Below the pieces are notes generated by a model. The model ran no database searches, had not been told where the DNA came from, and saw only the letters and a list, made by a program, of their open reading frames with translations. A program made the position numbers and the translations under genes. Of a stretch of 64,000 nucleotides of DNA, positions 1 through 64,000 are shown piece after piece. This stretch comes from a phage. Each line of letters opens with the position of its first letter. The first letter of the stretch is position 1. The stretch lies in the sequence record PZ171032.1. One strand, written 5' to 3'.

Positions 1-63
1 TAGTGTCCGTATCACGGACAGTAGTGTCCGTATCACGGACAGTAGTGTCCGTATCACGGACAG
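1..63. repeat. three tandem copies of a 21-bp unit TAGTGTCCGTATCACGGACAG, each holding a 7-3-7 inverted repeat (TGTCCGT-ATC-ACGGACA); array is cut by the window edge
   Basis: Read directly: identical 21-mers at 1-21, 22-42, 43-63. Palindromic arms at 21-bp (two helical turn) spacing are typical of operators for a dimeric HTH protein. Confidence 0.9.
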
Positions 64-137
64 TTACTGACCTCTATTCCAGAGCGAACATAAAATATAC
101 GAATCCTTATAGTACAGATATTTAAGTTTTTACTGGT

Positions 138-488
138 CTAACCAGTTGTTGACATCCGAATAACTTCTTCTGGTGGCAAAACTTTGGAAAATGTGCATCT
201 TTTACCTCTCCCTTGTGTGGATGTTTCAACCACCCCTGCACACTCTAAAGTTTTAACGCACGCTGCTGCTTTTGTTTTCTTTATCCCAACATCTGCTGCA
301 ATTTTCCTTGTGCTGGGTGTGAAGCGTGAATTTCCTCCAAGCTTATACCAGTTGTGCAGGTAGCAGTATACGATCTTGTCATACAAGTCAAGAACAACAA
401 CCTCTCCAGTTGTGTCATTCAAAACTTTTGACATAGACAGTATTTCAAGGGGGACTTTAAGATATAGCAGCTTATCCCCATCTTTCAT
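138..488 (-). CDS. small putative DNA-binding protein (HTH/winged-helix-like)
   Basis: 116-aa ORF with AGGAG Shine-Dalgarno just upstream of the ATG; segment TRKIAADVGIKKTKAAACVKTLECAGVV looks like a helix-turn-helix. Sits next to the palindromic repeat array. No family assignment by eye. Confidence 0.5.
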   Translation of the reverse strand: MKDGDKLLYLKVPLEILSMSKVLNDTTGEVVVLDLYDKIVYCYLHNWYKLGGNSRFTPSTRKIAADVGIKKTKAAACVKTLECAGVVETSTQGRGKRCTFSKVLPPEEVIRMSTTG

Positions 489-535
489 ATCTCCTGATTC
501 TCCTTGTGTGGCAATTTTCTTTAAAATAGCAGGGA

Positions 536-1090
536 TTACTCCCCGCTGTCAATAGAAAAACTCATTGCAATACGGTATGCCTCTTCTAATGGTAAGAGTC
601 TCCCCCACACATCCCAACCGACATCAAGCTGCCTGCCAAACAACTGTTGTGTGGTTCCGTGAGCATGACCGAACAGTTGGACTGATCCGTGAGGCTTTCT
701 GTTCCACTTTGCAAATTGGTAATGGCTCATACAGATCAAATTCTTGTTGTGGCGAAGCTCGTAATAATCTACAACCTCATGACCGAACTCTTTCATAATT
801 CTGACAGTCGTCCTTGTGTCATGGTTGCCACGAACAAGAATAATATGTCCGTTCAGCATATTTAGAACATCTGGAAGCAATTTGTTGATATTCTTATCAT
901 TAGTGCACGCAATATCCCCCAAGTGAAACACAGTGTCTGCAGGTGACACAATAGAGTTCCACTTGGTGATGATTCCCGCATTCATACTGTCAAGATTGTG
1001 ATCATACTGAGATCTGTGTTTTTGACATGAATCAAACTCCATGACCCGCTGGTGGAGAAAGTGTGTGTCGCTTGTTACAAAGTATTTCAT
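536..1090 (-). CDS. calcineurin-like metallophosphoesterase (lambda-phosphatase / Ser-Thr phosphatase type)
   Basis: Motifs SDTHF, LGDIACT, VRGNHD, GHAH in canonical order. Start placed at the internal ATG (MKYF...) preceded by GAGGAA; the track ORF extends 35 codons further upstream into the next gene. Confidence 0.75.
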   Translation of the reverse strand: MKYFVTSDTHFLHQRVMEFDSCQKHRSQYDHNLDSMNAGIITKWNSIVSPADTVFHLGDIACTNDKNINKLLPDVLNMLNGHIILVRGNHDTRTTVRIMKEFGHEVVDYYELRHNKNLICMSHYQFAKWNRKPHGSVQLFGHAHGTTQQLFGRQLDVGWDVWGRLLPLEEAYRIAMSFSIDSGE

Positions 1091-1097
1091 ACATTCC

Positions 1098-1508
1098 TCA
1101 TTTAAGTTTAATGCAGTTTTTAAGCTGGCGTTCCATACGATCCACAACCTTGTCTGGAACATCATGAATGCTTTTATTACCGTGGAGGTTTTCAACCACG
1201 ATCACGGTATAACTATATCCATGACTGATCGCCATGTCAATATATTCTTGCACATATTTTTCTTTTGTAAACGTATTACTTACCACGATACGGTCGTAGC
1301 CCATACGCATCATATCTTCTACGTTATCTTTGCACCATTTTGCTGCAAGTGTTACTTTACTTGCATCCCAATTGTAATTGCCGTCATCGTCGTACCAGAA
1401 CATATCGTTCTCAAAATGTGGATACAGACCTTCTAAAGATAGCGCATTTGCCAGTGTTGATTTGCCAGACCCTGGTAGACCACGCACGATATATAGCATT
1501 TTAGACAT
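1098..1508 (-). CDS. P-loop kinase, polynucleotide 5'-kinase-like
   Basis: Walker A GLPGSGKST six residues after the chosen start MSKMLYIV (GGAGAG SD upstream); size and context fit a Pnk-type kinase. Confidence 0.55.
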   Translation of the reverse strand: MSKMLYIVRGLPGSGKSTLANALSLEGLYPHFENDMFWYDDDGNYNWDASKVTLAAKWCKDNVEDMMRMGYDRIVVSNTFTKEKYVQEYIDMAISHGYSYTVIVVENLHGNKSIHDVPDKVVDRMERQLKNCIKLK

Positions 1509-1568
1509 AGTAACTCTCCGTTTTAATTTTAATAATAGTATACCTAACTGTTTTGTTAATTTCAAGTG

Positions 1569-1598
1569 TTGACACCAGGTTATTTGTGTGGCAGAATA
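1569..1598 (+). promoter_or_regulatory. candidate sigma70 promoter (TTGACA, about 17 bp, CAGAAT) upstream of the RNA ligase gene
   Basis: Consensus -35 read directly; -10 is weak. Confidence 0.3.
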
Positions 1599-1626
1599 AA
1601 GGGACAAAATGACAAATGAGGAATGT

Positions 1627-2544
1627 ATGATGAAGTATTTTAATGCAGACGACCTGGTTGACAAAGGTCTTGTAACCAGCAGATATTACCCAGATCTTGG
1701 ATTAAAGATCTACAAATATGCCAGAAAAGTATTCTACAACAATTTATGGCATTTGTCTCCGCGTTTACTAGAGTGCCGAGGCATTGTTGTCGGTAATGAA
1801 GGAAATGTTGTGGCATGGCCCTTCACAAAAGTGTTTAATTTGGGAGAAAACTCCACCAACCTGCCTGACAATAAACTTGTGACGGCGGTAGAGAAAAAGA
1901 ACGGATTCCTTGGTGTGGTATCATCTCATAAAGGTGAACTATTGTTTTCAACAACCGGGTCTCTTGATTCTCCATATTGTAACCTTGCAAAGGAAACCAT
2001 CCAGGAGCAATGTGGTAATTTAGATCTTATCAAGAAGGTTATGGGCCATGAAAACATGACATTCATGTTTGAAATTTGTCACCCTTCAGATCCGCATATT
2101 GTTCAGGAAGATCATGGCGCATATTTGATAGGTTGCAGATATAATGATTCCGGAATAATGCTACCAGAAGCGGCTTTAGATGGGATTGCCAAATACCTTG
2201 GTGCAAAACGTCCTCACACTGTGCGTGAAATTCCGTTCAGTTATGCAAAAGAATTAGCTGCAGAAACAAGAGGTGAAGGGTATATGATTCGTAAGCCTTA
2301 CTACCCTTATGACCTGCAGCTGAAGATTAAGTCTCCATACTATCTGGCACGGAAGGCCGTAATGAGGGGTAAAGCTTGGAAGATTTGGGATGATGATATC
2401 TTTAAACGTATTGACGAAGAGTTTTATGGCATGGTAAACTTCATTCGTAGCAATTACACAGAAGATGTGTGGAACTGCCTCCTGGAGCAGGAACGCCGTG
2501 AGATACTTGATTACTATTTCCACAACGAGAACTATATGCAATGA
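1627..2544 (+). CDS. Rnl2-family RNA ligase (nucleotidyltransferase)
   Basis: EGYMIRKPYYPY and KIKSP match recalled T4 Rnl2 motifs IV (EGYVLKP) and V (KxK); candidate motif I KKNGF; motif III-like FMFE. Start set at ATGATG (1627) behind the same 17-nt initiation cassette used by the phosphatase gene. Confidence 0.55.
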   Translation: MMKYFNADDLVDKGLVTSRYYPDLGLKIYKYARKVFYNNLWHLSPRLLECRGIVVGNEGNVVAWPFTKVFNLGENSTNLPDNKLVTAVEKKNGFLGVVSSHKGELLFSTTGSLDSPYCNLAKETIQEQCGNLDLIKKVMGHENMTFMFEICHPSDPHIVQEDHGAYLIGCRYNDSGIMLPEAALDGIAKYLGAKRPHTVREIPFSYAKELAAETRGEGYMIRKPYYPYDLQLKIKSPYYLARKAVMRGKAWKIWDDDIFKRIDEEFYGMVNFIRSNYTEDVWNCLLEQERREILDYYFHNENYMQ

Positions 2545-2589
2545 AGAAGTGGAAAGTTATTTTTAATCACTCCAGCTTAAGGGGCCTGT

Positions 2590-3198
2590 ATGAAACTTGT
2601 ACATGGTGTTGGTGTTAATGATGCAGACTATCCTGTCAGGGTTTTAGACAAGGATACTGGAAAGAGAATCATGTGTCCTTTTTATATGACATGGTCAAAT
2701 ATGCTAGGAAGGTGCTACCTTAAAAACAAGAAATTTGAAGCTTATGCTATGGTAGAAGTCTGTGAAGAATGGAAAATCTTCAGCAACTTCAAGCGTTGGA
2801 TGGAAAAACAAGATTGGCAGGATAAATTTTTAGATAAAGATATCCTCTTTGAAAATAATCTTGTATACTGTCCAGAAGCGTGTATTTTTGTTCCCCGTGA
2901 AATAAACAACTTCTTTGTAGCAAGGATGCCACAAAGAGGGGAGTGTTTAATGGGAGTAAGAAGAAAAGGCCCATCTTTTGCTGCCTATTGCAAAGATGGG
3001 GTTAAGGACACGCAGGTTTATCTTGGAACCTTCCCCACGCAGATTGAGGCACATATGAGATACTTAGAATGTAAACTGCAACTTCTTAGAGATTTGATTA
3101 GAACTGTAGATGACAGTAGGTTGCTATTAGGATTACGAAGAATTGAAAATAAGATAGTTTTAGCTTTATCTTCAAAAACACCGATAGAGAATTTTTAG
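2590..3198 (+). CDS. homing-endonuclease-like DNA-binding protein with C-terminal AP2 domain
   Basis: C-terminal GVRRKGPSFAAYCKDGVKDTQVYLGTFPTQIEAHMRY fits the AP2 DNA-binding domain found in phage HNH/homing endonucleases; N-terminal YxxWxxMxxRC-type motif. No clear catalytic motif seen. Confidence 0.45.
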   Translation: MKLVHGVGVNDADYPVRVLDKDTGKRIMCPFYMTWSNMLGRCYLKNKKFEAYAMVEVCEEWKIFSNFKRWMEKQDWQDKFLDKDILFENNLVYCPEACIFVPREINNFFVARMPQRGECLMGVRRKGPSFAAYCKDGVKDTQVYLGTFPTQIEAHMRYLECKLQLLRDLIRTVDDSRLLLGLRRIENKIVLALSSKTPIENF

Positions 3199-3206
3199 AG
3201 GGATGT

Positions 3207-3554
3207 ATGAAAGTTTGGATAGATGATTTGCGTAACCCTGCTGACTACGGGCAGACAGATGCAATTTGGTTTAAAACTTCACAAGAGGCTATGGAGTTTC
3301 TCAATAATCCTGCTAAAATGTATCGAAGAGTGACAGAGTGGTTCTTTGACCATGATTTGGGTGAAGCCTCTGATCAAGACGGGTATGCTGTTTTATTGCG
3401 CCTGGAAGAGCTATTTGTATTTGGTAAGCCCCCTGTAGTTGACAACGTGAAGATTTTCGTGCATACTTCTAACCCATCAGCGGCTCGTAAATTCATGCTT
3501 GCAGCTGACTCGTTTAAAAAGTTTGGAATAGAGATTAAACAAAACATCTACTGA
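3207..3554 (+). CDS. small protein with receiver (CheY-like) fold signature; function unknown
   Basis: WIDDLR ... FDHDLGE ... VHTSNP places acidic residues where a receiver domain has its DD/D/T pocket. Pattern only. Confidence 0.3.
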   Translation: MKVWIDDLRNPADYGQTDAIWFKTSQEAMEFLNNPAKMYRRVTEWFFDHDLGEASDQDGYAVLLRLEELFVFGKPPVVDNVKIFVHTSNPSAARKFMLAADSFKKFGIEIKQNIY

Positions 3555-3562
3555 GGACACTT

Positions 3563-4324
3563 ATGCGACGACTGATTATTATCTCCGGTGCTGGTTTGAG
3601 CGCTGAATCTGGTATTCCCACTTTCCGATCTGGTAGCACTGCAATGTGGGAGAATTTCAGCATCGATGAGGTGTGCAACATCCACACCTTTGCCAAGAAC
3701 TACTACAAGGTGCATGACTTTTACAATGCACGTCGTGTAGCTCTAGGCGGTGTTGAGCCTAACCTTGCACATCTTCGGATCGCTGAGTGGTATTCCCGCT
3801 GGTCTGGTCGTGTGATCAACCTTACCACCAATGTAGATGATTTGCTGGAGCGTGCTGGTGTAAAACATGAAGATATTTTACATGTTCACGGGTATTTGCC
3901 AGAAATAGTCTATGAGGACGATGAAGGAAGTGACGTCATTAAGGACATTGGATACTCTGAGGTAGATGCAGGAAAGTATACCTGGGTTAAACCTAATGTG
4001 GTGTTCTTCGGAGAAGTAGCTCCGAAGTATACAGACATGTATGACCTGTTGACTTCTCTTACAAGCAATGATATAGTTATCCTTGTAGGGTGTTCCAACA
4101 CAGTTATCAATTTTAACTGGGAGCTATTCCCTGCCTGCAATAAGGGCACCAAACTGCTGATCGTTAACAAATACGACTCACAGCATCTAGAGGAGAATGG
4201 CATTTCACGTAGTGATATTTACCAGTACGAGGATCGCGGCATCCCGGTTTGGTTTAACGGGGCGGTTGACGCTTTCTCTGATAAAACATTCATTGAGACC
4301 GTAGAAAACTTTATGGAACTTTAA
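3563..4324 (+). CDS. Sir2-family NAD-dependent deacylase / ADP-ribosyltransferase-like protein
   Basis: IISGAGLSAESGIPTFRS (GAGIS..GIP.FR motif), NVDDL, HVHG; lacks the paired CxxC zinc motif. Confidence 0.7.
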   Translation: MRRLIIISGAGLSAESGIPTFRSGSTAMWENFSIDEVCNIHTFAKNYYKVHDFYNARRVALGGVEPNLAHLRIAEWYSRWSGRVINLTTNVDDLLERAGVKHEDILHVHGYLPEIVYEDDEGSDVIKDIGYSEVDAGKYTWVKPNVVFFGEVAPKYTDMYDLLTSLTSNDIVILVGCSNTVINFNWELFPACNKGTKLLIVNKYDSQHLEENGISRSDIYQYEDRGIPVWFNGAVDAFSDKTFIETVENFMEL

Positions 4325-4337
4325 AAGGAGACCTTTA

Positions 4338-5051
4338 ATGCTGAATACTAAATTAATTGACAACCTGGAAAAACTATCCCAACCTGAAAACTACCTTTGG
4401 TCTGCCAACTGGGTGGAAAACTGGAACCGTGTGGCAGCTAAAGTGAAAAAATCATACACACCATTCGAATTACAGCTTAGCTTCATTGAGGAAGAGTTCA
4501 ATGAAGTTTTGGAAGAGCTGGAGAAAGGTGATGGTGGAGATCACCTGCTAAAGGAGGCCTGCGATCTTCACGTTGTCACAAGTTATGCAGCTTATCTTGT
4601 TAATGACAATCACGAAAAGTGGTCAAACCTGTTTGATAATCCACGAGGTCTTAAGTTCAAGATCGGTGAGTTCTATGACACACTGATCGCTGCGAAAAAC
4701 ACATCCAAGCAAAGAGCGTCAGCTTACCGTTTAGCGGAGTTGTCAACAGCTTTGCTGTTCCAGCTTAGCGGCGATGTGTGCGGGATGATGCGTAAGGTTC
4801 TCAAATCGAATGACAGCAAGTTTGCACGGGTCAACCATCTACGGTATTCACACGGTGCCAGTGCAGATATGCCTGCTGAACAACTCATAGAGTTGGAGAT
4901 TAAAGATCTTGAGCGACGCTTTGATGGTCGATATGAAGGTTTTGTTGCTAAGGAAGAATTCTACAACGGTAATAAAGTTATCATATTCCTTGACAGTAAA
5001 GGTAAGATCATGAAGCCTTCGAGCTTCAAGGATGTAGCAGAGTATATTTAA
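4338..5051 (+). CDS. MazG-like nucleotide pyrophosphohydrolase domain protein (tentative)
   Basis: Acidic helix pattern FIEEEFNEVLEELEKGDGGDHLLKEACD resembles the EExxE...E..D metal-binding signature of all-alpha NTP-PPases. Confidence 0.35.
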   Translation: MLNTKLIDNLEKLSQPENYLWSANWVENWNRVAAKVKKSYTPFELQLSFIEEEFNEVLEELEKGDGGDHLLKEACDLHVVTSYAAYLVNDNHEKWSNLFDNPRGLKFKIGEFYDTLIAAKNTSKQRASAYRLAELSTALLFQLSGDVCGMMRKVLKSNDSKFARVNHLRYSHGASADMPAEQLIELEIKDLERRFDGRYEGFVAKEEFYNGNKVIIFLDSKGKIMKPSSFKDVAEYI

Positions 5052-5058
5052 CAACATG

Positions 5059-5085
5059 GCCGGGATTACCCGGCTTTACTTGTTG
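5059..5085 (+). terminator. rho-independent terminator candidate (GCCGGG-atta-CCCGGC + TTTACTTGTTG)
   Basis: Hairpin plus T-rich tail read directly after the stop of the preceding gene. Confidence 0.55.
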
Positions 5086-5423
5086 TGGAAAGTATGCAAG
5101 TGAGGCAGATAGTTATGTACAAGCACTCTAGAGATCTTGAAAACGATGCTGTGTTTGGGGATCAGATGAAAGAGTTGGTTAAACTTATAGGCAGGATAGA
5201 GGATAAGTTTGACACTAAGATCTACATCGACAGCAAAGTATTCAACCACAAAATATGGACAAATCTGTGTGTTGGACTACATGGAGATAAAGATGTGGTA
5301 AATTTAGTTGTAATTAAGTTCATAGTGTGGCAGAATAAAACTATAAATTATTACGATCCACACCTGCTTGTTTACCCGATAAAAGACCTATTAGATAAGG
5401 AGGACTGCAATGCCGTTATTTAA
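5085..5423 (+). CDS. hypothetical protein
   Basis: 112-aa ORF in co-directional packed array. Confidence 0.45.
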   Translation: MESMQVRQIVMYKHSRDLENDAVFGDQMKELVKLIGRIEDKFDTKIYIDSKVFNHKIWTNLCVGLHGDKDVVNLVVIKFIVWQNKTINYYDPHLLVYPIKDLLDKEDCNAVI

Positions 5424-5679
5424 TCTTGCTAAACCTGTAGAAGCACACCAGTTTGACGGAAGCTCTTCATCAGTATCTGATCTGCAACGGTGGATTGATA
5501 CGGGTGTGTTTACATCGTCACCTGTTCGGACCAGAGATCTTCGTCGCATGTGTGAGCTTGTAGAGCCGTTTGGTAACCTAGTCTTGTACCAGGGTGATTG
5601 GCTTGTTGATTTTATGGGGGACTGGTTGGTAATGAGTAAAGAAGAGATGTTTAAAATTTTTAAGGAAGAGGCCGAGTAA
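5410..5679 (+). CDS. hypothetical protein
   Basis: 89-aa ORF overlapping neighbours by a few nt (translational coupling pattern). Confidence 0.45.
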   Translation: MPLFNLAKPVEAHQFDGSSSSVSDLQRWIDTGVFTSSPVRTRDLRRMCELVEPFGNLVLYQGDWLVDFMGDWLVMSKEEMFKIFKEEAE

Positions 5680-6962
5680 TGCATCAAATCAAAACAACAC
5701 TGTACGCACTGAACAAAGATGGCAGCTACCAACAGTGGAAAGTATTCACGGATGGTGATAAGGTTATCGTAGAGTTTGGCAAGCTTGATGGTAAACTACA
5801 ATACAAAGAGACGATCTGCACACCTAAGAACGTGGGTCGCGCCAATGAAACTACAGCTGAGCAACAGGCCGAGCTGGAAGCGATCAGTAAGTGGGAAAAA
5901 CAGGTCCGACTCGGGTACGTGGAGAGTATGGAAGATTGTGAGCAAGGTGTTGATCTTTTACCCATGTTGGTGCATGACTACCTGAAGCGTGGCAAGGCAC
6001 TTAAATTACCTTGCTGGATCTTGCGTAAGTTAGATGGCCTTCGTCTGCTTGTTGTTTTCCAAAATGGTGAGCCTAAATTTATTTCCCGTGGTAATAAGTC
6101 CTACCCTATTCAAGGAAAGCTTTTAGAGCAACTTCGTTCTTTCCATTCTACCACTGGGATTAAACAACTTGATGGGGAACTATACATTCATGGTCTTCCT
6201 TTGCAGAAAATAGTGTCTCTTGCTAAACGGTGGCGCACACAGGAAGAGATTCAGGCCGAGATCGATAAAGACTATGAGGCAGATAAAAAACGCCGTCATG
6301 CAGCAATTAAGGCAGGCTTATCAACATACAAAAACTTCAACAAGGTAGATATTCCTGTCGATGTTGAGCCTGTTCGTGATGATTTGCGTTACGGTGGGTA
6401 CTGTAGCTACGATCTGGAGTATCACATTTTTGATATTCCTAGCGACAAGGTGTGGTGGGATCCAGAAACAGAGTCTGGACGCTGCAAGGATCTTATGGAT
6501 GCAGAGGATACCGTTACCACTCTGATGCTTGACCATATCAAGGTTGTTGACGCAGAGCTTGCGTACACAGTTGATCATTGCGAAGAATCTGTTGGTATAT
6601 TCATGTCCGAAGGATATGAAGGTACTATCATGCGTAATTTCTGCGGTAAATACGAGTACGGTCAGCGAACATCTGAAGCATTGAAATGGAAAAAGTTCAA
6701 CGACGCAGAGGTGAAAGTTATTGACGTTGAGAAAGATAAGAATGATGAAGGTGTTCTTATCTGTGTTGACAAGGAAGGTGTTATTGTTAAAATGAAGATG
6801 AAAGGCACGCACGAGGAGCGTAGCTATGACAGGATGCAGGAAATGATCGGCAAGTTTGTCACCTTCAAATATCAATCAAGGACAGAAGACAACAACTACC
6901 AATTCCCTGTCGGTATCTGCGTCCGAAATGTTGACCCAGACACTTGGGAGGTTCTGGAATGA
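5679..6962 (+). CDS. ATP-dependent DNA ligase
   Basis: Motif I KxDG (ILRKLDGLR), motif IV-like EGTIMR, motif V-like KWKK; size about 427 aa. Confidence 0.7.
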   Translation: MHQIKTTLYALNKDGSYQQWKVFTDGDKVIVEFGKLDGKLQYKETICTPKNVGRANETTAEQQAELEAISKWEKQVRLGYVESMEDCEQGVDLLPMLVHDYLKRGKALKLPCWILRKLDGLRLLVVFQNGEPKFISRGNKSYPIQGKLLEQLRSFHSTTGIKQLDGELYIHGLPLQKIVSLAKRWRTQEEIQAEIDKDYEADKKRRHAAIKAGLSTYKNFNKVDIPVDVEPVRDDLRYGGYCSYDLEYHIFDIPSDKVWWDPETESGRCKDLMDAEDTVTTLMLDHIKVVDAELAYTVDHCEESVGIFMSEGYEGTIMRNFCGKYEYGQRTSEALKWKKFNDAEVKVIDVEKDKNDEGVLICVDKEGVIVKMKMKGTHEERSYDRMQEMIGKFVTFKYQSRTEDNNYQFPVGICVRNVDPDTWEVLE

Positions 6963-7086
6963 TGTAGGATGGTTTAGTAGGTAACGGTAGCCAATTGAAT
7001 GATGGTTTTTCAATTGGCACCTACATAACCACACTATGCAGTGTTGTTGATCGGGTTAGTTATGAGCAAACTGGAGAGTATGAAAA

Positions 7087-7584
7087 ATGAAACTTGATAA
7101 AAATGTTCAACGAAAAGCTTTCTTGGATCTTATTGGCTGGGCAGAGGGAACAACAACCCACCCTGCCACCAAATGTGGAGGATACGATGTTGTAGCATAC
7201 GGGATGGACGGAAAACCTGAAATCTTTACAGATTTTTCTACGCACCCTTTTGCAAACGGTCGCCCTGGTAAAGTGTTTAACTCAAAAGGGCAAAGAACTA
7301 CAGCCTGCGGTAAATATCAATTTCTTGTCAAATACTGGGAACACTACAAAAAACAGCTTAAGTTGCCTGATTTTGGACCAGACAGTCAGGATAAGTGGGC
7401 GATCCAGTTGATCAGAGAACGTAAAGCACTTGAAGATATAGATAACGGTCATATTAAATCTGCTATACGTAAGACCTCAAATATTTGGGCTTCGTTCCCA
7501 TACAACCAGTACGACCAAAATCCAAAAACCATTGACAAGTTGCTTAAGAAATTTGTAGAGTTTGGAGGTGTTGTTCTGGATTAA
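7087..7584 (+). CDS. lysozyme / lytic transglycosylase of the phage lambda R type
   Basis: QRKAFLDLIGWAEGT and downstream blocks (GKYQFL, KQLKLPDF, SNIWAS) are colinear with lambda R as recalled; 165 aa. Confidence 0.85.
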   Translation: MKLDKNVQRKAFLDLIGWAEGTTTHPATKCGGYDVVAYGMDGKPEIFTDFSTHPFANGRPGKVFNSKGQRTTACGKYQFLVKYWEHYKKQLKLPDFGPDSQDKWAIQLIRERKALEDIDNGHIKSAIRKTSNIWASFPYNQYDQNPKTIDKLLKKFVEFGGVVLD

Positions 7585-7638
7585 TGATCAAAAGGTAGGC
7601 CACTCGCCTACCTTGCTACACCAGAGGTGTGTTGAGAT

Positions 7639-8400
7639 ATGACGATACATTTCTTTTTTAATGATCACTATCCTTATTGGTACAAGGATGGTGATCTAAT
7701 CTTTTGGAAACCTGGCTGCAGTAGAAATGGAAATAGGGCTGGACACTACAACAAAAAGACTGGATATTTCCAAGTGTATAATAAGCTGACAAATGTTAAA
7801 CGTGGCAGACATAGGGAAATTTTTGACATGTTTTACGGATGTGTCACAGATACTTGGCATATCGATCATATTGTCTCTAAGAAAAATTCTACTAACGGGG
7901 TGCCTGTAGACAAGATAGAAAACCTTCAAATGTTGAAGCCTTGGGATAACTACTGTAAGAGAGCCTTGGAAAATGTACAAAGCAATAATACCTCTACAGT
8001 GACTGGGGTGGTATGGCTGAAAAGAGAGGGTAAGTGGAGGGCAAGTAGAAGGATAAATAGGGTAAATGTTAGGTTGGGAGATTTTGACACTTTCGAAGAG
8101 GCTAAGTCTAGGATTGAATGGTCAATAGCTAACCCTGAAGAGGCTTTAAAGATAGTTCCAAACCCGCACAAGAATAATATCCTGCCTGGTATTGATTGGT
8201 CTAAGAAAGATACCTGTTGGAGGGCACGAGATAACAAAGGAAGAAACTTAAGGTGCTTCAACGACAGGAAGTGGCTAAATCCGTGGTGGGAGGCAGTTTG
8301 TGCAAGAAAATCTTGGGAAGTAAACTGTCTCTACGGAGGGATGTCACTAACTGAGTGGAAGTTATCCAGAGGCTATCCAAGACCTTGTGTTGAGGATTAA
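7639..8400 (+). CDS. HNH homing endonuclease with AP2 DNA-binding domain
   Basis: HIDHIVSKKNSTNG...NLQML (HNH core) followed by GVVWLKREGKWRASRRINRVNVRLGDFDTFEEA (AP2). Confidence 0.7.
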   Translation: MTIHFFFNDHYPYWYKDGDLIFWKPGCSRNGNRAGHYNKKTGYFQVYNKLTNVKRGRHREIFDMFYGCVTDTWHIDHIVSKKNSTNGVPVDKIENLQMLKPWDNYCKRALENVQSNNTSTVTGVVWLKREGKWRASRRINRVNVRLGDFDTFEEAKSRIEWSIANPEEALKIVPNPHKNNILPGIDWSKKDTCWRARDNKGRNLRCFNDRKWLNPWWEAVCARKSWEVNCLYGGMSLTEWKLSRGYPRPCVED

Positions 8401-8463
8401 TCATTGACATAACCACACGGACGTGGTATTTTTACCTCATAAAATGTTTAGGAGGGTTTAACC

Positions 8464-8670
8464 ATGAAAGATTTTCTGTTGGCAATTTTGTTCATGGCAG
8501 CATGTCTGGCCTGTGGTGTCGTGTTTGCAGGTGAAACAGCGTATCTTGTCGATGTATATCGGGACAATGGTAAACGTATTTGCCTTTATGAGACAAGCCA
8601 AGGTGAGCTCTACGAACTTGTGAAACAAGGTGAGGCAGGTTCCTGCCCTCGCACCCATTTCTTTGAATGA
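8464..8670 (+). CDS. small secreted or lipoprotein-like protein
   Basis: N-terminal signal-peptide-like segment MKDFLLAILFMAACLACG with possible lipobox; 68 aa. Preferred over the antisense ORF 8458..8658. Confidence 0.45.
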   Translation: MKDFLLAILFMAACLACGVVFAGETAYLVDVYRDNGKRICLYETSQGELYELVKQGEAGSCPRTHFFE

Positions 8671-8679
8671 GGAGGATAC

Positions 8680-9144
8680 GTGGAAGACGGACGTTTAATG
8701 AAGTCTGAACGCAGGCTTATTGTGCAACTGATCCCAGAAACAGCTTGGTATAATAACCTCCGAAACGCTGTGAAGAAGAGTGAGTGGGATAAGATCCGTA
8801 AGAAGTGCTACAGAGAGGCAAACTACACTTGCGAGGTGTGCGGCGGTAAAGGCAGCAAACATCCAGTGGAGTGTCATGAACTTTACACTTTCGAAGAGGG
8901 AGTGATCCGGCTTGTCGGACTGATAGCGTTGTGCCCAGATTGTCACACATCGGTACATCCTGGATTAGCAAATATCCGTGGAAAGTATGCTCAGGCAGTT
9001 AATCAGTTGGCTAAGGTGAATAAGATCACCAGAGGTATGGCAGAGGCGTATTACCGAGACTGCTTTGCAGAGTGGCGCGAGCTTAGTAAAGTTCCAGAAT
9101 GGAAGACTGACTTTTCGTGGATAGAGGGTTACCTTGATGGCTAA
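8680..9144 (+). CDS. zinc-binding HNH / His-Me-finger-like protein
   Basis: CEVCGG ... HPVECHE ... CPDCH spacing resembles HNH-type zinc-coordinating nucleases. Confidence 0.35.
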   Translation: MEDGRLMKSERRLIVQLIPETAWYNNLRNAVKKSEWDKIRKKCYREANYTCEVCGGKGSKHPVECHELYTFEEGVIRLVGLIALCPDCHTSVHPGLANIRGKYAQAVNQLAKVNKITRGMAEAYYRDCFAEWRELSKVPEWKTDFSWIEGYLDG

Positions 9145-9427
9145 GAGATCTGTAAAAGAGAAATTCGATAAGACAGCTTTTGTATTCGATACACCTCTGG
9201 ACGATATCATCAGAGGTATGCAAGCCTTGTATCGGAAGGCTGAATCTGAGCAGTTGTCTGAATCAGAACTTTACTGGCTTGGTTGGTGGGAGTTAAACCT
9301 GCCTAAAGCTGAAAGCTCTTGTCTGAGAACTGTTAAAACGTGCGCCCAAGAAAACGCTGCACTTGGAATCTACCACAAAAGGAAAAGATCAACAAAAAGC
9401 TCTCCAAGAAAGACTAAAAAGTCTTGA
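9134..9427 (+). CDS. hypothetical protein with basic C-terminal tail
   Basis: 97-aa ORF; C-terminus KRKRSTKSSPRKTKKS. Confidence 0.4.
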   Translation: MMAKRSVKEKFDKTAFVFDTPLDDIIRGMQALYRKAESEQLSESELYWLGWWELNLPKAESSCLRTVKTCAQENAALGIYHKRKRSTKSSPRKTKKS

Positions 9428-9453
9428 CAAAAGTGTTATTAATCTGATATTAT
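9424..9453 (+). promoter_or_regulatory. sigma70-type promoter (TTGACA-17-ATATTA/TATTAT)
   Basis: Near-consensus hexamers read directly, about 35 nt upstream of the 9487 ORF. Confidence 0.6.
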
Positions 9454-9486
9454 CGGTCAGATATCTATAAACTAGGAGAACTAGGT

Positions 9487-9795
9487 ATGCTTAAAATTTT
9501 TATTGTTGAAGATAAAGATATTGTCCAGTTGTATGCAAACGAGAATCATAAAGGTATGATTCTGAAGAAGGCAAGCAACCTTCATGAAAACACAATTCAA
9601 CCTGGCGATGTAATTAAGATCTGTGGTTATATGATACCAGACTCCTTGATGAAAATAACCCACCACTGGGGGTCTAATCCGTTCCTTTTTGAAAAGTATT
9701 GGGATGTTGAGTCACTTATTGCAGAGAGTGATGATGCATTCCATTACAGCATCCAACCATCTTGCAGAATAACTAACAGGAGGGTCTTTGAGTAG
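9487..9795 (+). CDS. hypothetical protein
   Basis: 102-aa ORF downstream of promoter. Confidence 0.45.
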   Translation: MLKIFIVEDKDIVQLYANENHKGMILKKASNLHENTIQPGDVIKICGYMIPDSLMKITHHWGSNPFLFEKYWDVESLIAESDDAFHYSIQPSCRITNRRVFE

Positions 9796-10927
9796 AGAAT
9801 ATCCACTTATTGAGTCCATAGATTGTCTGGCTGATCTTCTTGAACCTGACGCTATAGTTTATTATGACTTCGATCAGGTTGCATATCAAGCTGCAGCAAG
9901 TTGTGAAAAAAGGACAATTGAGGTAACACACAAAGCCTCCGGACGTAAGAAGATGTTTAAAACACGAACAGAGTTCTGGGGGCGTCAGAAGAACACCGTT
10001 GGTGGTTGGCTAAAAGCTGAGAATACCAACCGTGAAGCCGCATGTAAAAAGTCTGGTAAGGAGTTTATTCCGTGGACACGTGAAGATTTTGATGTCTTGG
10101 ATATCCAAACACCTGACCCTGTAGAGAACTGCTTGCACACAATAAAATGTAAGGCAAATGCAGTTCTTAACTATCTTGGTATTCCGGAAGAGCGATGTGT
10201 CGGGGTGTTGGGAGGCACAGGTAACTTCAGACTAGATCTTCCAATGCCGGAAAGATACAAAGCCAACCGTAACAATACTCTTCGACCACTGCTGCTTGGA
10301 GATGCAAGACAGTATCTCCAAAAGCAGTATAATGCTCAAGTGATCAACGGTATCGAGGCTGATGACTGGTTAGCTATCCAGCAATTTGAAGGTTGGAACC
10401 ACTACCAAAAAACAGGTAAGTTCAACAAGTTTATTATCTCTATTGATAAGGACCAAAGAACACTACCGGGGCTTGTGTTCGATCCCATGCGAAACGATAA
10501 GGGAGATTTTGTAAGGGAAACCCCTATGCTGATCGATAACGGTATGGGGAACATCTTCATGAAGCCTAATGGAGAGGTTGGTGGTTACGGAATGCTGTTC
10601 TTCGGATACCAAATGCTGTGTGGTGACTCTGCTGACAACATCAAGCCGTATCAGGGACTTATCGGTAAGGGTAAGTTCGGAGATGCCTCAGCATTCTACC
10701 TACTGTCTCAGTGCAGCACTCCAAAGGAGATGTGGATGGCTATTATTGATCAGTACAAGAAGTGGTTCCCGAAAGGTGTTGTTAAGTATACTGACTTCAA
10801 TGGTATTGATCGTAGAATTTCCGTAGGTCAATGGATGAGTATAATTTTTGACTGTTTGTATATGAAGCGAACATTCAATGATCAAACAAAACTTGTTAAC
10901 GTTCTTAGAAATGTTGGAGCAATTTGA
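9788..10927 (+). CDS. 5'-3' exonuclease / flap endonuclease (FEN, T7 gp6 / T5 D15-like)
   Basis: YKANR, GIEADD and GDSADNIKP...GKGKFG (H3TH) motifs characteristic of the 5'-nuclease family. Confidence 0.8.
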   Translation: MSREYPLIESIDCLADLLEPDAIVYYDFDQVAYQAAASCEKRTIEVTHKASGRKKMFKTRTEFWGRQKNTVGGWLKAENTNREAACKKSGKEFIPWTREDFDVLDIQTPDPVENCLHTIKCKANAVLNYLGIPEERCVGVLGGTGNFRLDLPMPERYKANRNNTLRPLLLGDARQYLQKQYNAQVINGIEADDWLAIQQFEGWNHYQKTGKFNKFIISIDKDQRTLPGLVFDPMRNDKGDFVRETPMLIDNGMGNIFMKPNGEVGGYGMLFFGYQMLCGDSADNIKPYQGLIGKGKFGDASAFYLLSQCSTPKEMWMAIIDQYKKWFPKGVVKYTDFNGIDRRISVGQWMSIIFDCLYMKRTFNDQTKLVNVLRNVGAI

Positions 10928-11259
10928 TGACTAAAAATTCTGTAGATAACGCAATTATGGAAGCTGTTTTTGAGGATGATCACACAACAGGGACACTTAA
11001 AACAAAAAATACATTCGTTGTTGCCACAGGTATGTGGCGGTTGTATGAAGATGACACCATTTCATACATCCTGTACACGGATGATTACGCAGATGACCGT
11101 GTATGGTCTGCTGTTTTAAAAGAGGATTGTGAGCTGATTGAGGGCGAGCGGTTATGCATGTTCACCAGTGTGGAAACAGATGTTAAGCTTTGCTCTCTCG
11201 TCTTGTTCAAAGATAAGGCTTACGCTCCTGATGAAGGAGAGGAGGACGAAGAAGCATGA
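10924..11259 (+). CDS. hypothetical acidic protein
   Basis: 111-aa ORF; C-terminus EGEEDEEA. Confidence 0.45.
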   Translation: MMTKNSVDNAIMEAVFEDDHTTGTLKTKNTFVVATGMWRLYEDDTISYILYTDDYADDRVWSAVLKEDCELIEGERLCMFTSVETDVKLCSLVLFKDKAYAPDEGEEDEEA

Positions 11260-11885
11260 GAGAGCGTCTATTATCCATAGACCAGTCGTTGACGCACACA
11301 GCTTGCGTTGTATGGGACGATGGAAAGCCTGTTCATAAGGTTGTGTTACGAACTCAAAGCTCATCTGCAAAAGAGAAGAAACCAGGGACGGTTTCTTTTG
11401 CAACAGCTGCTGAGCGTATTGACTGGATCTGCAAACAGGTCAGATATTATATCCACACGCACGGCGTTGACACCGTAGTTATGGAAGGGCTTTCCTTTGG
11501 ATCACGCGGGGATGCCACACGTGAACTGGCTGGGTTGTTTTACGGTCTTGAAGTTATGCTTTGGGATGCCTTAGCCGATTGTGAAAATGACGGCCTGTTT
11601 AAGGTCCACACAGTGACACCAACAACTGCCAAAAAGTTTGCTCGTAGTCATCTTCCTGAGGAACTTGCTTTCGAGGAGAAGAAAAAGCTTGACAAAAAGA
11701 CAGGTAAAGAGCATACTGTGAAGAAACCTGTTACGATGGATAAAAAGTTGATGGTTAAGGCCTGCGAAGTATCTGAACCTGGGTTCCTAGATGGGATCAA
11801 TTTGGTACAAGGTAAGGCCGATCTTGCAGATGCTTATTGGATAGGCAGGGCGCATCTGGAGGGATTATCGCAAAGCGTAAAATAA
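11256..11885 (+). CDS. RuvC-like Holliday junction resolvase (tentative)
   Basis: LLSIDQSL (N-terminal Asp), VVMEG, VHTVTPTTAKK and KADLADAYWIGRA blocks parallel RuvC catalytic motifs. Confidence 0.55.
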   Translation: MRERLLSIDQSLTHTACVVWDDGKPVHKVVLRTQSSSAKEKKPGTVSFATAAERIDWICKQVRYYIHTHGVDTVVMEGLSFGSRGDATRELAGLFYGLEVMLWDALADCENDGLFKVHTVTPTTAKKFARSHLPEELAFEEKKKLDKKTGKEHTVKKPVTMDKKLMVKACEVSEPGFLDGINLVQGKADLADAYWIGRAHLEGLSQSVK

Positions 11886-12442
11886 GAAAGAAAGCTGTCA
11901 AAGCTCCCGTTCATAACGGGTGGTTAAAAGATTCTAAGGACATAGCCAACTTTCGAAAAGAATTGTCAGAGGAGCAGGATGGTCTTGATCCAATCTTGTG
12001 CGAGCCACTTCGTAAGCCTTGTTTAGATCATGATCATCTGACTGGTCGTTGCAGGGGTGTTTTGTCTCAATGCACTAATACCTTTGAGGGGTATGTGCTT
12101 AAATACTGGATGAAATACTGTAACGAGTATACAGATTGCAGTTTATCAGAGGCGTTGCGCCGGATGGCTGACTATTTGGAGAAAGACTACAGCGACTTCC
12201 CGCTCCACAAAAACTACAGAGATGATATGACAAAGTTCTTGAGGAGATGCTCTAAAGCTACGATCATTGCACGAGCAGAATCAGATCTCAATCTTGTCAT
12301 TAATCCGGAGTGCACCAAGCATGAGGCTATTGAGTTCTACATGCAGGAGTTTATAAAGAAAACTGAGGAGAGAGATTTCTATGGGGATGAAAAAGGTATT
12401 CAATCCTTGCGACTCAGTCCTGATCAGGATGAAATACCGTAA
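11837..12442 (+). CDS. endonuclease VII-type (His-Me finger) nuclease
   Basis: PCLDHDHLTGRCRGVLSQCTNTFEG matches the T4 endonuclease VII signature LDHDH..G...RG.LC..CN..EG. Start uncertain (49-nt overlap with upstream gene). Confidence 0.7.
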   Translation: MDRQGASGGIIAKRKIRKKAVKAPVHNGWLKDSKDIANFRKELSEEQDGLDPILCEPLRKPCLDHDHLTGRCRGVLSQCTNTFEGYVLKYWMKYCNEYTDCSLSEALRRMADYLEKDYSDFPLHKNYRDDMTKFLRRCSKATIIARAESDLNLVINPECTKHEAIEFYMQEFIKKTEERDFYGDEKGIQSLRLSPDQDEIP

Positions 12443-12602
12443 CTGGAAAGGTGTTGTTGCAGATCGCTGCGTTACTGAGCCTAATTTATGGTTTGGCTCT
12501 ACAGAGTATCATAAAGAAGAGCAGTGGTTGATGCGTGCCTTCGATGTAGACAAGGGCGAATATCGTGACTTCGCTTTAAAAGACATTCTTCAGTTTTACT
12601 AA
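12381..12602 (+). CDS. hypothetical protein
   Basis: 73-aa ORF; real start may be an internal ATG. Confidence 0.35.
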   Translation: MGMKKVFNPCDSVLIRMKYRNWKGVVADRCVTEPNLWFGSTEYHKEEQWLMRAFDVDKGEYRDFALKDILQFY

Positions 12603-12614
12603 GGAATCTTAACG

Positions 12615-13598
12615 ATGATGACAAAGTTAACTCTTGAGCAAATTTTAACACTAAAGCAACAGGGATACACTAATAGACGAATTGCTCGTGAATTTTTAGG
12701 CCGTGAGTCACGTGAGAGCTGGATCCGACTACAGCTTAAACGTGCACAAGAGAATATGTCAGAGATTGTAGGAGAAGCAACGGAGCGCTTCCTTGAAGAG
12801 CACAAAGGCGCTAAAGTTTGGGTGTATGATACAGAGACATCCCCAACAAACGGCTGGTTCTTTGGGCACTATAAGACCAACATTCAAACCTGTGGTATTG
12901 AAGTTATGCCTTATATGCTAACTTTCGCAGGTAAGTGGTTAGACAGCCCTAGTGTGGTTGACTGCGCTCTTCCAGATTACAAAATGTGGGATGAGGATAT
13001 TCACAATGATCTCGAATTGATTCAGGATTTGTGGTATTATCTGGATAAATGCGATGTCGCAGTAGCCCACAATTCAGGTTTTGACTGCGGGTGGGCCAAC
13101 CAACGATTTGCATTTCACGGGTTGCCTCCAACAAGCCCCTACAAAGAGGTTGACACCCTTAAAATGATCAAGAAGGCATTCCGTTTGAATGCAAACACTT
13201 TGGAGTATGCATGCAAATACTTCCAACTGGCCAGACAGAAACTGATTGATCACACATTTGAAATGTGGATCAAGTGTGTCCATGGCGATCTTGAGGCATT
13301 TAAACAGATGCGGGAGTATAATGTTGGTGATATCCTGTCTCTGGAAGGACTGTATTTGCTGGCTCGCCCGTTTGCTAAGCAGCACCCCAACATGTCATTG
13401 TACTACCAGGATGAGGAGCCAAAAGTTCGTTGCCCACGCTGTGGTGGAGAACACCTTCACGAGGAAGAAGCTTTGGCGTATACTCAACTGAGTGCATTTA
13501 AAACATACCGCTGCGAAGGTTGTGGATCTGTTGTTCGTGACCGTAACAACATCCGCACCAGAGAAGAAATGAAAAACACCCTGATTCAGATAATCTAA
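12615..13598 (+). CDS. DEDD-family 3'-5' exonuclease with N-terminal HTH and C-terminal zinc ribbon
   Basis: Exo motifs VWVYDTETS, AHNSGFDCGW, YNVGDILSLEGLY; HTH LKQQGYTNRRIAREF; CPRCGG...CEGCG. Confidence 0.65.
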   Translation: MMTKLTLEQILTLKQQGYTNRRIAREFLGRESRESWIRLQLKRAQENMSEIVGEATERFLEEHKGAKVWVYDTETSPTNGWFFGHYKTNIQTCGIEVMPYMLTFAGKWLDSPSVVDCALPDYKMWDEDIHNDLELIQDLWYYLDKCDVAVAHNSGFDCGWANQRFAFHGLPPTSPYKEVDTLKMIKKAFRLNANTLEYACKYFQLARQKLIDHTFEMWIKCVHGDLEAFKQMREYNVGDILSLEGLYLLARPFAKQHPNMSLYYQDEEPKVRCPRCGGEHLHEEEALAYTQLSAFKTYRCEGCGSVVRDRNNIRTREEMKNTLIQII

Positions 13599-13606
13599 CA
13601 ATTATA

Positions 13607-13636
13607 GGGAGGCTTGCGCCTCCCTTTTCCTTTTGG
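13607..13636 (+). terminator. rho-independent terminator (GGGAGGC-ttgc-GCCTCCC + TTTTCCTTTT)
   Basis: Perfect 7-bp GC stem plus U-tract read directly after the exonuclease stop. Confidence 0.75.
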
Positions 13637-13643
13637 AGGCACT

Positions 13644-14462
13644 TTGAGCAAGAAAGAATCCAACGACAAATATTACACAAACCCTGAGTATGCAGAATAT
13701 CTTGTTGGTAAAGTAAAAGATAAGTATGGGAATTGTGCATACGTTGAGCCTTCTGCTGGAAGGGGTTCTTTTTCAAAACTATTTTCAGAGATACTGTCGT
13801 ACGATTTAGTACCAGATCCTGAATTTGAAGGACCAACACCGTGCATTCAGGCAAACTTCTTGGAGGTGCATCCCAAGGCAGATGTCTTCATAGGTAACCC
13901 ACCATTTGGCAAGAATTCATCCTTAGCTTGCAAATTCTTTAACCATTGTGCATCATTGCTAGAGCTTGGAGGGGCTATAGCCTTCATCTTGCCACGGACA
14001 TTTGAAAAAATATTTTTTGCAAACAAACTGGACATGTCGATGCACCTTGTCTACAGCGAAAGGTGCCCTAAGAATTCGTTTTTACTTAATGGCAAACCTT
14101 ATGACGTGCCATGTGTTTTCCAAATTTGGGAGAAAAAGGCGTGCAATAGGGATCCTGTAGAGATTGGAGAGAATAAGTTATTTTCTTTTAGCACACCAGA
14201 TGACTACGACTTCTGTGTAAGACGTGTTGGGTATAATGCTGGAAAAGTATTGGGGGATGATGACCCAAAATCTGAAGAATCAACATATTTCATAAAATCT
14301 TTAGTTAACGGTGTTGACAGAGTGTTTGCTGAATGCTATTCTTCTTTTCAAGAAGAAGCAGGTAAGACTGCTGGAATGAAGAGTATAGGTAAGAAAGAAC
14401 TACAATACATTTTGGAGACCAGGTATGATCAAAAGCATAGACTTGACCAAAGAACTTACTGA
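13644..14462 (+). CDS. DNA N6-adenine methyltransferase (motif I then NPPF)
   Basis: VEPSAGRGSF (AdoMet motif I) and FIGNPPFG (motif IV). Start set at TTG behind GGAGG, downstream of the terminator hairpin; the track ORF start lies inside the hairpin. Confidence 0.7.
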   Translation: MSKKESNDKYYTNPEYAEYLVGKVKDKYGNCAYVEPSAGRGSFSKLFSEILSYDLVPDPEFEGPTPCIQANFLEVHPKADVFIGNPPFGKNSSLACKFFNHCASLLELGGAIAFILPRTFEKIFFANKLDMSMHLVYSERCPKNSFLLNGKPYDVPCVFQIWEKKACNRDPVEIGENKLFSFSTPDDYDFCVRRVGYNAGKVLGDDDPKSEESTYFIKSLVNGVDRVFAECYSSFQEEAGKTAGMKSIGKKELQYILETRYDQKHRLDQRTY

Positions 14463-14883
14463 TGCAAAAGCTTTTGGTGAGACAGCGGTACAAAGAGGAC
14501 AGGCGATGGGACTGGCACTACCTTTCGTCTTAAAAGAGCACTTTACAGATTTTCAACTTATCAAAGGTGATAAGGGAATGCTTATCCTGGAGCATAAGTT
14601 GAGTAAGAAACGCTATAAAGTCGTTTTTAATTCTAAAGCTCCAACAAAACTGGGATTCAGAACTTACAATCTTAACCCATCCTACACTAAGGGTGTTGGA
14701 AGGGTAGAACAACAGCATTTCAGTGCCAGAGCTTCTTTAGCCCCTTTGATGCTAAATTTCTCAGGGGTGGCTTTAGGATACCTTGATAAGAAAAGGGTTC
14801 TTCATGTTCGTTTCACAGACTTTGTAACGCTTTTAGCTAACAACGAGGTTGATGAGAAGGGACGTGTAAAAACAAACTTCTAA
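14425..14883 (+). CDS. hypothetical protein
   Basis: 152-aa ORF, GGAG SD, 38-nt overlap with the MTase gene. Confidence 0.5.
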   Translation: MIKSIDLTKELTDAKAFGETAVQRGQAMGLALPFVLKEHFTDFQLIKGDKGMLILEHKLSKKRYKVVFNSKAPTKLGFRTYNLNPSYTKGVGRVEQQHFSARASLAPLMLNFSGVALGYLDKKRVLHVRFTDFVTLLANNEVDEKGRVKTNF

Positions 14884-14898
14884 TAACGCATAGTATGA

Positions 14899-15102
14899 TT
14901 GGAGACCGAAATGACACTAGAGTTAACAATTCCAGACAGCTTTTCAGAAAACTTTATCCCAGAAATGATGAGTAAGATGCGATCATTGCTTGATCAGATT
15001 GAGGAGGCTGTTTGGGAAGACGATGCTGTAGTGGCTAACGAGCTGGTAGATAAGTGTAAAAGTATTATTGATGCAGTTGAAGAATACCACGGAGGTTTTT
15101 AA
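14899..15102 (+). CDS. hypothetical acidic protein
   Basis: 67-aa ORF. Confidence 0.4.
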   Translation: METEMTLELTIPDSFSENFIPEMMSKMRSLLDQIEEAVWEDDAVVANELVDKCKSIIDAVEEYHGGF

Positions 15103-15716
15103 TGGATATTATTGTTCTTAACGCCCCACCTAGCAGTGGCAAGGATCACATTGCAGATCTCTTGTTGGAAGCTATTCCTAACTCACACCACCGCGAGGTT
15201 AAGGAAATGCTCTTCAGTGTGGCAATTAAGGCAGCTGGTGTAACCCCTCAACTCTGGAATGCACTTTATGACCGCCACTACAAGGAAGAGCCTTGCCCTT
15301 TCTTAATGATAGACGGCAAGCATGTTTCTCCGCGAGAATGGATGATCCATTGTAGTGAAAATCTGATTAAACCTATTTTTGGTGAAGATGCTTTCGGTAA
15401 AGCCGCAGTCGCATCTTTGAAGAAAGATTTCCCTGAAGGTAAAGGGGTTGTTGTTTACTCCGATGGTGGATTCAAAGAGGAGCTGGCATGCCTTAGTGAG
15501 TACGCATACAGCACAGGTGGAGATCTGTTGTTGTTCCGTATTCACCGTGTAGGATATGACTGGGGAAATGATTCCAGAACCTATCTAAGTCTGGAAAAGA
15601 ACGGAATAAAAGGGGTTGAGTTTGATGTTGTAAACCCTGAAGGTGCACCTTGGGAATGTGCATCGGAGATTGTGTGCAAGTATATTGATGCTAAAGAGGC
15701 CCAAGAAGAATGTTAA
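15102..15716 (+). CDS. deoxynucleoside monophosphate kinase (T4 gp1-like)
   Basis: N-terminal IIVLNAPPSSGKDHIADLL resembles the atypical P-loop of phage dNMP kinases. Confidence 0.55.
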   Translation: MDIIVLNAPPSSGKDHIADLLLEAIPNSHHREVKEMLFSVAIKAAGVTPQLWNALYDRHYKEEPCPFLMIDGKHVSPREWMIHCSENLIKPIFGEDAFGKAAVASLKKDFPEGKGVVVYSDGGFKEELACLSEYAYSTGGDLLLFRIHRVGYDWGNDSRTYLSLEKNGIKGVEFDVVNPEGAPWECASEIVCKYIDAKEAQEEC

Positions 15717-16303
15717 TCGGAATTGATGTAGATTTGACACTGGTAGATTCAGGAACAGCATGGTGGGAGTGGTTGGAGCGTTTGTATGGTCCAGCCAGTA
15801 AGACAGTCGCTAAACCTTCTAACGGGCTGATGTATTACGATCTGTCAAAGTATTGGCCTGATCGCCCCAAAGAAAACATCATAGGGCCTTTTGATTTCTG
15901 GAGTGACCCGTTCCTTTACGACTTTCTTAAGCCTGAAGAGGGGGCTATTGAGGTTATGAAAGATTTGGTGGCTCGTGGTCACAAGCTTGCGTTTATCTCG
16001 GTATGCAAGAAAGGTCACCTTGCATCTAAATCAAGGTTCTTAAAGCGTTGGACCAGTGATTTTATGGATCTGGACGATCACACCCAGGGCCACGGCTTCT
16101 ACGCCACACATTTCAAAGGAAATGTGGCTGTAGATGTTATAATTGACGACAGGCATGAATACCTGAACCAATTCGCTTCACGACCTGAAGTTATTAAAAT
16201 CCTAAAAGATACGCCTTATGAGCAATTCGAGGAGTTAAAGGTCAGTGTTGACTATACCGCTAATAGCTGGTATAAAATAGGAAAGTTTTTAGAAGGTATT
16301 TGA
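15710..16303 (+). CDS. HAD-superfamily hydrolase, 5'(3')-deoxyribonucleotidase-like
   Basis: HAD motif I IGIDVDLTLVDSG (DxDxT), motif II AFISVC, motif IV DVIIDD. Confidence 0.6.
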   Translation: MLIGIDVDLTLVDSGTAWWEWLERLYGPASKTVAKPSNGLMYYDLSKYWPDRPKENIIGPFDFWSDPFLYDFLKPEEGAIEVMKDLVARGHKLAFISVCKKGHLASKSRFLKRWTSDFMDLDDHTQGHGFYATHFKGNVAVDVIIDDRHEYLNQFASRPEVIKILKDTPYEQFEELKVSVDYTANSWYKIGKFLEGI

Positions 16304-16304
16304 A

Positions 16305-16505
16305 ATGGGCAGATGTTCTAAAGGTGGCGATCCTGTAGTCAGATATGGAGACTGGCTAGAGGTATATAATCTGGAGGGAAAGCTGGTGTATGCTTCCAGG
16401 ATCACCCAGGATATGTGCTCTGATATGTTTAACAGGTACCTTGCATTTAAGGCCAACATAAACCCAGATGAAATTTCCAAAATTAAAACAAGGAGAGCTA
16501 AATAA
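16305..16505 (+). CDS. hypothetical protein
   Basis: 66-aa ORF, stop overlaps thyX start. Confidence 0.4.
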   Translation: MGRCSKGGDPVVRYGDWLEVYNLEGKLVYASRITQDMCSDMFNRYLAFKANINPDEISKIKTRRAK

Positions 16506-17488
16506 TGCTAAAACTGTGCACTGCAAAGATTATTGCTGACAGCATTTCCGAGAAAGGTAAGCGTATAACCACTTTTGAGCTAGAGTATCCTAGAATCATT
16601 CACTCTGAACTCATGACACACCGAGTTTTCAGCAGAAACGCCATGTCCTCTCGTGCAGTACCTGTTAACAAAATGCTGCAGCAGGTTGTGGAAAATCCTG
16701 CAATGCCAGTTCGTTTTGGTGTAAACCAGCGAGGTATGGAGGATGGTGGCGATCACGATCAGAAGATCCGTGTCGAGTATACTGATCTTGAGTTCTCTCC
16801 TGAAAAGTTCTGGAAAGAAGCTGCCAAAAATGCAGCCTGGCATGCTGAGAAGTTTGCTCTTGCTGGATACCATAAGCAGGTGTGTAACCGCTTAGTAGAG
16901 CCGTTTCAGCGCATGAAAACAGTTGTAACAAGCACCGAGTGGAATAATTTTTTCCACCTCCGTTGCTGGCACGATGCGGATCCTACGATTCAGATGTTGG
17001 CTAATTGTATGTGGGAGGCTATGGCTAATAGCACTCCTGAAATCCTTAAACCCGGTCAATGGCACACCCCATATGTAGAGCACATTTATTTGGACGGTGA
17101 GTTTAACTATGCTGTACGGGATGCAGAAGGAAAGCTCTGCGTTCTCAATACTGAAGAAGCTCTGTCTATTAGTGCAAGCTGTTGTGCACAAGTATCTTAT
17201 CGCAATATTGACAGCACGTTTGAAAAGGCAGACAATGTGGCTAAAAAATTGATTGGTGGGGATCGTATTCATGCAAGCCCTTACGAGCACCAGGCAACAC
17301 CTATGGATCACGATAATGCAATGGAACGTTTAAACTACTATCTGTCTTCATGTGAAATCACACAAGACAGTTGTGTTTGGCAGGAAGGTGTAACCCATCA
17401 AGACCGTGATGGTAAATTCTGGTCTGCCAACTTTTGTGGGTGGGTTCAGCACAGACAACTGCTTAATAACCACTTCATGAAAGGTTAA
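16505..17488 (+). CDS. thyX: flavin-dependent thymidylate synthase (ThyX-like)
   Basis: HRVFSRNAMSSRAVP (ThyX HR-x7-S signature; first Arg replaced by Thr) and NNFFHLRCWHDADPTIQ matching recalled Thermotoga ThyX block NFLNLRADSHAQWEIQ. Confidence 0.65.
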   Translation: MLKLCTAKIIADSISEKGKRITTFELEYPRIIHSELMTHRVFSRNAMSSRAVPVNKMLQQVVENPAMPVRFGVNQRGMEDGGDHDQKIRVEYTDLEFSPEKFWKEAAKNAAWHAEKFALAGYHKQVCNRLVEPFQRMKTVVTSTEWNNFFHLRCWHDADPTIQMLANCMWEAMANSTPEILKPGQWHTPYVEHIYLDGEFNYAVRDAEGKLCVLNTEEALSISASCCAQVSYRNIDSTFEKADNVAKKLIGGDRIHASPYEHQATPMDHDNAMERLNYYLSSCEITQDSCVWQEGVTHQDRDGKFWSANFCGWVQHRQLLNNHFMKG

Positions 17489-17489
17489 T

Positions 17490-17519
17490 CCTATCACAGT
17501 GATAGGTAACTTTTGTGTT
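17490..17519 (+). terminator. terminator candidate: palindrome CCTATCACAGTGATAGG followed by TAACTTTTGTGTT
   Basis: Read directly; the palindrome could instead be an operator for the adjacent promoter. Confidence 0.45.
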
Positions 17520-17546
17520 GACTAATAGTATCAGATAATCTATAAT
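17518..17546 (+). promoter_or_regulatory. sigma70-type promoter (TTGACT-17-TATAAT)
   Basis: Near-consensus hexamers with 17-bp spacer read directly. Confidence 0.7.
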
Positions 17547-17586
17547 AATGGCTCACTTTGTTGGTGAGCCAGAGATGGAGACAGAT

Positions 17587-18048
17587 ATGAGTAATGTTAT
17601 GATTCCTAAAAAGACATTTATTTCAGTTACTTTAGATTTCCTAGCTACCGTCCCTGGGTTTAACGTTCGCACACGAAACGGTCTCCGAGCTGCACTCTTC
17701 GCCGTAGGGTTTGATTTAAAAAATATTGATGTTCTTCGTGGAAAAAACGTTCGATGCAAAAATAAGCCAACCCATTATCGAAAGGCAGATGTATTTGCTG
17801 GTGTCATGCGTGCAGACTTTAGATACCCACAAATGTATAACGGTGTAGATATTTTAGATGTAGATAAAGCACCCGGTGAGGCAATGCTTGTTCAAGATCT
17901 TCCGTATGATATCCCTGTAGAGGATCGTGTTAATGTAAGAAAGTATACAAAACAATCTGAAAAGGCTGAAGATATTCATATTGTTGATGAACCTTTCAAT
18001 TTTGAAGATCTGCATCGCCTGGAAAAATTATTCGGTATTGAAAGCTAA
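17587..18048 (+). CDS. hypothetical protein
   Basis: Start moved to MSNVMIPKK (GGAGACAG SD) because the track start at 17548 lies within 2 nt of the -10 hexamer. Confidence 0.45.
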   Translation: MSNVMIPKKTFISVTLDFLATVPGFNVRTRNGLRAALFAVGFDLKNIDVLRGKNVRCKNKPTHYRKADVFAGVMRADFRYPQMYNGVDILDVDKAPGEAMLVQDLPYDIPVEDRVNVRKYTKQSEKAEDIHIVDEPFNFEDLHRLEKLFGIES

Positions 18049-18058
18049 GGTGGTGAAG

Positions 18059-18289
18059 ATGAGTCATAACTCCAAGTGGAAGGATCTTGGTTTTGCAAGT
18101 CGGGCAGAATATGTTGGTTGGCTTTGGTTCAACGGCCTGACAAACGATATTAAAATGTATGATGATGTTTATTATGACGAGTATACAGGCAAAATTATAA
18201 ATATCTCTGTAGAAGAGGATACCTTTATCCAGCAAGATACTGATACCTGCCTTGATAAATACGTTAATGAAGTGGAGGAAGCAAATTGA
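18059..18289 (+). CDS. hypothetical protein
   Basis: Start at MSHNSKW behind AAGGTGGTG; the longer track ORF overlaps the upstream gene. Confidence 0.4.
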   Translation: MSHNSKWKDLGFASRAEYVGWLWFNGLTNDIKMYDDVYYDEYTGKIINISVEEDTFIQQDTDTCLDKYVNEVEEAN

Positions 18290-20601
18290 TCACCAAGGTA
18301 ATTAAAAGCAACGGATGTGAAGTGGCATTCGATCCAGAACGTTTAAATAAGGCAGCTATTTTCGGTGACGACGGTAACGGCAATTGGTCACATATTGCAC
18401 TGGATGCATACAAACGACTGTATGATGGATGCACAACCAAAGAAGTTAACCAAGCTATTATAGACTCCTGTGTTAGCCGTAAAGACGAAGCACATTCCCG
18501 TATGGCTGGTCGTGTTCTTATTGGTCAGATTTATAAAGAGGCTTTTGGAGGGTTTACAAAGATCCCTTCCTTACCATCATTTTACAACGACATGGTTGAG
18601 AAAGGGTATTGGGAGGATATGGGTTATAGCTTTACCGAGTTAAACACTTTAGGCACTGTTATTGATCACAGTAAAGATCTCGGTTATGGCTATGCAGTCC
18701 TTAAACAGTTTCGCGACAAATACGGGATCAAGGATACTCTTAAAGACACCTTGTTTGAATCTCCTCAGATGATGTTTATGGGGATAGCAATGGCTGTCAT
18801 GAAGAATATGCCGAAAGAACGTCGTATCAACGATGTTGTAAAATTATACACTTATCTGTCCGACTTAAAGATCAATGCCCCGACACCGTACTTAAACGGG
18901 CTGCGCACAGGTAAGACAGGGTATGCATCTTGTTGTGTAATAAAAGCTGACGATACAGCAAAATCCATTGGTGTGGCACGTGAAGTTGCGTACACAATGA
19001 CGGTTAACCAGGCAGGTATCGGCTACTACTTATCCTCAAGATCTGCAGGCGATGGTGTTCGTGGTAACACTATTAAACATATGGGTAAGATTCCATATTA
19101 TCGAGGTATTGATGCTGGTGTTAAGGAGAACAGACAACAATCACGTGGCGGTTCTGCAACAGTATCATTCCTTGCACTGGACCCGCAGATTGATGAGCTA
19201 ATCCGTTTGAGAAACCCTATGACTGTTGCTTCAAAAAGAATCAACACCATGGACTACTCCATCGGTATTAATAGGTCGTTTATCAACCGTGTGGCTAAGA
19301 ATTTGGATTGGATGCTTGTTTCTTATAAGCACGCGCCTCAACTGCATGAGGGTATCTTCACCATGTCTATGGAGGAGTTTGATGCAGAGGTTGATCGTAT
19401 TGCTAAAGATGACAGTATTCCTAAAACATGGATCCGGGCCAGAGATCTTGCTGTTGAACTGATCACGCAGCGTACTGAGGTGGGAAGGCTGTATGTATAC
19501 TGGACAGATGAGATGAATAGACATACACCTTTTAAAGATGTGATCTATTCAAGTAACCTGTGTGCAGAAATAGCCCTCCCGACAAAAGGATATTCAGATA
19601 TGCGTAATATCTTCAAGTACGATGCTGATGATGGAGAGGTTGCATTGTGCTTCCTGTCATCTCTTGTAGCTGGGAGGGTTACTCCAGAGGAGTATGAGGA
19701 TGTTGCATACTATACGGTGCTTATGATTGACAATGTTATGGAAATCATGACATATCCGTATGAAAATATGGAAAGCACAGTTAAAAAACGCAGATCCATC
19801 GGGGTTGGCCTTACCAATGTTGCACATTTTATTGCCAGCCACAAGGTTACTTACGGATCTCCTGAAAGTAAACAGCTCGTTCACGATCTTGCAGAACTTC
19901 ACAGCTACAGCTTGCATAAGGCAAGTTTACGGTTGGCAAAAGAGCGTGGTGTCTGCGAGTGGATGCATAAAACAAAATATCCAGAAGGTTGGTTACCAAT
20001 CGACACCTATAACAAAGAGGTCGATAGCGTGGTGAAAGATCCTTCTCTTAAACAGGATTGGGAAGGGTTACGTAAAGAAATCATTGAGAATGGTGGGCTA
20101 CGTAATAGCGTTCTTGAAGCATATATGCCTAATGAAAGCTCTTCGCTGGCAACAAACACCACTAACGGGGTTTATCCTGTCCGTGAGCACATTATCTTTA
20201 AAAAGTCGCCACAAGGGCAGGTGCTGTTTATCGTTCCTGACTATGATGAGTTGAAAGAGTATTACACCTCGGCTTGGGACGTTGATACTAACGACATGAT
20301 CGATATGTATGCCGTGATTCAAAAATTCACAGGTCAGGCAATCAGCGCGGATTTATACATAGACTACACCAAGTTGAAAGATGGTAAAATTTCAATGAAG
20401 GAGCAGTTAGGGTACCTTATCCGTGCCACTAAATTCGGGATGAAGACATGGTATTATTTAAACTCTAGGGTTGGTGCTGGTGACTCCTTGGCAGAGGAAC
20501 TTCATGCCAAGAAACAGGCTGAAGATGAAACCAGAAAGAACTATCCTTTGATTGCAGATAGTTCAGTTGAAGATTCGTATTGCGAAAGCTGTGCACTATA
20601 A
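18286..20601 (+). CDS. nrdA: ribonucleoside-diphosphate reductase large subunit (class Ia)
   Basis: 771 aa; N-terminal ATP-cone (VIKSNGCEVAFDPERLNKAA); overall length and conserved blocks typical of NrdA. Confidence 0.9.
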   Translation: MITKVIKSNGCEVAFDPERLNKAAIFGDDGNGNWSHIALDAYKRLYDGCTTKEVNQAIIDSCVSRKDEAHSRMAGRVLIGQIYKEAFGGFTKIPSLPSFYNDMVEKGYWEDMGYSFTELNTLGTVIDHSKDLGYGYAVLKQFRDKYGIKDTLKDTLFESPQMMFMGIAMAVMKNMPKERRINDVVKLYTYLSDLKINAPTPYLNGLRTGKTGYASCCVIKADDTAKSIGVAREVAYTMTVNQAGIGYYLSSRSAGDGVRGNTIKHMGKIPYYRGIDAGVKENRQQSRGGSATVSFLALDPQIDELIRLRNPMTVASKRINTMDYSIGINRSFINRVAKNLDWMLVSYKHAPQLHEGIFTMSMEEFDAEVDRIAKDDSIPKTWIRARDLAVELITQRTEVGRLYVYWTDEMNRHTPFKDVIYSSNLCAEIALPTKGYSDMRNIFKYDADDGEVALCFLSSLVAGRVTPEEYEDVAYYTVLMIDNVMEIMTYPYENMESTVKKRRSIGVGLTNVAHFIASHKVTYGSPESKQLVHDLAELHSYSLHKASLRLAKERGVCEWMHKTKYPEGWLPIDTYNKEVDSVVKDPSLKQDWEGLRKEIIENGGLRNSVLEAYMPNESSSLATNTTNGVYPVREHIIFKKSPQGQVLFIVPDYDELKEYYTSAWDVDTNDMIDMYAVIQKFTGQAISADLYIDYTKLKDGKISMKEQLGYLIRATKFGMKTWYYLNSRVGAGDSLAEELHAKKQAEDETRKNYPLIADSSVEDSYCESCAL

Positions 20602-20608
20602 TTTTAAA

Positions 20609-20630
20609 GGGGCTTCGGCCCCATTTTAGA
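20609..20630 (+). terminator. hairpin GGGGC-ttcg-GCCCC + ATTTTAGA between nrdA and nrdB (attenuator or terminator candidate)
   Basis: Read directly. Confidence 0.45.
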
Positions 20631-20639
20631 GGTAGAATA

Positions 20640-21728
20640 ATGGCTGTATTTAATGCTGAGAACACCGCTCATAAAACTGGTGACTATCCGCTGTTTCTGG
20701 GACAGCAAATGGGTATGTACGACTCTATCAACAAAAAATATCCACAACTGTTTGAACTATACAAAAAACAAAAAGAGCAAGATTGGGCAGAGGATGAAGT
20801 GGATTTGTCGCAATCTATTTCAGATTTTGTGACATGCTCAAAGTCAACTTATGACGTGATGGTGCAGACCTTGATGTGGCAATGGGAGGCTGATAGCGTT
20901 GCGGCAAGATCGATCATCTGCCTCTTTTCACCATTCATCACTAATAGTGAGCTTTTCACTCTATTGATGAAACAGTCAGAGATTGAAGTTCTTCACGCAC
21001 TAACTTACTCAGAGATTGTTAGACAATGCCTCCCCAATGCCCGTGAGATTATAGAAGAGATTCAGGAAAACCAAAACGTTCTGAGCAGATCCGGCGTTAT
21101 TGTCAAATACATGCAAGAGCTTGAGGTTATTGGTGCAAAATACCGACTGGATCCTTCTAGTGTTGAAGAAGATGTTGTGCGGAAATGCATTCTTAGAGCG
21201 CTTTTTGCACTTTTAGCTCTGGAAAGTATTGAGTTTATTGCAAGTTTTGCATGCACTTTCGCAGTAGCTGAACAGGGTATCTTTGTTCAGGTGGCGCAGC
21301 TTGTTCAAAAAATCATGCTTGACGAAATGCTACATTCGAAAGGTGATTTTGCCATCATTGATATCTTGCTTAATGATCCCGCATGGGAGAAAAGCTTCCT
21401 TGAGATAAAGGGGGAGTTAAAAGAGATTCTTGATGAAGTACGAACCAAAGAGTACGGTTGGAGTGACTATATTTTCAGCGAAGGAAGAGCGATTATAGGT
21501 CTTAACTCACCGTTGCTTAAAGAGTGGGTTGACTATAACTGCTCACCGATTTATGATTACTACGACATCGACAAAGACTTTGTGCCGCCAACAAAGGACC
21601 CGCTACCGTTTATGCAGGTGTGGATGAAACCTTCATTACAACAGACGGCGAACCAAGAAATGTCGAACACTGACTACCGCGTCAACACAACTGTTAACGA
21701 CGCTGAAGAAGAAATTTGGGAGTTTTAA
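20640..21728 (+). CDS. nrdB: ribonucleoside-diphosphate reductase small subunit (class Ia)
   Basis: Start at MAVFNAEN behind GAGG; NrdB-like iron-ligand helices; follows nrdA. Confidence 0.9.
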   Translation: MAVFNAENTAHKTGDYPLFLGQQMGMYDSINKKYPQLFELYKKQKEQDWAEDEVDLSQSISDFVTCSKSTYDVMVQTLMWQWEADSVAARSIICLFSPFITNSELFTLLMKQSEIEVLHALTYSEIVRQCLPNAREIIEEIQENQNVLSRSGVIVKYMQELEVIGAKYRLDPSSVEEDVVRKCILRALFALLALESIEFIASFACTFAVAEQGIFVQVAQLVQKIMLDEMLHSKGDFAIIDILLNDPAWEKSFLEIKGELKEILDEVRTKEYGWSDYIFSEGRAIIGLNSPLLKEWVDYNCSPIYDYYDIDKDFVPPTKDPLPFMQVWMKPSLQQTANQEMSNTDYRVNTTVNDAEEEIWEF

Positions 21729-21731
21729 TAT

Positions 21732-22010
21732 ATGAGCTGCGAAAAATCTTTTTTCATCATCATTTACGGTAAGGATAACTGCCCACATTGTGTCAGAGCA
21801 AAAGAATTTGCAATCAGCAAAGGTCTGCCTTTTGTATATAAGACACTTGGCGAGGGCTACACAAAAGAAGAGCTTATTGAGAAGTGCAGTCCAATTGTCC
21901 CCAGAACGTTGCCGCAGATCTTCTTAGAAAGCGATCTTGACAGTGTCCATATAGGCGGTGCCGACGATTTCATCTCTTTTGTTAAGAATGGTTTTGGAGA
22001 GAAAAAGTGA
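21732..22010 (+). CDS. glutaredoxin/thioredoxin-like redoxin (NrdH/NrdC-like)
   Basis: YGKDNCPHCVRAKEF CxxC active site; 92 aa; placed between RNR genes. Confidence 0.75.
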   Translation: MSCEKSFFIIIYGKDNCPHCVRAKEFAISKGLPFVYKTLGEGYTKEELIEKCSPIVPRTLPQIFLESDLDSVHIGGADDFISFVKNGFGEKK

Positions 22011-22867
22011 AAGTTGTAAAACGGGACGGTAGAGAAGAGTTCTATAACGGAATTAAGGTGATCAAGGCGGCAGAGTCCGCCTTACTTGAGTCTGGACATA
22101 CTGAAGAAGAAGCTTACCGGATCGCCTGCGCGGTTAATGAAGTTGTTGCTAACAATCTACCAACCGACCAGTGCACGATCTCTGTAAAAAATATCCATAT
22201 CCTTGTTGAAGATGCTCTTATGGATATGGGTTTAAAATGTGCAGCCAGAGAATACATCCAGTATAGACAGACAAGAGATAATAACAGAGAGGCAGGTGGA
22301 AAACTGCTTGCAGATATTAGTGGCTTCTTGGATCGAACTTGTGATGAATTTACAAAAGAAAACGCAAATAAGCCTACTAATCATGTACACACTCATCGCG
22401 ACCTGCTTGCAGGTATTCTTAGCAAACACCTTGCATCAACACAGATCCTGCCAGACCGTGTCTCCGAAGAGCACAATAAAGGATTCATCCATGTGCATGA
22501 TCTTGACTACTTGATCAGTCCGTTAACAAACTGTTGTTTGGTAAATTATCCAGATATGTTGGAAAACGGATTCAACATTGGTAACGCCCATGTCAGTAAG
22601 CCGAAGTCAATAGGGGTTGCAACAACAATCCTTAGCCAAATCTCTAGTGCGGTAGCTAGTGCTCAATATGGTGGTCAGACTATGAGCCATATTGATCATT
22701 ATCTGGCACAGTATGCTGAAGCGACCTATGAGAAGAACCTTAAATTTTGCCAGGAACATTGGTTGCCAGATGCTGAAACTGTTGCAATGCAAATGACAGA
22801 TAAAGACGTGTTTGACAGCATGCAGACGTTGCTTTATCAGATCAACACACTAACCTCGGTAAACGGT
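22007..22867 (+). CDS. nrdD: anaerobic ribonucleoside-triphosphate reductase, exon 1 of 3
   Basis: ATP-cone VVKRDGREEFYNG; sequence colinear with recalled T4 NrdD up to ...INTLTSVNG. Exon ends with U (GGT), followed by an in-frame TAA that opens the intron. Confidence 0.85.
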
Positions 22868-23124
22868 TAACAAACTGGCCGTTTTAAAACTCTGCTAACC
22901 TCAGTATGAGGGGTCAGCTGATCGCTGGCTAACGGGGAACGCTAAGGCGAAAGCTATGCCAATCCCGTGACTAGCTTCACAAGGAGTGAGGCGGTTGTAA
23001 CGACTAACCTTTTGGTGTAGGGATTATGGAAGATTCCGAAACGCAGGGGTCTGATTAATAATCACACGGTGTGATTTCAGGCAAGAGATAGTCTGGCCTT
23101 GTGGAAACATAAGGGTGGGGACCG
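22868..23124 (+). mobile_element. group I intron 1 in nrdD (257 nt, no ORF)
   Basis: Exon ends in U, intron ends in G. Internal guide GCCGUUU (22878-22884) pairs with the last 7 exon nt AAACGGU. R-like GTTGTAACGACTAAC and S-like AAGAGATAGTC core elements. Exon 2 reading frame resumes exactly as in T4 NrdD (NG|QTPF). Confidence 0.8.
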
Positions 23125-23424
23125 CAAACCCCTTTTATCACATTAAGTTTAGGTCTGGACACCTCAGTATTTGGTAGAATGATTACCAAAAACTACTTGA
23201 AAGTCCACAAAATGGGTCTTGGTGAAGAACGTATCACACCTGTGTTCCCTAAGGTGCTGTTCTTCCTGGAAGATGGTGTCAACATGAACCCTGGAGATCC
23301 TAACTATGATTTGAAACGATTAGCTCTGGAATGCTCTGCAGAGCGGATTTATCCTGACTTTGTTTCTGTTCCACTAAATCGTAAAGTGACAGGCTCGACA
23401 GATGGCAAAGTAACGAGCATGGGT
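23125..23424 (+). CDS. nrdD: anaerobic ribonucleoside-triphosphate reductase, exon 2 of 3
   Basis: Translation QTPFITLSLGLDTSVFGRMITKNYLKVHKMGLGEERITPVFPKVLFFLEDGVNMNPGDPNYDLKRLALECSAERIYPD... is colinear with the central part of T4 NrdD; the track ORF 23179..23433 is this exon. Confidence 0.8.
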
Positions 23425-24186
23425 AAACTATAACTGCTCATGTAAAATCTATCTAAACGGGGAAACTCCAGAACGGACAATCCCGTGCTAAACGTAACAG
23501 AACTCCTGACCAAGAGGAGTCCTGAAATGAGAAAACAAATTCGTGATTTTGAAGGTTATGAAATTGACGAGATGGGCAATGTTTATTGCACCCGCTACGA
23601 AAATGAAAGAATTATTCATTCGTGGGAAGAGATAAACACAGGTTACCGTCTTGTTAGGATACGCAAGAACAAAAAGACTGTTTGCCTAAGGGTTCACAGA
23701 CTTGTTGCTGAAGCGTTCTTACCAAATCCAGACAATTTACCCTATGTTAAGCACAAAGGGGACAACAGGAAAGATAACAGTGTGTACAACCTTGAGTGGG
23801 GAGCTTGCCCAGACAATACGCAAGAAGGATACAACAACAACTGTTATGCTTTTTACACAAGATGCCACGGTGTGAAAGCCACCAACAAATTAACTGGTGA
23901 GGTTTTCCACTTTAAAAGTCTGAGATGTTGTGCTGATGTTTTAGGAGTAGATAGAAAAAGAATATCTGCTATCCTGAAACGTGGTGCGCCTAATAACTAT
24001 GATTACGAGTTCTGTTACGAAATGCCTAACGACTAACCGTGATGAATGTAGCGGTGTAGGGTGTAAGCCGATGACACTCGAAATGGTAGACACACTAAGT
24101 GTGAAGATATAGTCTGATCTGCATGGGGACATGCAGCAGCACGTAAAGGTGCGGGGGTGGACTTGCGAACCACCCTGAACATAATG
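23425..24186 (+). mobile_element. group I intron 2 in nrdD (762 nt) carrying an HNH homing endonuclease ORF
   Basis: Exon 2 ends in U (ATG GGT), intron ends in G (..ACATAATG). Candidate guide GCUCAUG near the 5' end; S-like AAGATATAGTCTG near the 3' end. Exon 3 resumes at CRSFLS exactly as in T4 NrdD. Confidence 0.7.
23485..24036 (+). CDS. HNH homing endonuclease (intron-encoded)
   Basis: VHRLVAEAF...HKGDNRKDNSVYNLEW HNH_3-type motif; lies wholly inside intron 2. Confidence 0.75.
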   Translation: MLNVTELLTKRSPEMRKQIRDFEGYEIDEMGNVYCTRYENERIIHSWEEINTGYRLVRIRKNKKTVCLRVHRLVAEAFLPNPDNLPYVKHKGDNRKDNSVYNLEWGACPDNTQEGYNNNCYAFYTRCHGVKATNKLTGEVFHFKSLRCCADVLGVDRKRISAILKRGAPNNYDYEFCYEMPND

Positions 24187-25149
24187 TGTAGAAGTTTCTT
24201 ATCGAAATATAGCGACCCTGTAACAGGTGAGGAGAAATACCTTGGCAGATTTAACTTAGGCGTTGTTAGCCTTAACCTGCCAATGATTGCGGCAAAAGCT
24301 AAGATGGAAGGTGTTGATTTCTTTGCAGTTCTTGACGAATACTTGGATCTTGCATACGAGGCTCACCTTGTAAGGGTTAACCGTCTAAAAGGAACAAAGG
24401 CAGGGCAGAACCCCATCATGTGGTGTGAAGGCGCTCTTGCTCGCCTAGATCCTGAAGAAAGTATTGATAAACTCTTCTATGACGGGTACGCTTCCATCAG
24501 CATTGGGTACATTGGTGTGTATGAAACCTGTCAGATTTTGGGCAGAGAGGGTGACAAGGCTTTAGCTCTTGGAATCCTTCAGCACATGAGAGATGCTTGT
24601 GAGCGATACAAGAAGGAAAGTAGACTAGCATTTAGCTTGTACGGCACTCCTTCTGAGAGTCTATGCTATAAAGCTGCAACCTGTCTGGATCGTGAATATC
24701 CGGAAGTGTTGAAGCACGAGCATGAATATCTCACCAACAGTTTCCATCAGCCAGTGTGGATAAATAGCTCTCCTTTTGATAAGTGGGAGTATGAGGAAGG
24801 TTTTGCTATGATCTCCTCTGGTGGCAACATTGGATACGTAGAGACACCTAACCTGAAAAACAACCTGGATGCTTTAGAGGCTCTTGTTGACTTCGGGTAT
24901 AAACATATTATGTATTTTGGTATTAACCAACCTGTGGATAAATGTCTCAAGTGTGGTTTCTCTGGTGAGTTCAGTGCAACAGCTAAAGGGTTCTGCTGCC
25001 CTGCGTGCGGATGCCACGATGAACAATATATCTCAGTGATCCGAAGAGTGTCTGGATATCTTTCCAGTCCTAACTCCCGTCCTTACAATAAAGGTAAGCA
25101 AGCGGAAGTTATCGAGCGAGTTAAGCACTACGGAAGTTGTGGTTGCTGA
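24187..25149 (+). CDS. nrdD: anaerobic ribonucleoside-triphosphate reductase, exon 3 of 3 (glycyl-radical domain)
   Basis: C-terminal zinc site CLKCGF...CCPACGC and glycyl radical motif RRVSGYL; colinear with T4 NrdD C-terminus. Confidence 0.85.
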   Translation, partial: CRSFLSKYSDPVTGEEKYLGRFNLGVVSLNLPMIAAKAKMEGVDFFAVLDEYLDLAYEAHLVRVNRLKGTKAGQNPIMWCEGALARLDPEESIDKLFYDGYASISIGYIGVYETCQILGREGDKALALGILQHMRDACERYKKESRLAFSLYGTPSESLCYKAATCLDREYPEVLKHEHEYLTNSFHQPVWINSSPFDKWEYEEGFAMISSGGNIGYVETPNLKNNLDALEALVDFGYKHIMYFGINQPVDKCLKCGFSGEFSATAKGFCCPACGCHDEQYISVIRRVSGYLSSPNSRPYNKGKQAEVIERVKHYGSCGC

Positions 25150-25212
25150 TTCTTGACAAAAGCCACAAGGATGTGGCATATTATTGACACACAGTGAGCT
25201 AGGAGGTGCAGT

Positions 25213-25329
25213 ATGTCATCAGGTATTTATAAAATTTGCAAGTGCGGCTGTAGTTGTAATCTTCGTTGGTGCAAGGCACTAGACGATTTTATTTGGCATT
25301 GCCCTAAATGTGATGCGGAGTATCTATGA
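25213..25329 (+). CDS. small Cys-rich (zinc-ribbon-like) peptide, 38 aa
   Basis: AGGAGGTG SD 5 nt upstream of ATG; MSSGIYKICKCGCSCNLRWCKALDDFIWHCPKCDAEYL; stop overlaps nrdG start (ATGA). Below the track size cutoff. Confidence 0.45.
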   Translation: MSSGIYKICKCGCSCNLRWCKALDDFIWHCPKCDAEYL

Positions 25330-25799
25330 ACATTGCTGGATACACAGAAGTATCTTACACAGAAGGGCCAGGTATTAGAACTGCCTTGTGGGTATCTGGG
25401 TGCCCACACGCTTGCCCTGGTTGCTTTAATCAGGCATTTTGGTCAAAAGATAAGGGGAGGGAGTTCACTGAAGAAGATTTGCAAAAAATCTTGTCAGATC
25501 TGGATAACCCGTCTGTGTGCGGTATCTCTCTGCTGGGTGGAGAACCATTAGCATACTATAATGAGCCAGGTATTATTAGCCTGATGGAGAAAATTAAGGA
25601 AAAATTTGGTGACAAGAAAACTATTCTTGTATATACTGGGTTCACATTTGACCATATCTCTAGTGATGTTCTTAAACTGGCTGATATCATCATTGACGGT
25701 AAGTATGTAAAAGATTTACCAACCAAGAAACCGTTCCGAGGCAGTGATAACCAAAGAATGTTTAAAAAAGTATCAGGTGGTTGGGTTCAGGTAGACTAG
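25326..25799 (+). CDS. nrdG: anaerobic ribonucleotide reductase activating protein (radical SAM)
   Basis: CPHACPGCFN CxxxCxxC cluster motif; 157 aa; directly downstream of nrdD. Confidence 0.85.
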   Translation: MNIAGYTEVSYTEGPGIRTALWVSGCPHACPGCFNQAFWSKDKGREFTEEDLQKILSDLDNPSVCGISLLGGEPLAYYNEPGIISLMEKIKEKFGDKKTILVYTGFTFDHISSDVLKLADIIIDGKYVKDLPTKKPFRGSDNQRMFKKVSGGWVQVD

Positions 25800-25802
25800 T
25801 TG

Positions 25803-25832
25803 TTGACAAAGCTTTGTTTAGATAGGTATAAT
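25803..25832 (+). promoter_or_regulatory. sigma70-type promoter (TTGACA-18-TATAAT)
   Basis: Consensus hexamers read directly. Confidence 0.7.
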
Positions 25833-25863
25833 TATCGTAAAATGAAAGCAGAGGAGGTGCCAA

Positions 25864-25977
25864 ATGGCTAAAAAAGCCTTGAAGAAGGCGTACAAGAAAG
25901 AGATTGCGCTTGAGCTTAAGAAAAAACACAAGCGTGAAAAGAAACATCATGAAGATGAAGAGGGGGTGCAACAGTGA
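25864..25977 (+). CDS. small Lys-rich peptide, 37 aa
   Basis: GAGGAGGTG SD; MAKKALKKAYKKEIALELKKKHKREKKHHEDEEGVQQ; stop overlaps GTG start of the next ORF. Confidence 0.35.
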   Translation: MAKKALKKAYKKEIALELKKKHKREKKHHEDEEGVQQ

Positions 25978-26324
25978 CACAAGAACGTATCGATTTGGCT
26001 AATAAGTTTGTAGACCTCATTTTGCCACGGTTAGTTACTCAACATGCAGATGCTATTTCTACTAATCTTGATGGCTTACGCCTAATGCTGAATCGCACAG
26101 ATGACCCTCGTATTCGGGCTGATTTAGAAGCCTCTGCCAACAAACTGGAAAAGTTCTTGCAAGTAGACACGCAAGAAGCCTTGCACAAGATTATGGTGGA
26201 AGGTTTCTCTAAAGAATTTACCATTAAAGAGCTTAAGGAGCTGATCCACCAAGAAGAGATGAATATCCGAGTTCAGGCTGTTGCAAGCAGCATGGAAGCG
26301 GCTATTGAAAAACTGTTGCAGTAA
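25974..26324 (+). CDS. hypothetical protein
   Basis: 116-aa ORF, GTG start. Confidence 0.45.
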   Translation: MTQERIDLANKFVDLILPRLVTQHADAISTNLDGLRLMLNRTDDPRIRADLEASANKLEKFLQVDTQEALHKIMVEGFSKEFTIKELKELIHQEEMNIRVQAVASSMEAAIEKLLQ

Positions 26325-26362
26325 AAGTACTTGGCACATCTCAATCTGAAAGGAGTCCCAAC

Positions 26363-27151
26363 ATGGGTCGAGCTAAAGAAACAAAACGCATGCGTGATGA
26401 AGCTAGAGAGGCTCGCAAATCTGATCGCCTGCGTAAGGCTGCTGAGAAATTTGCTGACGAAAGAGAGCACACCGCTCCAGCTCTCCGACCAATGAATAAG
26501 AAGCAGCAAAAGTATCTTGATTATCTAGGGTCACGTAAGATTATTATTGTAAACGGCGTGTTTGGATCCGGTAAGACATTCATGGCATCTGCATATGCAG
26601 GTGATCTTCTGCGTAAGAACGAGATTGATAAGATCATTGTTGCACGCCCTTACGTTCAGACAGGGAAGACTTCAGGATTTAAACCTGGAAATGCAATGCA
26701 GAAACTGTGGCCCTATCTTCGAAGCATGATGGACACGATTTGTCGCCGTGTTGGCAAAGGTGCTTTTGCCGCAATGCTGGGAGACGGTCAGAACAGCCGT
26801 ATCGAGATTTGTGAAGTTGAAAGCATTCGTGGTCGTAGTTTCGATGAGCGATGCTTTGTCCTGATTGACGAGGCACAGCAAACTAACCCTGAAGAAATGT
26901 TGTCAATTATCACAAGGATCTCTGATCAGGCCACCCTTGTAATTATGGGGGATAATAGCCAACGTGACATCCCTGGTAAATCTGGACTTGCATGGGTGAC
27001 GGATTTCTTTACTCGTCATCCAGATCCTGATGTTGGAATGATCAGCTTTGATAGTCCAGACGATGTCGTTCGTTCCGGGTTGGGTCGTCAGATCGCACTC
27101 AATCTTATTGAGGATCGTGCAAATCATATTTGGACCCCTGTTTCCGAGTAA
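26363..27151 (+). CDS. phoH: PhoH-like ATPase
   Basis: Walker A GVFGSGKTFMA and PhoH-typical downstream blocks; 262 aa. Confidence 0.85.
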   Translation: MGRAKETKRMRDEAREARKSDRLRKAAEKFADEREHTAPALRPMNKKQQKYLDYLGSRKIIIVNGVFGSGKTFMASAYAGDLLRKNEIDKIIVARPYVQTGKTSGFKPGNAMQKLWPYLRSMMDTICRRVGKGAFAAMLGDGQNSRIEICEVESIRGRSFDERCFVLIDEAQQTNPEEMLSIITRISDQATLVIMGDNSQRDIPGKSGLAWVTDFFTRHPDPDVGMISFDSPDDVVRSGLGRQIALNLIEDRANHIWTPVSE

Positions 27152-27195
27152 TATAGAAGGGTGGTTATTCCACCCTTAAATATCTAAAACAGTTG

Positions 27196-27224
27196 TTGAC
27201 AAATAGGCAAGCTTTAGATATTAT
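27196..27224 (+). promoter_or_regulatory. sigma70-type promoter (TTGACA-17-TATTAT)
   Basis: Consensus hexamers read directly. Confidence 0.7.
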
Positions 27225-27252
27225 TATCGGACAAAACAAAGAGAAGGACAGT

Positions 27253-27564
27253 ATGGCTACAATACAAGAGAGATTGAATAAAATATACTGCCTGTTTGTC
27301 TATAACGGCGAGACAATTTTGGCAAATAAAGGATCCAAGAATGTGTGGACCAAGGACAGCGGTGGTAATATAATTAACTTAGCGTTGCTACGTGAGCGCC
27401 GACACAGATTCTTTATCGAGTCTCGAATTATTGAAAGCAGCACTTGCTACAGAACAGGCGATAAAGTAATTGTTGACAATGATACGTGGTATGTGGTAGA
27501 CTGGCAATCATTGAGTTGTGATGCTTCTGACAATCGTAAGTATTCCATAGTGATTGCTAAATAA
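27253..27564 (+). CDS. hypothetical protein
   Basis: Start moved to MATIQERL (GAGAAGGA SD) downstream of the promoter, which overlaps the track ORF start. Confidence 0.45.
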   Translation: MATIQERLNKIYCLFVYNGETILANKGSKNVWTKDSGGNIINLALLRERRHRFFIESRIIESSTCYRTGDKVIVDNDTWYVVDWQSLSCDASDNRKYSIVIAK

Positions 27565-27624
27565 AGGTAAATGTGAATCAGGTTTAAATAAATAGCTTTC
27601 AACTTCCAATATTAAGGATTTCTC

Positions 27625-28674
27625 ATGAATTTAACACCTCGCAGCACCATGGTACACGGCATGAAAGAAAAACAGAACGGTTTCGAACCTATGAGTAATA
27701 AAATGTTTGGTATGCCGGGCGGTATCATGGAAACATACAGCTACCCAACACCTGTTGTTGACCACGTTCTTTATATCGACGATTTGGAAGACCTGCAGGA
27801 TCATATGTCTCGTCTGCAGACGATCCGTATGGCTCAGCCGGAAGAAAGCATTCGGGTGATCATCAATAGCCCTGGTGGTTGCGTGCACATTGCAATGGCT
27901 TATCTGCAGGCATTCCGCGAGTCTCAGGCAAGCGTTGTTGCACATGCTGAAGGGATGTGCTGCTCTGCGGGAACAATCTTATGGCTGGGTTGTAAAGAAC
28001 GCACTGTGGCTCCGGACACAGAATTTATGTTCCACTATTATCAAGGTGGCACTTATGGTAACGGTGTGAACATGAATACTCAGGTCAGCTACTGGAAAAA
28101 ACGTTTTGAACGCCTGATCGAAAAATACTACGGTGGGGTGCTGACAGAAGATGAGATCGCATCCATCACAGCTGGTGGCGAAGTGTGGTTGGACGGAGAA
28201 GAGCTGGCAGCACGCACTGGAGCTATTATTCTGGATGAAGGCAACATACAACGCATCCAGAACGGACAAAAACCGAAAAAGCTTCTGGCAAAAGGTGATG
28301 AAGAAGGCGTGTTAGGTGAAGCAGGTCTTCCGGAGATTCACCAGTGCACATCTTTAGATGAGTTAGTTCATGCTGTTGAATCTGCAAAAGCGGGTGGTTC
28401 GAAAGGTGATGTTCACACTGTGTTCCTGAATCTGCAGATGGAAAGTGGCGAGACCGTCAGAATTGCCCTGGGTGAGATTACTTCAGAAGATCTGCAGAGA
28501 TTCTCTGTCGTTGAACTTCAGGATATTCTGTCTCAATTGAAGACTACTCTGAACGGCGGTGAAGAGGTTAAGGTGAAAGATAAGACGCGCAAGCGTCTGG
28601 TGGACAATATTATTAAAACAGCAAAAGAGCTCAATGAAAAAATCCTGGGTGCAGGAATTGTCGAAGAAGCTTAA
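27625..28674 (+). CDS. ClpP-family (S14-like) serine peptidase with about 150-aa C-terminal extension
   Basis: VIINSPGG, catalytic-Ser context GMCCSAGTILWLG, His context FMFHYYQ, in ClpP order. Confidence 0.55.
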   Translation: MNLTPRSTMVHGMKEKQNGFEPMSNKMFGMPGGIMETYSYPTPVVDHVLYIDDLEDLQDHMSRLQTIRMAQPEESIRVIINSPGGCVHIAMAYLQAFRESQASVVAHAEGMCCSAGTILWLGCKERTVAPDTEFMFHYYQGGTYGNGVNMNTQVSYWKKRFERLIEKYYGGVLTEDEIASITAGGEVWLDGEELAARTGAIILDEGNIQRIQNGQKPKKLLAKGDEEGVLGEAGLPEIHQCTSLDELVHAVESAKAGGSKGDVHTVFLNLQMESGETVRIALGEITSEDLQRFSVVELQDILSQLKTTLNGGEEVKVKDKTRKRLVDNIIKTAKELNEKILGAGIVEEA

Positions 28675-28686
28675 ACATTAATTCTA

Positions 28687-28712
28687 AAGCCCTCTTCGGA
28701 GGGCTTTTATGA
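28687..28712 (+). terminator. rho-independent terminator (AAGCCCTC-ttcg-GAGGGCTT + TTAT)
   Basis: Read directly after the ClpP-like gene. Confidence 0.7.
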
Positions 28713-28725
28713 TCTGGAGATTTGC

Positions 28726-29259
28726 ATGACTTGTGCTAGAAAACCTGATGAACAACGTAACGCCTACGATGAGTATGTGACACCGGAGTGGTGTGCAGAA
28801 GGGCTGTATGACCTTATTCCGTTCCCAGAAGACTGGACCTACTTAGAGCCTTGCAGGAATAGTGCCTCAGGTGTGTTCTACTCCCGTATGCCGTTAGGAT
28901 CTGCATGGGGAGAAATCCAAGAAGGTGTTGACTATCTGAATACAGAATACAACCATGTTGACTGTATTATCACCAACCCGCCGTACAGCCTGGCTCGTGA
29001 GTTTGTGGACAAGGCGTTGAAAGATGCCGACGTAGTTATTATGCTTTTGCGTCTTAATTTTCTGGAAAGCAAGGCCAGATTTGAATGGTGGCTTGATAAT
29101 GCACCTACCACTGTGATTACAATATCTAAGCGCCCGTCATTCCAATCCAATGGTAGAACGGATGGGCAGGCATATGCATATTTTGTATGGGACAAGAAAA
29201 ACCGTCTAGACTTGCCGCCATTTATGTGGTTGGCACCACCAGAGGTAGATTTGAAATGA
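28726..29259 (+). CDS. small DNA methyltransferase (NPPY motif; N6-adenine or N4-cytosine)
   Basis: DCIITNPPYS motif IV; 177 aa. Confidence 0.6.
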   Translation: MTCARKPDEQRNAYDEYVTPEWCAEGLYDLIPFPEDWTYLEPCRNSASGVFYSRMPLGSAWGEIQEGVDYLNTEYNHVDCIITNPPYSLAREFVDKALKDADVVIMLLRLNFLESKARFEWWLDNAPTTVITISKRPSFQSNGRTDGQAYAYFVWDKKNRLDLPPFMWLAPPEVDLK

Positions 29260-29540
29260 AAATGAGTGCTAAGGACAAGTTGCACCAGTTAGCGCTAAAA
29301 CGTCCTGTAACGCTCCCTGACGAGCTTAACTCCATTTATGATGCGATTGTAGGGGAGATACAAAATAAAGCGTTAGCAGGCTTTCTGGGATGCGGATTTT
29401 CGATAAATCTACCCTCACATCTCTCAGATTACTTCCCGCATATTGTTGGGGATTTGAGGGCAGGAGGTCTGCAGGTAGATGTTGTTGGCATCTCTCCAGA
29501 GAAAAATAGCACGGTTGCCTACTTGACAGTAACCTGGTAG
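29256..29540 (+). CDS. hypothetical protein
   Basis: ATGA overlap with MTase stop. Confidence 0.45.
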   Translation: MKMSAKDKLHQLALKRPVTLPDELNSIYDAIVGEIQNKALAGFLGCGFSINLPSHLSDYFPHIVGDLRAGGLQVDVVGISPEKNSTVAYLTVTW

Positions 29541-29574
29541 TTATGTATTGTTGTTCTCAACAAGGGGGTCATTT

Positions 29575-29814
29575 ATGTACAAGTCATTTTCAATTTACTC
29601 AAGACAGGCGAAACACTACACAGAGATCCTGATTACTCAGAAAAAATCTGTAGAAGGTGAGTGGGAATATCACCATAAAATGTTGCGTCCAGATTGGGTT
29701 TTTGATAGACTTATTGCTATGATCCCTCTTGGAGAAGTATACCCTCTGACAGCCCATCGCGATGCTTGGGATTTAATTTATTACATAGATTCATTTAAGG
29801 AGCCTAGATTATGA
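29575..29814 (+). CDS. hypothetical protein
   Basis: Start at MYKSF behind AAGGGGG. Confidence 0.4.
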   Translation: MYKSFSIYSRQAKHYTEILITQKKSVEGEWEYHHKMLRPDWVFDRLIAMIPLGEVYPLTAHRDAWDLIYYIDSFKEPRL

Positions 29815-30209
29815 AGATTGAGATTACTAAAGAAGGTAAGAAAGTGTCCGGCAACTATGCAACAGTAATTCGGGATTTAATGTTTGAAGCCACCAAGATC
29901 GGTACATCTAAAGTTGGTCAAACTGTTAGTGTGAAAAGTAATATCTCCACAGGAGAGAAGGTATTCATTGTGGTCAAAGGGCAGGATCCCGTGGGAGGAA
30001 CAGTGGGCCGAGGTGGCTACCTGTGCATTTCTGAAGAGCCGCGTATGTTAGTGGCTGACGCTACTATGGGTGGGAAACGTGTGTGCGAGGCGGATGAGGT
30101 AATGATTATCCAACCTGTTGATCCAGATGACCCAGCAACTTGGGTGGTAGGAAATGAAATCTTCTCTTTAGAAGAGTTATCCTTCCCAGCACCGCGCTCT
30201 GTTCAGTAA
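29811..30209 (+). CDS. hypothetical protein (MKIEIT... N-terminus)
   Basis: 132-aa ORF. Confidence 0.45.
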   Translation: MKIEITKEGKKVSGNYATVIRDLMFEATKIGTSKVGQTVSVKSNISTGEKVFIVVKGQDPVGGTVGRGGYLCISEEPRMLVADATMGGKRVCEADEVMIIQPVDPDDPATWVVGNEIFSLEELSFPAPRSVQ

Positions 30210-30246
30210 TAATTTATCTTACCAGGGACGGTAGGTAGGAGGTAGC

Positions 30247-30480
30247 ATGAAAGTTAAATTTCTTACAGATTTAGGGTACCCTTCCTTAGTTGACTGCGTT
30301 GGTAAAATTGTGGAAGCAAAACGACTATCTGCAAACGATAATGTTGTCATGGTTAAGGGAAAAGATTTACTATCTGCAGGTGCAGAGTCTGGCAGGATCT
30401 CTCCTGATTATATGTATTACCTATCTTTAAGTAATCTGCCAGAGCGAGGCGGTAAAGGCCTTGAAGTTGTGGAGGAGTGA
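30247..30480 (+). CDS. small acidic protein, paralog family A
   Basis: MKVKFL... VVMVKGKDLLSAGAESG ... GLEVVEE. Confidence 0.55.
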   Translation: MKVKFLTDLGYPSLVDCVGKIVEAKRLSANDNVVMVKGKDLLSAGAESGRISPDYMYYLSLSNLPERGGKGLEVVEE

Positions 30481-31010
30481 CAGGTATGCTTCTGATTAAC
30501 CGGGAAGACCTCTATGGGGACAAAGACCCTGTTGTGTTTGTTGATCGTAGGTGGAGATACACTGAAGAACAATTGGCGGCAAAAAATTTAACTGCAAAAC
30601 GCAGAAAGATCATCCAGTGCAAATACAAATACGCACAGTTTGCTGCAAAAGTGTCTCCACAAATCGAGAGCTTTGTGCTTAAATTGTATGACGAATACCT
30701 CAAATTCAAATTGGATTTTGTACAGGTATACCGTGCACAGATACGCCCAGATACCAACATATGTAGATGGAAGGTTGTTTGTGACGGTAAAGATTTGCCG
30801 CTCAGCTTGACAATTGAGCGGCGTTATGGATATCATGAGTGTGGTCTGTATGATATTTGGGATGTCATTGTAGATCCTGCTAAGTACCTGAACACAGAGG
30901 AGCTGGAATATATCAATAAGGTTATTCTAGATATGTTTTTCAACTACACCCGTGAAAACTCCGAGAAAGAACGAGATAATTTTCTTGACACCATCAGCAA
31001 CCATCTGTAG
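30477..31010 (+). CDS. hypothetical protein
   Basis: 177-aa ORF. Confidence 0.45.
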   Translation: MTGMLLINREDLYGDKDPVVFVDRRWRYTEEQLAAKNLTAKRRKIIQCKYKYAQFAAKVSPQIESFVLKLYDEYLKFKLDFVQVYRAQIRPDTNICRWKVVCDGKDLPLSLTIERRYGYHECGLYDIWDVIVDPAKYLNTEELEYINKVILDMFFNYTRENSEKERDNFLDTISNHL

Positions 31011-31040
31011 TATATAATTTAACCTACAAAGGGAGGACTA

Positions 31041-31277
31041 ATGAGTATAAATGTTGTGCTAATAGGTTACCTGGTAATAGCCGTTATAACGGCGGTATTC
31101 TTGACAGGTGTATGCATCGTGTTCACACGAAGGGTGAAGTTTGATGATTTTATCATTATCATCACTGCTGCACCTTTTTGGCCTGTTGTTATCCCCATCG
31201 TGATAATGTGCCTGGTGGATTACTACAAGAATATCCGTAAGGAGAAAAAGGAGAGTAGGGATGGAGACCGCACCTAA
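31041..31277 (+). CDS. small membrane protein (two predicted TM helices)
   Basis: Hydrophobic stretches VVLIGYLVIAVITAVFLTGVCIVF and IIIITAAPFWPVVIPIVIMCLV. Confidence 0.5.
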   Translation: MSINVVLIGYLVIAVITAVFLTGVCIVFTRRVKFDDFIIIITAAPFWPVVIPIVIMCLVDYYKNIRKEKKESRDGDRT

Positions 31278-31402
31278 AACTGTTTATACTGTTCTTAAAG
31301 AGATTGCGTTCTACGCAGATCTTAGCCAGGCACCTTTATGGGAAAAGAGCATGTATTTAAAATGGTGCGTTAATTTAGGGAGACCTTCCAGTGTTTCAAG
31401 CC

Positions 31403-31510
31403 ATGTTTATTGAGATGCTATCTGGGGTATTGTTACTGGTAGCCATCTTAGGTGGTGCAGTTCTGATGTATAACTATCTTGAAAAAGGAGACAGTAATGG
31501 CAAAAAATAA
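31403..31510 (+). CDS. tiny hydrophobic peptide, 35 aa (tentative)
   Basis: MFIEMLSGVLLLVAILGGAVLMYNYLEKGDSNGKK; below track cutoff; weak SD. Confidence 0.25.
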   Translation: MFIEMLSGVLLLVAILGGAVLMYNYLEKGDSNGKK

Positions 31511-31682
31511 ATCTTTAGAGCAGGCTGAAAACCTTCTCCACGAGCTGGTAAAGGAGTGGAAAGTTGAATACTCAGATTTTAATGCACGGGAGGGTGAAGA
31601 TTATTGGCCTACGGAGCGATCAGAGGGCGAATGGTATCAAGATTTTATAGAGTGGCTATATCAGACGTGTGATGAGGGGTGA
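31497..31682 (+). CDS. hypothetical acidic protein
   Basis: Start at MAKNKSLEQ behind AAGGAG. Confidence 0.45.
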   Translation: MAKNKSLEQAENLLHELVKEWKVEYSDFNAREGEDYWPTERSEGEWYQDFIEWLYQTCDEG

Positions 31683-32140
31683 CGATGTTTGTTAAATATG
31701 TAAAAACGTGCCTCAACAATCTTGGTAGAGAGCATTGGTACACCTTGCTTGAAAAAGGAGAAATTCTAACAAAATCTGGAAAGATAACTTTGATACCCTT
31801 GGACGATAAATACCCGTCACTCCTTGTCATAGATGATTACGTTACAGGTGTATCGTACGAGGTCTCTGTGGAGAGGTTAATACGCAGATCTGGAGGTCCT
31901 TATGACCGAAGAGAGTATGTTTTCGATTCTGTTACAGAGAGGGAAGATCCGTCTCTAATGTTCAGGATGGTAATCAGAGATATGAGGTCATCTATAGACA
32001 GGATCGTAAAGGACATTAAGGAGCCTTTTAGGGTAAAAGTTAAGAAGTTTTTTGATTCTAAGATTAACATACTTGCCGTTGTGCTAGGCGTAATTCAACT
32101 TCTGTTAATTTTGCACTATCTTGAACTGTTGTTTAAGTAG
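31679..32140 (+). CDS. hypothetical protein with C-terminal TM helix
   Basis: 153-aa ORF; C-terminus ILAVVLGVIQLLLILHYL. Confidence 0.45.
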   Translation: MTMFVKYVKTCLNNLGREHWYTLLEKGEILTKSGKITLIPLDDKYPSLLVIDDYVTGVSYEVSVERLIRRSGGPYDRREYVFDSVTEREDPSLMFRMVIRDMRSSIDRIVKDIKEPFRVKVKKFFDSKINILAVVLGVIQLLLILHYLELLFK

Positions 32141-32200
32141 TGTGCAATAAGGCACAAAGGATGTGCCATAACTAAATAAACTAAGAAAGAGGTAGAGAGA

Positions 32201-32548
32201 ATGCCAAAGATTAAATCGATATTAATGTGGGTAGCTGTTGTAGCTTTTGTAGGATACTGGACTTGGGAAACTGAATTAAAAGATATTGGATATACCAGTC
32301 TTGAGAACAAGGCGTGCATTGGCATAACCGATGCATTCAGGCAAAATGCTATGGATCACGAATGTGTCGATGCAGACATAGATGAGAAACTGTCTAAGGA
32401 CAAAGACTTCTACCACGGGTATGCTTTGCTTGATAGTGGGGACACTGTAGAGTTCTGGTCGTGGTTCCGTAAAGATGGAACAATAAAAACAGCAGTAAAG
32501 ATCTCTAACAAAGAGTTAATGCTGTTGCAGCAGAAGGAGGCTCAATGA
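32201..32548 (+). CDS. hypothetical protein with N-terminal TM/signal anchor
   Basis: ILMWVAVVAFVGYWTW. Confidence 0.45.
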   Translation: MPKIKSILMWVAVVAFVGYWTWETELKDIGYTSLENKACIGITDAFRQNAMDHECVDADIDEKLSKDKDFYHGYALLDSGDTVEFWSWFRKDGTIKTAVKISNKELMLLQQKEAQ

Positions 32549-32832
32549 TCTGGATATCCTATGCTGATGGCACCATGCTGTATACTGCAGGTACCAGATA
32601 TGAAGTTCAGGAGAACGATAAAAAATTTATCGTAAGAACATTTGACAAGGACGACAACCTTTTGCTAGAATTAACTTACAAGGTTGGGGATGTATCTAGC
32701 ATCCAATTGGATTGTGGTCATAAAGATAACCCCCTCAAAAAACCTGGAATAGGCAAGGCTTCAGAAGAACGTTTGTCTCGTATTGCAGAAAGCGTTTCTA
32801 ACCAAAAACCCAAAAAGAGGACCAGAAAATGA
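32545..32832 (+). CDS. hypothetical protein
   Basis: 95-aa ORF, overlapping stop/start. Confidence 0.4.
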   Translation: MIWISYADGTMLYTAGTRYEVQENDKKFIVRTFDKDDNLLLELTYKVGDVSSIQLDCGHKDNPLKKPGIGKASEERLSRIAESVSNQKPKKRTRK

Positions 32833-33029
32833 GTGACAAAATTCTTAAATTTAATACCTACTACGAGAATGATTTGAACGATCTGTATTATATAGTGCGT
32901 AGCGAAAACCCGAATGTAGTGCTGTTTTGCAGAGAACCTTTCAAAAGAGAGGAGATTGAATCTACCATGGATGTGGATCAGATTTCACACCTGCTGCTCC
33001 TTGGATCATTAAAAGAGGCAGTATTCTAA
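32829..33029 (+). CDS. hypothetical protein
   Basis: 66-aa ORF. Confidence 0.35.
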   Translation: MSDKILKFNTYYENDLNDLYYIVRSENPNVVLFCREPFKREEIESTMDVDQISHLLLLGSLKEAVF

Positions 33030-33048
33030 ACCAGGGTGGAGGGTTTTT

Positions 33049-33234
33049 ATGAAGCACTATTGTCTATCTGGTAGAATGGGTGCAGATTGTGATTGGGTTT
33101 TCTTAAAACTTGTCAGCATTCGAGAGTTCATCCCGGAGGAAGAGCAAGAAAGCGAGCTGATGTCATGGATCAACCATTACGGTAACACTTTTCGGCATGT
33201 TAAGGTGGAAGAGTTGCCAAGCGAGGCTGATTGA
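33049..33234 (+). CDS. hypothetical protein
   Basis: 61-aa ORF. Confidence 0.35.
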   Translation: MKHYCLSGRMGADCDWVFLKLVSIREFIPEEEQESELMSWINHYGNTFRHVKVEELPSEAD

Positions 33235-33236
33235 CT

Positions 33237-33326
33237 ATGATTGCATCAATATTAACGTTTATGGGCGGCGTGGCATTCGGATTCATTGTTTGCCTGTTTA
33301 TAGTGATTATGTCTATGCGAGGCTGA
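33237..33326 (+). CDS. tiny hydrophobic peptide, 29 aa
   Basis: MIASILTFMGGVAFGFIVCLFIVIMSMRG; fills the gap between two genes exactly. Confidence 0.3.
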   Translation: MIASILTFMGGVAFGFIVCLFIVIMSMRG

Positions 33327-33329
33327 ATT

Positions 33330-33626
33330 ATGAAACTTTTTGAGTGGTTTAAAAAGTTTAAATATAAAGCTGTAGCCATCGTGCCATGGTCCATTCAATG
33401 GGTGGACGATGAGGGATTACCAATTCCAGGTGATAAAGACACGGGATACTGGATCATGCTTGAAAACGGGTTTGGAAAGCGAAAATATACGTGCACAAAC
33501 TCTACTCGATCTGCACTTAATAGAGTGCCTGGTTACAAACTTATGGTTGTGTGGAAAATGTCAGGCGTGCCTCCAGCTAACGCTCAATTTCTTACTGACA
33601 ATCCAACCACGGTGGAGGGAGATTGA
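33330..33626 (+). CDS. hypothetical protein
   Basis: 98-aa ORF. Confidence 0.4.
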   Translation: MKLFEWFKKFKYKAVAIVPWSIQWVDDEGLPIPGDKDTGYWIMLENGFGKRKYTCTNSTRSALNRVPGYKLMVVWKMSGVPPANAQFLTDNPTTVEGD

Positions 33627-33910
33627 CAATGAAAAAGATTAACAGTGGTGAAGTTGAGTTTAAACTTGTCGGGAAAGGCACTTACTGGGAAGTTCGTCAA
33701 AAGGTATATTTGTTCGGTCTTATTCCCTATTGGTCTAAATTCTACTGGGGAGCTAACGAGTTGGGAAGATACGCCACCAAATCAATGGTACTTATTGGTA
33801 TAGCAGAGTACATTGCAGCCAGAGATAGGGTTGGAGACACTTATTACTATACTGCGGACGATATTCGTAACAGTGTTTACGTCCCACAACCACCTGATGG
33901 AGACCGTTGA
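33623..33910 (+). CDS. hypothetical protein
   Basis: 95-aa ORF. Confidence 0.4.
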   Translation: MTMKKINSGEVEFKLVGKGTYWEVRQKVYLFGLIPYWSKFYWGANELGRYATKSMVLIGIAEYIAARDRVGDTYYYTADDIRNSVYVPQPPDGDR

Positions 33911-34134
33911 TGAAAGTTAAAGTTTTAGATTCAAGCTTCTATATTGGTCAGGAGCCTTTAGTAGGAAAAGTGTTTACTGCTATCCCTAACGAAGATTACC
34001 CTGACCTTTTAAAAATAAAAGGAGCAGATCTTATTGCCGCTGGTGCATCTCAGGACTGCTTTGACAGTCAGTGGACCTACAACTTTGCCCTAGGCGAGGA
34101 TGTAGAGGTAGTGGAGGACGATCATGAAGGTTAA
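33907..34134 (+). CDS. small acidic protein, paralog family A (duplicated module 1)
   Basis: MMKVKVLDSS...LLKIKGADLIAAGASQD...DVEVVEDDHEG. Confidence 0.55.
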   Translation: MMKVKVLDSSFYIGQEPLVGKVFTAIPNEDYPDLLKIKGADLIAAGASQDCFDSQWTYNFALGEDVEVVEDDHEG

Positions 34135-34378
34135 AATTCTTGATTCTAACGTCTACTTGGGACAATCCTTCCTGAAGGGAAAGGTCGTTCCTGCGGTATA
34201 CTTTGAAGGGTTGCCGTGGGATGATCCTGTGCGGCAACATCACAGTTATGTAGGCCACAACGTGGTGTTTATCTTGGGATCAGACCTGATCACCGCTGGT
34301 GCACCTGAATATTATTTCGGGGAAGAGTCCTATTATGCCTTTGGGGTAGGGTCAGATGCGGATATTGTAGAGCTGTGA
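34124..34378 (+). CDS. small acidic protein, paralog family A (duplicated module 1)
   Basis: MKVKILDSN...VVFILGSDLITAGAPEY...YYAFGVGSDADIVEL; C-terminus matches 36241 ORF (FAFVVGSDVEVIEE). Confidence 0.55.
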   Translation: MKVKILDSNVYLGQSFLKGKVVPAVYFEGLPWDDPVRQHHSYVGHNVVFILGSDLITAGAPEYYFGEESYYAFGVGSDADIVEL

Positions 34379-34390
34379 TGGGTAACCGTT

Positions 34391-34789
34391 GTGAAAAATA
34401 AACTGTTTAAAGTTACAATGAAAATTCGCGGAGCTTGGAGCGTAAAGCAAGGGCGTATTCCGGAATTTGAGAAAGACTTCTACGTAGTCTCCACCTCGGA
34501 GGAGGCTGCATGCTGGCAGGCTGGCTATGCCTATGCAAGAACCTGGTACGAAGGATACCAGACTGGGGGCTATGACGGAGAAATTATCAGCAAGGGTGTA
34601 GAAGAAATTAATGTGTTGACAAGTGAAAAAGTTTTTGTTATAGTGCATCCAGATTCCAGAGTGAAGCATTACTGGAATGCCAGAACAAAAACTTGGACAC
34701 CGTTTGCAGATTCTGCTACACCACTTTTAAACCAAAAAGCTCTTGACTCTGCCCCAAGCTATGGGGTTGTTGAAGAAAAGCTAAACTGA
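34391..34789 (+). CDS. hypothetical protein, paralog of 36600 ORF (family D)
   Basis: FVIVHPDSRVKHYWNARTKTWTPFADSATPLL aligns with FVMRHPHSNIAYYWDVLNNEWTPDLQKATVL of 36600..36995. Confidence 0.5.
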   Translation: MKNKLFKVTMKIRGAWSVKQGRIPEFEKDFYVVSTSEEAACWQAGYAYARTWYEGYQTGGYDGEIISKGVEEINVLTSEKVFVIVHPDSRVKHYWNARTKTWTPFADSATPLLNQKALDSAPSYGVVEEKLN

Positions 34790-34806
34790 AACAGTGAGGT
34801 GTCACT

Positions 34807-35097
34807 ATGATGGATTTAGTTCTGAATATTGATAACGCAGGAGAGGTTAAAGACGATGGTGTAACAAGCATGGACCAACCATGCCCTGCCAAGATTGACT
34901 CAAAATGGACATATAAGTTTGACGGAGAGATCTTTGCAAATGATGAAAAGGTTGTAGATGCTGCAGCCATTTTGAACGCTCTAGGGTACGACCCTGTGAA
35001 TTCTTTGATCAAGGATCCTGTTGAGTTTGCAGAGTATGTTCGAAAAATGGCAGATCTTGCTGTAGATATTTTAGATACTATCGATAATAAGCTGTAA
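34807..35097 (+). CDS. hypothetical protein
   Basis: 96-aa ORF. Confidence 0.4.
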   Translation: MMDLVLNIDNAGEVKDDGVTSMDQPCPAKIDSKWTYKFDGEIFANDEKVVDAAAILNALGYDPVNSLIKDPVEFAEYVRKMADLAVDILDTIDNKL

Positions 35098-35103
35098 AAA
35101 CTG

Positions 35104-35132
35104 TTGACACAACGCTTCAGCTATAGTATTAT
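35104..35132 (+). promoter_or_regulatory. sigma70-type promoter (TTGACA-17-TATTAT) upstream of the HPF-like gene
   Basis: Consensus hexamers read directly. Confidence 0.7.
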
Positions 35133-35184
35133 TGTTTTCAAAGAGAGATGGTTGTTATTCTCTCTTCCTTAAAAGGAGCACGTT

Positions 35185-35502
35185 ATGCAAATTGAAATCA
35201 CTGGCAACGTAGAAATCACTGAAGGTATGGTGTCTTTCATTTCCCACAAAATGTCTAAGCTGGAGCGTTTGCACCCCTCTGCCAACTATGCACGTGTTAG
35301 TGTAAAAGTTGAAAATGATCACCAGGAAGTTATGGCGTTCATTTTTGACAATTCTGGAAAAGAAGTTATTGCCAAAGCTAAAGGCAGTGATGCTTACGAG
35401 GCAACTGACCGTATGGTAGATGTTGCAGCACGTCAGCTGGCTAAATGCGGTGGAAAGAAAGGTAAGGGGAAAGGCAAAGTAAAGATTGACTTTGGAGAAT
35501 GA
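35185..35502 (+). CDS. ribosome hibernation promoting factor / RaiA (YfiA)-family protein with Lys/Gly-rich tail
   Basis: MQIEITGNVEITEGMVSFISHKMSKLE...VSVKVE...AKAKGSDAYEATDRMVDVAARQLAK matches recalled E. coli HPF (MQLNITGNNVEITEALREFVTAKFAKLE...VLKVE...ASAEGQDMYAAIDGLIDKLARQLTK). Confidence 0.75.
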   Translation: MQIEITGNVEITEGMVSFISHKMSKLERLHPSANYARVSVKVENDHQEVMAFIFDNSGKEVIAKAKGSDAYEATDRMVDVAARQLAKCGGKKGKGKGKVKIDFGE

Positions 35503-35511
35503 GGTGCTACA

Positions 35512-35613
35512 ATGGGCGTGATTAAGAAATTAGTCCCAAATGTAGAGATTGCATGCTTTGAAATTATGTTTGCAATCGCAGTTGTAGTTAATGTGTTAGG
35601 TTACGGCTATTAA
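35512..35613 (+). CDS. tiny hydrophobic peptide, 33 aa
   Basis: GAGGTG SD; MGVIKKLVPNVEIACFEIMFAIAVVVNVLGYGY. Confidence 0.3.
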   Translation: MGVIKKLVPNVEIACFEIMFAIAVVVNVLGYGY

Positions 35614-35639
35614 TATCAAATAATTGAGGAGACCTCTAA

Positions 35640-35909
35640 ATGAAAATTAAATTATTCAAAACTGAGCTGGCAGACAAAAATTGTGGTCTGGTTGAAGGCA
35701 TGATTGTTGAAGCACAACCAGTGGACTATATGAAGGTGGTTCGTGATGCCCTGGGTGAAGGTTTTGATCTGATGGAGCCAGCTCTGCGGGAAGATGTTAT
35801 CGAGATGGCTAAAAAGCACACACCTGAAGGTTTGGTGGTGTTTATTGCACCGGGTAACGGAGAAGAGTTGATTGTAACTCCTGATGTGTATGAGATTGTA
35901 GAGGAATAA
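35640..35909 (+). CDS. small acidic protein, paralog family A
   Basis: MKIKLF... ends VYEIVEE. Confidence 0.5.
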   Translation: MKIKLFKTELADKNCGLVEGMIVEAQPVDYMKVVRDALGEGFDLMEPALREDVIEMAKKHTPEGLVVFIAPGNGEELIVTPDVYEIVEE

Positions 35910-35999
35910 TCCTGCTTGTATTAGCATACTTCCTCGATAAGGAAGGTTTGTAATTATTTGTGGGAAAGGAATCCCATCTCTTACCAGAGGTGATACTAT

Positions 36000-36263
36000 A
36001 TGATTGTTTATTTTAAAACTTCAGGTGGATACCCTGATTCTCAAAGCTTGATCGGAAAAACGTGCACAGCATACTCACCTCTTGATGAGGAGGTAAGCGA
36101 TATTCTACGAAATATGTATCGGATTGATCCCCAAGAAGCTTTTGATCAAAACCTTGTATTTGTCAAAGGCTCAGACATGAAGTCTTTGGGAGCATTCCCT
36201 GAAGCAGATGATGATGCCGTTTATTCGTTCATGACCCCTTTTGAAGCTATGGTTGTTGGGTGA
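36000..36263 (+). CDS. small acidic protein, paralog family A (duplicated module 2)
   Basis: ...LVFVKGSDMKSLGAFPE... Confidence 0.5.
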   Translation: MIVYFKTSGGYPDSQSLIGKTCTAYSPLDEEVSDILRNMYRIDPQEAFDQNLVFVKGSDMKSLGAFPEADDDAVYSFMTPFEAMVVG

Positions 36264-36600
36264 TAATATGAAAGTACGCTTTATTGGTGAAACAATTCCT
36301 GTGCATCTCCGGTCGCCTGAAGATTCTGCGGATCTTGCATCTCAGAAGGCGAGAGGTTATGATAAGAAAGTAATCTCAACCGATGTAGAACTTGAGGCTA
36401 CTAGTCTACCTGACCCTGCTGCATTCTTTAATCATTATGGATACTATTTCAGCAATCTGATGAATATCGGTGAGCTTGTGTTTATTAGTGGTGGAGAAAT
36501 TGTTAGCAAGCTTGGCGGAGATCCGGATGTCTTTCATGAAACCTGTCCTTTTGCATTTGTGGTGGGTTCGGATGTGGAAGTTATTGAGGAGGTGCAGTAA
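36241..36600 (+). CDS. small acidic protein, paralog family A (duplicated module 2)
   Basis: MKVRFIG...LVFISGGEIVSKLGGDPD...FAFVVGSDVEVIEEVQ. Confidence 0.55.
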   Translation: MKLWLLGDNMKVRFIGETIPVHLRSPEDSADLASQKARGYDKKVISTDVELEATSLPDPAAFFNHYGYYFSNLMNIGELVFISGGEIVSKLGGDPDVFHETCPFAFVVGSDVEVIEEVQ

Positions 36601-36995
36601 TGGTAAGCCTATACCGTGTTGAGTATAGCTCAGATACTGTATACAACGTAAGAAGCAAAGATCGCAGCGACAGAGTGCAAGAAATGTATGTTCTTGCCGA
36701 CAGTCCGTTATCTGCAGCGTTCAAGGCAGGGGCTCTTGCATCTCGTTGGAAATTTGAAGGCGGATCTTTCTATGAAGAAACCCTTGAAGATTCTGTTGTT
36801 ATTTCTTCTGTAGAGGTTTCAGATGACTACGAAGGGAAAAAGTTCGTAATGCGGCACCCACACAGCAACATTGCGTACTACTGGGATGTTCTGAACAACG
36901 AGTGGACCCCAGATCTTCAGAAGGCCACTGTGCTAACACCGTTTTTGGCAGATAAGTTCCCACCAGAAGGTAATTTATCCGCACTGTTTCAGTAA
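36600..36995 (+). CDS. hypothetical protein, paralog of 34391 ORF (family D)
   Basis: See 34391..34789; same position relative to two family-A genes. Confidence 0.5.
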   Translation: MVSLYRVEYSSDTVYNVRSKDRSDRVQEMYVLADSPLSAAFKAGALASRWKFEGGSFYEETLEDSVVISSVEVSDDYEGKKFVMRHPHSNIAYYWDVLNNEWTPDLQKATVLTPFLADKFPPEGNLSALFQ

Positions 36996-37013
36996 TTTTC
37001 TTGCACACAGGTG

Positions 37014-37042
37014 TTGACAACACCAACCCTGTGTGAAATAAT
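37014..37042 (+). promoter_or_regulatory. sigma70-type promoter (TTGACA-17-AATAAT) with flanking inverted repeat ACACAGG/CCTGTGT
   Basis: Read directly. Confidence 0.55.
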
Positions 37043-37071
37043 ACCTTCATCTTAACAAGACGGGAGACTGA

Positions 37072-37332
37072 TTGATGAAGATTAAACTGAAAAACCTTGA
37101 AATGGCAGAGATTCAGAATGGTGTTGATTTCCGCTCTAAAGATGGTGACATCTTAGAGGTAAATCTTCCAACCTACGAGCTGATTAAAGGTTTTGGCAAC
37201 GTTCAGGAAGAGGATATTCCAGAAATTCTTATGATGTTGATTCTTGACGGAACTGTGTTTGTAGGTGAAGGTGAGAACGCTATTGCAATCCCAGGCCATT
37301 TTTATGAAGTAGTTGACGAAGAGGTGCTGTAA
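37072..37332 (+). CDS. small acidic protein, paralog family A
   Basis: MMKIKLK... ends FYEVVDEEVL. Confidence 0.5.
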   Translation: MMKIKLKNLEMAEIQNGVDFRSKDGDILEVNLPTYELIKGFGNVQEEDIPEILMMLILDGTVFVGEGENAIAIPGHFYEVVDEEVL

Positions 37333-37683
37333 ATGAAAGTAGAAATTACTGGTTTTGATGTTAGTGTGGTTCCGGAAGATATTTTAGCTAAACTCCCGGA
37401 AGGTTTTGGTAACGGTGTTGTGGTGGATGCTGTTCCTCCTACTAAAGACATTCTGCTGCAGTATGGTGTAGCAGAGGAAGATGTCGATAAAGTTCTTACA
37501 ATGATGGCAATCGATCGTGTTGTCGTTGTTAAAGGTCTCGATAATTTTGAGAGTGATCCTCTGATTATTCGCGGGGATGACTATAAAATCATCGATAATG
37601 AAGGCCAAGAGTTCTATGAGCCTTGTGCAGAAGATATTCTTAACTTATTACTGGAAGCAGGCACCGAAGAGGAGGACGAATAA
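37333..37683 (+). CDS. small acidic protein, paralog family A
   Basis: MKVEITG...RVVVVKGLDNFESDP... acidic tail EAGTEEEDE. Confidence 0.5.
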   Translation: MKVEITGFDVSVVPEDILAKLPEGFGNGVVVDAVPPTKDILLQYGVAEEDVDKVLTMMAIDRVVVVKGLDNFESDPLIIRGDDYKIIDNEGQEFYEPCAEDILNLLLEAGTEEEDE

Positions 37684-38012
37684 TGAAGATTGACCCGTTA
37701 CTGAAGGCTCGTGCAGAAAAAGCGTACACCATTAAGCTGACCAACCTGGTTCCTACTTGTCATCCAGATGTAGGTTGGCCTGAAGGTCTGGTAGAGGGGA
37801 CTGTAACAGCTGCATACCTTCCTAACATCAAATACCTTATGGAAATCTTAGAGATGGATGAGGAAACTGCAGAACAGTTCCAGTTGGATATGAAACAGAG
37901 TGGGACTCTGGTTATTCACGGGTGGTATAATACTAAAGATGCAGAAGACCCTCTGGTAACTTCTAATCTGGCATATGAAATCTTAGGGCCTTTGAACCTG
38001 GAGGAAGACTAA
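37683..38012 (+). CDS. small acidic protein (family A-like)
   Basis: MKIDPL... ends LNLEED. Confidence 0.45.
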   Translation: MKIDPLLKARAEKAYTIKLTNLVPTCHPDVGWPEGLVEGTVTAAYLPNIKYLMEILEMDEETAEQFQLDMKQSGTLVIHGWYNTKDAEDPLVTSNLAYEILGPLNLEED

Positions 38013-38299
38013 TGAAAGATCTGGTTAAGATTAAGATTAAAGATACCAATGGGGAGCTCAGCCATTTTGGAATTAATGATGGTGACGAGCTGATCGCACA
38101 CCTGCCTACCAAGGAGGTTGTAAGCAAAGCAGTTGCCGGAGAAGAAGCTGCAATGCAGGCTGCAGGTGTGGATGAAAACTATGTAGCTATGTGCATGTGC
38201 CGAGATCAGGTTGTTCTGTATAAAGCGTATCGACCAAACGGAGCCACGGAGTGGCTTGTATTCCGACCCGAAGGATATGAAATCTTAGAGGCACTATGA
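38012..38299 (+). CDS. small acidic protein (family A-like)
   Basis: MKDLVKIKIK... ends GYEILEAL. Confidence 0.45.
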   Translation: MKDLVKIKIKDTNGELSHFGINDGDELIAHLPTKEVVSKAVAGEEAAMQAAGVDENYVAMCMCRDQVVLYKAYRPNGATEWLVFRPEGYEILEAL

Positions 38300-38379
38300 T
38301 AAATCTTGCCAAGGTTGCAACGGCACTGTTAATTATTTGCTGGTCAGTAACCTTAACACTGTGTCTTGTATTTCAGTGA
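38296..38379 (+). CDS. tiny hydrophobic peptide, 27 aa
   Basis: ATGA overlap with upstream stop; MINLAKVATALLIICWSVTLTLCLVFQ. Confidence 0.3.
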   Translation: MINLAKVATALLIICWSVTLTLCLVFQ

Positions 38380-38388
38380 GGTGCTTGT

Positions 38389-38652
38389 ATGAACATCCTG
38401 ATGTGGGTTATAGCAGTGGCGTTTGTTGCATGTTTTTGCTGCTGGGTTGTGGTGAGGATTTCTGTAGCTACCCTTCGGAAGTTGGGGTTCTCAGAATGGG
38501 ATATTAATATCCTTTCTTTTCGCAATGAAACAATCTCAGCCGCCCTGCTTTGTAAGAAATTTAAGTGGGAACCTTGTGAGGTCATGAGCTATCTAAGAAC
38601 AGGCGATATCCCTGAAAGATTTAAAAAAGTTCTTGACGGCAAGGATAAATGA
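38389..38652 (+). CDS. small membrane protein
   Basis: N-terminal TM ILMWVIAVAFVACFCCWVVV. Confidence 0.45.
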   Translation: MNILMWVIAVAFVACFCCWVVVRISVATLRKLGFSEWDINILSFRNETISAALLCKKFKWEPCEVMSYLRTGDIPERFKKVLDGKDK

Positions 38653-38807
38653 CAGTATAGTGACTAACAAGAGGTGAGGGGTGACTGATTTTACTGAAGC
38701 TTTAATGATGGCCTTGTCTGTTTTAGCGCTATCGGTGTGTTTTGGGGCGTTATTCACATCTCTGGTTAAAGTTTTACATACAGTATTATTACCCAAGGGG
38801 CGCAGTA

Positions 38808-39059
38808 ATGACGAAGATTGACTTGAATGCTGGCGATCATGTTGTTGTCAAATGCATTGGAGATTATCTTGGATTCACAATCGGCAATACTTACGAGGCG
38901 ATAGTGGCGAAGGTTTATCATGATAAAGTCCTCAGTCTTGTATTTGACTGCGATGATGATGGGGATGACCGATACGTCTGTGAGGTGCTGGCACGAGACG
39001 ATAGTGAAGACCAGAAATTTCTGGTTATTGAACTGAACGGTATTTTTGTAGAACGTTAA
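38808..39059 (+). CDS. hypothetical acidic protein
   Basis: Start at MTKIDLNAGDH; the track ORF starts upstream at 38742. Confidence 0.45.
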   Translation: MTKIDLNAGDHVVVKCIGDYLGFTIGNTYEAIVAKVYHDKVLSLVFDCDDDGDDRYVCEVLARDDSEDQKFLVIELNGIFVER

Positions 39060-39087
39060 TTTAAAACAACATAAGGAGACTCTTACT

Positions 39088-39393
39088 ATGGCTAAATCTA
39101 AAGTTGAACTGTTCACCTCTCTTCCTTCTGACACTGCAGAGCGTGATCGCCTTCGCAAAACAATCGAAGAACTGGTGGAACTCCAACTTCAGATTAAAGA
39201 TCTGAAAGATGCCATTAAGGATATCATTCTCGTTGAGAAGCAGGATCATCTGTATTCTCCTAAATTCATCAAATCTTTGGTGGCTACAGAGTTTGATATC
39301 CGCTACGAAGCTGAAAAACGTCGCGCTAAGATTGAAGAAGAGGTTGAGCACATGTCTGAGGCAGACATTCTGTTCAAACGCTCTGTAGAATAA
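39088..39393 (+). CDS. hypothetical coiled-coil protein
   Basis: AAGGAG SD; heptad-like sequence. Confidence 0.5.
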   Translation: MAKSKVELFTSLPSDTAERDRLRKTIEELVELQLQIKDLKDAIKDIILVEKQDHLYSPKFIKSLVATEFDIRYEAEKRRAKIEEEVEHMSEADILFKRSVE

Positions 39394-39400
39394 TATGGCA

Positions 39401-39430
39401 GAGGGGCTACGGCCCCTCTTTCACTATTTG
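39401..39430 (+). terminator. rho-independent terminator (GAGGGGC-tacg-GCCCCTC + TTTCACTATTT)
   Basis: Read directly. Confidence 0.65.
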
Positions 39431-39445
39431 CAAAAGGAACCAGCT

Positions 39446-39772
39446 ATGAGAATGCCAATCACTGTGAAAGAGCTAAATGAACGTGATGCAGGTGGTCTAT
39501 GGCCTGCACGAAAAATCCGCTGCGTCTATATGAAAGAGAATCTTGAACACCTTGATCAACAGATCAAGGTCGGTGATATTTTCGAGGTCTTCTATTCCAA
39601 TCGTCGCAACTGGGAAACCATTCAGCCTTCTGGTTTTGTTCTTGCCAAACTTGACACTGGAGAAGTGATTATCCCTGGGTTGGATATTGTCTTCGAAATT
39701 ATCCAGGAGTGGGATCCGGATAAGATTAGATACGAAGAATTATTCGGTAAAGGTATTATCAAACCTGTGTGA
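39446..39772 (+). CDS. hypothetical protein
   Basis: Start moved to MRMPITV downstream of the terminator hairpin. Confidence 0.45.
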   Translation: MRMPITVKELNERDAGGLWPARKIRCVYMKENLEHLDQQIKVGDIFEVFYSNRRNWETIQPSGFVLAKLDTGEVIIPGLDIVFEIIQEWDPDKIRYEELFGKGIIKPV

Positions 39773-40080
39773 GGTGGATTATGTCTACAAAGGCAGCTAA
39801 ATACTCTTATATGCCATCAACCTCTGCAGAGGTAGACTTTAGTTTCGATGTATTTCCACTGTTTGAGGTGGTTCTGGCATACCCTACAATACTATCTACA
39901 CCTGAATCACTTGTGCCTGTTAAGTTGCAGAACGCTATGCATTCCATGCACTACAACAATAAATGTAGGCACAGATGGTGTCAGGACGAGGAAAAAGATT
40001 TGGATAGTTTGAGGGATTTTGACAGTCACCTTTTGACACCTTTTAGCTACTCCAATCTTGATAAGCCCTCTTGGGTATAG
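39769..40080 (+). CDS. hypothetical protein
   Basis: 103-aa ORF. Confidence 0.4.
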   Translation: MRWIMSTKAAKYSYMPSTSAEVDFSFDVFPLFEVVLAYPTILSTPESLVPVKLQNAMHSMHYNNKCRHRWCQDEEKDLDSLRDFDSHLLTPFSYSNLDKPSWV

Positions 40081-40104
40081 CAAAATATCAAATTTAAGAC
40101 ACCT

Positions 40105-40134
40105 AGGACGCTCTGTGGCGTCCTTTTCTTTATC
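40105..40134 (+). terminator. rho-independent terminator (AGGACGC-tctgtg-GCGTCCT + TTTCTTTAT)
   Basis: Read directly. Confidence 0.75.
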
Positions 40135-40293
40135 TGGTGCACGATTGCATACCTTTGACAGATAATCTCATTACAGAGCGTTTAAGAGCTTCCTACAAAC
40201 AAATCTCTCTTTCGAGCGTAGCGAGAACGCACGTCCGTTTTGACCCAAATCACCATACGCTCGGATTTTAACCAAACCCTCGCGGCGTTTCTG

Positions 40294-40322
40294 TTGACAC
40301 ATTACCGCTTCAGTGATAGTAT
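40294..40322 (+). promoter_or_regulatory. sigma70-type promoter (TTGACA-17-TAGTAT)
   Basis: Read directly; drives the small peptide gene at 40343. Confidence 0.55.
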
Positions 40323-40342
40323 CCACACATAGTTTGGAGAAT

Positions 40343-40444
40343 ATGGAATACACAATGAAAACACTGTCAGAGGTTTTAGTGGTGATCCTGATGATCATTA
40401 CGTCCATAGCAGCTGTTGCCGGAATACTCACGGGTGGAACATGA
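40343..40444 (+). CDS. tiny hydrophobic peptide, 33 aa
   Basis: GGAG SD; MEYTMKTLSEVLVVILMIITSIAAVAGILTGGT; stop overlaps next start (ATGA). Confidence 0.35.
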   Translation: MEYTMKTLSEVLVVILMIITSIAAVAGILTGGT

Positions 40445-40653
40445 TCAACACACATGCATCTGAAGAGATATCCGAAGGAGTGACCATATGTCCCTTGGCT
40501 GAGCTAGGGAAAGAGGAAAACTTCGATTCTGAAGATTCTCCATCTCCGTCCCAGGGAGACCCTGAGGCTGATGACCTAACGTGGGAGGATATCATAGCCA
40601 TCTGGTTCTCTATTATGCCTGAGCACGAAGAGTTCAGAGGTGGGAGACTATGA
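40441..40653 (+). CDS. hypothetical acidic protein
   Basis: 70-aa ORF coupled to the upstream peptide gene. Confidence 0.4.
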   Translation: MINTHASEEISEGVTICPLAELGKEENFDSEDSPSPSQGDPEADDLTWEDIIAIWFSIMPEHEEFRGGRL

Positions 40654-40774
40654 AGCACCGAGCCCACACAGGTTCCTCATGCTTTAGCATGGCCTGAAGA
40701 GGCAAACGTGCATAATTCCTGTGCATTGGAACGTATAAAACCCTGTTCACACTCTCATTTCCAGAGGAGATTTC

Positions 40775-40990
40775 ATGAAAATAGAAATATTTGGTGGGGC
40801 TGACAACACTCGTGGCCTGATTTACCTTGAATTCGATGAATCATACCTGCCAGAGGTGTTAAATATGGACTCTGTTGCTGAGGCTTTGGGGGTAAGTCCT
40901 AAAGAACTCCACTCTTGTGCTGAGATCGATGGTTGGGAAGAGACCATGAACATTGATTTCAGTGAAGTAGGTGATGAACCGCTGGACTGA
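40775..40990 (+). CDS. small acidic protein (family A-like), last gene of the rightward block
   Basis: MKIEIFGG... acidic C-terminus. Confidence 0.45.
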   Translation: MKIEIFGGADNTRGLIYLEFDESYLPEVLNMDSVAEALGVSPKELHSCAEIDGWEETMNIDFSEVGDEPLD

Positions 40991-41119
40991 CACACAATAT
41001 TAGATGTCCGGCTAAAGTGCTGGAAGCACCTATAGCATATCTTTCAACTAAATTTCCTACCACCACAATCACTTACCTCCCACACATGACTGTTTGCTTG
41101 TTTAGTGAGCAGTCATGCC

Positions 41120-41147
41120 TTGACATTCTTGCCTATCCTGATAAAAT
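41120..41147 (+). promoter_or_regulatory. candidate sigma70 promoter (TTGACA-16-TAAAAT) firing into the ORF-free region
   Basis: Read directly; no ORF of 60 aa or more follows for about 900 bp. Confidence 0.4.
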
Positions 41148-42489
41148 TAAGTTCTTCTCTTTTCTTTTACCGAGTAATTCGGGTTTTCTGTTCTCTTCGG
41201 TTTGAAGGGGTATGGAGATACACCTGAGTGAACAGGGTGAACAACCGAACATTCGGCTATGGCATTAGCATGGCGAAGCGAACGGGTGACGAAAGAGGGG
41301 CCGGAGGACACCAGTCACTGCCATATGATATATGGGTGATAACCTGAAGAGTCTGAATAAGTGTTTAAGTACCAGTCAGAGGAAAAGGTGAATGGTAGCC
41401 GAAGGGGGAGGGGGGGTTTCTTGTATCTTTAATTTGTATATTATGTATACACTTGTAAACCAATTTCATCTGAATCTGTTTACCATACAAAGTGGATTGA
41501 GACAAATATTACCTATTAAACTTGAATTATTTATAGAAAATACCACAACACACCTTAAGTCTTTGATTTTACACATAAATCCTACAGATATTCAACCTCC
41601 ATATTTAACATACTTGTAACATATCCTATACCACACCTGCCTGATCAATTTCCCCAACTACATCCTCTATATTTTACCTGCCTGTACTACCCCTGCCCCG
41701 CCGGGAGTCCCGTCATATCTGGCTTTCCAGCAAATATCCCACCAACAAATATCATTGCCTGAAGAGGGTTTCATCCCATAATACATGCCTTATCTGAAGA
41801 GCGCTTCATACACCACGTAAATTTTTTAATTGACCCCTCCCCGCCGCCGGAGAGGTTGGCTTTTCCCACACAGACCTGAAGAGTCAGCCAGAAATATCTG
41901 AATAGGCCCAATTCTACCACGATTTTGACCTGACCTACAGGGAGGCCCGAAGGGTCTAGCTTTCAGCTAGAGTCCTTGCAGGACCTACAGGAGTGCTGCC
42001 AGGCGGACGGAATGGGAATACTTCTCATTTTTATAATAATTCTCAAATATCGAGGCAGTGAGGCAAATTAATAGGTGAGGCCGTTCACACAGTGGCACAA
42101 CATTTGCAACCTATCTTGTGTGGGGGAATGATAATACCTATCATTGTGAGAACCATTATCATTACGGGCAATTTAACATAATACCCATTATGCGCACCAC
42201 TGGCGATACATACAGGGATTGATAACATGAGTTACAGTTTACGCATATAACAATTATATTTCTTATCATTTGTGTGGGATATAGTTAGCAGCCAATAGAT
42301 TAGATATTGACCTGCATACTTCCAACCGTCTAGACGTCTAAACGCCCACACACCAAGGATTATACATACACTCCTGAATGTAAACAGGGCCGCAAAAATG
42401 CTACCATACAAGCTTGTAAATTTTTCATGCAGCACTTGACAAAGAGGAGAAAAACTTGTCTGACATAATGTGACCTAACTGACACAACA

Positions 42490-42590
42490 TGACACTTTTA
42501 CACACCTATTAGTTTACACACTGGATTGTTTACATTCCTGATTGTTCACATGCTAACCATTTACATGATTGACTGTTTACACACCGATAA
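42490..42590. repeat. iteron-like array: six copies of a TTTACA(C/T)-containing motif at roughly 15-bp spacing
   Basis: Read directly: cTTTTACACAcc, aGTTTACACAct, tGTTTACATtc, tGTTCACATgc, cATTTACATga, tGTTTACACAcc. Confidence 0.6.
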
Positions 42591-42594
42591 TCAG

Positions 42595-42843
42595 CCATGC
42601 CATTCGTTTGCATGACAATAATTATACATGACAATAATCGCACTGATTATAATTAGCATGACATAATATAAAAGCAGGGCAACTATTAGCAGATCTATAG
42701 TTGCCCTGCTTGTTATGTCATGATTAACTAAATACAAGGCAACTATGATCTGATTAATAGTTTGCAGACAAACTATCACGGGGGTGATGGTTACTGCTTT
42801 TATATTATGTCGCGACTCCGTCGCGCCATGCCATTCGTTTGCA
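42595..42843. repeat. direct repeat pair CCATGCCATTCGTTTGCAT (about 230 bp apart) flanking a perfect 14-bp-stem palindrome (42673-42710) and CATGACAATAAT repeats
   Basis: Read directly. Confidence 0.6.
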
Positions 42844-43454
42844 TAGTTGCCTTATTGTTACAGGTAAAATAATTACATTATTAATTATTTCTTATCTTTC
42901 TCTTAGTCATCTAATGATTCCAGTCAGTATAGTAATGTACAGTAAACATTAGACGACTAAATATTTCTATGCTTATGATAACTTGCCGTGACAATTTCGG
43001 ACTGTTTACGAAAAATGTTGACACCTGGGCGGGTTTATGTTATGCAGTTTACACGAATAATTATTTCATACAGGTATTGACTATTCCGTTATTCTGTGGT
43101 TGGAATAAATACTTTGCAGGCTATAGAATGGTGTGCGTACGTGAATTCTAAGATCTGGCGGCTATAGTTACACCCGATTTTTCACGTAGAACACGCTTTT
43201 TGGTTTGTGTAAGTGTATGACTTATAAAGATTTTTAGTTGTTGACAGGATATTGAAGATGTGCATCAGGTTAAATTTTGTGCAATAGCTGCAGTACGTGC
43301 ATTTTTGGAAGGAAAAACGTGTAAAAATGGTCCTGCTACCACATAATGAAAGATTATGCAATAGCTATTTTATATGTATATTTGTACAGTGTGTGGGATT
43401 GATGGCTCGTCAATTATTCCACTTGCTGGGTGGGGCCGTTTGTGGTAGGAGGAG

Positions 43455-43486
43455 AGCAGACAAAAAGAAAGGGGCCTAAGCCCCTT
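43455..43486 (-). terminator. rho-independent terminator for the leftward block (AAGGGGC-ttag-GCCCCTT + TCTTTTTGTCTG on minus strand)
   Basis: Read directly, just downstream of the last minus-strand gene. Confidence 0.7.
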
Positions 43487-43505
43487 GATAATGTAAATTG
43501 TTGTA

Positions 43506-43770
43506 TTATTTGTTACTCATCCAGTTTTCCCAAGCTGCCTGATAATCTGCCTCACTGCGGCGGATCTCTTCTTGTTCTTCAAGCCGGATCTCTTCTTCCA
43601 GGTACCCCAAGATATCGGCTTTTTTTGGTCTGGCGTAACATCCAATCATCTTTTTTACGGGTAAAGATCTTATATGCTTTCTCGCAAACCTCTTTTTTGC
43701 TACCTTTTTGGACTTCAAGAACTTTGTAGGCCATGTACTGAACTAGTTTGAGCTGATCAAGACGTTTCAT
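43506..43770 (-). CDS. hypothetical basic protein; two overlapping frames (43579..43770 and 43506..43718) joined across an A7 run
   Basis: AAGAGG SD before the 43770 ATG; frames switch at CCAAAAAAAGCC (about 43605-43615). Confidence 0.4.
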
Positions 43771-43833
43771 GATGTTTACCTCTTTATGGGGTTCTGGTTT
43801 GGTGTGGGCCTTTTGGCCCGTGTCATTATCTTA

Positions 43834-44106
43834 TTACTTACGGCGGCAAAATTCAAGTGTTTTTAATTGATAATCTTCCTCAGCTTGGAGTACAACCGCC
43901 TCGATCATTTCGTTGGCATTGGTGAAGCCATACCCTTGAGCGAACTCATCCGCGCCACCTTCGTGATCATGTTCTGCGTTCATCGCTTCCACAAAATGGA
44001 ATTCAAGATTGTTGAGGTAAGGGCTTGATGTTCCGTCCTCTTTTTCGATGAGATCCCAGATAGCATTAAAACGTGATTCGACTTCTTGATTAATCCAGCT
44101 TGACAT
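43834..44106 (-). CDS. hypothetical acidic protein
   Basis: 90-aa ORF. Confidence 0.45.
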   Translation of the reverse strand: MSSWINQEVESRFNAIWDLIEKEDGTSSPYLNNLEFHFVEAMNAEHDHEGGADEFAQGYGFTNANEMIEAVVLQAEEDYQLKTLEFCRRK

Positions 44107-44318
44107 AATGTTTTCCTCTCTTCTGGTTGTTGTGTGGGCACTTTTGCCCCTTCAAGATAAATGATACCCCCACCACCTGGCAGATGTCAACGGTTTTTAT
44201 AGTTTTTTATATAACAGGCACCCACGGTGATTGTCTCCCCCCGTCGCCAAGTGCCACCCGTGAGACAAGTATACCAAAAAACAGGACCATTGCAAGCCCT
44301 GTTTATAGTCTATAAGGA

Positions 44319-44510
44319 TTATATTTTTTCGCCTATGTAGTCCGGCCTATTCTTTTCGGTCATACGCTTAAGCATTTTTTGCATATGGCTTATAGCTTGT
44401 AATGTATCCTCTTCCAGGGATGAATCTAGATAATCAGGATCATTCTTCACCTTGCAATGATTATGATAACGCAGTACCGCCAGTACTTTTTTAACTTCTT
44501 CCGCTGTCAT
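44319..44510 (-). CDS. hypothetical protein
   Basis: 63-aa ORF. Confidence 0.4.
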   Translation of the reverse strand: MTAEEVKKVLAVLRYHNHCKVKNDPDYLDSSLEEDTLQAISHMQKMLKRMTEKNRPDYIGEKI

Positions 44511-44518
44511 TATCGCGC

Positions 44519-44653
44519 CTAAAACAATGAGTTAATATATAACACCAGATCGCTGACTACCAGGACAACATTAATCAGCACATACCTAACCATAAAGGGA
44601 AAGATCGCCAACATTGCCGCCACGATCCCCATGGTAATAATTATCTTTCTCAT
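44519..44653 (-). CDS. small membrane peptide, 44 aa (tentative)
   Basis: MRKIIITMGIVAAMLAIFPFMVRYVLINVVLVVSDLVLYINSLF; below track cutoff. Confidence 0.3.
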   Translation of the reverse strand: MRKIIITMGIVAAMLAIFPFMVRYVLINVVLVVSDLVLYINSLF

Positions 44654-44918
44654 GGTTAACGGTTCACGTAAGTTTTCCCGTTTACGGTTATCGGCAGATC
44701 CTCCAGGTCTGGATCTTCTTTAAGGTCGCGAGCAAGTTCACCGCACCGAACGCCCTCGAATCCGTAGTACTCTGTCGTGCCATCCTGGAAAGTTTTAGCG
44801 GCAAGGCATAGGCGATAAGTAACACCGATTTGATTGACGGCATGGATATCAGTTAGATCTACCTCTTTTGCCAGCTTTTTGGCGCTTACAGGGCCAACCA
44901 GGGGCGCTATTCGTAGGA

Positions 44919-44950
44919 TAGAAATAAAAAGCCCCGCACAATGGCGGGGC
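44919..44950 (-). terminator. rho-independent terminator (minus strand GCCCCGC-cattgt-GCGGGGC + TTTTTATTTC)
   Basis: Read directly, immediately downstream of the 44959 gene stop. Confidence 0.8.
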
Positions 44951-44958
44951 GTTGGTTG

Positions 44959-45156
44959 TTATTTGTCTTTATGGCGGTATCGTTCTGCCTGTCGTTCACG
45001 TTCCAAAAGTAGGCCGGGCAATTTACGATCATAATGGTTACGCCAGATCTTCCCAAACCTTTTTGGCTTATTCAGTTTATTGTTACGCTGGCGGCGTTCT
45101 GGCAGCTCTTCGGAATCATGAGGGCGCTTTACAATTTTCTCGAAATTAATTTTCAT
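44959..45156 (-). CDS. small highly basic (Arg/Lys-rich) protein
   Basis: Start at MKINFEKIV behind AAGGGGGG; the track ORF starts 8 codons upstream. Confidence 0.45.
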   Translation of the reverse strand: MKINFEKIVKRPHDSEELPERRQRNNKLNKPKRFGKIWRNHYDRKLPGLLLERERQAERYRHKDK

Positions 45157-45517
45157 ATATTCCCCCCTTACTGATCTCAATATTTGCCTGAATCGCCCGG
45201 ATACGGCGCTTTATAACTTCCTGATCTGTGTGGTCGTATCCCCAAAAGTCCACAATTTTTGCGCCCCCCGCCTCCAGGCGGTATAGTGTTTCCTGCATTT
45301 TGTAAGCCGGGATCGGTCGCGGTGTTACTTGGTCACCTTCTTTATTTTTATACTTTATAATATAATCTTCGTTATCGTTGAATGTCCAAAATGGATATTC
45401 TGCAAGGGCGGCACTTCCTCTTTCCTTTTTGTCCTGGATCTTATTTACAATTAAAGCCGTAGCAATAGCGCCAATAATAAAACTTGCCCCGCTGATCATG
45501 TTACTTTCTCCTTTCAT
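45146..45517 (-). CDS. membrane-anchored hypothetical protein
   Basis: N-terminal TM ISGASFIIGAIATALIV; likely start at second Met behind AAAGGAG. Confidence 0.45.
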   Translation of the reverse strand: MKGESNMISGASFIIGAIATALIVNKIQDKKERGSAALAEYPFWTFNDNEDYIIKYKNKEGDQVTPRPIPAYKMQETLYRLEAGGAKIVDFWGYDHTDQEVIKRRIRAIQANIEISKGGIYEN

Positions 45518-45575
45518 TGTGTTGATAAACTATCTTTATAGATGGCCCTGCTACCAGGACCACCGAAAAAACAGT

Positions 45576-45821
45576 TTATTTGACGATACCGACAAAACAG
45601 ATCCCGCCTTCCCCTATATAGGCAATATCGGTAATTTTATAATTTGTCAAGATCCGCGTGTTCAGCTCATTAATAAAATCGGTCATCGCGTTGGTGTAGT
45701 TGTCTTCCGTATCTAAGGCATAATCCCAGGTGTAAACCTTTTTACGTCCGAAGCCTTTTACCATGATACGGGCGCTTTTGGTGTTAGTAGGGGCATAATA
45801 CTTGGTGATTAGTGCTGCCAT
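45576..45821 (-). CDS. hypothetical protein
   Basis: AAGGAG SD; 81 aa. Confidence 0.5.
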   Translation of the reverse strand: MAALITKYYAPTNTKSARIMVKGFGRKKVYTWDYALDTEDNYTNAMTDFINELNTRILTNYKITDIAYIGEGGICFVGIVK

Positions 45822-45862
45822 GGTTTTAACTCCTTTGCATTAGTTCAGTGTTAACAGTATAA

Positions 45863-45909
45863 AGTTTACTTTATTGATGGCCCTGGAGTCAAGGCCATCT
45901 AAAAATAAA
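45863..45909 (-). promoter_or_regulatory. conserved 47-nt intergenic cassette, copy 1: hairpin GATGGCC...GGCCATC with embedded minus-strand promoter TTGACT-18-TAAACT
   Basis: Identical except one base to copy 2; on the minus strand the -35 sits in the hairpin loop and the cassette begins 2 nt after the upstream stop codon. Confidence 0.5.
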
Positions 45910-45911
45910 TT

Positions 45912-46253
45912 TTACTCGTTTTCTTCCAGCTCTGAAAGCTCTTCTTTCACTTCTTCCAGCTCTGTCTGCAATTCCCGGTATTCTTCATCGTCCTCAATAT
46001 CCAGGCTGTCGATGTAGTCGCTAAATCCGCAGCGGTAAGCGATAGGATCTAACTCCTTGAGGATACGCGACGGAAGAAAAGAAATGTTTCCGATCATAAT
46101 TTCGCCGTAGATCTCGTCTAACCATTCATCATAGTTTTCGTCGTACTTGTCCTCGTCGATTTCAAAGTTATCGATCTTGTTCTCAAGGTCTGCGATCTGT
46201 TTTTTCAGCGCGGCGATCTGCATAGCTTTTTCTGCGGCGGTCATAGTAGTCAT
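45912..46253 (-). CDS. hypothetical acidic coiled-coil protein
   Basis: AAGGAG SD; 113 aa. Confidence 0.5.
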   Translation of the reverse strand: MTTMTAAEKAMQIAALKKQIADLENKIDNFEIDEDKYDENYDEWLDEIYGEIMIGNISFLPSRILKELDPIAYRCGFSDYIDSLDIEDDEEYRELQTELEEVKEELSELEENE

Positions 46254-46304
46254 GGTGTTTTCTCCTTTTGTGTGTTCTGGGAAGTTTTCCCGTTTACGTG
46301 TCTA

Positions 46305-46332
46305 AGTATACCGATTTGGGTTAGCTTGTCAA
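46305..46332 (-). promoter_or_regulatory. minus-strand sigma70-type promoter (TTGACA-16-TATACT), followed by AGACAC and a GGGAA-aac-TTCCC 5'-UTR hairpin
   Basis: Read directly on the reverse complement. Confidence 0.55.
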
Positions 46333-46452
46333 TTAAAAATTTAAGAAAAATTTTGCGACACCGTTGGCGCTACCCATCAACATTTGCGCCAGGATGTACC
46401 CAATGATGCAAACGATGATGGTTACCTTTGTGTGCTGGCGTGTAGTGCTCAT
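46333..46452 (-). CDS. small membrane peptide, 39 aa
   Basis: AAGGAGG SD; MSTTRQHTKVTIIVCIIGYILAQMLMGSANGVAKFFLNF. Confidence 0.4.
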   Translation of the reverse strand: MSTTRQHTKVTIIVCIIGYILAQMLMGSANGVAKFFLNF

Positions 46453-46483
46453 CTTCAAGCCTCCTTTTAGCCTAACTGAGATT

Positions 46484-46530
46484 AGTTTACTTTATTGATG
46501 GCCCTGGTGTCAAGGCCATCTAAAAATAAA
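46484..46530 (-). promoter_or_regulatory. conserved 47-nt intergenic cassette, copy 2 (hairpin with embedded TTGACA-18-TAAACT)
   Basis: See copy 1. Confidence 0.5.
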
Positions 46531-46531
46531 C

Positions 46532-46927
46532 TCAATAAGTTTTTAGTACTTTCCCGTCCAATCTGTCAAGCTGGATCTCGATAGCTGCAGAAAACCTATT
46601 GTAAACCACATCACCCAGGGAGTCCAGCCAATCTATGACGTTATATACCTGCTCTTTATTCTTGCAAGTCCGGATCCGTTTCATTACGTAAGACGGATCA
46701 ATATTAGCGCTCTCGTTGTTGTGGTCCTGCGCATGGCCTGCTGCGCTAGTTATAGATTTTACAACCACCTGAAAGGGCTTTAAGGTGCCTTTTGCGTTCA
46801 TCTCACGCGCTTTTGCTGCGCGGTTGTTATATGTTACACAACGGCGGCAAATGTTGACCAAATGCATATCAATAATTTTTTCATCGTTTGCCAGTTCGTT
46901 CATGATGCGGCGTACGTTCTTATTCAT
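46532..46927 (-). CDS. hypothetical protein
   Basis: 131-aa ORF. Confidence 0.5.
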   Translation of the reverse strand: MNKNVRRIMNELANDEKIIDMHLVNICRRCVTYNNRAAKAREMNAKGTLKPFQVVVKSITSAAGHAQDHNNESANIDPSYVMKRIRTCKNKEQVYNVIDWLDSLGDVVYNRFSAAIEIQLDRLDGKVLKTY

Positions 46928-46975
46928 GATCTTTTTCCTTTGTGCTGGCGGGAAACATTCCCGCCTTTTGTGTCT

Positions 46976-47003
46976 AGTTTACTTAAATTTTGCAGCGTGT
47001 CAA
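46976..47003 (-). promoter_or_regulatory. minus-strand sigma70-type promoter (TTGACA-16-TAAACT), followed by AGACAC and a GGCGGGAA-tgt-TTCCCGCC hairpin
   Basis: Read directly on the reverse complement; same architecture as 46305..46332. Confidence 0.55.
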
Positions 47004-47009
47004 TGATTT

Positions 47010-47408
47010 TTATTCGTGGGCGCATGTTACAATGTGTTTTTTATAGCCCAGGTGGTCAGCAAGTGCCGACAAAAACTCTTCTTCGTAGATCCAGCCGTCG
47101 GCAGTGATCCCCATAGCATTTAATGCGCTCTCAAGTGCTGCGTTAGCTTTATCGTAACCGTGACCGCTCGCCTTGCCGCCAGTATAACCGTACTTATTGT
47201 TCTTGTTGTCGTGAATCCAAAACACGCAGTAGTGAGTGTTCCCGCTGGCGGCGGCATAATACCGGATCTCAGCTACTTCGTGCAAATTATTGCCATCGTC
47301 CAGGCCAACCAGATTATAAGCCTTGTAGAATCCACGATCACGGCGGCAGTTCTTGACATCAGAAAAAGAAAAGTCCGCATTATCAAAATTAAAGGTAGTG
47401 GTTTTCAT
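47010..47408 (-). CDS. hypothetical protein
   Basis: 132-aa ORF. Confidence 0.5.
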   Translation of the reverse strand: MKTTTFNFDNADFSFSDVKNCRRDRGFYKAYNLVGLDDGNNLHEVAEIRYYAAASGNTHYCVFWIHDNKNNKYGYTGGKASGHGYDKANAALESALNAMGITADGWIYEEEFLSALADHLGYKKHIVTCAHE

Positions 47409-47472
47409 GATTTTATCCTCTTAGTGTCTTTTGTGCTTTTAGTGTATTTGGTGTCGGACTATATGTCAATAC

Positions 47473-47670
47473 TTATTTTTTATTAAACCAGTGGTTGATC
47501 TGGCCTTTTGTCAGGGCGCAACGATTAAGCTGTTGCCGGGTATAGCTCTGACCGCGACGGAATTTATAAAGGCCTTGCCCGTTGTTGATGGTTACGTCCA
47601 CCTGGCAAACCATTTGATCGGTGACGGCCTGGCGAGTGTTGCGACGTACTTTAATTCCGTAGGCGTTCAT
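47473..47670 (-). CDS. hypothetical basic protein
   Basis: 65-aa ORF. Confidence 0.4.
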   Translation of the reverse strand: MNAYGIKVRRNTRQAVTDQMVCQVDVTINNGQGLYKFRRGQSYTRQQLNRCALTKGQINHWFNKK

Positions 47671-47687
47671 GATTTTTATCCTCTCTG

Positions 47688-47930
47688 TTAATTAGTGTGG
47701 TGTTGTTCACCTTGCGAGGATAAGAATAACAGAACTATCCGAGCTGTCAACCATTGGTTAGAATTATTTTTTGGGCAGAATTCTCCAGCCGCCGCCCCTG
47801 CCAGGTTAACCATCATTTTTTCGTACTCTTCTTTATGTTCCAACGCTCCCGCCATAGCCTTTTCAACCAGGGTGATAGCCTCAGCGTCATTAATCGCTAC
47901 ATTTCCCAGGTGAGTAGCATTACCTTTCAT
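47688..47930 (-). CDS. hypothetical protein
   Basis: 80-aa ORF; GGAGG SD. Confidence 0.45.
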   Translation of the reverse strand: MKGNATHLGNVAINDAEAITLVEKAMAGALEHKEEYEKMMVNLAGAAAGEFCPKNNSNQWLTARIVLLFLSSQGEQHHTN

Positions 47931-48087
47931 TTTTGCACCTCCTCTTCAATTGTTTACCCTACAGCATGGGCCTACCAGGTTTGCAAGATTTCACCCTCTC
48001 CCACCTGGTCAGTTAGGTCCTGCCAGGCTGGCCCCGCCAGGTTGCAACGGTTAGCGCATCAGGTTAGAAAAATTTTTTGAAAAGGTG

Positions 48088-48116
48088 TTGACAGCGGCCC
48101 CGCCAGGTGGCACAAT
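48088..48116 (+). promoter_or_regulatory. candidate plus-strand promoter (TTGACA-17-CACAAT) inside the leftward block, preceded by four CCAGGT(T/G)GCA-like repeats
   Basis: Read directly. Confidence 0.4.
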
Positions 48117-48119
48117 ATA

Positions 48120-48230
48120 CCTATCGAAAGGACGGCAGGCACCGGTGACGGGGGAGACAACCACCGGGGATGGGCGCTGCATAAAATGAGAACGGTTATC
48201 ATTATCATTTAAAAATTTATGCAAAAAATC
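48120..48230 (+). ncRNA. candidate small RNA unit 1 (structured, GC-rich stem then AT-rich tail)
   Basis: Downstream of promoter; CCGGTG...CACCGG stem, GAGACAA core, GCATAAA...TTTATGC inverted repeat. Homologous to unit 2. Confidence 0.3.
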
Positions 48231-48264
48231 CTTGCCTTCTTTGTCCTGTGTGATACTATAATAA

Positions 48265-48360
48265 CAAGCCGGGGCAACAGGGGCCGGGAGACAATCACCG
48301 GGCCTGCCCGTTATTCTGCAAACGAGAATGATTATCATTCAAAATTCTAAATGAGAACTC
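48265..48360 (+). ncRNA. candidate small RNA unit 2 (paralog of unit 1)
   Basis: Own promoter-like site (TTGCCT ... TATAAT at 48232-48262); shares GGGAGACAAnCACCGGG and GAGAAnGnTTATCATT blocks with unit 1. Confidence 0.3.
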
Positions 48361-48459
48361 CTCGCATTTAATAAATTTAATTAGCACGCTAATTACCCTC
48401 CGTAACAATTTCCTATAAAATAGTATCCACTAAAATATTCCCATATAGAAATTTTAAAA

Positions 48460-48640
48460 ATCCATTTCTGAAAACGAAAAATCGATTTCGTCCCCAAAAA
48501 TTTCAGGTCGAGAGCCGGAACGATTTCCAGAAAATCCGATTCAGAAAACGAAAAACAGATCGAGTACTGAGAAATTTATCGAGAAAAATTTTCAGAAAAT
48601 TCAATCTTTGAAACGAAAAACAGATCGAGTACTTGGAAAG
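48460..48640. repeat. three degenerate tandem repeats of about 68 bp, each with GAAAACGAAAAA(C/T)AGATCGAGTACT core
   Basis: Read directly at about 48467, 48540 and 48607. Confidence 0.6.
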
Positions 48641-48943
48641 CTGCGCCACAACTTCAAGGTAGTGGTTGGATTATTACTATAAAAGGTCAAGGGTAAGTGG
48701 GGGAAGTTCTAGTAGAAGGGTGTGAGCATGTGCGGGAAATCTGTAATGGTGGTCTGGAATATGGTGCAGACGATAGGATGAGTGGTTCATCTCGTCGTGC
48801 CTGCTCTGAAAAATCCATTTTAGTTTTCGATCCATTTTCTGATTTTCTAAGGATTTTAAAATATCCTGGTAGGTAAAATATCAAAAGGAGGAAATCCATT
48901 TTAGAAATCCTCCTGATCTCTGGCAACCTGATAACTTAAAATA

Positions 48944-49276
48944 TCAGGCTCCCAGTGTGTTCTTTCCTTTATACAACCGTAAGGGTATAGTTTTTGTAAC
49001 AGTCCATCTCCCCAGCCCTTCCCAGTTCCAGTTGTAGGCATGGTACCCGGTTACGCATGCACTGCTGGAGTGATCATAGGCATAAGAGAACGCTATACGC
49101 ACCAAATGAAACCAGTCTTTCCACGGTTGTGGTCCGTAAGCTTTTCTCCAACACCGACACAAGCTAAATGTCTCAAGAATAGGCAGGATAACAAATCCAT
49201 ACACCGCCACCAGAATAGCCAACGCAATGATTGTCAGGAATACATACCCTGCAGTTGAAACGATGATCTCTGTCAT
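48944..49276 (-). CDS. membrane protein (two or more TM helices)
   Basis: IIVSTAGYVFLTIIALAILVAVYGFVILPI. Confidence 0.5.
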   Translation of the reverse strand: MTEIIVSTAGYVFLTIIALAILVAVYGFVILPILETFSLCRCWRKAYGPQPWKDWFHLVRIAFSYAYDHSSSACVTGYHAYNWNWEGLGRWTVTKTIPLRLYKGKNTLGA

Positions 49277-49476
49277 TTGTCGTCCCCTTTCTTATGGATA
49301 TAGATATGAGAGCCTGCCTGTATATAAATTTCTCGACCATCTTCTGCAAAGATATGAAATACACGATCACCTTCATACTCGATACGAGATATCTTCATAA
49401 TGGTCTTTCCACCTGGGATACGGATCTCGTCCCCCACAGCGATGTTCCATGCAGATTTAAGCTTAAACATCTGCAC
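49273..49476 (-). CDS. hypothetical protein
   Basis: 67-aa ORF. Confidence 0.4.
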   Translation of the reverse strand: MQMFKLKSAWNIAVGDEIRIPGGKTIMKISRIEYEGDRVFHIFAEDGREIYIQAGSHIYIHKKGDDK

Positions 49477-49708
49477 CCTCCTTTGGGAACTTGAACTCTG
49501 GCATAGCCATATACGCTACAACAGGGTTGTGATCAAAGTAGAACTGACCGTTAATTATCCCGGTTTTACTCACATAGTTACCAGATCCTGCAAGAGCAAC
49601 CTCGCAAGCTCCGAAATCTACATTGCCATCCTCATCAGCCATGGCTACGATATACTTTCCTAGAGGCATGTTTTTAACGCCGTCTACAAATGTCCACCCT
49701 TTGTTCAT
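49463..49708 (-). CDS. hypothetical protein
   Basis: 81-aa ORF. Confidence 0.45.
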   Translation of the reverse strand: MNKGWTFVDGVKNMPLGKYIVAMADEDGNVDFGACEVALAGSGNYVSKTGIINGQFYFDHNPVVAYMAMPEFKFPKEGADV

Positions 49709-49728
49709 ACTTTATCTCCTGCACTTTC

Positions 49729-50061
49729 TTAAGGTAACCAGTAAACAATCTCGCCTTTCAGCTTCATGTCGTTTCCAACATAAATTTCCCAGCCATCCAT
49801 CTTAGCAACTGTAGGCCCAAAGTCATCCGCACCCCTTACCTCTTTCCAGGCTCCGTAGTCAGGTTGCCAGATATAGAATCCACCTTCTTTGTCCCATGCT
49901 CCGTACACTACGTTTAACAGGTTTCCCATTGCAACAATGGTGGGCCGTGGGAATAATACATCTACAGATGCGCCACAATTTCGGGTATCTTTTAAGTTGC
50001 AATCCCAAAAGATGTCTGCCAGTGTGGCGGCGATAGCTTTACGTCTTTCCAATGTTACCAT
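49729..50061 (-). CDS. hypothetical protein
   Basis: 110-aa ORF. Confidence 0.45.
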   Translation of the reverse strand: MVTLERRKAIAATLADIFWDCNLKDTRNCGASVDVLFPRPTIVAMGNLLNVVYGAWDKEGGFYIWQPDYGAWKEVRGADDFGPTVAKMDGWEIYVGNDMKLKGEIVYWLP

Positions 50062-50071
50062 GGCACGATAC

Positions 50072-50263
50072 TCACTTGTTGTTAATAAGTTCTAAAACTT
50101 TCTGTCTTACTTTGTCAAGGTCTGTTGATTCAAAAACTGTGCGATATCCCCAACTTTGCCCATAGGAGTGACTGCAATCTCCGTAGCACCATTGCTCAAT
50201 TTGATAGTATTCAAGGAAGGGGTGCTGTCTAACTATGATGCCATCCCGGTTAAAAATTACCAT
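50072..50263 (-). CDS. hypothetical protein
   Basis: 63-aa ORF. Confidence 0.4.
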   Translation of the reverse strand: MVIFNRDGIIVRQHPFLEYYQIEQWCYGDCSHSYGQSWGYRTVFESTDLDKVRQKVLELINNK

Positions 50264-50326
50264 AATACGTCGCTCTCTGTTAGTCTGTGCGTATATTATA
50301 CACTGTAGTTTTCAGATGTCAATCTT

Positions 50327-50521
50327 TTACAGGTTACTCCAGTATACTCGGCATTTACATTTCGGGCAATGAGGCTCTTTTATGTAATAACCATCAGTCT
50401 TTGGAACACTTTTTGGTGCAGTTTTAAGATTGTACCGAGTAAAACACCGGAAGCAGGTTACCTCTCCAACCTGTTGATCGTTTATCCACTCGCCAGAGTA
50501 AAGCTCTCTCTTGTTTCTCAT
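50327..50521 (-). CDS. small zinc-ribbon protein
   Basis: CFRCF...CPKCKC; start set at MRNKREL behind GGGAGAG (the track ORF starts at an upstream GTG). Confidence 0.45.
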   Translation of the reverse strand: MRNKRELYSGEWINDQQVGEVTCFRCFTRYNLKTAPKSVPKTDGYYIKEPHCPKCKCRVYWSNL

Positions 50522-50547
50522 AATTCTCTCCCAAATCCTCTGCAATC

Positions 50548-50718
50548 TTATACCAAAATCTCCAGCCAGAAAGCACACGGGAACACTTTGATGATTGAAT
50601 CTTTACCTGGTTCAGCAGTTCTTTTTCCGTAGGGTAGGTAGAAATACCCTCCTGCAGATTCGAACACAGCCCCTTCGGTTGTATCTATCACAGCCAGAAT
50701 TAAGATTTTAGTCTCCAT
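50548..50718 (-). CDS. hypothetical protein, 56 aa
   Basis: GAGAGGGAG SD; METKILILAVIDTTEGAVFESAGGYFYLPYGKRTAEPGKDSIIKVFPCAFWLEILV; below track cutoff. Confidence 0.35.
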   Translation of the reverse strand: METKILILAVIDTTEGAVFESAGGYFYLPYGKRTAEPGKDSIIKVFPCAFWLEILV

Positions 50719-50771
50719 AGTGCTCCCTCTCTCAATCGTTGTGGTGACTATACCATCTCAAAAACCCGCTG

Positions 50772-51230
50772 TCAACACTTTTTGTACTCCACCACGATAA
50801 TATTCATATCAAAAGTGGCAAGGTTAATAACGTCCTCTACGTGCTCCCACTTCAAACCGCCTATGCCGCACCCGATCTTAGGGATGTAGAATGGTAAAGT
50901 CGATCCACTGAATACCTCATTGACTAGCTCAAAGCCTTTCAGGATTGAGAAATATTCAGCATTAGGTCCTGGGTAGAACTGAGTATACAGATTGATTCCG
51001 TAGACAATACCTCTCGGAGATAAGTGCTCCCATCGGGAGAACGCACCCAGTTTACTTAGGCAACCGTGTCTGGTCTCTTTGTCAGCTGCCAATGCTTGAG
51101 GGAACTCACGGGCAATCTGTTTTGCTATCCCCTTGCCCATTGTGTGGAAGCAGTTACAACCGTGGATCAGGTGACCAGCACCGCTCTTAAAAAGGGAGAT
51201 TAAATCTCCCTCTACAGTATCAATAATCAC
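50772..51230 (-). CDS. macro domain protein (ADP-ribose binding / ADP-ribosyl hydrolase-like)
   Basis: VIIDTVEGDL...GAGHLIHGCNCFHTMGKGIAKQIAREFP and later IGCGIGGLKWEHV match macro-domain glycine-rich loops (compare recalled DarG-type HGCNAQGVMGSGIA). Start set at GTG behind GAGGAG, overlapping the upstream stop. Confidence 0.6.
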   Translation of the reverse strand: MIIDTVEGDLISLFKSGAGHLIHGCNCFHTMGKGIAKQIAREFPQALAADKETRHGCLSKLGAFSRWEHLSPRGIVYGINLYTQFYPGPNAEYFSILKGFELVNEVFSGSTLPFYIPKIGCGIGGLKWEHVEDVINLATFDMNIIVVEYKKC

Positions 51231-51645
51231 GGTATGCCAGCTCCTCTTCCGCAATTTCAAAAAACTCAGTCCAGCACTGTGGCATATTGGAGTTACCGAA
51301 GTGGCTTTCATAGTAAAGGTTCTCACCACTTGGAAGATAGAAATCTGTTACCTCATAGAATCCACAATCGTCGCACTCGCCTTCTTCAAACTTAGCCTCA
51401 ACCTTAATACCGAGGAAGGTGAAAAGTTTATGGATATCTTCAGTTTCGAACTCCCAGTGAATGTTGTTTTCCGCATCGGTGTAGAACTGGATCAGCAGAC
51501 CATTGTCCAGTTTACCAAAATACTCTGTGAAGTAACTTCCTTCCCAGAAATCTTTATGACAAATAATATCCATGCGTTTGCCCATAATAATGGTGTGAGC
51601 GTTTTGGGCATCGTCACGAATCAGTTTTGGCATTTCATAGATCAT
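51220..51645 (-). CDS. hypothetical acidic protein
   Basis: 141-aa ORF. Confidence 0.45.
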   Translation of the reverse strand: MIYEMPKLIRDDAQNAHTIIMGKRMDIICHKDFWEGSYFTEYFGKLDNGLLIQFYTDAENNIHWEFETEDIHKLFTFLGIKVEAKFEEGECDDCGFYEVTDFYLPSGENLYYESHFGNSNMPQCWTEFFEIAEEELAYRDY

Positions 51646-51713
51646 CTTAGTTCTCCGGGTTCAACAGGTGGTGGTGCTACAGGAAGATCATAAAACATGG
51701 CTATCACAGTCTC

Positions 51714-51911
51714 TTACACAGGAATTGCTTCAAACAGGCCGTTATCTATACCATCCTTCAGATAAAGATTATACTCTATGTCGGTATCTGTATAAAGGGC
51801 AGCATCCAGCATTCTATCTGTGAGTCCATCCATTGGGTGGAGAAACCACCACCCACGCCAGTCAAAGTAACAACCTGGTGCATCTTCTCTTACACGGATT
51901 CGATAAATCAT
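51714..51911 (-). CDS. hypothetical protein
   Basis: 65-aa ORF. Confidence 0.4.
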   Translation of the reverse strand: MIYRIRVREDAPGCYFDWRGWWFLHPMDGLTDRMLDAALYTDTDIEYNLYLKDGIDNGLFEAIPV

Positions 51912-52007
51912 GGGCAGTGGCCTCCTGTTAGTTATACATCCCAGTTTTCTTCGTTCATCACGTCCTCCCGTTTTATGAAGTTATAATTGCACACCTTTCA
52001 ACCTGTG

Positions 52008-52424
52008 TCAACAGAAAACTTCAACAAATTCTTCCACAGTTTTAATGTCGTGGGAAAAAGGTTTACGGCTATAACGGGCAATAGCACTATCAACCACCGC
52101 CCGGTACTCAAGATCTTCAGAGTATTTCATGAAGCATTGCAGTGTTTCTGGACAGATAGCCAGATAGCTCCACCACCCTTCATCAGATTGATAGTCAAAG
52201 CCCATGCTCTCCAACCATGAAGCATATACTCCAGCACCCTCAAGCCAGTGAGTATTTTCATCCAGAAACTTGTTAACAGACATGTGAGCTTCTAAGCACT
52301 TGTCCAGCTCTTTTCCGTTAACCAGCCACGCACTGACCGTGGCGCATCCAAGGTCTACAGATTGAGTTGACAGGTTGTATTGGTCATAGTTCTCAGGTTT
52401 AACAATGATATCTTCTAATGTCAT
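52008..52424 (-). CDS. hypothetical protein
   Basis: 138-aa ORF. Confidence 0.45.
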   Translation of the reverse strand: MTLEDIIVKPENYDQYNLSTQSVDLGCATVSAWLVNGKELDKCLEAHMSVNKFLDENTHWLEGAGVYASWLESMGFDYQSDEGWWSYLAICPETLQCFMKYSEDLEYRAVVDSAIARYSRKPFSHDIKTVEEFVEVFC

Positions 52425-52486
52425 TTTTCAGATCTCCTTATACAAAAATGCCCCACCCTTTCGGGCAGGGCTATGTCAGTTAGGTG

Positions 52487-53110
52487 CTAAAAGTATTCAT
52501 AGAGGTATCCATCGGGAGCTGGAATTTTTTCATGAATGTAGTAATCAACACATATTCCGGTTTCTCTTCTACAAGAGTTGTGGGATACCCATTCTTTAAG
52601 AATGTTGCCATTCATGTCCAGCCTCCTTACATTTTTACACCGTCTACCGCTGGTGCTTCTATGCAACAGAATATCCTCCGTCTGCTTGTCTTTATTTTCT
52701 CCCCAGGTCGTTAAACGGATATTATCAAAAGAGTACCCTTTGAAATCATCTATCCTGTCACAAGAAGGCTTTTTCCTTTTGTCGTATCCGCTGGCTACCC
52801 ACTGATCATACAACTCTTTGTAACCGTTTAGGTATAGCCACTCCTTAAACTCTTTTTTGGTGTAAGTCGGAGGAGGGTGACCTCTTTGCTTGCTGTTGCA
52901 CTTTTGAGACTTGTACAGCACGCGTATTACACCTTTTTCTGAAGAGTCGTGGGAAAACTGGTCAGCCTCTCTGCTGGCCTTCTTACAGCACTCTTTGCAC
53001 TTATTAAGATGACCGTCAGCCATCTTTGGATGTTTGTAAAACTCGGAGAGGTTTTTCACCTCTCCGCACTTGATGCACCTCTTACAATGCGTAGATTCTA
53101 CTTTTACCAT
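52487..53110 (-). CDS. zinc-finger protein, possibly a free-standing homing-endonuclease-like gene
   Basis: N-terminal CKRCIKCG...CKECC zinc finger with F.K motif and basic C-terminal region; no catalytic motif recognised. Confidence 0.3.
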
Positions 53111-54353
53111 ATTGCAGACCTACCGGAGCGAAAGGTATGTCATCACAGAAGTCATACTGCGCCGGATTCTGACCCATCGGGTCATCTTCCGCATCATTTA
53201 CAGGAGGAGCGTCTACAGTGTTTTGCTGTGGAGCTGCTTCCTGTTTGGCAGCCTGAGGTTCTTGATGGTCGGTTGACCCAGCACCGTTCTTGATCCAATC
53301 GTACAACGGTTCAGCCAGATTAGTCAAGACATCTTTTGCTTCTGCAGTAATTGCCGCTGCAAAATCATCAACTTTCGTTTTCTTGTCAATACGGCGACAA
53401 GCGTTCAACACCGCATTACCGACACTGGCACCTACTTCATCTTCAGTTCGGTTGGTGGCTTGAGCATACTCTTTCTTAAGCTCAATAGTGACTACGTGTA
53501 GTGTTTTAGCCACTCCTAGTGGGTCGTCTACCTTAAACCCGCGATCCAGGATGATTTGCAACGCATTGATGCTATGCCCCGTTTCCACACCGATAGGGTC
53601 GTAAGAGGATTTACGCTTGCCACCAGAGCCTTGAGTACCGTTCTCTGCCTTAGGAGGATAGGCCTTGAAACCACTGATAATGTTTCCGGTGTCTTTGTCA
53701 ACAATGGCTGCAACACGACCACCTACCACCAGGTCTTTAAGCTGCTCATCAGTTACAACCATAGCACCTTCGCCAATCTTGTGGTCATTAACAGTAACCA
53801 CGTTGCCAACAATCTGAGTCACATCACCATAGATGCGTAAAACGTCCTGATTGGCATTCTGCTGAGGTTTCTGCTTCTGGCCTTGTGATTGTGCACCTTG
53901 TTGCTGTTTTTGCTGCTGAGTCGCTGCTGGAGCCTCTCCTGCACCCAGCTTAACCATCTTAGCCAGTGAGCCTTTGTAGTAGGTCTTACCGTTATGCTCG
54001 TTTGCCTTCAAAGGGATATTTACGATCCATCCTGGCGTTACGGTTTCCCACTTGTCATCAATTTTAACAGAGACAGAGTCTTGATGACCCGGTTTAAGCA
54101 GCTTATCGCCCATACTGATCCAAACTTCTTCACCACCTTGAAGTAGGTTATCAGAGGAATCCAGTTCAGAAATCAGTAAAGAGATGGTGTGGCTGGATTC
54201 AATTTTCTTACCTTGCCACACAGTGGTTTTAATACCTGTTGTAGGATCAGCACCTTTGATAGGCTTGATGCTGACACGTTTAATCATGCCGTGAGCTAGT
54301 AAAACAGTTTCACGCGGATTCATCGGGTTAGCGAATTGTTGAATAACGCTCAT
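53082..54353 (-). CDS. SSB-like / ssDNA-binding or recombination-associated protein (tentative) with Q-rich linker and internal DFCDDIPF motif
   Basis: Gln-rich low-complexity linker ([20 protein letters not shown]) and ...YDFCDDIPF resembling the E. coli SSB C-terminal tip, but followed by 19 more residues that overlap the downstream gene. Confidence 0.35.
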
Positions 54354-54718
54354 TATTTGTCTCCTTGTTCTTCGTTAGTGTTTGCCGTGTGTGCAAACCC
54401 TGCTTGAATTAATTTGTCCTGAACTTGAGCCAACAGGCCCATTGCAAAACTTGTGGTCCCAGAGAGGGCCATCAACATATCTCGTTGTTGAGCTACCCAA
54501 CCTAAGGCATAGTCCAAACGACGATATTTTTCTTCTTCACGCAGAGCCTGAAATAATTGTTCAGCCTCCGGTTGTTGTGTGAGCTCCTGAAGTCTTCCCA
54601 TGAAAGAAGAAAGCACTAGCAAAAGAGACACTTGATCTTTACTTAACCCTAAGAAAAATTCTTGAGGTTGTTCTTGCTCGTTCATCGCAACCGACTCTTG
54701 ATCGTTCATTTGTTCCAT
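54353..54718 (-). CDS. hypothetical protein
   Basis: 121-aa ORF. Confidence 0.45.
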   Translation of the reverse strand: MEQMNDQESVAMNEQEQPQEFFLGLSKDQVSLLLVLSSFMGRLQELTQQPEAEQLFQALREEEKYRRLDYALGWVAQQRDMLMALSGTTSFAMGLLAQVQDKLIQAGFAHTANTNEEQGDK

Positions 54719-54801
54719 TATGGAATCTCCGATTTTATTTGAACAACATAGAAGGAGACACTATTTTAGCATCCCCTTCTGTAAATTACAATAGGTATTT
54801 G

Positions 54802-55047
54802 TTAGCCAATCACTTCGAAAGTTCCCCAATTCCCGTCCAGCAGGCAGGTGATCGGATCCCCATCGTCGTCAAAGATTTCAAAGTTTTCAGCATCCAGGAT
54901 GTGGCCCTCAAACACAATACTTTCGTCGCCACCACCAGAGATAACAGCGTATTCCTTACCTTGAGTCAAGTTTTGACACCCTTTGCCACCAAAACCTACT
55001 TCAACACAACGTACTTTCTGTCCTGCGCGAGCAACTACTCCAGTCAT
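54802..55047 (-). CDS. hypothetical protein
   Basis: 81-aa ORF. Confidence 0.4.
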   Translation of the reverse strand: MTGVVARAGQKVRCVEVGFGGKGCQNLTQGKEYAVISGGGDESIVFEGHILDAENFEIFDDDGDPITCLLDGNWGTFEVIG

Positions 55048-55064
55048 CTTAAGGTCTCCTGATA

Positions 55065-55385
55065 TTAATCGTCAAGTTCAAAATAGATTTTAACAGCTTC
55101 ATCGAAGATTGGAATCCCGATGTTGTTGATAAGCTGCCAAACTACCATATCTTTACCTGGATCTGGGAGAATGTCAACCTTTCTCCATGCGCTGTATACC
55201 CAGTTCGGACCGCCTTCTGCACTAACTGGCAGATTTTCACCAGCCTCCTGTAGATACTTATACAGCAAAAGATATTCTGGATACTCCAGAACACTGTCCT
55301 CTGTAGTATATAGCAGTTCACGGTATACTTTTAAGAACCCTGCTGGGGTGATGTTTTCAGTCTTCATTTGCTGCTTCTCCTGCAT
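55065..55385 (-). CDS. hypothetical protein
   Basis: 106-aa ORF. Confidence 0.45.
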   Translation of the reverse strand: MQEKQQMKTENITPAGFLKVYRELLYTTEDSVLEYPEYLLLYKYLQEAGENLPVSAEGGPNWVYSAWRKVDILPDPGKDMVVWQLINNIGIPIFDEAVKIYFELDD

Positions 55386-55746
55386 TCATCAGATCTGCCA
55401 TAGCGTCACCCACGAAGAGAACAACCACATCGTTTACCGCGTCAGCATCATCTTTGTTGACGTTGCTGAATTTAGGACACACAGCAATAATCATATAGAC
55501 ACCGTTACCCACCTGAACTGTCCGTGTGGTGCACATCATGGCGGTATTTGTGCCTTCTTTGAAGGCGAAGCCTTGAAGACGCTCCTCTAGAGTGTTACCG
55601 GTAGACTTCAGAAGCGCCAGCTCGTCCAAGGCATAGATGATATCTCCGGAAGTTAGTGTTGCCTTGCCATCAGACACCATAATCACTCCATCAGCACCGT
55701 CAAGCTTAGAGGCTTCAAAGATATCAATATCCCAAATATTTTTCAT
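55357..55746 (-). CDS. hypothetical protein
   Basis: 129-aa ORF. Confidence 0.45.
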   Translation of the reverse strand: MKNIWDIDIFEASKLDGADGVIMVSDGKATLTSGDIIYALDELALLKSTGNTLEERLQGFAFKEGTNTAMMCTTRTVQVGNGVYMIIAVCPKFSNVNKDDADAVNDVVVLFVGDAMADLMNAGEAANED

Positions 55747-56078
55747 TACGCTTCCTCGTCGTCTAAGTAATCATCAAGAGAGGTGAAGATTTCACCGAAG
55801 TATTCTAAGATTTCTAGCTCACGTGTGGTGCAGCAAACATAATCGCCCTGGTCGTCCTTAATAGTGGCCTCTTTACCCAGAATATCTACTTCAAGTTCAT
55901 CGTTCAACAGGACTGTCCCTGTGTAAACTTTGTCAGCTGTGCAGTCCCGAAAAGCAGAGTCCTTCTCCAGATAGTCTGGCTTAACCTTGGCTTTAATTCG
56001 TTGGTATTGTTTGGTCATTGTTGTGGTCCCCTTTCGTTTTGATAGGACCATTGTATTAGGTCCTATCGCTGTTGTCAA
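55746..56078 (-). CDS. small protein, paralog family C
   Basis: KAKVKPDYLEKDSAFRDCT...IKDDQGDYVCCT aligns with KITLKPECVANDRAFKDCT...FKDDEGDSVWCT of 56082 ORF; likely start at internal MTKQYQ. Confidence 0.5.
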   Translation of the reverse strand: MTTAIGPNTMVLSKRKGTTTMTKQYQRIKAKVKPDYLEKDSAFRDCTADKVYTGTVLLNDELEVDILGKEATIKDDQGDYVCCTTRELEILEYFGEIFTSLDDYLDDEEA

Positions 56079-56081
56079 GTA

Positions 56082-56336
56082 TTAATGTTCAGGTTTTACA
56101 AAAACGACTTCATTAACAGTGCACCAGACAGAGTCTCCTTCATCATCTTTAAAGGTAAGGCACTGTGCTGAGTTTTCCAGCTCATCGATCTCTTCTTGTG
56201 ATAAAGGGGCCCCTTCTTCCAGAAGGGCTTTTACCAGAGGGTTCTCACAAAACTCTGCTTCATAAATTGCACCGACTGTGCAATCTTTAAAAGCTCGGTC
56301 ATTTGCAACGCATTCTGGCTTCAAAGTAATTTTCAT
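56082..56336 (-). CDS. small protein, paralog family C
   Basis: See 55746 ORF. Confidence 0.5.
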   Translation of the reverse strand: MKITLKPECVANDRAFKDCTVGAIYEAEFCENPLVKALLEEGAPLSQEEIDELENSAQCLTFKDDEGDSVWCTVNEVVFVKPEH

Positions 56337-56412
56337 CTTGGCAGTCTCCTTAGTTATTTAAAAATCACCGATCTGTTTGTGTGAAGCATCTTATATCTAA
56401 TCTTACTTCTTG

Positions 56413-56811
56413 TCAATGGCTATTTTCAATCAGCCACACAGGGTCGAGGTAAATTTGTTGGCGTGTTGCCCAATGACAAACTTCATTGTACATCTGAATC
56501 TCTTTGTCCGTCAGTTCACGAATAGGCTCATCTATACCCTCATTTTTGTGGTAATCCCAGTCGGCATCGATTTCCCACAGCCATGACTTGTTGTCACCAC
56601 GCTTACGCACACAGAAGTCACCGGGACGGCCTGCCAATGCATTTAAGAACTCGTTCTCCGCTCGCTCTTGGAGAATACTAAGGAGCAAAACGTTAGAACA
56701 TGACCGTAGAATATGCTTCAGCTCACAATCATCAATCTCAACTTCAATACGTTGTTTGACTGTGTGGGTACCTTTTACTAACATCCTACCTCCTCTAAAC
56801 GAACTCTGCAA
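56413..56811 (-). CDS. hypothetical protein
   Basis: 132-aa ORF. Confidence 0.45.
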   Translation of the reverse strand: MQSSFRGGRMLVKGTHTVKQRIEVEIDDCELKHILRSCSNVLLLSILQERAENEFLNALAGRPGDFCVRKRGDNKSWLWEIDADWDYHKNEGIDEPIRELTDKEIQMYNEVCHWATRQQIYLDPVWLIENSH

Positions 56812-56989
56812 GGGTTGTGTTGTTCACTGCACCGCAGTAAATGGAGTATCCCAGCCCATTAGAGTGCAGAAACCACGGCGTGCCGAAATTATCTTTCACG
56901 TAGACATCGCCGTTGCTTGTAAAGGGCCAATATTCTTCACCAAGGGTGAAATACCTACTCATACCCTCAGCCAGATACTTTACTTTCAT
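56795..56989 (-). CDS. small protein, paralog family B
   Basis: YFTLGEEYWPF...YVKDNFGTPWFLHS... aligns with neighbours. Confidence 0.5.
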   Translation of the reverse strand: MKVKYLAEGMSRYFTLGEEYWPFTSNGDVYVKDNFGTPWFLHSNGLGYSIYCGAVNNTTLAEFV

Positions 56990-57213
56990 AGGCCCTCTTC
57001 AACAGCTACAAACTTGGCAAGCAGGGTGGTTCCGTAGATATGATACTCACCGTTTGCCAGATGGGAGATAAACCAGGCAATCCCTTCCTCGTCTTTAATC
57101 ATCTTGTTTGCACGATTTTTATCGTAATAAACCTCGTAGGTCTTTCCTTCTTTAAAGAATGACAGGTCTGTCATCTTTTCTTCTACAAAAGTAGCTTTAA
57201 CCAAAGTTGTCAT
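56986..57213 (-). CDS. small protein, paralog family B
   Basis: FFKEGKTYEVYY...MIKDEEGIAWFISH... Confidence 0.5.
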   Translation of the reverse strand: MTTLVKATFVEEKMTDLSFFKEGKTYEVYYDKNRANKMIKDEEGIAWFISHLANGEYHIYGTTLLAKFVAVEEGL

Positions 57214-57584
57214 TGATCGGTCTCCTTCTTGTTAAGTCTGAATACTGCAATAATAGCATTCCCAAGGTGCAGTGTCAAATCATTTCCAAGATACCACAGC
57301 ATTCCACGGTCATCTTTGATGAAAGGGTGACAATCTGGTGCCTTCCAGACATTGTACACTTTCCCAACCTGAAAGAAATCAGGCCCTGTTGGGATTTTAG
57401 TGCCTGGCCACACTTGAGATACCTGAACACACTCCACCTGCATAATAACAGGGATAGTCATGGATGTAAATGTTTTTGTTGGTTCTACTACCATAAAAGT
57501 CTCCTCTTTGCTCAACAACACTTCCATGTGTTGATAGTTTACATTAGTGACAATCACCCCAATTACGACCACACAGGTATTCAC
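57210..57584 (-). CDS. protein with C-terminal paralog family B domain
   Basis: FFQVGKVYNVWK...FIKDDRGMLWYLGN...; N-terminal part may be shorter than the track ORF. Confidence 0.45.
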   Translation of the reverse strand: MNTCVVVIGVIVTNVNYQHMEVLLSKEETFMVVEPTKTFTSMTIPVIMQVECVQVSQVWPGTKIPTGPDFFQVGKVYNVWKAPDCHPFIKDDRGMLWYLGNDLTLHLGNAIIAVFRLNKKETDQ

Positions 57585-57897
57585 CTGTGATCTGGAACGG
57601 GACGCCCATCATTTTAGAAGCTTGCCAGAAGCAATGCACCACCATTTCACCCACAGGGCTCCAGATAAGTTCAAGCTTTCCGTCATCGTTCAGGATAGGA
57701 TCGTACACCGTGTTTCCGTCTCTGTCAACCACTTCGTTTCCGTCCTCATCCTTGCGTGCCTTTTTGTACTTATGACCGTCGAACACATGAAGTTTGGCCT
57801 CCTGCTCTGCCTTAAATGCTTCCAGTTCTTCAATTGTGTCGAAGGTGTACACAGTCTTATACTTCGGTGTGTCAGGCACTTGAAGTTGGTACTCATC
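57544..57897 (-). CDS. DNA polymerase (family A, T7 gp5-like), exon 2 of 2 (motif C to C-terminus)
   Basis: Exon begins DEYQLQV, completing ...YYH|DE (motif C HDE); C-terminus ...GEYLCGRNWGDCH matches recalled T7 gp5 end ...GKMGPNWAICH. Confidence 0.75.
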   Translation of the reverse strand, partial: DEYQLQVPDTPKYKTVYTFDTIEELEAFKAEQEAKLHVFDGHKYKKARKDEDGNEVVDRDGNTVYDPILNDDGKLELIWSPVGEMVVHCFWQASKMMGVPFQITGEYLCGRNWGDCH

Positions 57898-58739
57898 CAA
57901 TAGTTCAGGTAGGTCGTTAAGCTACCCCGCACCATTACGTGCACAGCCATACAGTTTCCTGTATGGATCGGACTATCTCACTACCTTGTTACCAAGGCAC
58001 CTCCCATTTCGACCGCACTTGCTGGCCTACTCTACTCGCTTCTTCGCACCAATTTATGTTGGCGCTATGCTTTCGATAGTCTCTGAACGTTACTACCAGG
58101 TGTAGTTTTTAGAGATATGTTTCCACTGTCTTCTTTGCTTTATGGCTCTGACCGTCTCATAAGGATACCCAAGATCCCTAATCTCGCATTGTCGTAAACC
58201 ACTTTGTAACAGTTCGCAAATCTCCGTTACCTCATCCTCGGTCAGTACAGCGTTGGCATTATACTCACCGACTGGCCTTACTCTGAGGTCATTATCATAA
58301 GCGTGTTTGATATTTCCACCAGGGGTGGTCCATTCAAGGTTCCAGTATGCATTGTTGTATTTGTTTCCGTCCTTATGGTTCACCCATGTGAGCCTTTCAG
58401 GATCAGGGTTTGATACAAAGCATTCAGCAACCAAGTGGTGGACACCTTTTGTGCACTGCTTCCCCTCGATGAACATGGTTACGCAAAGGTAACCTCGACC
58501 ATTATCAAAACAGAACATTGTTGTATGATCACGTTTCGATAAAGGTATTGTTCCATCATCAAACACGGTATATCCGTGATAATCAACTGATCTAGCCATT
58601 TTAACTACACCCCTTTAGTCTTCGCTGCGGATTAGCATATTGAGCTTTTACCATGTTTAGGTGTAAAAGTCAACTTAGCCTTCCCGTCAATTAAAGAGGT
58701 TTTCGACGTGCATCACTGCACGAAGCCACAATGTTATTT
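57898..58739 (-). mobile_element. group I intron in the DNA polymerase gene (842 nt) carrying an HNH homing endonuclease ORF
   Basis: Exon 1 ends in U (CAT), intron ends in G (..TTG). Minus-strand R-like GTTCAGAGACTATCG directly after the HNH stop and S-like AGATAGTCC core elements. Frame and motif C are restored across the junction. Confidence 0.75.
58093..58599 (-). CDS. HNH homing endonuclease (intron-encoded)
   Basis: VHHLVAECF...VNHKDGNKYNNAYWNLEW HNH_3-type motif; AAAGGGGTG SD. Confidence 0.75.
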   Translation of the reverse strand: MARSVDYHGYTVFDDGTIPLSKRDHTTMFCFDNGRGYLCVTMFIEGKQCTKGVHHLVAECFVSNPDPERLTWVNHKDGNKYNNAYWNLEWTTPGGNIKHAYDNDLRVRPVGEYNANAVLTEDEVTEICELLQSGLRQCEIRDLGYPYETVRAIKQRRQWKHISKNYTW

Positions 58740-61163
58740 ATGGTAATAGATAATACGACGAACACCTTCATCGTACCACCCACGCTTCACCATTTGGTGG
58801 TGCATAAGTATCCCAACTAAGTCACACAGCGATGCACCACCATTCTGTTGGTATGCATTAAGTAAAGAGTGTTTAGATCGGGTCCAGATGGCATGACCAT
58901 CAAAAGAGTAGATAAACTTCTTACCCGTTGCTTCCCAGAATTTCTCCAGATCCTCTTTACGCCCCTTAAGACCAGGGTTGGCATCCCAAAGTGCATCGAT
59001 CACCCTTTGTCCCAACTCTGGAGAGATGTCCAGCATATCTGCAACTTTATCTTTTTGTGCCCCGTACATAACCCCATACGTGATAGGTTTACCGTCGTTA
59101 CGAGACACCTCTCTGCCTGCTACTTTTGTATATGCCTCAGCATTGTTTTGGTGTGCGTCCCCGTTACTTACAACATCATAATACAAGCCGTTGTCGAACT
59201 CAAAGGCACCCCAAGCCCCGATAAGCTGCTCTAAGTTGGACCCGTCAATACCGATCTCAAAGTATCCTGGAGGAACACCCCACAGACTACGCATCTCTTT
59301 ACCCATAACCACTTTAGGAGATGGTTTAGGCATGTTTGCACAAATACTGTGTTTCTGTCTGGAAGTGTTTGTTAATCCAGAGCTTTTAGCAGGAAGCTTA
59401 TGGTCAATCTTCAAACGTGGGTGATTAAGAAGACCAGTATCAACCTTATCCTCCTTAATTGGATCAAGGACCGATCTGCGGTTTCGCAATGATAACCACA
59501 AGACGATATCTTTAGCCATCTCTCCGTTCAATTTTTCAAGATTCGGACATAGGTGTCCAAACGTATCTTTCAGTTGCGGAGAAGTAATAAGTGCTCTGGC
59601 TTTTCTACGTATTTTCCCGAATACTTCCTTTTTAATCCTTTCGGAGTTAGGAAAGCTTCGGAACTTGTGCACGGTTGTCTGGAACTTAGCATCAGTTTTG
59701 TTCCAGAAGTTGATAATCAGGTCACAATACTCTGACTCTAAAAGCTCGTCCATATATGCATATACTCGTGCATCAACATCTGCATCAGGTAGAGCTTTCT
59801 TCTTGCTGTCTTTAGTTACATCCTTAGTTCTCCACATTGTCGGAAGCCAACCAGCACTGATCAGGTATCGCTTAATATCGTCCTGATTGCTGATTTTCAT
59901 AGGTATCTTGCAGTCAGGCATTCGCTTCTGCTGCAGATCGCTTATTGCCTGATCCATCAGCTCTTTAGGTAAAGGTTGTGGTGTGGAGGTGCCCTTAATA
60001 TAACCTCTCAAGAAATCAGCCATCTTGTCTGGGTCTTTGCAGCCCATCTCTTCACACCATTTTATCCCCATTTTACTGACATCTCCTGTGGAGGTAAATG
60101 CTCGCTTAGGTGGGGCTTTGAACTCTAAAGCGCTCATGTCTACAGGATAGCCAAGCTTATCTTTTAACCATTTCCAACCATTATTGGAGATTGTCCCATC
60201 TTGGTTAAACGGCTTTTCAGGGAACTTGGGCCGCTGAGACATTGACAGCTCTTTTAAAGGTAGTTGTGGTTCAACACGATCAGCTATTTCTTTCATCCAC
60301 GCATCGCAACGGTCACGTAAAGCAATAGCCCCGTCTATGTCGAAATACACACCCTGACGGGCCTGCAGCTCCATCAGGAAGTGCTGCAGCATGCCTCGGC
60401 GTAATGCGTTCTTCCAGGTGATCTTCTTGAACCCTTTTGGCTTCTCTTTGGCAGGATCGTACATAAAGTTCTGCATGTCAGATTTGCCGTAGAATACACC
60501 TTTTGATTCCGCTACCAGCTCTTTCCAGAGCAGCTCCTGGATGATAACGTCCTCGAATACACGATCCACATACTTCCACAGCGGAAGATCGCGCCAGTCA
60601 TCAATTTGAACTTTCTGGTTACCAAGAGCGTAGCCCCATGCCATAAGGCCGTGAGGACCAACAGGCTGCATTTTCTTAGTAACCGGGTTGAATACAGAGT
60701 CCGGACAACCTTTTGGTAAAGGGCGATCAGGCCACAAGATTCGGCTCATCGCCAACGTATCGAACAGGTTAACCTGGTGGTCGTTGATAGTCCCCATACA
60801 TTTAGGATCACGGAACATATCAAAATGAATACCGGATAATCTCTCCATCAGCATAAAGTCATAACTGTAGCAGTTATGGCAGTTCAAAGCTGTTGGTGAC
60901 CAGTCGGAATTTCCTGTAAGCCAACCTTCCAACTCCGAAAAATCTGCTATGCGAACTTCAAAATCTTTATAAAGAGTTTTCTTTGCCAGAATAAAGTTCT
61001 TAGCCTTCTCTATATCCTCCTCGGAGTAGTGTGTGCGGTCATTTAGAGGAAGGAACAGCATAAAACGGTTCTTATTCAGCTCTTTAAACAGGCCGCAATG
61101 ATAATAAAGATCTGGGTCTTCCAGCAAACCGGATGACTCAAAATCGAACGACCACATGCTCAT
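58740..61163 (-). CDS. DNA polymerase (family A, T7 gp5-like), exon 1 of 2
   Basis: 3'-5' exo motif FDFESSG; LMAWGYALGN, GIDGSNLEQL (motif A), KPITYGVMYGAQ (motif B) colinear with recalled T7 gp5; track ORF stops just before motif C. Confidence 0.85.
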
Positions 61164-61221
61164 ATACAGTTCTCCTTAAAGGGGAGGCGGTTGTACTACC
61201 CCTCCCACTCTTTGTTAAACA

Positions 61222-63300
61222 TTAAAAAGGTGTTTCATCATCCTCAAAACCAGGAACATGGTCAGAGGACGGATCATCGTACTGGAGGTCTTCCTGCGTG
61301 TCAACAGGCTTAACAGTAGGAGTTACAACCTTATCAGCCACAACCTTACCCATAGGTGTTTCTACAACTGCATGCTCCTGATCCTCAAACATAGCCTGAG
61401 GTCTCCAAACAACCTCCCCACCTTCTCCATCTGTAAACATTTGCATTTCTTTGTCCCAGTACCAATTACTGGCATCATGGAACTTACCTGTATGTGGGTC
61501 CATAACCAAAGTGTCTGCAATACCTAAAGTTTTTGCTGGACGGTTTTTAAGACCTACCAGTCGGACACGCCCACGAGAACGATCCACCATTTCTTCGGCC
61601 TCGACACCTATGACTACCCAACTCAACTGTTCAAGCCCAGCCGATCCTCGCAAATTCTCTTTTCGCACAGGATACCAGAAAGGTAACGGGTTACCATCCT
61701 TGTCCTTAGGAGGCACAATCTCTGTACGTTTGAGGTGAGCGATCACCAAGATAAACACATTGAACTGCTTACAAAACGCAGCCAGCTGGGTCATAGCCAT
61801 GTCCAGTTCTTTTCGCTCATCCTTAACATTAAGCCCCGAAATTACCATAGACAGGTGATCCAGCACAATATAACGGCAATGGTACAGGCAAACCATTTGC
61901 TTAAGCTTGGTAATCAACTCGTCCACCGGAATAGACCCGAAATGTTTGAACACTTTGATTTTTCCAGCTTTTGCCCATGATTGGTGAATCTCTGCGTGTT
62001 CTTGATCAGTTAAAAACTGGCTAGGATCTTCAACAAACTCTTTAACATCAAACCCTAGCTGGTTTGCATACAAGGAGTTAATTGCTTCCTCTGGGTCCTC
62101 CTCAAGATGGATCATGCATAGACGATCATCCTCTTCATAGTCATCGGCCTTCGGGCATGTCGGGTCCATCAAGTATCTTGCAATACAATGTTCCAGTTTT
62201 TTAGCTACAGTTGTTTTACCGCCCCCTGATGGCCCTGTAAGCATTACGAGTGTCCCTTTGTGCAAGCCTTTTAGCATTTTTTGCAGTTTTGGAAACTCTG
62301 CGCTGATATCTACCCCGTTGGAAGTCTTTTTCCGCAAAGATTCGATAGAGAAGTCTTCTAAATCCGACACAGCATCAGGCACATACTTAACAGGATGCCG
62401 GAACATGTTTACAATATCTTCCAGCTTTTTAGCCTTTAGCATGTCACGGATATCTTTTACACCGTCAGGATCGTTTACCTCACCGGGGTATTCTACGTGG
62501 TAAACGTTATCAGCCATCAAAAATGCTGCGATATTGTGCGTGGCCTCAACACCTTTAATGACGTGTTTTTGCTTCTCTACCTCGTTAGCTGCATCGTTAT
62601 CCATTGCCAGCACAACTGTTCCATAGCTACGGATAAACTTCTCATTGTTTGCAAAAGTATCTACTGCGTTTGCACATCCACAGTTAATTCCAACAAAAGG
62701 CAGGCATGGTTTTCCTGCCAGATCGCCACCGTTGATAACTGCATCGATCCCGTCCTGGACCTCTTTAGCCCACTGTTTCACCTTTGCCGGGGCTTTAGCG
62801 TTGGTGAGAATCCCTTTTACTTGTATCTGATATGCAGCCTGCCATGCTGCAATAACATCACCTTCTCCCTCACAAACGTTAATCTGCTTACGGTTGTTGG
62901 AAGATGCACACAGCTTTTGACCAAACATCTGAGAGTTAGCCTTTACTATGCCAACAACGGAGAAATGGCCTCTTTGCTCTTTAGGAATCGTCCAGTCACG
63001 CTTTTTGAAACCGGACAGATTTCCGTAGCGGTCGTAATATGGGAAATATGTTGCAGTGACTGTCACACCATCTTCTTGGGATAATGCTGATCGCACACCA
63101 AAATATTGTGCAGCCATCAGACCGATATTTTGTTGTGGGACAGGGACAATTTTAGTATTTTCTAAAACAGTCTCTACAGTTTCAACTTCTTTTTCATCAC
63201 GATAGTCTCGTTTCACACTTCCCCCACTTTTATACTTAGTTGCTTTCGGGTTTGGCTCACCGAAACGGTTGTATGCAGATGCCATAAATTTACTTCCCAT
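61222..63300 (-). CDS. DNA primase-helicase (T7 gp4-like: TOPRIM + DnaB-family helicase)
   Basis: TOPRIM VCEGEGDVIA; Walker A LTGPSGGGKTT; Walker B IVLDHLS; acidic C-terminal tail ending ...EDDETPF. Confidence 0.85.
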   Translation of the reverse strand: MGSKFMASAYNRFGEPNPKATKYKSGGSVKRDYRDEKEVETVETVLENTKIVPVPQQNIGLMAAQYFGVRSALSQEDGVTVTATYFPYYDRYGNLSGFKKRDWTIPKEQRGHFSVVGIVKANSQMFGQKLCASSNNRKQINVCEGEGDVIAAWQAAYQIQVKGILTNAKAPAKVKQWAKEVQDGIDAVINGGDLAGKPCLPFVGINCGCANAVDTFANNEKFIRSYGTVVLAMDNDAANEVEKQKHVIKGVEATHNIAAFLMADNVYHVEYPGEVNDPDGVKDIRDMLKAKKLEDIVNMFRHPVKYVPDAVSDLEDFSIESLRKKTSNGVDISAEFPKLQKMLKGLHKGTLVMLTGPSGGGKTTVAKKLEHCIARYLMDPTCPKADDYEEDDRLCMIHLEEDPEEAINSLYANQLGFDVKEFVEDPSQFLTDQEHAEIHQSWAKAGKIKVFKHFGSIPVDELITKLKQMVCLYHCRYIVLDHLSMVISGLNVKDERKELDMAMTQLAAFCKQFNVFILVIAHLKRTEIVPPKDKDGNPLPFWYPVRKENLRGSAGLEQLSWVVIGVEAEEMVDRSRGRVRLVGLKNRPAKTLGIADTLVMDPHTGKFHDASNWYWDKEMQMFTDGEGGEVVWRPQAMFEDQEHAVVETPMGKVVADKVVTPTVKPVDTQEDLQYDDPSSDHVPGFEDDETPF

Positions 63301-64000
63301 TAATTCTGCTCCTTACTACAGGCTCGTTTGCTAAGAATACGGCTTTTGCCCAGCCACGTGGTGTGAGGCTTCGAATCATCTTCGTTCTTGCACTCTTTCC
63401 ACCCAGCTTGGCGTGTTGCATGGAATACCCGCTAACCACGTCAACTATTTGCGGGACAGGTTTTGTGGCCGGGATTATAAATCCATTACCTATCCAGCCG
63501 CAAGTTATTTTTGGATAGGCATCACGTGGAGCTATAAATTCAGGAAACCATGGGTTTACATCATCTTCCGGTAAATACCCGCCATAGTCAGAAGGATGAA
63601 AACGGTAATCAGGTTTGCGCCACAGTGTGGACATAACACCTACAGGATTCTCTACATGCCACGGGCAATCGTAAATCTCTCCCAGCTCTTCCGCAACCCG
63701 AGCATCCCTTACAGCATTAATTTGGATCATGGGATCCTTAGCCAGCTTTTTCTTAAAATGTGCAGCACCTGATACCGCTAAATGCGTGCACGGAGGAAAT
63801 GCAAGAATAAAGTCTGGAGCTGGGTACATGCAAAAAGTTTCCTGAGGGAACCATGGGTCAATCCAATAATCCACATAGTGAATGTTGGGATGATCGGTTA
63901 TCACCTCTGCATAACTGCCGTGATCAGCACCTTCTGCATTAAAGCACAGGCACAGATACCCAGCTTTTGCCCAGTCAATGACTGCACCACCAGATCCGTC
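63290..64000 (-). CDS. DNA cytosine-5 methyltransferase (5' end lies beyond the window)
   Basis: Motif IV AFPPCTHLAVSGA (PC), motif VI HVENPVG (ENV-type); reading frame continues upstream of the track start to the window edge, where DGSGGAV resembles motif I. Confidence 0.65.
   Translation of the reverse strand, partial: DGSGGAVIDWAKAGYLCLCFNAEGADHGSYAEVITDHPNIHYVDYWIDPWFPQETFCMYPAPDFILAFPPCTHLAVSGAAHFKKKLAKDPMIQINAVRDARVAEELGEIYDCPWHVENPVGVMSTLWRKPDYRFHPSDYGGYLPEDDVNPWFPEFIAPRDAYPKITCGWIGNGFIIPATKPVPQIVDVVSGYSMQHAKLGGKSARTKMIRSLTPRGWAKAVFLANEPVVRSRINGK

What the first reader, a model, noticed from the sequence alone, without database searches (positions are those of the whole stretch)
31403..46452. 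Numerous tiny hydrophobic peptide genes (27-44 aa) wedged between annotated genes
At least seven sub-threshold ORFs encode single-TM peptides with plausible SDs and exact stop/start overlaps (33237..33326, 35512..35613, 38296..38379, 40343..40444, 44519..44653, 46333..46452, 31403..31510). Such peptides in phages often target host membrane proteins (cell division, transport, receptor masking) and are routinely missed by gene callers.
Basis: seen in the sequence. Interest (0 to 1): 0.4.

Follow-up and report, generated by a model that had tools for sequence, protein, structure and literature searches.

The report
Tiny membrane-peptide genes in rV5-like phage
The seven tiny hydrophobic reading frames are really there in this rV5-like E. 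coli phage and most behave like genuine small membrane-protein genes, but six are already in public databases as 'hypothetical proteins', one (27 aa) is unannotated in every record and collection checked, and one may not be a protein gene at all.

Summary
The window is a Vequintavirus (rV5-like E. coli myophage). All seven ORFs exist at the stated coordinates, and each has a 17-residue stretch with mean Kyte-Doolittle hydropathy of at least 2.39. Only 1 of 62 control ORFs from the same region reaches 2.3.

Across 14-20 related genomes:
- **c1, c4, c5, c6 and c7** stay open and fit purifying selection (dN/dS 0.09-0.48; neutral-simulation P at most 0.0005).
- **c2** is weaker within the genus (P 0.012). 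It is kept intact at 76-90% DNA identity in mEp021-like temperate phages and prophages, where it heads a tandem run of similar mini-ORFs. About a quarter of Vequintavirus records lack it.
- **c3** is doubtful as a protein. It has dN/dS 0.72, a nonsense codon in one genome and start-codon loss in three. Its synonymous variation is about five-fold lower than in the flanking genes, and a conserved promoter-like site overlaps its ATG.

The ORFs are not novel as predictions. Six are exact NCBI entries, six are annotated in a BASEL phage genome, and five match PHROG families of unknown function. Only c4 (27 aa, below gene-caller length limits) is absent from every source checked.

Function is inferred: accessory inner-membrane peptides in early, host-promoter-driven gene blocks that probably act on membrane proteins. 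Interest is low to moderate.

The parts
31391..31510 (+). c1: 39-aa single-TM peptide (MFQAMFIEMLSGVLLLVAILGGAVLMYNYLEKGDSNGKK; GTG start). It equals rV5 gp126 and PHROG 15251. Its last 14 nt overlap the start and SD of the next gene.
   Evidence: Intact in 19/19 genomes with 32 synonymous and 10 non-synonymous changes, dN/dS 0.09, neutral-simulation P < 5e-5. GTG/ATG start swap and an in-frame 3-nt insertion in one genome. PHROG E = 6.6e-31 over the full 39 aa. Annotated in rV5.
33237..33326 (+). c2: 29-aa peptide that is almost entirely TM helix, with a conserved GxxxG motif (MIASILTFMGGVAFGFIVCLFIVIMSMRG). It is a ~110-nt mini-gene cassette bounded by direct repeats of CGAGGCTGA.
   Evidence: Present in 91 phage records, against 121 that hold the flanks. 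Cleanly missing in 3 of 13 aligned genomes, leaving one repeat copy. Homologs at 76-90% DNA identity in 10 of 5426 E. coli chromosomes; the two inspected lie in prophages related by DNA to the mEp021-like phages, the ORF is intact and the substitutions are conservative. dN/dS 0.31 within the genus (P 0.012) and 0.36 with prophages included. Annotated only in BASEL genomes. No strong PHROG match (best phrog_6302, E = 0.0038 over 17 residues).
35512..35613 (+). c3: 33-codon ORF (rV5 gp140, PHROG 15151). Its coding status is doubtful. The core 35548-35640 is a nucleotide-level ultra-conserved element of unknown kind.
   Evidence: dN/dS 0.72. Synonymous changes per synonymous site are 0.31, against 1.46 and 1.66 in the flanking genes. 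Nonsense codon in Mangalyan; ATG to ATA in D#, S127 and one metagenome contig. Lowest nucleotide diversity within 34800-36300.
35486..35513 (+). Sigma70-like promoter match, TTGACT-16 nt-TACAAT with a TG extension. Its -10 box overlaps the c3 ATG. If active, transcripts would start downstream of the c3 start codon.
   Evidence: One search gives 10 of 12 matches, but the number of such sites in the region is not above the shuffle expectation. The -35 hexamer is invariant in 17 distinct haplotypes; the -10 box is kept, or changed to TATAAT, in nearly all, while the spacer varies.
38296..38379 (+). c4: 27-aa single-TM peptide (MINLAKVATALLIICWSVTLTLCLVFQ). ATGA overlap with the upstream gene's stop, GAGG SD, and its own stop lies inside the SD of the next gene. 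It is not annotated in any of the nine annotated Vequintavirus records inspected.
   Evidence: Intact in 19/19 genomes, with ATG to GTG in two. 14 synonymous and 12 non-synonymous changes, dN/dS 0.28, neutral-simulation P = 0.0005. DNA present in 118 phage records. The exact sequence is not in the 15-billion-protein collection. No PHROG, Pfam or NCBIfam hit.
40355..40444 (+). c5: 29-aa single-TM peptide (MKTLSEVLVVILMIITSIAAVAGILTGGT). Its stop overlaps the next gene's ATG (ATGA).
   Evidence: Intact in 16/17 aligned genomes; the 17th (IMGVR_b) keeps only the shorter ORF from the second ATG. dN/dS 0.19-0.22, P < 5e-5. Replaced by unrelated sequence in B9-1 and S127. PHROG 34195 (29 aa) E = 4.6e-21. 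rV5 instead annotates a long ORF in another frame (gp157).
44519..44653 (-). c6: 44-aa membrane peptide with two hydrophobic stretches (rV5 gp165, PHROG 16005). In this window it sits behind a terminator-like hairpin and a 5'-truncated gp166 homolog, so its expression here is uncertain.
   Evidence: Intact in 15/15 genomes despite about 123 substitutions, two alternative C-termini and an in-frame indel. dN/dS 0.48, P < 5e-5. Homologs at 66-68% identity in Phapecoctavirus phages. Replaced in EI-SP-GF. Upstream context.
46333..46452 (-). c7: 39-aa single-TM peptide (rV5 gp188, PHROG 16391). Strong SD (AAGGAGG, 7 nt upstream). A TTGACA -35 box follows its stop directly.
   Evidence: Intact in 14/14 genomes, 22 synonymous and 17 non-synonymous changes, dN/dS 0.20, P < 5e-5. 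PHROG E = 1.8e-31. Annotated in rV5, FV3, I29 ('putative membrane protein'), Mangalyan and MaxTheCat. rV5 promoter P192 is annotated immediately downstream.

Best explanation
Six of the seven ORFs (c1, c2, c4, c5, c6, c7) are genuine genes for very small (27-44 aa) inner-membrane peptides.

**Where they sit (shown).** They lie in the two blocks of small, mostly uncharacterised genes of an rV5-like phage. The rV5 record marks these blocks with host sigma70-type promoters.

**How they are made (inferred).** They are transcribed with their neighbours. They are translated through their own SD or through coupling to a neighbour (ATGA overlaps, or 2-nt gaps).

**What they do (inferred by analogy).** Each inserts as a single helix into the cytoplasmic membrane. 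Each acts by binding and modulating a larger membrane protein of the host or of the phage. Candidate targets are transport, division, envelope stress, superinfection exclusion, or defence and counter-defence.

**Accessory status (shown).** Several are missing or replaced in some genomes. c2 is a ~110-nt cassette exchanged with temperate mEp021-like phages.

**c3 is different.** It is more likely a conserved nucleic-acid element, such as a transcript leader or a DNA site behind a promoter, than a peptide gene.

The confidence given applies to 'real small membrane-peptide genes'. The partner-binding mechanism alone would rate about 0.35.
For: - **Reading frames kept open.** Frames are intact in 14-19 of 14-19 aligned genomes for c1, c4, c6 and c7, and in 16 of 17 for c5. 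There are no disabling changes among 26-123 substitutions each. dN/dS is 0.09-0.48, against 0.02-0.35 for most neighbouring genes. Neutral simulations give P at most 0.0005.
- **Start-codon and indel behaviour.** GTG/ATG swaps occur at the c1 and c4 starts. In-frame indels occur in c1 and c6.
- **Hydrophobicity is not background.** 1 of 62 control ORFs is as hydrophobic (Fisher test).
- **c2 in a foreign context.** It keeps its frame and its GxxxG motif at 78% DNA identity with entirely different neighbours.
- **c6 in another genus.** It is conserved in Phapecoctavirus.
- **Promoters.** Sigma70-type promoters are annotated through the region in rV5.
- **Presence/absence.** c2 is in 91 of 121 records. 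c5 and c6 are replaced in some genomes.
- **Precedents for the mechanism.** SPO1 gp56 is a phage early protein that blocks division by binding FtsL/DivIC (bioRxiv 10.1101/2020.02.06.938217). Bacterial small membrane proteins are reviewed in PMC12648545.
Against: - There is no expression, translation or localisation data for any of them. No transcriptome or ribosome-profiling study of an rV5-like phage turned up in the library searched.
- No family library assigns a function.
- Divergence within the genus is shallow, so the per-ORF statistics for c2 and c4 rest on 16-26 substitutions.
- Three of 62 control ORFs, all antisense to real genes, also stay open with dN/dS at or below 0.36.
- c6 in this window lacks an SD and its coupling partner.
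- TM prediction is from hydropathy only.
- The idea that they bind a membrane protein is analogy, not evidence.
Confidence: 0.75

Rival explanations
1. The ORFs are translated, but the peptides themselves do not matter. They would serve only as short coupling or spacer ORFs that carry ribosomes from one gene to the next, or protect the mRNA. Their hydrophobicity would be a by-product of T-rich sequence.
For: The layout is tightly coupled: ATGA overlaps for c4 and c5, 2-nt gaps for c2 and for c6 in rV5, and SDs of downstream genes embedded in c1 and c4. Fesenko et al. note that the hydrophobicity of intergenic microproteins partly follows from AT-rich sequence (PMC11188072).
Against: Non-synonymous changes are depleted (dN/dS 0.09-0.3 for c1, c4, c5, c7), and those seen are mostly hydrophobic-to-hydrophobic. 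Only 1 of 62 control ORFs in the same DNA is hydrophobic. c2 keeps its peptide sequence in a different phage with different neighbours. c6 is conserved across genera.
Confidence: 0.12
2. c3 specifically is a non-coding element. A promoter at 35486-35513 would fire just downstream of the c3 ATG. The invariant 35548-35640 stretch would be the 5' leader of the next gene (the rV5 gp141 homolog) or a protein-binding DNA site. The open frame would be incidental.
For: Synonymous variation is about five-fold lower than in the flanking genes, and dN/dS is 0.72. There is a nonsense codon in one genome and ATG to ATA in three. The region has the lowest diversity in the 1.5-kb neighbourhood. The -35 and -10 hexamers are conserved while the spacer varies. 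The core holds the palindrome GATTGCA-N17-TGCAATC.
Against: - The promoter match is no more than shuffles produce.
- The predicted leader is no more stable than shuffled sequence (z = -0.41).
- There is no Rfam hit.
- A good SD (GAGGTG, 6 nt upstream) precedes the ATG.
- Two of the three ATA variants (D# and mgSKEL) have an ATG at codon 3.
- The ORF matches a PHROG family and its exact sequence is seen on 753 contigs.
- A dual coding plus nucleic-acid constraint is possible.
Confidence: 0.5
3. Some of the peptides are membrane-damaging toxins, or lysis-timing factors (holin- or antiholin-like, or type I-toxin-like), rather than regulators of specific partners.
For: In the temperate phages, c2 sits directly after a holin, lysozyme and Rz cassette plus one further gene. 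c6 and c7 lie within about 1 kb of the homolog of a gene that BASEL annotates as 'putative holin' (window 45146..45517). Their size and hydrophobicity match type I toxins.
Against: There is no sequence match to holin, antiholin or toxin families in Pfam, PHROGs or NCBIfam. There is no Rfam hit to known antitoxin or hok-type RNAs. c1-c5 lie in gene blocks far from any lysis gene.
Confidence: 0.15
4. The ORFs are chance open frames, preserved only because the genomes compared are closely related.
For: Genus-level identity is 87-99%. 8 of 62 control ORFs are open in every genome.
Against: - Neutral simulations using the observed number of substitutions give P at most 0.0005 for c1, c4, c5, c6 and c7.
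- Hydrophobicity is enriched among gap-filling ORFs.
- Start swaps and in-frame indels are seen.
- c2 and c6 are conserved outside the genus.
Confidence: 0.05

Closest known systems
Deposited hypothetical proteins of Vequintavirus: rV5 gp126, gp140, gp165, gp188; BASEL MaxTheCat bas57_0166, 0159, 0151, 0135, 0125, 0104; PHROGs 15251, 15151, 34195, 16005, 16391
   Same: Identical or near-identical sequences at the same genome positions. Six of the seven are exact NCBI entries.
   Different: c4 is in none of these sources. c2 has no strong PHROG match. Start sites differ between annotations (c1 39 vs 35 aa; c5 33 vs 29 aa). None has an assigned function.
Bacterial small inner-membrane regulators of 50 aa or fewer, such as AcrZ, MgtS, MgrB and SgrT (from my own knowledge; review PMC12648545)
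   Same: Size (27-44 aa), one hydrophobic helix, short charged ends, no enzymatic domain. The proposed mode of action is binding a larger membrane protein.
   Different: There is no sequence similarity. These peptides are phage-encoded in early gene blocks, and no partner is known.
Phage early membrane proteins that act on host envelope machinery: SPO1 gp56, which blocks division through FtsL/DivIC (bioRxiv 10.1101/2020.02.06.938217); T4 Imm and Sp superinfection-exclusion proteins (from my own knowledge)
   Same: They are encoded among small early or host-takeover genes, are anchored in the membrane, and are accessory.
   Different: Those proteins are about 80-100 aa with extra-membrane parts. 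The peptides here are little more than a TM helix. There is no homology.
Tandem mini-ORF array downstream of the lysis cassette in mEp021-like temperate coliphages and prophages (mEp010, MagusPhagus, E. coli PAR, E. coli M1/5)
   Same: c2 is a homolog of the first member of that array in two prophages (29 aa, 21-25 of 29 residues identical). The other array members are likewise 20-47-aa TM peptides.
   Different: Vequintavirus holds a single copy inserted between unrelated early genes, not an array next to lysis genes. The array itself is uncharacterised; the 2025 paper on the group does not mention it.
Type I toxins (Hok, TisB, Ibs, Ldr; PMC2887945)
   Same: Small hydrophobic peptides of 20-50 aa.
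   Different: There is no antisense RNA partner or hok-type mRNA element by Rfam and no sequence similarity. They sit in polycistronic gene blocks rather than as stand-alone toxin/antitoxin loci.

Membership tests
PHROG families 15251 (c1), 34195 (c5), 16005 (c6), 16391 (c7), 15151 (c3) | Full-length profile match with a significant E-value | tested here: met
   E values of 6.6e-31, 4.6e-21, 1.5e-26, 1.8e-31 and 3.7e-26, all end to end. c4 has no match. c2 has only a weak partial one (E = 0.0038).
Small single-pass inner-membrane proteins (50 aa or fewer) | Length of 50 aa or less, with one hydrophobic stretch long enough to span the membrane | tested here: met
   27-44 aa. Maximum 17-residue Kyte-Doolittle mean is 2.39-2.83 for all seven. 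No dedicated TM predictor was available.
Small single-pass inner-membrane proteins (50 aa or fewer) | The peptide is actually translated and located in the membrane | not testable with these tools
   No Ribo-seq or proteomic data were found. The evolutionary evidence for coding is indirect.
Small membrane-protein regulators (AcrZ/MgtS type) | Specific binding to a larger membrane protein whose activity changes | not testable with these tools
   No partner can be inferred. Neighbouring genes have no Pfam domain except a RaiA/HPF homolog.
Holins and antiholins | Sequence membership of a holin family, and a position in a lysis cassette beside an endolysin | tested here: not met
   No holin family hit in Pfam, PHROGs or NCBIfam. 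In the window none of the seven adjoins an annotated endolysin. Only the prophage copy of c2 lies near a lysis cassette.
Type I toxin-antitoxin | A small hydrophobic toxin ORF with an overlapping or adjacent antisense RNA antitoxin | tested here: inconclusive
   No Rfam family matches anywhere in the window. Novel antisense RNAs cannot be excluded.
Pfam DUF7396 (c6 only) | Score above the Pfam gathering threshold (27 bits) | tested here: not met
   16.1 bits, E = 0.013. 5 of 8 family members match weakly, best E = 0.0042.
Morons / mobile accessory gene cassettes (c2 only) | Presence/absence polymorphism at a fixed site, and the same cassette in unrelated phage backbones | tested here: met
   Present in 91 of 121 records, with a clean deletion between CGAGGCTGA repeats. 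The same about 110 nt occur in mEp021-like prophages, with no similarity in the flanks. Own promoter and terminator, often cited for morons: not present.

The most novel reading that the evidence does not exclude
E. coli phages may share a pool of exchangeable 'micro-cassettes'. Each would be about 100 nt and encode a bare TM helix. They would move between temperate and virulent phages by recombination at short SD/stop-codon repeats. They would pile up as tandem arrays in mEp021-like phages, or sit singly in Vequintavirus (c2, and perhaps c4, c5 and c7 as older arrivals). Each would be tuned to a different host membrane target. In addition, the c3 locus would be an unrecognised conserved regulatory RNA or DNA element rather than a gene.
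Probability: 0.25. Interest if true: 0.55.

Novelty: new member of a known kind. Interest (0 to 1): 0.3.

Why it matters
Small membrane peptides are among the least understood phage genes. A few studied examples show that such proteins can switch off host division or exclude rival phages.

This result gives a vetted list for a well-used phage group. rV5-like phages appear in the BASEL collection and in phage-therapy and biocontrol work.
- Five peptides have solid evolutionary support.
- One (c4) needs adding to annotations.
- One (c2) has clearly moved between virulent and temperate phages.
- One annotated 'gene' (c3) should be re-examined as a possible regulatory element.

It does not reveal a new kind of system.

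Tried and rejected
- **Rfam.** The whole window at gathering thresholds, and 40700-43700 at E of 1 or less, gave nothing. ARAGORN found no tRNA.
- **Family libraries.** Pfam, NCBIfam and PADLOC gave no significant family for any of the seven peptides.
- **IMG/VR and metagenome scans.** These were meant to enlarge the genome panel but returned only 2 and 5 loci.
- **The search for homologous proteins.** It refuses queries under 40 aa, so only c6 could be searched.
- **E. coli genome search.** Searching c1 and c3-c7 gave no match, so only c2 is shared with prophages.
- **tblastn of six peptides against all phages.** Hits came only from Vequintavirus records at the sensitivity available for such short queries.
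- **c2 flanks.** I tested whether the upstream neighbour of c2 is homologous to the prophage's 180-aa neighbour. It is not.
- **c3 as a structured RNA.** The fold is no better than shuffled sequence for the putative leader, and there is too little variation to test covariation.
- **c3 core as a repeated motif.** It occurs once in the window.
- **Lipoprotein reading of c4.** Rejected by eye: LIIC is not a lipobox.
- **Gene map.** A first greedy gene map picked some antisense ORFs. It was replaced by a strand-aware map.
- **Literature.** Searches found no transcriptomic or ribosome-profiling study of an rV5-like phage, and no description of the mEp021 mini-ORF array.

Full report
**What the window is.** The 16 kb around the finding match more than 100 Vequintavirus genomes (rV5-like E. 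coli myophages) at about 90-98% identity. Relative to rV5 they carry about 6 kb of insertions and deletions. Genes run on the + strand up to about 41 kb and on the - strand from about 43.4 kb, and GC skew flips there. The rV5 reference record marks this region as dozens of small hypothetical genes interspersed with sigma70-type promoters. It is therefore a block of small, host-RNA-polymerase-driven, mostly uncharacterised genes.

**Checking the observation.** All seven ORFs exist as described. Five are on the + strand and two on the - strand. Each has a 17-residue window with mean Kyte-Doolittle hydropathy of 2.39-2.83.

I built a strand-aware map of the larger ORFs and listed every same-strand ORF of 20-49 aa that fits the gaps. 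The seventh, c1, was hidden by an over-extended neighbour. Among 62 control ORFs of 25-45 aa in other frames or antisense in the same DNA, only one is as hydrophobic. Fisher P = 2.7e-4. The pattern is not a composition artefact.

**Are they genes?** I assembled homologous regions from 14-20 genomes. These were rV5, Mangalyan, FV3, I29, MaxTheCat, ECP26, BP9, B9-1, S127, EI-SP-GF, A141, D#, PDX, Aya, two IMG/VR contigs and three metagenome contigs. For each ORF I counted synonymous and non-synonymous changes along a minimum spanning tree of haplotypes.

Calibration: 33 neighbouring annotated genes give dN/dS of 0.02-0.35, with one at 0.65 and most near 0.1. They show about 1.3-2 synonymous changes per synonymous site.

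The candidates:

| ORF | Genomes intact | Synonymous | Non-synonymous | dN/dS |
|---|---|---|---|---|
| c1 | 19/19 | 32 | 10 | 0.09 |
| c4 | 19/19 | 14 | 12 | 0.28 |
| c5 (29-aa form) | 16/17 | 34.8 | 19.2 | 0.19 |
| c6 | 15/15 | 48.9 | 74.1 | 0.48 |
| c7 | 14/14 | 22 | 17 | 0.20 |

- For c5, the one non-intact genome (IMGVR_b) keeps an ORF from the second ATG.
- c6 carries about 123 changes in all.
- I placed the observed number of substitutions at random on each ORF. The chance of no disabling change together with so few non-synonymous changes was at most 0.0005 for all five.
- Qualitative signs agree. The c1 start swaps between GTG and ATG, and the c4 start is GTG in two genomes. c1 and c6 carry in-frame indels. 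c6 has two alternative C-termini, both open.
- Of the 62 controls, 8 are open in every genome. Three of those also have low dN/dS, and all three are antisense to real genes, a known artefact.

**c2.** Within the genus the evidence is thin: 8 synonymous and 8 non-synonymous changes, P = 0.012. Two further facts matter.

1. c2 is present in 91 phage records, against 121 that hold the flanking DNA. In three of my genomes it is missing cleanly, leaving one copy of a CGAGGCTGA repeat that otherwise brackets it.
2. The same ~110 nt, and nothing around them, occur at 76-90% identity in 10 of 5426 complete E. coli chromosomes.
   - The two chromosomal copies inspected lie in prophages related by DNA to the mEp021-like temperate phages.
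   - In them the 29-codon frame, the GxxxG motif and the bracketing repeat are all kept, with conservative substitutions.
   - The flanking proteins are unrelated.
   - In those phages the c2 homolog lies just after holin, lysozyme, Rz and one more gene. It is the first of a run of 8-11 tiny (20-47 aa) hydrophobic ORFs. Several of these are identical between phages, while others are swapped like cassettes.

c2 is therefore a real, mobile, dispensable mini-gene.

**c3.** This ORF behaves differently.
- dN/dS is 0.72.
- One genome has a nonsense codon at codon 12, and three have ATA in place of ATG.
- Synonymous change is about five-fold rarer than in the flanking RaiA/HPF-like and gp141-like genes (0.31 against 1.46 and 1.66 per site).
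- The core 35548-35640 is the least variable stretch within 1.5 kb. It is nearly identical even in the most divergent relative.
- A sigma70-like site (TTGACT, 16 nt, TG-extended TACAAT) ends on the c3 ATG. Its hexamers are conserved while its spacer varies. If it fires, transcripts start after the c3 start codon.

Against that reading, such matches are no more frequent than in shuffles. The putative leader does not fold better than shuffled sequence. Rfam finds nothing. I treat c3 as unresolved, leaning towards a nucleic-acid element, possibly combined with coding.

**What was already known.**

| Source | What it holds |
|---|---|
| rV5 record | c1, c3, c6, c7 annotated |
| BASEL phage MaxTheCat | all except c4 annotated |
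| NCBI (exact look-up in a 15-billion-protein collection) | six are entries; c4 is absent |
| PHROGs | c1, c3, c5, c6, c7 match families of unknown function |
| Pfam, NCBIfam, PADLOC | nothing significant |

- Other records omit several of the ORFs. None of the nine annotated Vequintavirus records inspected annotates c4.
- c4 is 84 nt, below the usual 90-nt gene-caller minimum (from my own knowledge of Prodigal).
- tblastn finds the six non-c2 peptides only in Vequintavirus records, usually five or six per genome.
- A protein search places c6 also in Phapecoctavirus phages at 66-68% identity.

**Details corrected.**
- c1 probably starts at GTG 31391. Its C-terminal codons carry the SD and start of the next gene.
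- c5 probably starts at 40355.
- In this window the gene that precedes c6 in rV5 (gp166, a signal-peptide protein whose stop lies 2 nt before the c6 ATG) has lost its 5' end. It now sits behind a terminator-like hairpin. c6 has no SD, so it may be poorly expressed in this particular phage.

**Mechanism.**
- Shown: the ORFs are conserved as peptides, are hydrophobic, are tightly packed with neighbours, lie in promoter-bearing blocks of small genes, and are variably present.
- Inferred: they are co-transcribed and translated by SD or coupling, and they insert as single helices.
- Analogy only: they act by binding larger membrane proteins, as bacterial small membrane proteins do (PMC12648545) and as SPO1 gp56 does for the division proteins FtsL/DivIC (bioRxiv 10.1101/2020.02.06.938217).

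The rivals are coupling-only ORFs, toxin or lysis-timing peptides, and chance. They are weighed in the structured fields, and none fits the data as well for the six peptides.

**Verdict.** The useful outputs are:
- a vetted list of five well-supported peptide genes;
- one conserved gene missing from annotations (c4);
- one mini-gene with clear horizontal transfer and a link to an undescribed mini-ORF array (c2);
- one annotated 'gene' that may be regulatory DNA or RNA (c3).

Noticed in passing
L017 7015..7754, L016 7015..7966, L018 2125..2955, L019 910..1982 (E. coli prophages and mEp021-like phages): There is a tandem run of 8-11 tiny (20-47 aa) hydrophobic ORFs between the lysis cassette and the small terminase gene. 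Several are identical across phages (for example MIDPLIILSACVAVWLAIMIFIES and MKELFDWLEVLTYCASFVACVYIINKY), while others are swapped. Many begin with M-D/N/E-A-Y/I. RefSeq leaves most of them unannotated. The first member in two prophages is the c2 homolog.
   Followed up: partly
window 40990-43400: This is a gene-poor 2.4-kb stretch at the switch between + and - strand genes, unannotated in rV5, with GC 0.39. It holds a cluster of repeats at 42590-42860: a perfect 15-nt hairpin (AAGCAGGGCAACTAT-N10-ATAGTTGCCCTGCTT), an 18-nt perfect inverted repeat, a recurring GGCAACTAT motif on both strands, and a 20-nt perfect direct repeat 231 nt apart. There is no tRNA and no Rfam hit. It may be an origin or a regulatory region.
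   Followed up: partly
window 35548-35640: This stretch is nearly invariant across 20 genomes, including at synonymous sites of the c3 frame and in the spacer before the next gene. It contains the palindrome GATTGCA-N17-TGCAATC. No overlapping ORF, Rfam family, stable fold or repeated motif explains it.
   Followed up: yes
window 44656-44958 (- strand): The homolog of rV5 gp166, a 94-aa protein with a signal peptide in rV5, has no start codon here. Its 5' end is replaced by a terminator-like hairpin (CCCCGC...GCGGGG followed by a T run, at about 44920-44950). The same arrangement is seen in 'Campylobacter phage A141', which is identical to the window over the 255 nt compared around c6.
   Followed up: partly
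window 25213..25329 and 25864..25977 (+): Two further small ORFs have perfect AGGAGG SDs but are not hydrophobic. One is a 38-aa Cys-rich peptide (CxC...CxxC, zinc-ribbon-like). The other is a 37-aa Lys-rich peptide.
   Followed up: no
phage collection records MG0656xx: About 18-20 records named 'Campylobacter phage' (host given as C. jejuni, flagged UNVERIFIED) are 94-100% identical to E. coli Vequintavirus genomes in this region. The host label looks unreliable.
   Followed up: no
window 40343..40653 vs rV5 gp157 (L001 10357..10662): rV5 annotates one long ORF that runs through c5 in another frame. The substitution pattern favours c5 plus a separate 70-aa gene joined by an ATGA overlap, as BASEL annotates it.
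   Followed up: partly

Follow-up and report, generated by a model that had tools for sequence, protein, structure and literature searches.

The question raised by this locus is whether a phage encodes its own ribosome hibernation factor and, if so, what the protein would do to the ribosomes of the infected cell. Phage-encoded ribosome-associated proteins are a small and mostly uncharacterised class, and a viral HPF that steered host ribosome hibernation would tie infection to the growth state or dormancy of the host, a tie that matters for phage therapy directed at slow-growing bacteria. The gene lies in a stretch of phage DNA of 64,000 nucleotides (record PZ171032.1), which was analysed as a whole and is referred to below as the window; coordinates are those of the window unless another sequence is named. 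A preliminary description, made from the letters of this DNA, had claimed a protein of the HPF/RaiA family with an extra basic C-terminal tail, expressed from a strong promoter of its own.

Results and Discussion

Identity of the Gene and of Its Product

The open reading frame of 105 codons was recovered with the sequence quoted in the preliminary description, tail GGKKGKGKGKVKIDFGE included, and the span given there for the locus, 35104–35502, corresponds exactly to the segment from the −35 hexamer through the stop codon. The features recognised in and next to this segment are listed in Table 1.

Table 1. Features of the phage hpf locus, with window coordinates and the basis of each assignment.
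Feature	Position	Strand	Basis
Sigma70-type promoter TTGACA-17-TATTAT (rV5 P144); −35 hexamer TTGACA 35104–35109, 17-nt spacer, −10 hexamer TATTAT 35127–35132	35104..35132	+	Sequence and scan, 11/12 consensus positions
Stem-loop at the start of the 5′ UTR; arms AAGAGAGA (35141–35148) and TCTCTCTT (35159–35166), 10-nt loop	35141..35166	+	MFE fold, cross-phage comparison
Shine-Dalgarno sequence AAGGAG, 6 nt 5′ of the ATG	35173..35178	+	Read from the letters
HPF-type coding sequence, 105 aa, ATG start	35185..35502	+	ORF reading
HPF-fold core, aa 1–88	35185..35448	+	Pfam PF02482 (residues 3–88), AlphaFold2 core, Foldseek
Lys/Gly-rich C-terminal tail GGKKGKGKGKVKIDFGE, aa 89–105, and TGA stop codon	35449..35502	+	AlphaFold2 disorder, charge
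Hydrophobic ORF of 33 aa (rV5 ORF145)	35512..35613	+	ORF list; annotated in rV5, Murica and V18

The claimed membership in the HPF/RaiA family was borne out by profile searches, in which the cut-offs of both Ribosomal_S30AE (Pfam PF02482; 48.3 bits against a cut-off of 23.7, E 1.8e-12, residues 3–88) and TIGR00741 (HPF/YfiA family; 45.9 bits against 40.9) were passed. The closest solved structures by sequence were the E. coli HPF chains 2rql, 4v8h and 6h4n (E about 5e-12, residues 1–89). Identity to E. coli HPF was 41%, versus 23% to E. coli RaiA, the comparison sequence of which was confirmed as an exact match to PDB chains; the corresponding tblastn E values were 1.7e-14 and 0.02. The best NCBIfam match was the HPF equivalog NF007780 with 55.8 bits, as compared with 17.6 bits for the RaiA equivalog NF007654. 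Both scores are far below the level of an equivalog, at least 125 bits for NF007780 (enterobacterial short HPF) and at least 158 bits for NF007654 (RaiA/YfiA), and a RaiA-type tail was absent as well. Judged from its sequence, the phage protein is a diverged member of the family of the short-HPF type and the equivalog of neither host protein.

Two names in use for this protein were rejected. The RefSeq/PGAP product name "RaiA" is imprecise, given the 23% identity, the score of 17.6 bits and a dissimilar tail of opposite charge, and nothing in the analysis bears on sigma-54, so that "sigma-54 modulation protein", a historical name of HPF derived from its rpoN-operon context, was not accepted as a functional description.

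The window belongs to an rV5-like Vequintavirus and the gene is gene 144. More than 100 Vequintavirus genomes, those of I29, PDX and rV5 among them, matched the 3-kb region around it at 97–98% identity. In rV5, a sibling phage with about 98% DNA identity, ORF144 encodes a 100% identical protein (gp144, ABI79209) behind the same promoter and between the same neighbours, and the differences at the gene, in the −10 hexamer and the UTR loop, are minor. Since the original record, GenBank entry DQ832317 of rV5 has carried ORF144 as "sigma 54 modulation factor" together with the feature "Sigma70-type promoter; P144". The labels given to the gene vary across records ("sigma 54 modulation factor", "RaiA", "HPF", "PSrp-1 ribosome-associated protein Y", "hypothetical protein"). 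In OR062525, OR062530, MT884008 and MT884010 it bears the wrong label "ATP-dependent protease La type I", and in APCEc02 the label "sigma 54 modulation factor" has been misplaced onto the downstream ORF.

Predicted Fold and Ribosome-Contact Residues

The AlphaFold2 model of the phage protein, obtained with an input alignment of 21 sequences, had a mean pLDDT of 85.9 (above 90 in the core) and contained the elements E2–7, H13–29, E33–43, E46–55, E60–67 and H70–89. The preliminary description had named the profile match and the fold as checks on its assignment, and both bore it out: besides the profile scores given above, the model has the β-α-β-β-β-α fold and superposes on solved HPFs with an rmsd of about 1 Å. 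When the model was compared with the PDB by Foldseek, the top 37 matches were without exception ribosome hibernation or subunit-interface proteins (HPF, RaiA, pY and relatives), the best of them being V. cholerae HPF (4hei_A, TM 0.93, rmsd 1.0 Å); for ribosome-bound E. coli HPF (6h4n_x) a TM of 0.90 and an rmsd of 1.1 Å were obtained.

Residues in contact with the ribosome were taken from the cryo-EM structures of Gram-negative HPF/YfiA complexes (bioRxiv 10.1101/2025.10.07.680626) and are given in E. coli HPF numbering. The phage protein keeps K23, K26, E44, E60, R83 (the m4C1402 contact), K87 and K91. Replacements were found at Q29 (to R), at H62 (to I; V is common at this position in cellular HPFs) and at K80, K89 and H95 (to V, G and G, respectively), and Phe occupies both of the β3 positions, T53 and H55, that touch m2G966 and the C-terminus of uS9. 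The basic α2 residues K80 and K89 touch 16S rRNA in all the Gram-negative structures (bioRxiv 10.1101/2025.10.07.680626). At position 80, the cellular sequences compared have K in 17 cases out of 21 and V in two, and the protein of the sister lineage described below likewise lacks K80 and K89.

The C-Terminal Tail

The extra basic tail that had been claimed is present, rich in Lys and Gly and disordered by prediction. After K87 the last helix closes in Cys-Gly-Gly and is followed by the disordered tail, with a pLDDT below 50 for residues 92–103. The 17 residues of the tail carry a net charge of +3.8 and extend 10 residues beyond the end of E. coli HPF. Members of the genus preserve the reading frame of the tail, and the window and phage Aya differ there by synonymous changes and a single V-to-I replacement. 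In the sister lineage the tail is also basic but of another sequence, SKSKGIDKRTAKWDY. In both phage lineages the tail ends in K-hydrophobic-D-aromatic (VKIDFGE and AKWDY), a sequence pattern that could be a functional element.

In two records, APCEc02 (L006 401–706) and Murica (L007 401–700), indels of +1 and −1, respectively, lie in GGGG/AAA homopolymer runs of the tail-coding region (window 35455–35480) and lead to products of 101 and 99 aa, in which the tail is altered or truncated. Either the last residues of the protein are dispensable or these frameshifts are homopolymer sequencing errors. The V18-type phages carry a one-codon insertion (GNNVEIT), which restores the loop length of E. 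coli HPF.

Promoter and 5′ Untranslated Region

The strong promoter claimed for the gene, TTGACA-17-TATTAT, was found as described and is the counterpart of rV5 P144, in which the −10 hexamer is TATCAT instead of TATTAT. Its −35 hexamer starts 7 nt past the stop codon of the preceding gene, and transcription would start near A35140. In the window, 18 sigma70 matches at 11 or more of the 12 consensus positions were detected versus 1.66 ± 1.25 in Markov shuffles (about 11-fold), and the P144-type promoter can therefore be regarded as one of a real set. These matches follow the orientation of the genes: as far as 41 kb they lie on the + strand and past 44 kb on the − strand, with one exception near 1.2 kb. 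The enrichment supports the use of unmodified host RNA polymerase for much of the phage transcription, in agreement with an earlier suggestion of Kropinski et al. Since the promoter of the gene is close to the host sigma70 consensus, unmodified host RNA polymerase could transcribe the gene from the start of infection. Two of the 18 matches are perfect 12/12 sites, at 25803 (+) and 50322 (−).

The 8-bp stem at the beginning of the 5′ UTR would begin at about +2 of the transcript. The folding energy of this hairpin alone was of no significance (z = −1.66), and it was retained as a feature only because of a compensatory change across phages, one stem pair being A-T in the window versus G-C in rV5, APCEc02 and Aya, with Murica and V18 showing a mismatch that is intermediate between the two. 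Across the Vequintaviruses the stem persists with a loop of 4 to 10 nt, that of the window being 5 nt longer than that of rV5; the stem is absent from the sister lineage with the 64%-identical HPF. By analogy with stabilising hairpins known at the 5′ ends of transcripts, such a stem may protect or stabilise the 5′ end of the mRNA. The downstream ORF145, for which no Pfam family was found, is probably co-transcribed from P144, because the two genes are separated by a gap of 9 nt and no terminator is present between them.

Genomic Surroundings

The position of the gene in a phage was confirmed, and it lies within an array of small early genes. Pfam searches with ten neighbouring small ORFs revealed no family, a tblastn search of the 64-kb window with E. 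coli RMF gave nothing better than E 2.6, and neither a tRNA nor an Rfam family was found in the window. With no tRNA, Rfam family or Pfam-recognisable neighbour, no translation module is visible around the gene.

Paralogous ORFs are present in the early array, namely the adjacent ORFs 33907–34134 and 34124–34378 (39% identical, E 7e-16) and the ORFs 34391–34789 and 36600–36995 of about 131 aa (28% identical, E 8e-10), none of them with a Pfam family. Further downstream, about 1.8 kb (41600–43400) is poor in ORFs, with mechanical ORFs of at most 75 aa only. This region is the counterpart of the rV5 "non-coding" region 104013–106618; its GC content dips to 0.35 at 42.5–43.0 kb, and the orientation of genes and promoters flips within it. 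It contains a cluster of inverted repeats with the common core GGCAACTAT (perfect 15-nt arms at 42672–42686 and 42697–42711, and further arms of 18 nt at 42660–42677 and 42794–42811), as well as an exact direct repeat of 20 nt at 42594 and 42825, and gave no Rfam match. It could be a replication origin, a zone of convergent transcription or a non-coding RNA locus.

Distribution, Sister Lineage and Selection

The gene was found in 119 of about 121 Vequintavirus records. A word-indexed search of 5.8 billion clustered proteins recovered five, all of the phage family itself: the rV5 cluster with its 163 member sequences, protein P0004 with 64% identity, and three others that are fragments or variants. 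An exhaustive search of 1.84 billion representatives gave 22 matches at E ≤ 1e-3, with the best cellular relative 45% identical, and a single-protein scan of IMG/VR gave two Vequintavirus-like loci only. The phage HPF family is narrow. One of the 22 matches, P0006 (1160 aa, 8 stretches), is a repeat protein without relation to HPF and was discarded.

Window positions 34000–37000 are also matched by eighteen records that bear the name "Campylobacter phage" (MG0656xx, e.g., MG065658 and MG065661; host C. jejuni). Those among the matches listed are about 97–98% identical to the E. coli Vequintavirus of the window, and the records probably carry a wrong label or stem from co-isolated coliphages.

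Protein P0004 is encoded on Logan/ENA contigs of 125–137 kb (L002–L005), with hpf at 4001–4312, in the same position of a syntenic array of small genes. It has a promoter of its own (L002 3949–3977, TTGACA-17-AATTAT with a TG extension), and the −35 hexamer with its context, AAACTGTTGACACA, is common to the window and this lineage. The DNA of the contigs was 60–80% identical to INPHARED phages over at most 14% of the 3-kb query, and the contigs appear to represent an uncultivated sister lineage of Vequintavirus. The synteny of this ortholog and the promoter in front of it, in a divergent lineage, indicate that the gene and its private promoter predate the split of the lineages, and the GC content of the gene (0.425), matching that of the window (0.429), indicates that its acquisition was not recent.

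Between the window and Aya the gene differs at 26 synonymous and 6 nonsynonymous positions (dN/dS 0.045), and a dN/dS of 0.062 was obtained in the comparison with V18. As judged from these ratios (0.04–0.06 within the genus), the gene is under strong purifying selection and is kept functional.

Published Work on rV5 gp144

The gene, its promoter and the viral-HPF hypothesis are already annotated and published. The rV5 protein was included, as a viral HPF, in a list of virus-encoded ribosomal proteins by Mizuno et al. (2019, PMC6375957), who placed it among the HPFs of Gammaproteobacteria, the HPF of phage GAP32 being placed with Firmicutes. On expression from pBAD24 in E. coli, peptides of the viral HPF were detected in the crude extract and none in the 70S or 100S fractions, and the 100S particles were unchanged; the authors raised the possibility that the viral HPF competes with factors of the host and keeps ribosomes from dimerising (PMC6375957). 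The ribosomes had been prepared from uninfected end-exponential cells (OD600 of 1) and passed through a sucrose cushion with 0.5 M NH4Cl before the gradients, and growth phase and salt stripping were mentioned by the same authors as possible causes of the missing association. The presence of hpf in five rV5-like isolates was reported by Mathieu et al. (2020). A literature search for experimental follow-up on the phage HPF after 2019 found none.

The E. coli factors RMF, HPF and YfiA are loosely bound stationary-phase proteins that are lost when ribosomes are washed in high salt. The high-salt wash and the use of uninfected end-exponential cells therefore leave room for reversible binding of the phage protein, and the single published negative experiment is not decisive. 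The present analysis adds to the earlier work the purifying selection, the sister-lineage copy, the residue changes, the tail and the 5′ stem. The hypothesis is thereby sharpened to that of an HPF-type core with a tail that is extended as in RaiA yet basic, with changes at ribosome contacts, maintained by purifying selection and present in a second lineage.

Possible Function of the Phage Protein

The explanation preferred here is that gp144 is an HPF-type protein that binds vacant host ribosomes, parks them in a RaiA-like manner and hinders the formation of 100S particles; taken as a whole, it is given an even chance of being correct. The part concerning binding is rather probable: by analogy with the cellular factors, gp144 would reversibly occupy the A/P-site region of the decoding channel in vacant 30S or 70S particles of the host through the retained residues K23, K26, R29, E44, E60, R83, K87 and K91. 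The basic tail would leave helix α2 where the RaiA tail does and head toward the RMF/anti-Shine-Dalgarno pocket. Idle ribosomes would then be parked as protected 70S monomers, the host RMF/HPF pathway to 100S would be interfered with and dimers would not be promoted, so that, in hosts that grow slowly or are shut off, a usable pool of ribosomes would remain available to phage mRNAs. This RaiA-like outcome, in which 70S monomers would be held and the RMF/HPF route to 100S hindered, is proposed only tentatively. In the cellular complexes the RaiA tail runs toward the RMF pocket and the end of short HPF does not (bioRxiv 10.1101/2025.10.07.680626), and the outcome is favoured by the phage tail leaving the same helix as that of RaiA and continuing 10 residues beyond the end of HPF. 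The unchanged 100S particles reported by Mizuno et al. (PMC6375957) fit a protein that does not promote dimers. Against the preferred explanation stand the lack of association with 70S and 100S in the same study, the loss of K80 and K89, the presence of Phe at positions 53 and 55 in place of T and H, and a score far below the equivalog level; furthermore, the tail whose path is at issue is predicted to be disordered, and two genomes have frameshifted, shorter tails. An extended version, in which the HPF core would sit in the decoding channel and the Lys/Gly tail in the RMF/anti-Shine-Dalgarno pocket, is considered unlikely. The protein would then be a counter-hibernation factor that blocks host 100S formation, and perhaps the access of ribonucleases or defence systems, until it is evicted as phage mRNAs initiate; if this were true, Vequintaviruses could make use of gut E. 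coli in slow growth or stationary phase.

The strong early-type promoter and ribosome-binding site, together with the HPF fold, most of the contact residues and the location within an array of small early genes without known families, would also suit an inhibitor acting in host takeover, in line with the suggestion of the preliminary description that the protein could stall or reprogram host ribosomes. It would be an abundant early protein in the A/P sites of free ribosomes that lowers initiation on host mRNAs, with abundant phage mRNAs that have strong Shine-Dalgarno sequences getting through nonetheless. This possibility is doubtful. Constitutive expression from pBAD24, overnight and to an OD of 1, was accompanied by normal 70S profiles and no reported growth problem, and no ribosome association was detected (PMC6375957). 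HPF-type factors act irrespective of the mRNA, so that phage translation would be hit too. The gut and sewage hosts of such phages are often slow-growing, and binding could be weakened where K80 and K89 are missing and positions T53 and H55 altered; both points speak for a pure anti-hibernation decoy, a weakly binding HPF mimic that would compete with host HPF and RaiA for the same site and be easily displaced by initiation factors, leaving or making stationary ribosomes translation-competent. Such a reading was proposed by Mizuno et al., and the protein was not retained on salt-washed ribosomes (PMC6375957). It is given a low probability, and it overlaps the preferred explanation, the sole difference being whether the bound state is an inhibitory one.

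The negative ribosome association test (PMC6375957) is also what would be expected of a fold repurposed off the ribosome, for example as a binder of small ligands or RNA of the dsRBD-like α-β-β-β-α class. A phage precedent is Acb4, an anti-CBASS sponge reported to resemble V. cholerae HPF 4HEI in structure, if distantly (bioRxiv 10.1101/2024.12.30.630793), and the Acb4 chain 9e4w_N did appear in the Foldseek list, but at rank 50 with E 0.03 and TM 0.50–0.58, versus 1e-9 and 0.9 for the HPFs, i.e., about seven orders of magnitude below them. In the PDB sequence search, SPO1 Acb4 (9e4w) gave no match to the phage protein even at E up to 10. With 41% identity to HPF and the rRNA contacts R83, K87, K23 and K26 kept, a role away from the ribosome is very improbable.

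Comparison with Other HPF and RaiA Proteins

Among viral proteins, the HPF homologues of Cronobacter phage GAP32 and phrog_8990 are likewise Ribosomal_S30AE members encoded by large myoviruses. The phage protein matches its own family, phrog_12469, at 7.5e-71 and phrog_8990 at 1.5e-6, in agreement with separate families, and the HPFs of the rV5 type and of the GAP32/phrog_8990 type were probably acquired independently.

With the short HPF of E. coli (YhbH; 2rql, 6h4n and 6h58) the phage protein has in common the fold (TM 0.90, rmsd 1.1 Å), 41% identity over residues 1–89 and a similar N-terminus (MQIEITGNVEITE in the phage protein and MQLNITGNNVEITE in E. coli HPF). The two differ in length (105 versus 95 aa) and in their C-terminal ends, a Gly/Lys-rich disordered tail in the phage protein and KDKLKQH in E. 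coli HPF, as well as in transcription, which is driven by an early-type sigma70 promoter in the phage, whereas E. coli HPF belongs to the rpoN operon. The short C-terminus of E. coli HPF leaves the RMF site free, whereas the phage tail is longer. E. coli HPF turns the 90S dimers induced by RMF into 100S particles, and the phage protein was without effect on 100S in the published test.

The fold is also that of E. coli RaiA (YfiA, protein Y), which, like the phage protein, extends past helix α2. The two tails have no sequence kinship and opposite charges, that of RaiA being acidic (24 residues, net charge −3.1) and the 17-residue phage tail basic. A RaiA-like fold combined with a C-terminal extension makes a mode of action in which 70S ribosomes are parked and not dimerised plausible for the phage protein.

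Follow-up and report, generated by a model that had tools for sequence, protein, structure and literature searches.

A gene-free region of a Vequintavirus genome is probably the junction that joins its two chromosome ends

Introduction

Phage T7, a 40-kb podovirus, carries a direct terminal repeat (DTR) of 160 bp. In its sequence, which we checked, CCTAAAG units with 13-bp spacing form an array that opens 15 bp into the left copy, and the right copy has a shorter array before it and the promoter phiOR 549 bp upstream. Closer to the phage considered here, terminal repeats of 458 bp, and of 459 bp with a fixed packaging start, have been published for Vequintavirus (Korf et al. 2019, PMC6563267; Dias et al. 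2020, PMC7471380). For the Mydovirus KPP-1, PhageTerm gave a 514-bp repeat of 'T7 type' with twofold coverage (PMC9862379). A conflicting PhageTerm report describes headful (pac) packaging with partial permutation in one Vequintavirus (PMC13211470), and older restriction-based work described PVP-SE1 and phiTE as terminally redundant and circularly permuted. The published map of rV5 shows a 'Non-coding' box between genes 163 and 164, at a skew change point; no function was given to this box and the termini were not located (Kropinski et al. 2013, PMC3606486).

Here we analyse the corresponding locus in one stretch of phage DNA of 64 kb, called the window. A previous sequence-only reading had singled out some 2.5 kb of it as a gene-free, repeat-dense convergence zone and as a candidate replication origin, packaging site or noncoding RNA (ncRNA) locus. 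From sequence comparison we estimate a probability of about 0.88 that the region is the concatemer junction of an rV5-like (Vequintavirus) genome, where its physical ends are joined.

Results

Judged by its similarities the window is Vequintavirus DNA, from an rV5-like coliphage: 122 phage records match it at 86-95% and essentially all of them are Vequintavirus. The locus is that of the rV5 'Non-coding' box, at rV5 104,021-106,603. Positions 40991-43468 are without a conserved ORF and dense in non-random repeats, as had been claimed. The longest ORF has 75 aa, against 83 +/- 19 aa in shuffles, the smallest 'longest ORF' among all 2.5-kb tiles across the window, and each ORF of at least 45 aa is frameshifted or stopped in relatives. 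Nearly all the elements pointed out earlier were recovered, in place or a few bases away. The borders and spacers of the zone are the following:

40775..40990, + strand: last rightward gene, 71 aa, hypothetical, from the ORF list and annotated in relatives; left border of the noncoding zone
41421..41690, no strand: AT-rich spacer, 30% GC and 8% G; conservation 0.86-0.98
42845..43468, no strand: ORF-free right spacer, from the repeat module to the end of the leftward operon; conservation 0.86-0.96
43469..43486, - strand: intrinsic terminator of the leftward transcription unit, also annotated in Alma, Gotham and Murica

The 71-aa gene is intact in 9 of 10 relatives and has no Pfam match. The AT-rich DNA and the leftward terminator near 43470 that had been announced correspond to two of these features, the terminator being read at 43486-43469. 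An internal BLAST showed that the elements of the region do not recur anywhere else in the 64 kb, and ARAGORN detected no tRNA or tmRNA in the window. Tandem Repeats Finder (score >=30) reported no repeat, because the arrays described below are too degenerate.

The noncoding zone contains one element whose limits can be set to the base:

42002..42460, no strand: DTR, 459 bp, with cut sites at 42001/42002 and 42460/42461

Among the GenBank records listed, at least eight, deposited by about six groups, begin or end exactly at window position 42002 or 42460. Window 42002 is position 1 of the record in Gotham, HdK5, EdH4, ECP2309, bov11CS3 and bov25_3; the ECP2309 record ends at window 42460, where EcoIv14a_Aya and Pr121LW start on the reverse strand. 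In Gotham (MT682716) the first 459 bp equal the last 459 bp (459/459) and are annotated as repeat_region, and two copies are also found in the ECP2309 and EdH4 records. The window has a single copy, flanked by the sequence that precedes the Gotham right copy and by the sequence that follows the Gotham left copy. When the boundary 30-mers of window and Gotham are compared, the right ones are identical and the left ones differ by one base (T in the window, C in Gotham). The DTR of Gotham, HdK5 and EdH4 is the same element as that of the window, with the same 459-bp extent and the same flanking genes. The repeat also holds three sites that resemble Fur boxes.

Between window and relatives the DTR is 92-97% identical, and it is from these relatives that the window's own termini are inferred: by this comparison the virion chromosome starts at 42002 and ends at 42460. 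The window is the replicative (concatemer) form or one collapsed in assembly: its right arm runs up to 42001, its left arm begins at 42461 and a single repeat joins them, while virion DNA, as in the relatives, would carry this repeat at both ends. The earlier suggestion of a packaging site was a good one, as the DTR and both terminase cut positions fall within the region; that these positions are physical termini had been overlooked. The terminase gene lies outside the 64-kb window. The term 'convergence zone' holds on a circular or concatemer map only, since on virion DNA the gene blocks end at two chromosome ends. Each gene block heads outward to its own end of the linear chromosome, which accounts for the absence of genes at the locus.

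Upstream of the DTR, two features of very different standing could be delimited:

41759..41900, + strand: left-flank module, candidate terminase recognition (pac-like) region, based on motif enrichment and on collinear motifs in two other genera
41940..41989, no strand: strain-specific 50-bp insertion bounded by ACCTACAGG, 12 bp ahead of the left DTR boundary and containing two small hairpins

The four repeats noticed earlier in this flank are real: CCTGAAGAG is found exactly at 41343, 41758 and 41875 and TCTGAAGAG at 41793, all on the + strand. Exact copies number six in the window against 0.65 expected, and none of 100 shuffles reaches six. Two more copies of CTGAAGAG, not reported before, lie just upstream, at 40460 and 40694. 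The left-flank module itself holds CTGAAGAG at 41759, 41794 and 41876 (with a further copy at 41344), a C-rich-loop hairpin at 41834-41855 and GAAATATCTG at 41891-41900, and KB57 (Mydovirus) and PVP-SE1 (Seunavirus) have these motifs in the same order upstream of their DTR. The core of hammerhead ribozymes is CUGANGA, which CTGAAGAG resembles. We rejected this reading: Rfam gives no match, neither GAAA nor a stem arrangement accompanies the motif, and genes contain three of the window copies.

The ACCTACAGG duplicates (41933, 41983) and accompanying hairpins are present, the hairpins being two, but are not conserved. Among 11 aligned genomes only this phage and phage Alma have the insertion; at its site rV5, Murica and FV3 have none and other relatives a different one, and conservation is 0.41-0.73. 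The CGTCTAGACG palindrome was likewise found, at 42327-42336. About 2.4 palindromes of 10 bp are expected by chance in 2.5 kb (an estimate), and 4 of 10 relatives do not keep this one intact; we therefore treat it as chance.

Downstream of the DTR, short-repeat arrays and a palindrome module occupy the beginning of the left arm:

42461..42494, + strand: TGACA/TGACC units with ~10-bp spacing, starting at the first base past the DTR; number and sequence vary among relatives
42497..42581, + strand: six TT(T/C)ACA units ('iterons'), of a family close to ACTGTTTACR plus 5-6 nt; conservation 0.60-0.73
42594..42844, no strand: optional module, its edges being the perfect 20-nt direct repeats GCCATGCCATTCGTTTGCAT (42594-42613 and 42825-42844)

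Six TTTACA-type units had been described at about 15-bp spacing. They are present, as TT(T/C)ACA, with spacings of 16, 16, 16, 15 and 16. The cluster is unique within the 64 kb, and more than four units per 100 bp appeared in 0 of 200 simulations; close relatives have from ~2 to ~10 copies. The duplicated repeat and the palindrome reported next to this array were also both found, the first as the perfect 20-nt direct repeat at 42594 and 42825, the second with a stem of 15 bp and not 14. Its arms, 42672-42686 and 42697-42711, are nested in an 18-bp perfect inverted repeat (42660-77 / 42794-811). Besides this inverted repeat and the palindrome (42672-42711), the optional module contains three copies of ATGACAATAAT and sites of GGCAACTAT, of which four exact copies lie in 42678-42851, the last one overlapping the module end. 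FV3, which is viable, has one copy of the 20-mer and no palindrome module. The right palindrome arm is mismatched in 9 of 10 aligned relatives, with no compensatory change. The least conserved DNA of the whole region adjoins both DTR boundaries.

The equivalent locus of KB57 was located via the published KPP-1 coordinates. Synteny via the 101-aa 'transcriptional regulator' gene (39088-39393) had been tried and was abandoned: its homologues in KB57, 4MG and CR3 are in a different neighbourhood. KB57 has a comparable near-noncoding convergent zone of 1.8 kb. In Mydovirus, the KP12 record starts at L019:4975 and the DP record, which is reversed and carries a repeat_region, at L019:5488, giving 514 bp. 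Mydovirus (KPP-1, KP12, DP, KB57) and Seunavirus PVP-SE1 resemble the window in their convergent, nearly ORF-free zone of 1.8-2.2 kb, and the sequences at the DTR boundaries are homologous in the three genera, with GTGCT..A/GRCGGAC on the left and TTGACA, a purine-rich run and TGTY/ on the right (the slash marks the boundary). The similarity of their repeats to that of the window is collinear but weak (E = 1e-4 and 0.02). The repeat measures 514-515 bp in these phages versus 459 bp, and the promoter is ~300-450 bp from the repeat versus 880 bp. They have no counterpart of the 41046-41416 block described below, and their left-copy arrays differ.

This block, far upstream of the DTR, comprises:

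41046..41416, + strand: ultra-conserved noncoding block, with an 8-bp inverted repeat (41085-92 / 41110-17), a promoter and ~263 nt predicted to be transcribed
41120..41147, + strand: sigma-70-type promoter TTGACA-16-(TG)TAAAAT, directed rightward toward the DTR, which lies 882 bp downstream
41404..41416, + strand: G5AG7 tract, the exact 3' edge of the conserved block

The promoter-like site proposed at 41120 is well founded: TTGACA-16-TAAAAT, with a TG extension, makes 11 of 12 matches, and the hexamers are invariant in all relatives. Conservation of the block is ~1.0, against ~0.93 in the neighbouring genes, which makes it the most conserved noncoding DNA here. Its identity is 96.6-99.4% in all the full-length Vequintavirus matches listed, no Vequintavirus record being below 95%, and the mean column identity over 12 distinct variants is 98%. 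Even in L007 and L025, divergent lineages with flanks below 85% identical, the block has sharp edges. The G tract is polymorphic in length (G5AG5, G5AG6, and G4AG6 in phage ECP2309), which frameshifts the 75-aa ORF 41392-41619 in 10 of 10 relatives.

As an ncRNA locus the region found no echo in Rfam 15, which gave 0 matches in the window at the gathering score and, in the region searched at E up to 10, two matches of chance level (E = 2.9 and E = 6). A protein-anchored search of IMG/VR and exact-pattern scans of IMG/VR and of a metagenome collection yielded 3, 2 and 5 loci, a set too small and too uniform for covariation analysis. Concerning host mimicry, 41050-42001 has no similarity to any complete E. 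coli genome.

Discussion

The junction deduced here echoes T7 in several respects. Both have an exact short DTR with fixed ends and one copy per junction, presumably duplicated during packaging; a short-repeat array lies just inside the left copy, a variable or short array stands before the right copy, and a promoter several hundred bp upstream fires toward the right copy. On the other hand there is no sequence similarity, the repeat is 160 bp in T7 versus 459 bp here, and the array units are 13 bp versus 10 and 16 bp. The phage described here is a 137-kb myovirus, and its left-arm genes run toward the chromosome end whereas those of T7 run away from it. Its promoter is of the host sigma-70 type, unlike that of T7, and rV5-like phages are not known to have a phage RNA polymerase; a T7-style coupling cannot be assumed.

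By analogy with T7-type packaging, terminase would recognize sequence around the concatemer junction and cut at both repeat boundaries. DNA synthesis would then duplicate the repeat, leaving a copy at each end of the packaged chromosome; such a mechanism of repeat duplication has been described (PMC10438801). The likeliest recognition or cut signals would be the left-flank CTGAAGWG, the C-rich-loop hairpin and GAAAWATCTG, together with the conserved boundary sequences. The hypervariable arrays that lie immediately inside the two repeat copies would, in this view, correspond to the CCTAAAG arrays of T7 and be accessory elements, not origin iterons. The DTR as such is already known and the interest of the region is modest, most of it being ordinary save one ultra-conserved block. 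The published accounts give length and fixed start only, and the flanking arrays, the left-flank motifs and the ultra-conserved block are not described in them (PMC6563267, PMC7471380).

A tentative proposal, compatible with the junction, is that the promoter at 41120 drives a noncoding RNA of ~263 nt (41154-41416). Such an RNA might be stable and serve in regulation or anti-defence; alternatively it might act in cis, as a primer of DNA synthesis or by linking transcription with the cutting of the junction. The near-consensus promoter with its extended -10 argues for such a transcript, as does the conservation of the block above that of neighbouring genes, with edges that stay sharp even where flanks are <85% identical. 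Conservation peaks outside the sole intact ORF, with ~3 variable columns in ~145 nt besides one single-base insertion and the G-tract length, and about half of the variable columns fall in or beside the loops of two hairpins (41245-41256 and 41321-41335). The purine-rich 3' end can pair with the pyrimidine-rich 5' end, and a TTGACG-type promoter toward the DTR is also present in KB57 and PVP-SE1. However, besides the blank Rfam result, the folding energy is no better than that of shuffles (z = -1.16) and compensatory changes affect 0 of 85 predicted pairs, in an alignment that is 98% identical and holds too little variation. The 3' edge lacks an intrinsic terminator, L025 does not keep the T-run that follows the G tract, and the block has no detectable counterpart in other genera. 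We consider it rather doubtful that the block is a cis-acting transcription unit peculiar to Vequintavirus, or a trans-acting ncRNA of an undescribed family.

If it is transcribed, the host-type promoter would make a G-rich RNA of ~263 nt that stops or stalls at the G5AG5-7 tract, beside 270 bp of 30% GC. An RNA-DNA hybrid could persist there and prime rightward DNA synthesis, as an R-loop origin. Origins of this kind are those of ColE1 (RNA II) and T7 (the primary origin) and the mitochondrial CSB II element, the RNA of which has an identical G5AG7 string. Consistent with a T7-like set, the replisome genes of the window include a DnaB-like helicase and an 808-aa protein. The latter has a sub-threshold match to family A polymerases (27.9 bits, cut-off 34.3 bits), and its homologue is the DNA polymerase in the rV5 paper (PMC3606486).

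An iteron-type origin, in which an initiator would attach to the TTTACA array, the palindromes and the AT-rich DNA and these would unwind, is an unlikely reading of the region, even if such an origin could coexist with a terminal repeat. The likeness to lambda ori and plasmid oriV lies in tandem short direct repeats near AT-rich DNA and in palindromes, and here the periodic array is statistically real, the palindrome and inverted repeats are perfect, a stretch has 30% GC and the cumulative GC skew peaks near 41000. Yet, unlike in iteron origins, the number of units fluctuates (~2 in LL12 and FFH2 versus ~10 in rV5, the units differing in sequence as well), the array has no initiator gene beside it and it begins exactly at a packaging cut site. 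The palindrome module is missing from the viable FV3, and the palindrome arms do not co-vary; the array and the AT-rich stretch are 800 bp apart; matches to host-factor boxes amount to two loose ones for DnaA and one IHF-like, and no flanking gene has an initiator-like Pfam domain. The origin that the sequence-only reading had offered as one candidate, on its iterons and palindromes, is not supported by these observations. As for the skew, the peak is there, but its turn coincides with the switch of transcription direction. Here GC skew cannot separate an origin from a direction switch; the rV5 authors likewise tied the turn to transcription direction (PMC3606486).

A missed small protein gene, a 39-aa GTG ORF at 41228-41347 with GGAG 10 nt upstream, is quite improbable. 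Its frame is intact in all 10 relatives, a plausible Shine-Dalgarno sequence precedes it and three of its common polymorphisms are at third codon positions, although an intact frame of 39 codons is expected by chance at 98% DNA identity. Peptide identity (92-97%) is lower than DNA identity (97.5-99.4%), codon 34 reads D, G or S and codons 8 and 9 vary too; with an estimated ~6 non-synonymous versus 4 synonymous differences this is not a pattern of purifying selection. Moreover, DNA outside the ORF is more conserved than inside, and tblastn revealed no homologue beyond the genus.

An antitoxin-mimic RNA is hardly credible: phiTE, a related phage (Vequintavirinae, Certrevirus), does have an expandable noncoding repeat mimicking the ToxI antitoxin (pseudo-ToxI, PMC3475682) and the arrays here likewise vary in copy number, but the phiTE locus is not equivalent (between tRNA-Tyr and a structural gene in a same-strand block), the units have 10 and 15-16 nt versus 36 nt in ToxI repeats, Rfam is blank, the array has no promoter immediately before it and it begins exactly where the DTR ends.

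The concatemer junction is our preferred reading. Chromosome ends at 42002 and 42460 set the true gene order and orientation, in which both small-gene blocks run outward, and annotators should add the second repeat copy. Known termini also explain the arbitrary opening points in assemblies of these phages, and a probably false origin candidate is removed. With three genera compared, the likely signals for terminase recognition come down to the two boundary sequences and ~250 bp on the left side of the repeat, a result useful for packaging-competent vectors and for engineering these therapeutic phages, whose lysis host range among E. coli strains is broad. The one part that could lead somewhere new is the promoter-driven block 41046-41416, present without an assigned function in ~120 sequenced relatives.

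An ORF-free zone between two gene blocks

The DNA between the last rightward gene and the leftward terminator (40991-43468) had been described by a sequence-only reading as ORF-free and repeat-dense, and as a candidate replication origin, packaging site or ncRNA locus. That description is accurate and the observation is confirmed. The longest ORF is 75 aa (shuffles, 83 +/- 19 aa), the shortest 'longest ORF' among all 2.5-kb tiles of the window. Across 11 aligned genomes, all ORFs of at least 45 aa are interrupted by frameshifts or stops in relatives; only three ORFs of 35-39 aa remain open in 10/10 relatives, the 39-aa one in almost invariant DNA and the two others in DNA about 90-95% conserved.

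BLAST of 41000-43500 against 50,697 phage records returned 122 matches with identities of 86-95%. The full query is covered by about 100 of them, and all come from rV5-like coliphages (Vequintavirinae, genus Vequintavirus). About 18-19 matching GenBank records (MG0656xx), which share 87-95% identity with this E. coli rV5-like DNA, are named 'Campylobacter phage' and are probably mislabelled or contaminated entries. The rV5 genome paper draws a grey 'non-coding' box at this locus, between genes 163 and 164, with no function assigned, and reports a GC/AT-skew change there coinciding with the switch of transcription direction (PMC3606486).

Elements of the zone
40693-41883, + strand: four of the six CCTGAAGAG copies of the window (0.65 expected)
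41046-41416: ultra-conserved block
41120-41147, rightward: promoter-like site, 11/12 consensus positions matched, plus TG extension
41940-41989: 50-bp insertion bordered by the ACCTACAGG pair with hairpins
42002-42460: direct terminal repeat (DTR)
42497-42581: six TT(T/C)ACA units
42594 and 42825: perfect 20-nt direct repeat
42660 and 42794: perfect 18-bp inverted repeat
42672-42711: perfect palindrome, 15-bp stem
43486-43469, - strand: leftward terminator

The promoter-like site, terminator, CCTGAAGAG repeats, direct repeat and long palindrome had already been recognized beforehand. The CGTCTAGACG palindrome is present but at chance level, and is broken in 4/10 relatives; the ACCTACAGG pair also exists, but borders an insertion found, among the 11 aligned genomes, only in this phage and Alma.

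Fixed chromosome ends and a direct terminal repeat

Several GenBank records start or stop inside the region, always at the same two nucleotides. Position 42002 corresponds to position 1 of Gotham, HdK5, EdH4, ECP2309, bov11CS3 and bov25_3, while 42460 is the end of ECP2309 and, on the other strand, the start of EcoIv14a_Aya and Pr121LW. Gotham carries repeat_region annotations at 1-459 and 136567-137025, the two copies being identical, and the inner-side 30 nt of each boundary (left ...GCTGCCA|GGCGGACGG..., right ...AAAACTTGTC|TGACATAATG...) are the same in Gotham and the window, except for one base in the left 30-mer. Short terminal redundancies of 458 bp have been published for EdH4 and HdK5 (Korf et al., PMC6563267). 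Taken together, these shared record ends, annotated repeats, matching boundaries and published redundancies identify 42002-42460 as the direct terminal repeat, which in these close relatives is exact, is present at both ends and has fixed termini. The packaging-site reading was therefore correct. The window shows the junction form, in which a single repeat copy joins the right chromosome arm to the left one; the supposed convergence of the two gene blocks does not exist on virion DNA, where each block runs outward to one end. Publications and annotations of close relatives already cover this main feature, so its novelty is low, and the only new observations are the ultra-conserved block and the cross-genus motif map described below.

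The record of phage I29 (ON286975, L014 2672-3300) contains a 584-bp duplication of the equivalent of 41635-42218, across the left DTR boundary, caused either by a genuine rearrangement or by misassembly at the repeat. Three sites of the Fur-box form TGATAATNATTATCA (7-1-7), with 2 mismatches each, lie in the DTR (42031-42045, 42129-42143 and 42147-42161), among six matches at that stringency in the whole 64 kb. The one at 42129 is weakened by an A-to-G change in most close relatives; the DTRs of KB57 and PVP-SE1 have similar AATGA(G/A)AATCATT motifs.

An ultra-conserved block upstream of the repeat

The most conserved noncoding DNA of the region, more conserved than the adjacent genes, lies at about 41046-41416. 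It displays 96.6-99.4% identity in every full-length Vequintavirus match listed, with no Vequintavirus record among the listed matches below 95%, and a mean column identity of 98% over 12 distinct variants; it is sharply delimited in two divergent lineages with poorly alignable flanks. In the block, an 8-bp inverted repeat lies right against the -35 hexamer of the strong promoter, and the promoter is followed by about 263 nt whose exact end is a G5AG5-7 tract of polymorphic length (G5AG7 in the window). Beyond it lie 270 bp at 30% GC. G5AG7 is also the motif of the human mitochondrial CSB II transcript.

The ncRNA reading concerns this sub-element only, as a candidate. The block matches no known RNA in Rfam, and its folding is not exceptional versus shuffles (z = -1.16). 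Two hairpin loops and the positions next to them account for about half of its variable columns; the predicted fold has no compensatory pairs, because the alignment is nearly without variation. A cis-acting transcript or ncRNA is a tentative and rather doubtful candidate. The block is absent from complete E. coli genomes and not host-derived, and has no detectable counterpart in other Vequintavirinae genera. Its 39-aa ORF shows no purifying selection and is very unlikely to be a gene.

Variable arrays beside the repeat

The least conserved DNA of the region lies just outside each DTR boundary (0.41-0.73 at 41900-42000, 0.60-0.76 at 42500-42650, compared with about 0.93 for neighbouring genes). 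Directly after the right boundary come TGACA-type units spaced about 10 bp apart, and beyond them units of the ACTGTTTACR type every 15-16 bp. The iterons previously reported are real as six TT(T/C)ACA units, a cluster unique in 64 kb (simulations never exceeded four units per 100 bp), but their spacing is 16, 16, 16, 15 and 16 bp rather than about 15. Array units vary widely in number and sequence: LL12 and FFH2 have about two, which are long, and rV5 has about ten. FV3 has a different short-repeat array (L012 ~2936-3084 versus 42465-42824).

In FV3 the 20-mer is single copy and the whole 231-bp palindrome module is missing, which suggests that the module was inserted or deleted through the 20-nt direct repeats. 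Extra GC-rich hairpin insertions occur in rV5, LL12 and Murica; all three share one near 42650 (e.g. CCAGGTGACCTTTGGTCACCCCTTCGGGTG), and rV5 and LL12 have a second near 42712. These insertions and the 50-bp one of the window suggest that small hairpin cassettes are often gained and lost here. The palindrome right arm is mismatched in 9/10 aligned relatives, with no compensating change. The variable arrays, the module missing from FV3 and the uncompensated mismatches are unlike origin iterons and resemble T7; the iteron-origin reading is unsupported.

The same arrangement in other genera

The junction arrangement is subfamily-wide. Where the genes of the Klebsiella phage KB57 (Mydovirus) switch from rightward to leftward, they enclose a 1.8-kb zone whose single small ORF is dubious. 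The KP12 record starts at L019:4975 of this locus, and the DP record, which is in reverse orientation and carries a repeat_region, starts at L019:5488, a span of 514 bp, exactly the DTR length determined by PhageTerm for KPP-1 and called T7-type (PMC9862379). The Salmonella phage PVP-SE1 (Seunavirus) has an ORF-free zone of 2.2 kb at the same position.

Similarity of the window to these genera is nearly gone, being reduced to two collinear pieces within the repeat (E = 1e-4 and E = 0.02). Both boundaries are nevertheless homologous across the three genera (left GTGCT..A|GRCGGAC; right TTGTAAATTT..CTTGACA, a purine-rich run and TGTY|). The left flank keeps a common order: first CTGAAG(A/T)G copies, next a sigma-70-like promoter, then a C-rich-loop hairpin (its stem is CCTCC/GGAGG in two genera and CCAC/GTGG in KB57) and finally GAAA(A/T)ATCTG. 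Order and motifs kept without alignable sequence argue that these, with the boundaries, are functional cis-signals.

CTGAAG(A/T)G lies at 40460, 40694, 41344, 41759, 41794 and 41876 in the window, at L019 ~4393-4840 in KB57 and at L020 1167-1547 in PVP-SE1. In the three genera it recurs on the transcribed strand throughout the final 1.5 kb of the right arm, and some copies provide the loop sequence of a hairpin resembling a terminator (GGGGCCtgaagaGGCTCC).

Comparison with T7 and a possible mechanism

In the T7 genome, the repeat is 160 bp, a CCTAAAG array of 13-bp spacing begins 15 bp inside its left copy, a shorter array lies just before the right copy, and the promoter phiOR, 549 bp upstream of the right copy, fires toward it. 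A DnaB-like helicase (691 aa) adjoins an 808-aa protein in our phage (58734-63300, - strand), the latter matching a family A polymerase below threshold (27.9 bits, cut-off 34.3 bits) and having an rV5 homologue annotated as DNA polymerase (PMC3606486), which suggests a T7-like replisome gene set.

In T7, RNA polymerase paused at the concatemer junction contacts terminase proteins, starting maturation and packaging (PMC3276506). Rightward transcription from the 41120 promoter into the junction could be a similar link to packaging; the T7 polymerase is phage-encoded, and the analogy is therefore only suggestive. T7-type packaging involves one repeat per concatemer junction, site-specific terminase cuts and synthesis of the second copy (PMC10438801). 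In such a scheme, the short-repeat arrays would have an accessory role, possibly in bending or spacing, and would change fast by replication slippage beside a repeatedly nicked and copied site. Terminase would bind the conserved left flank and boundary sequences, and we infer that the ordered motifs shared by the three genera are the best candidates for its recognition.
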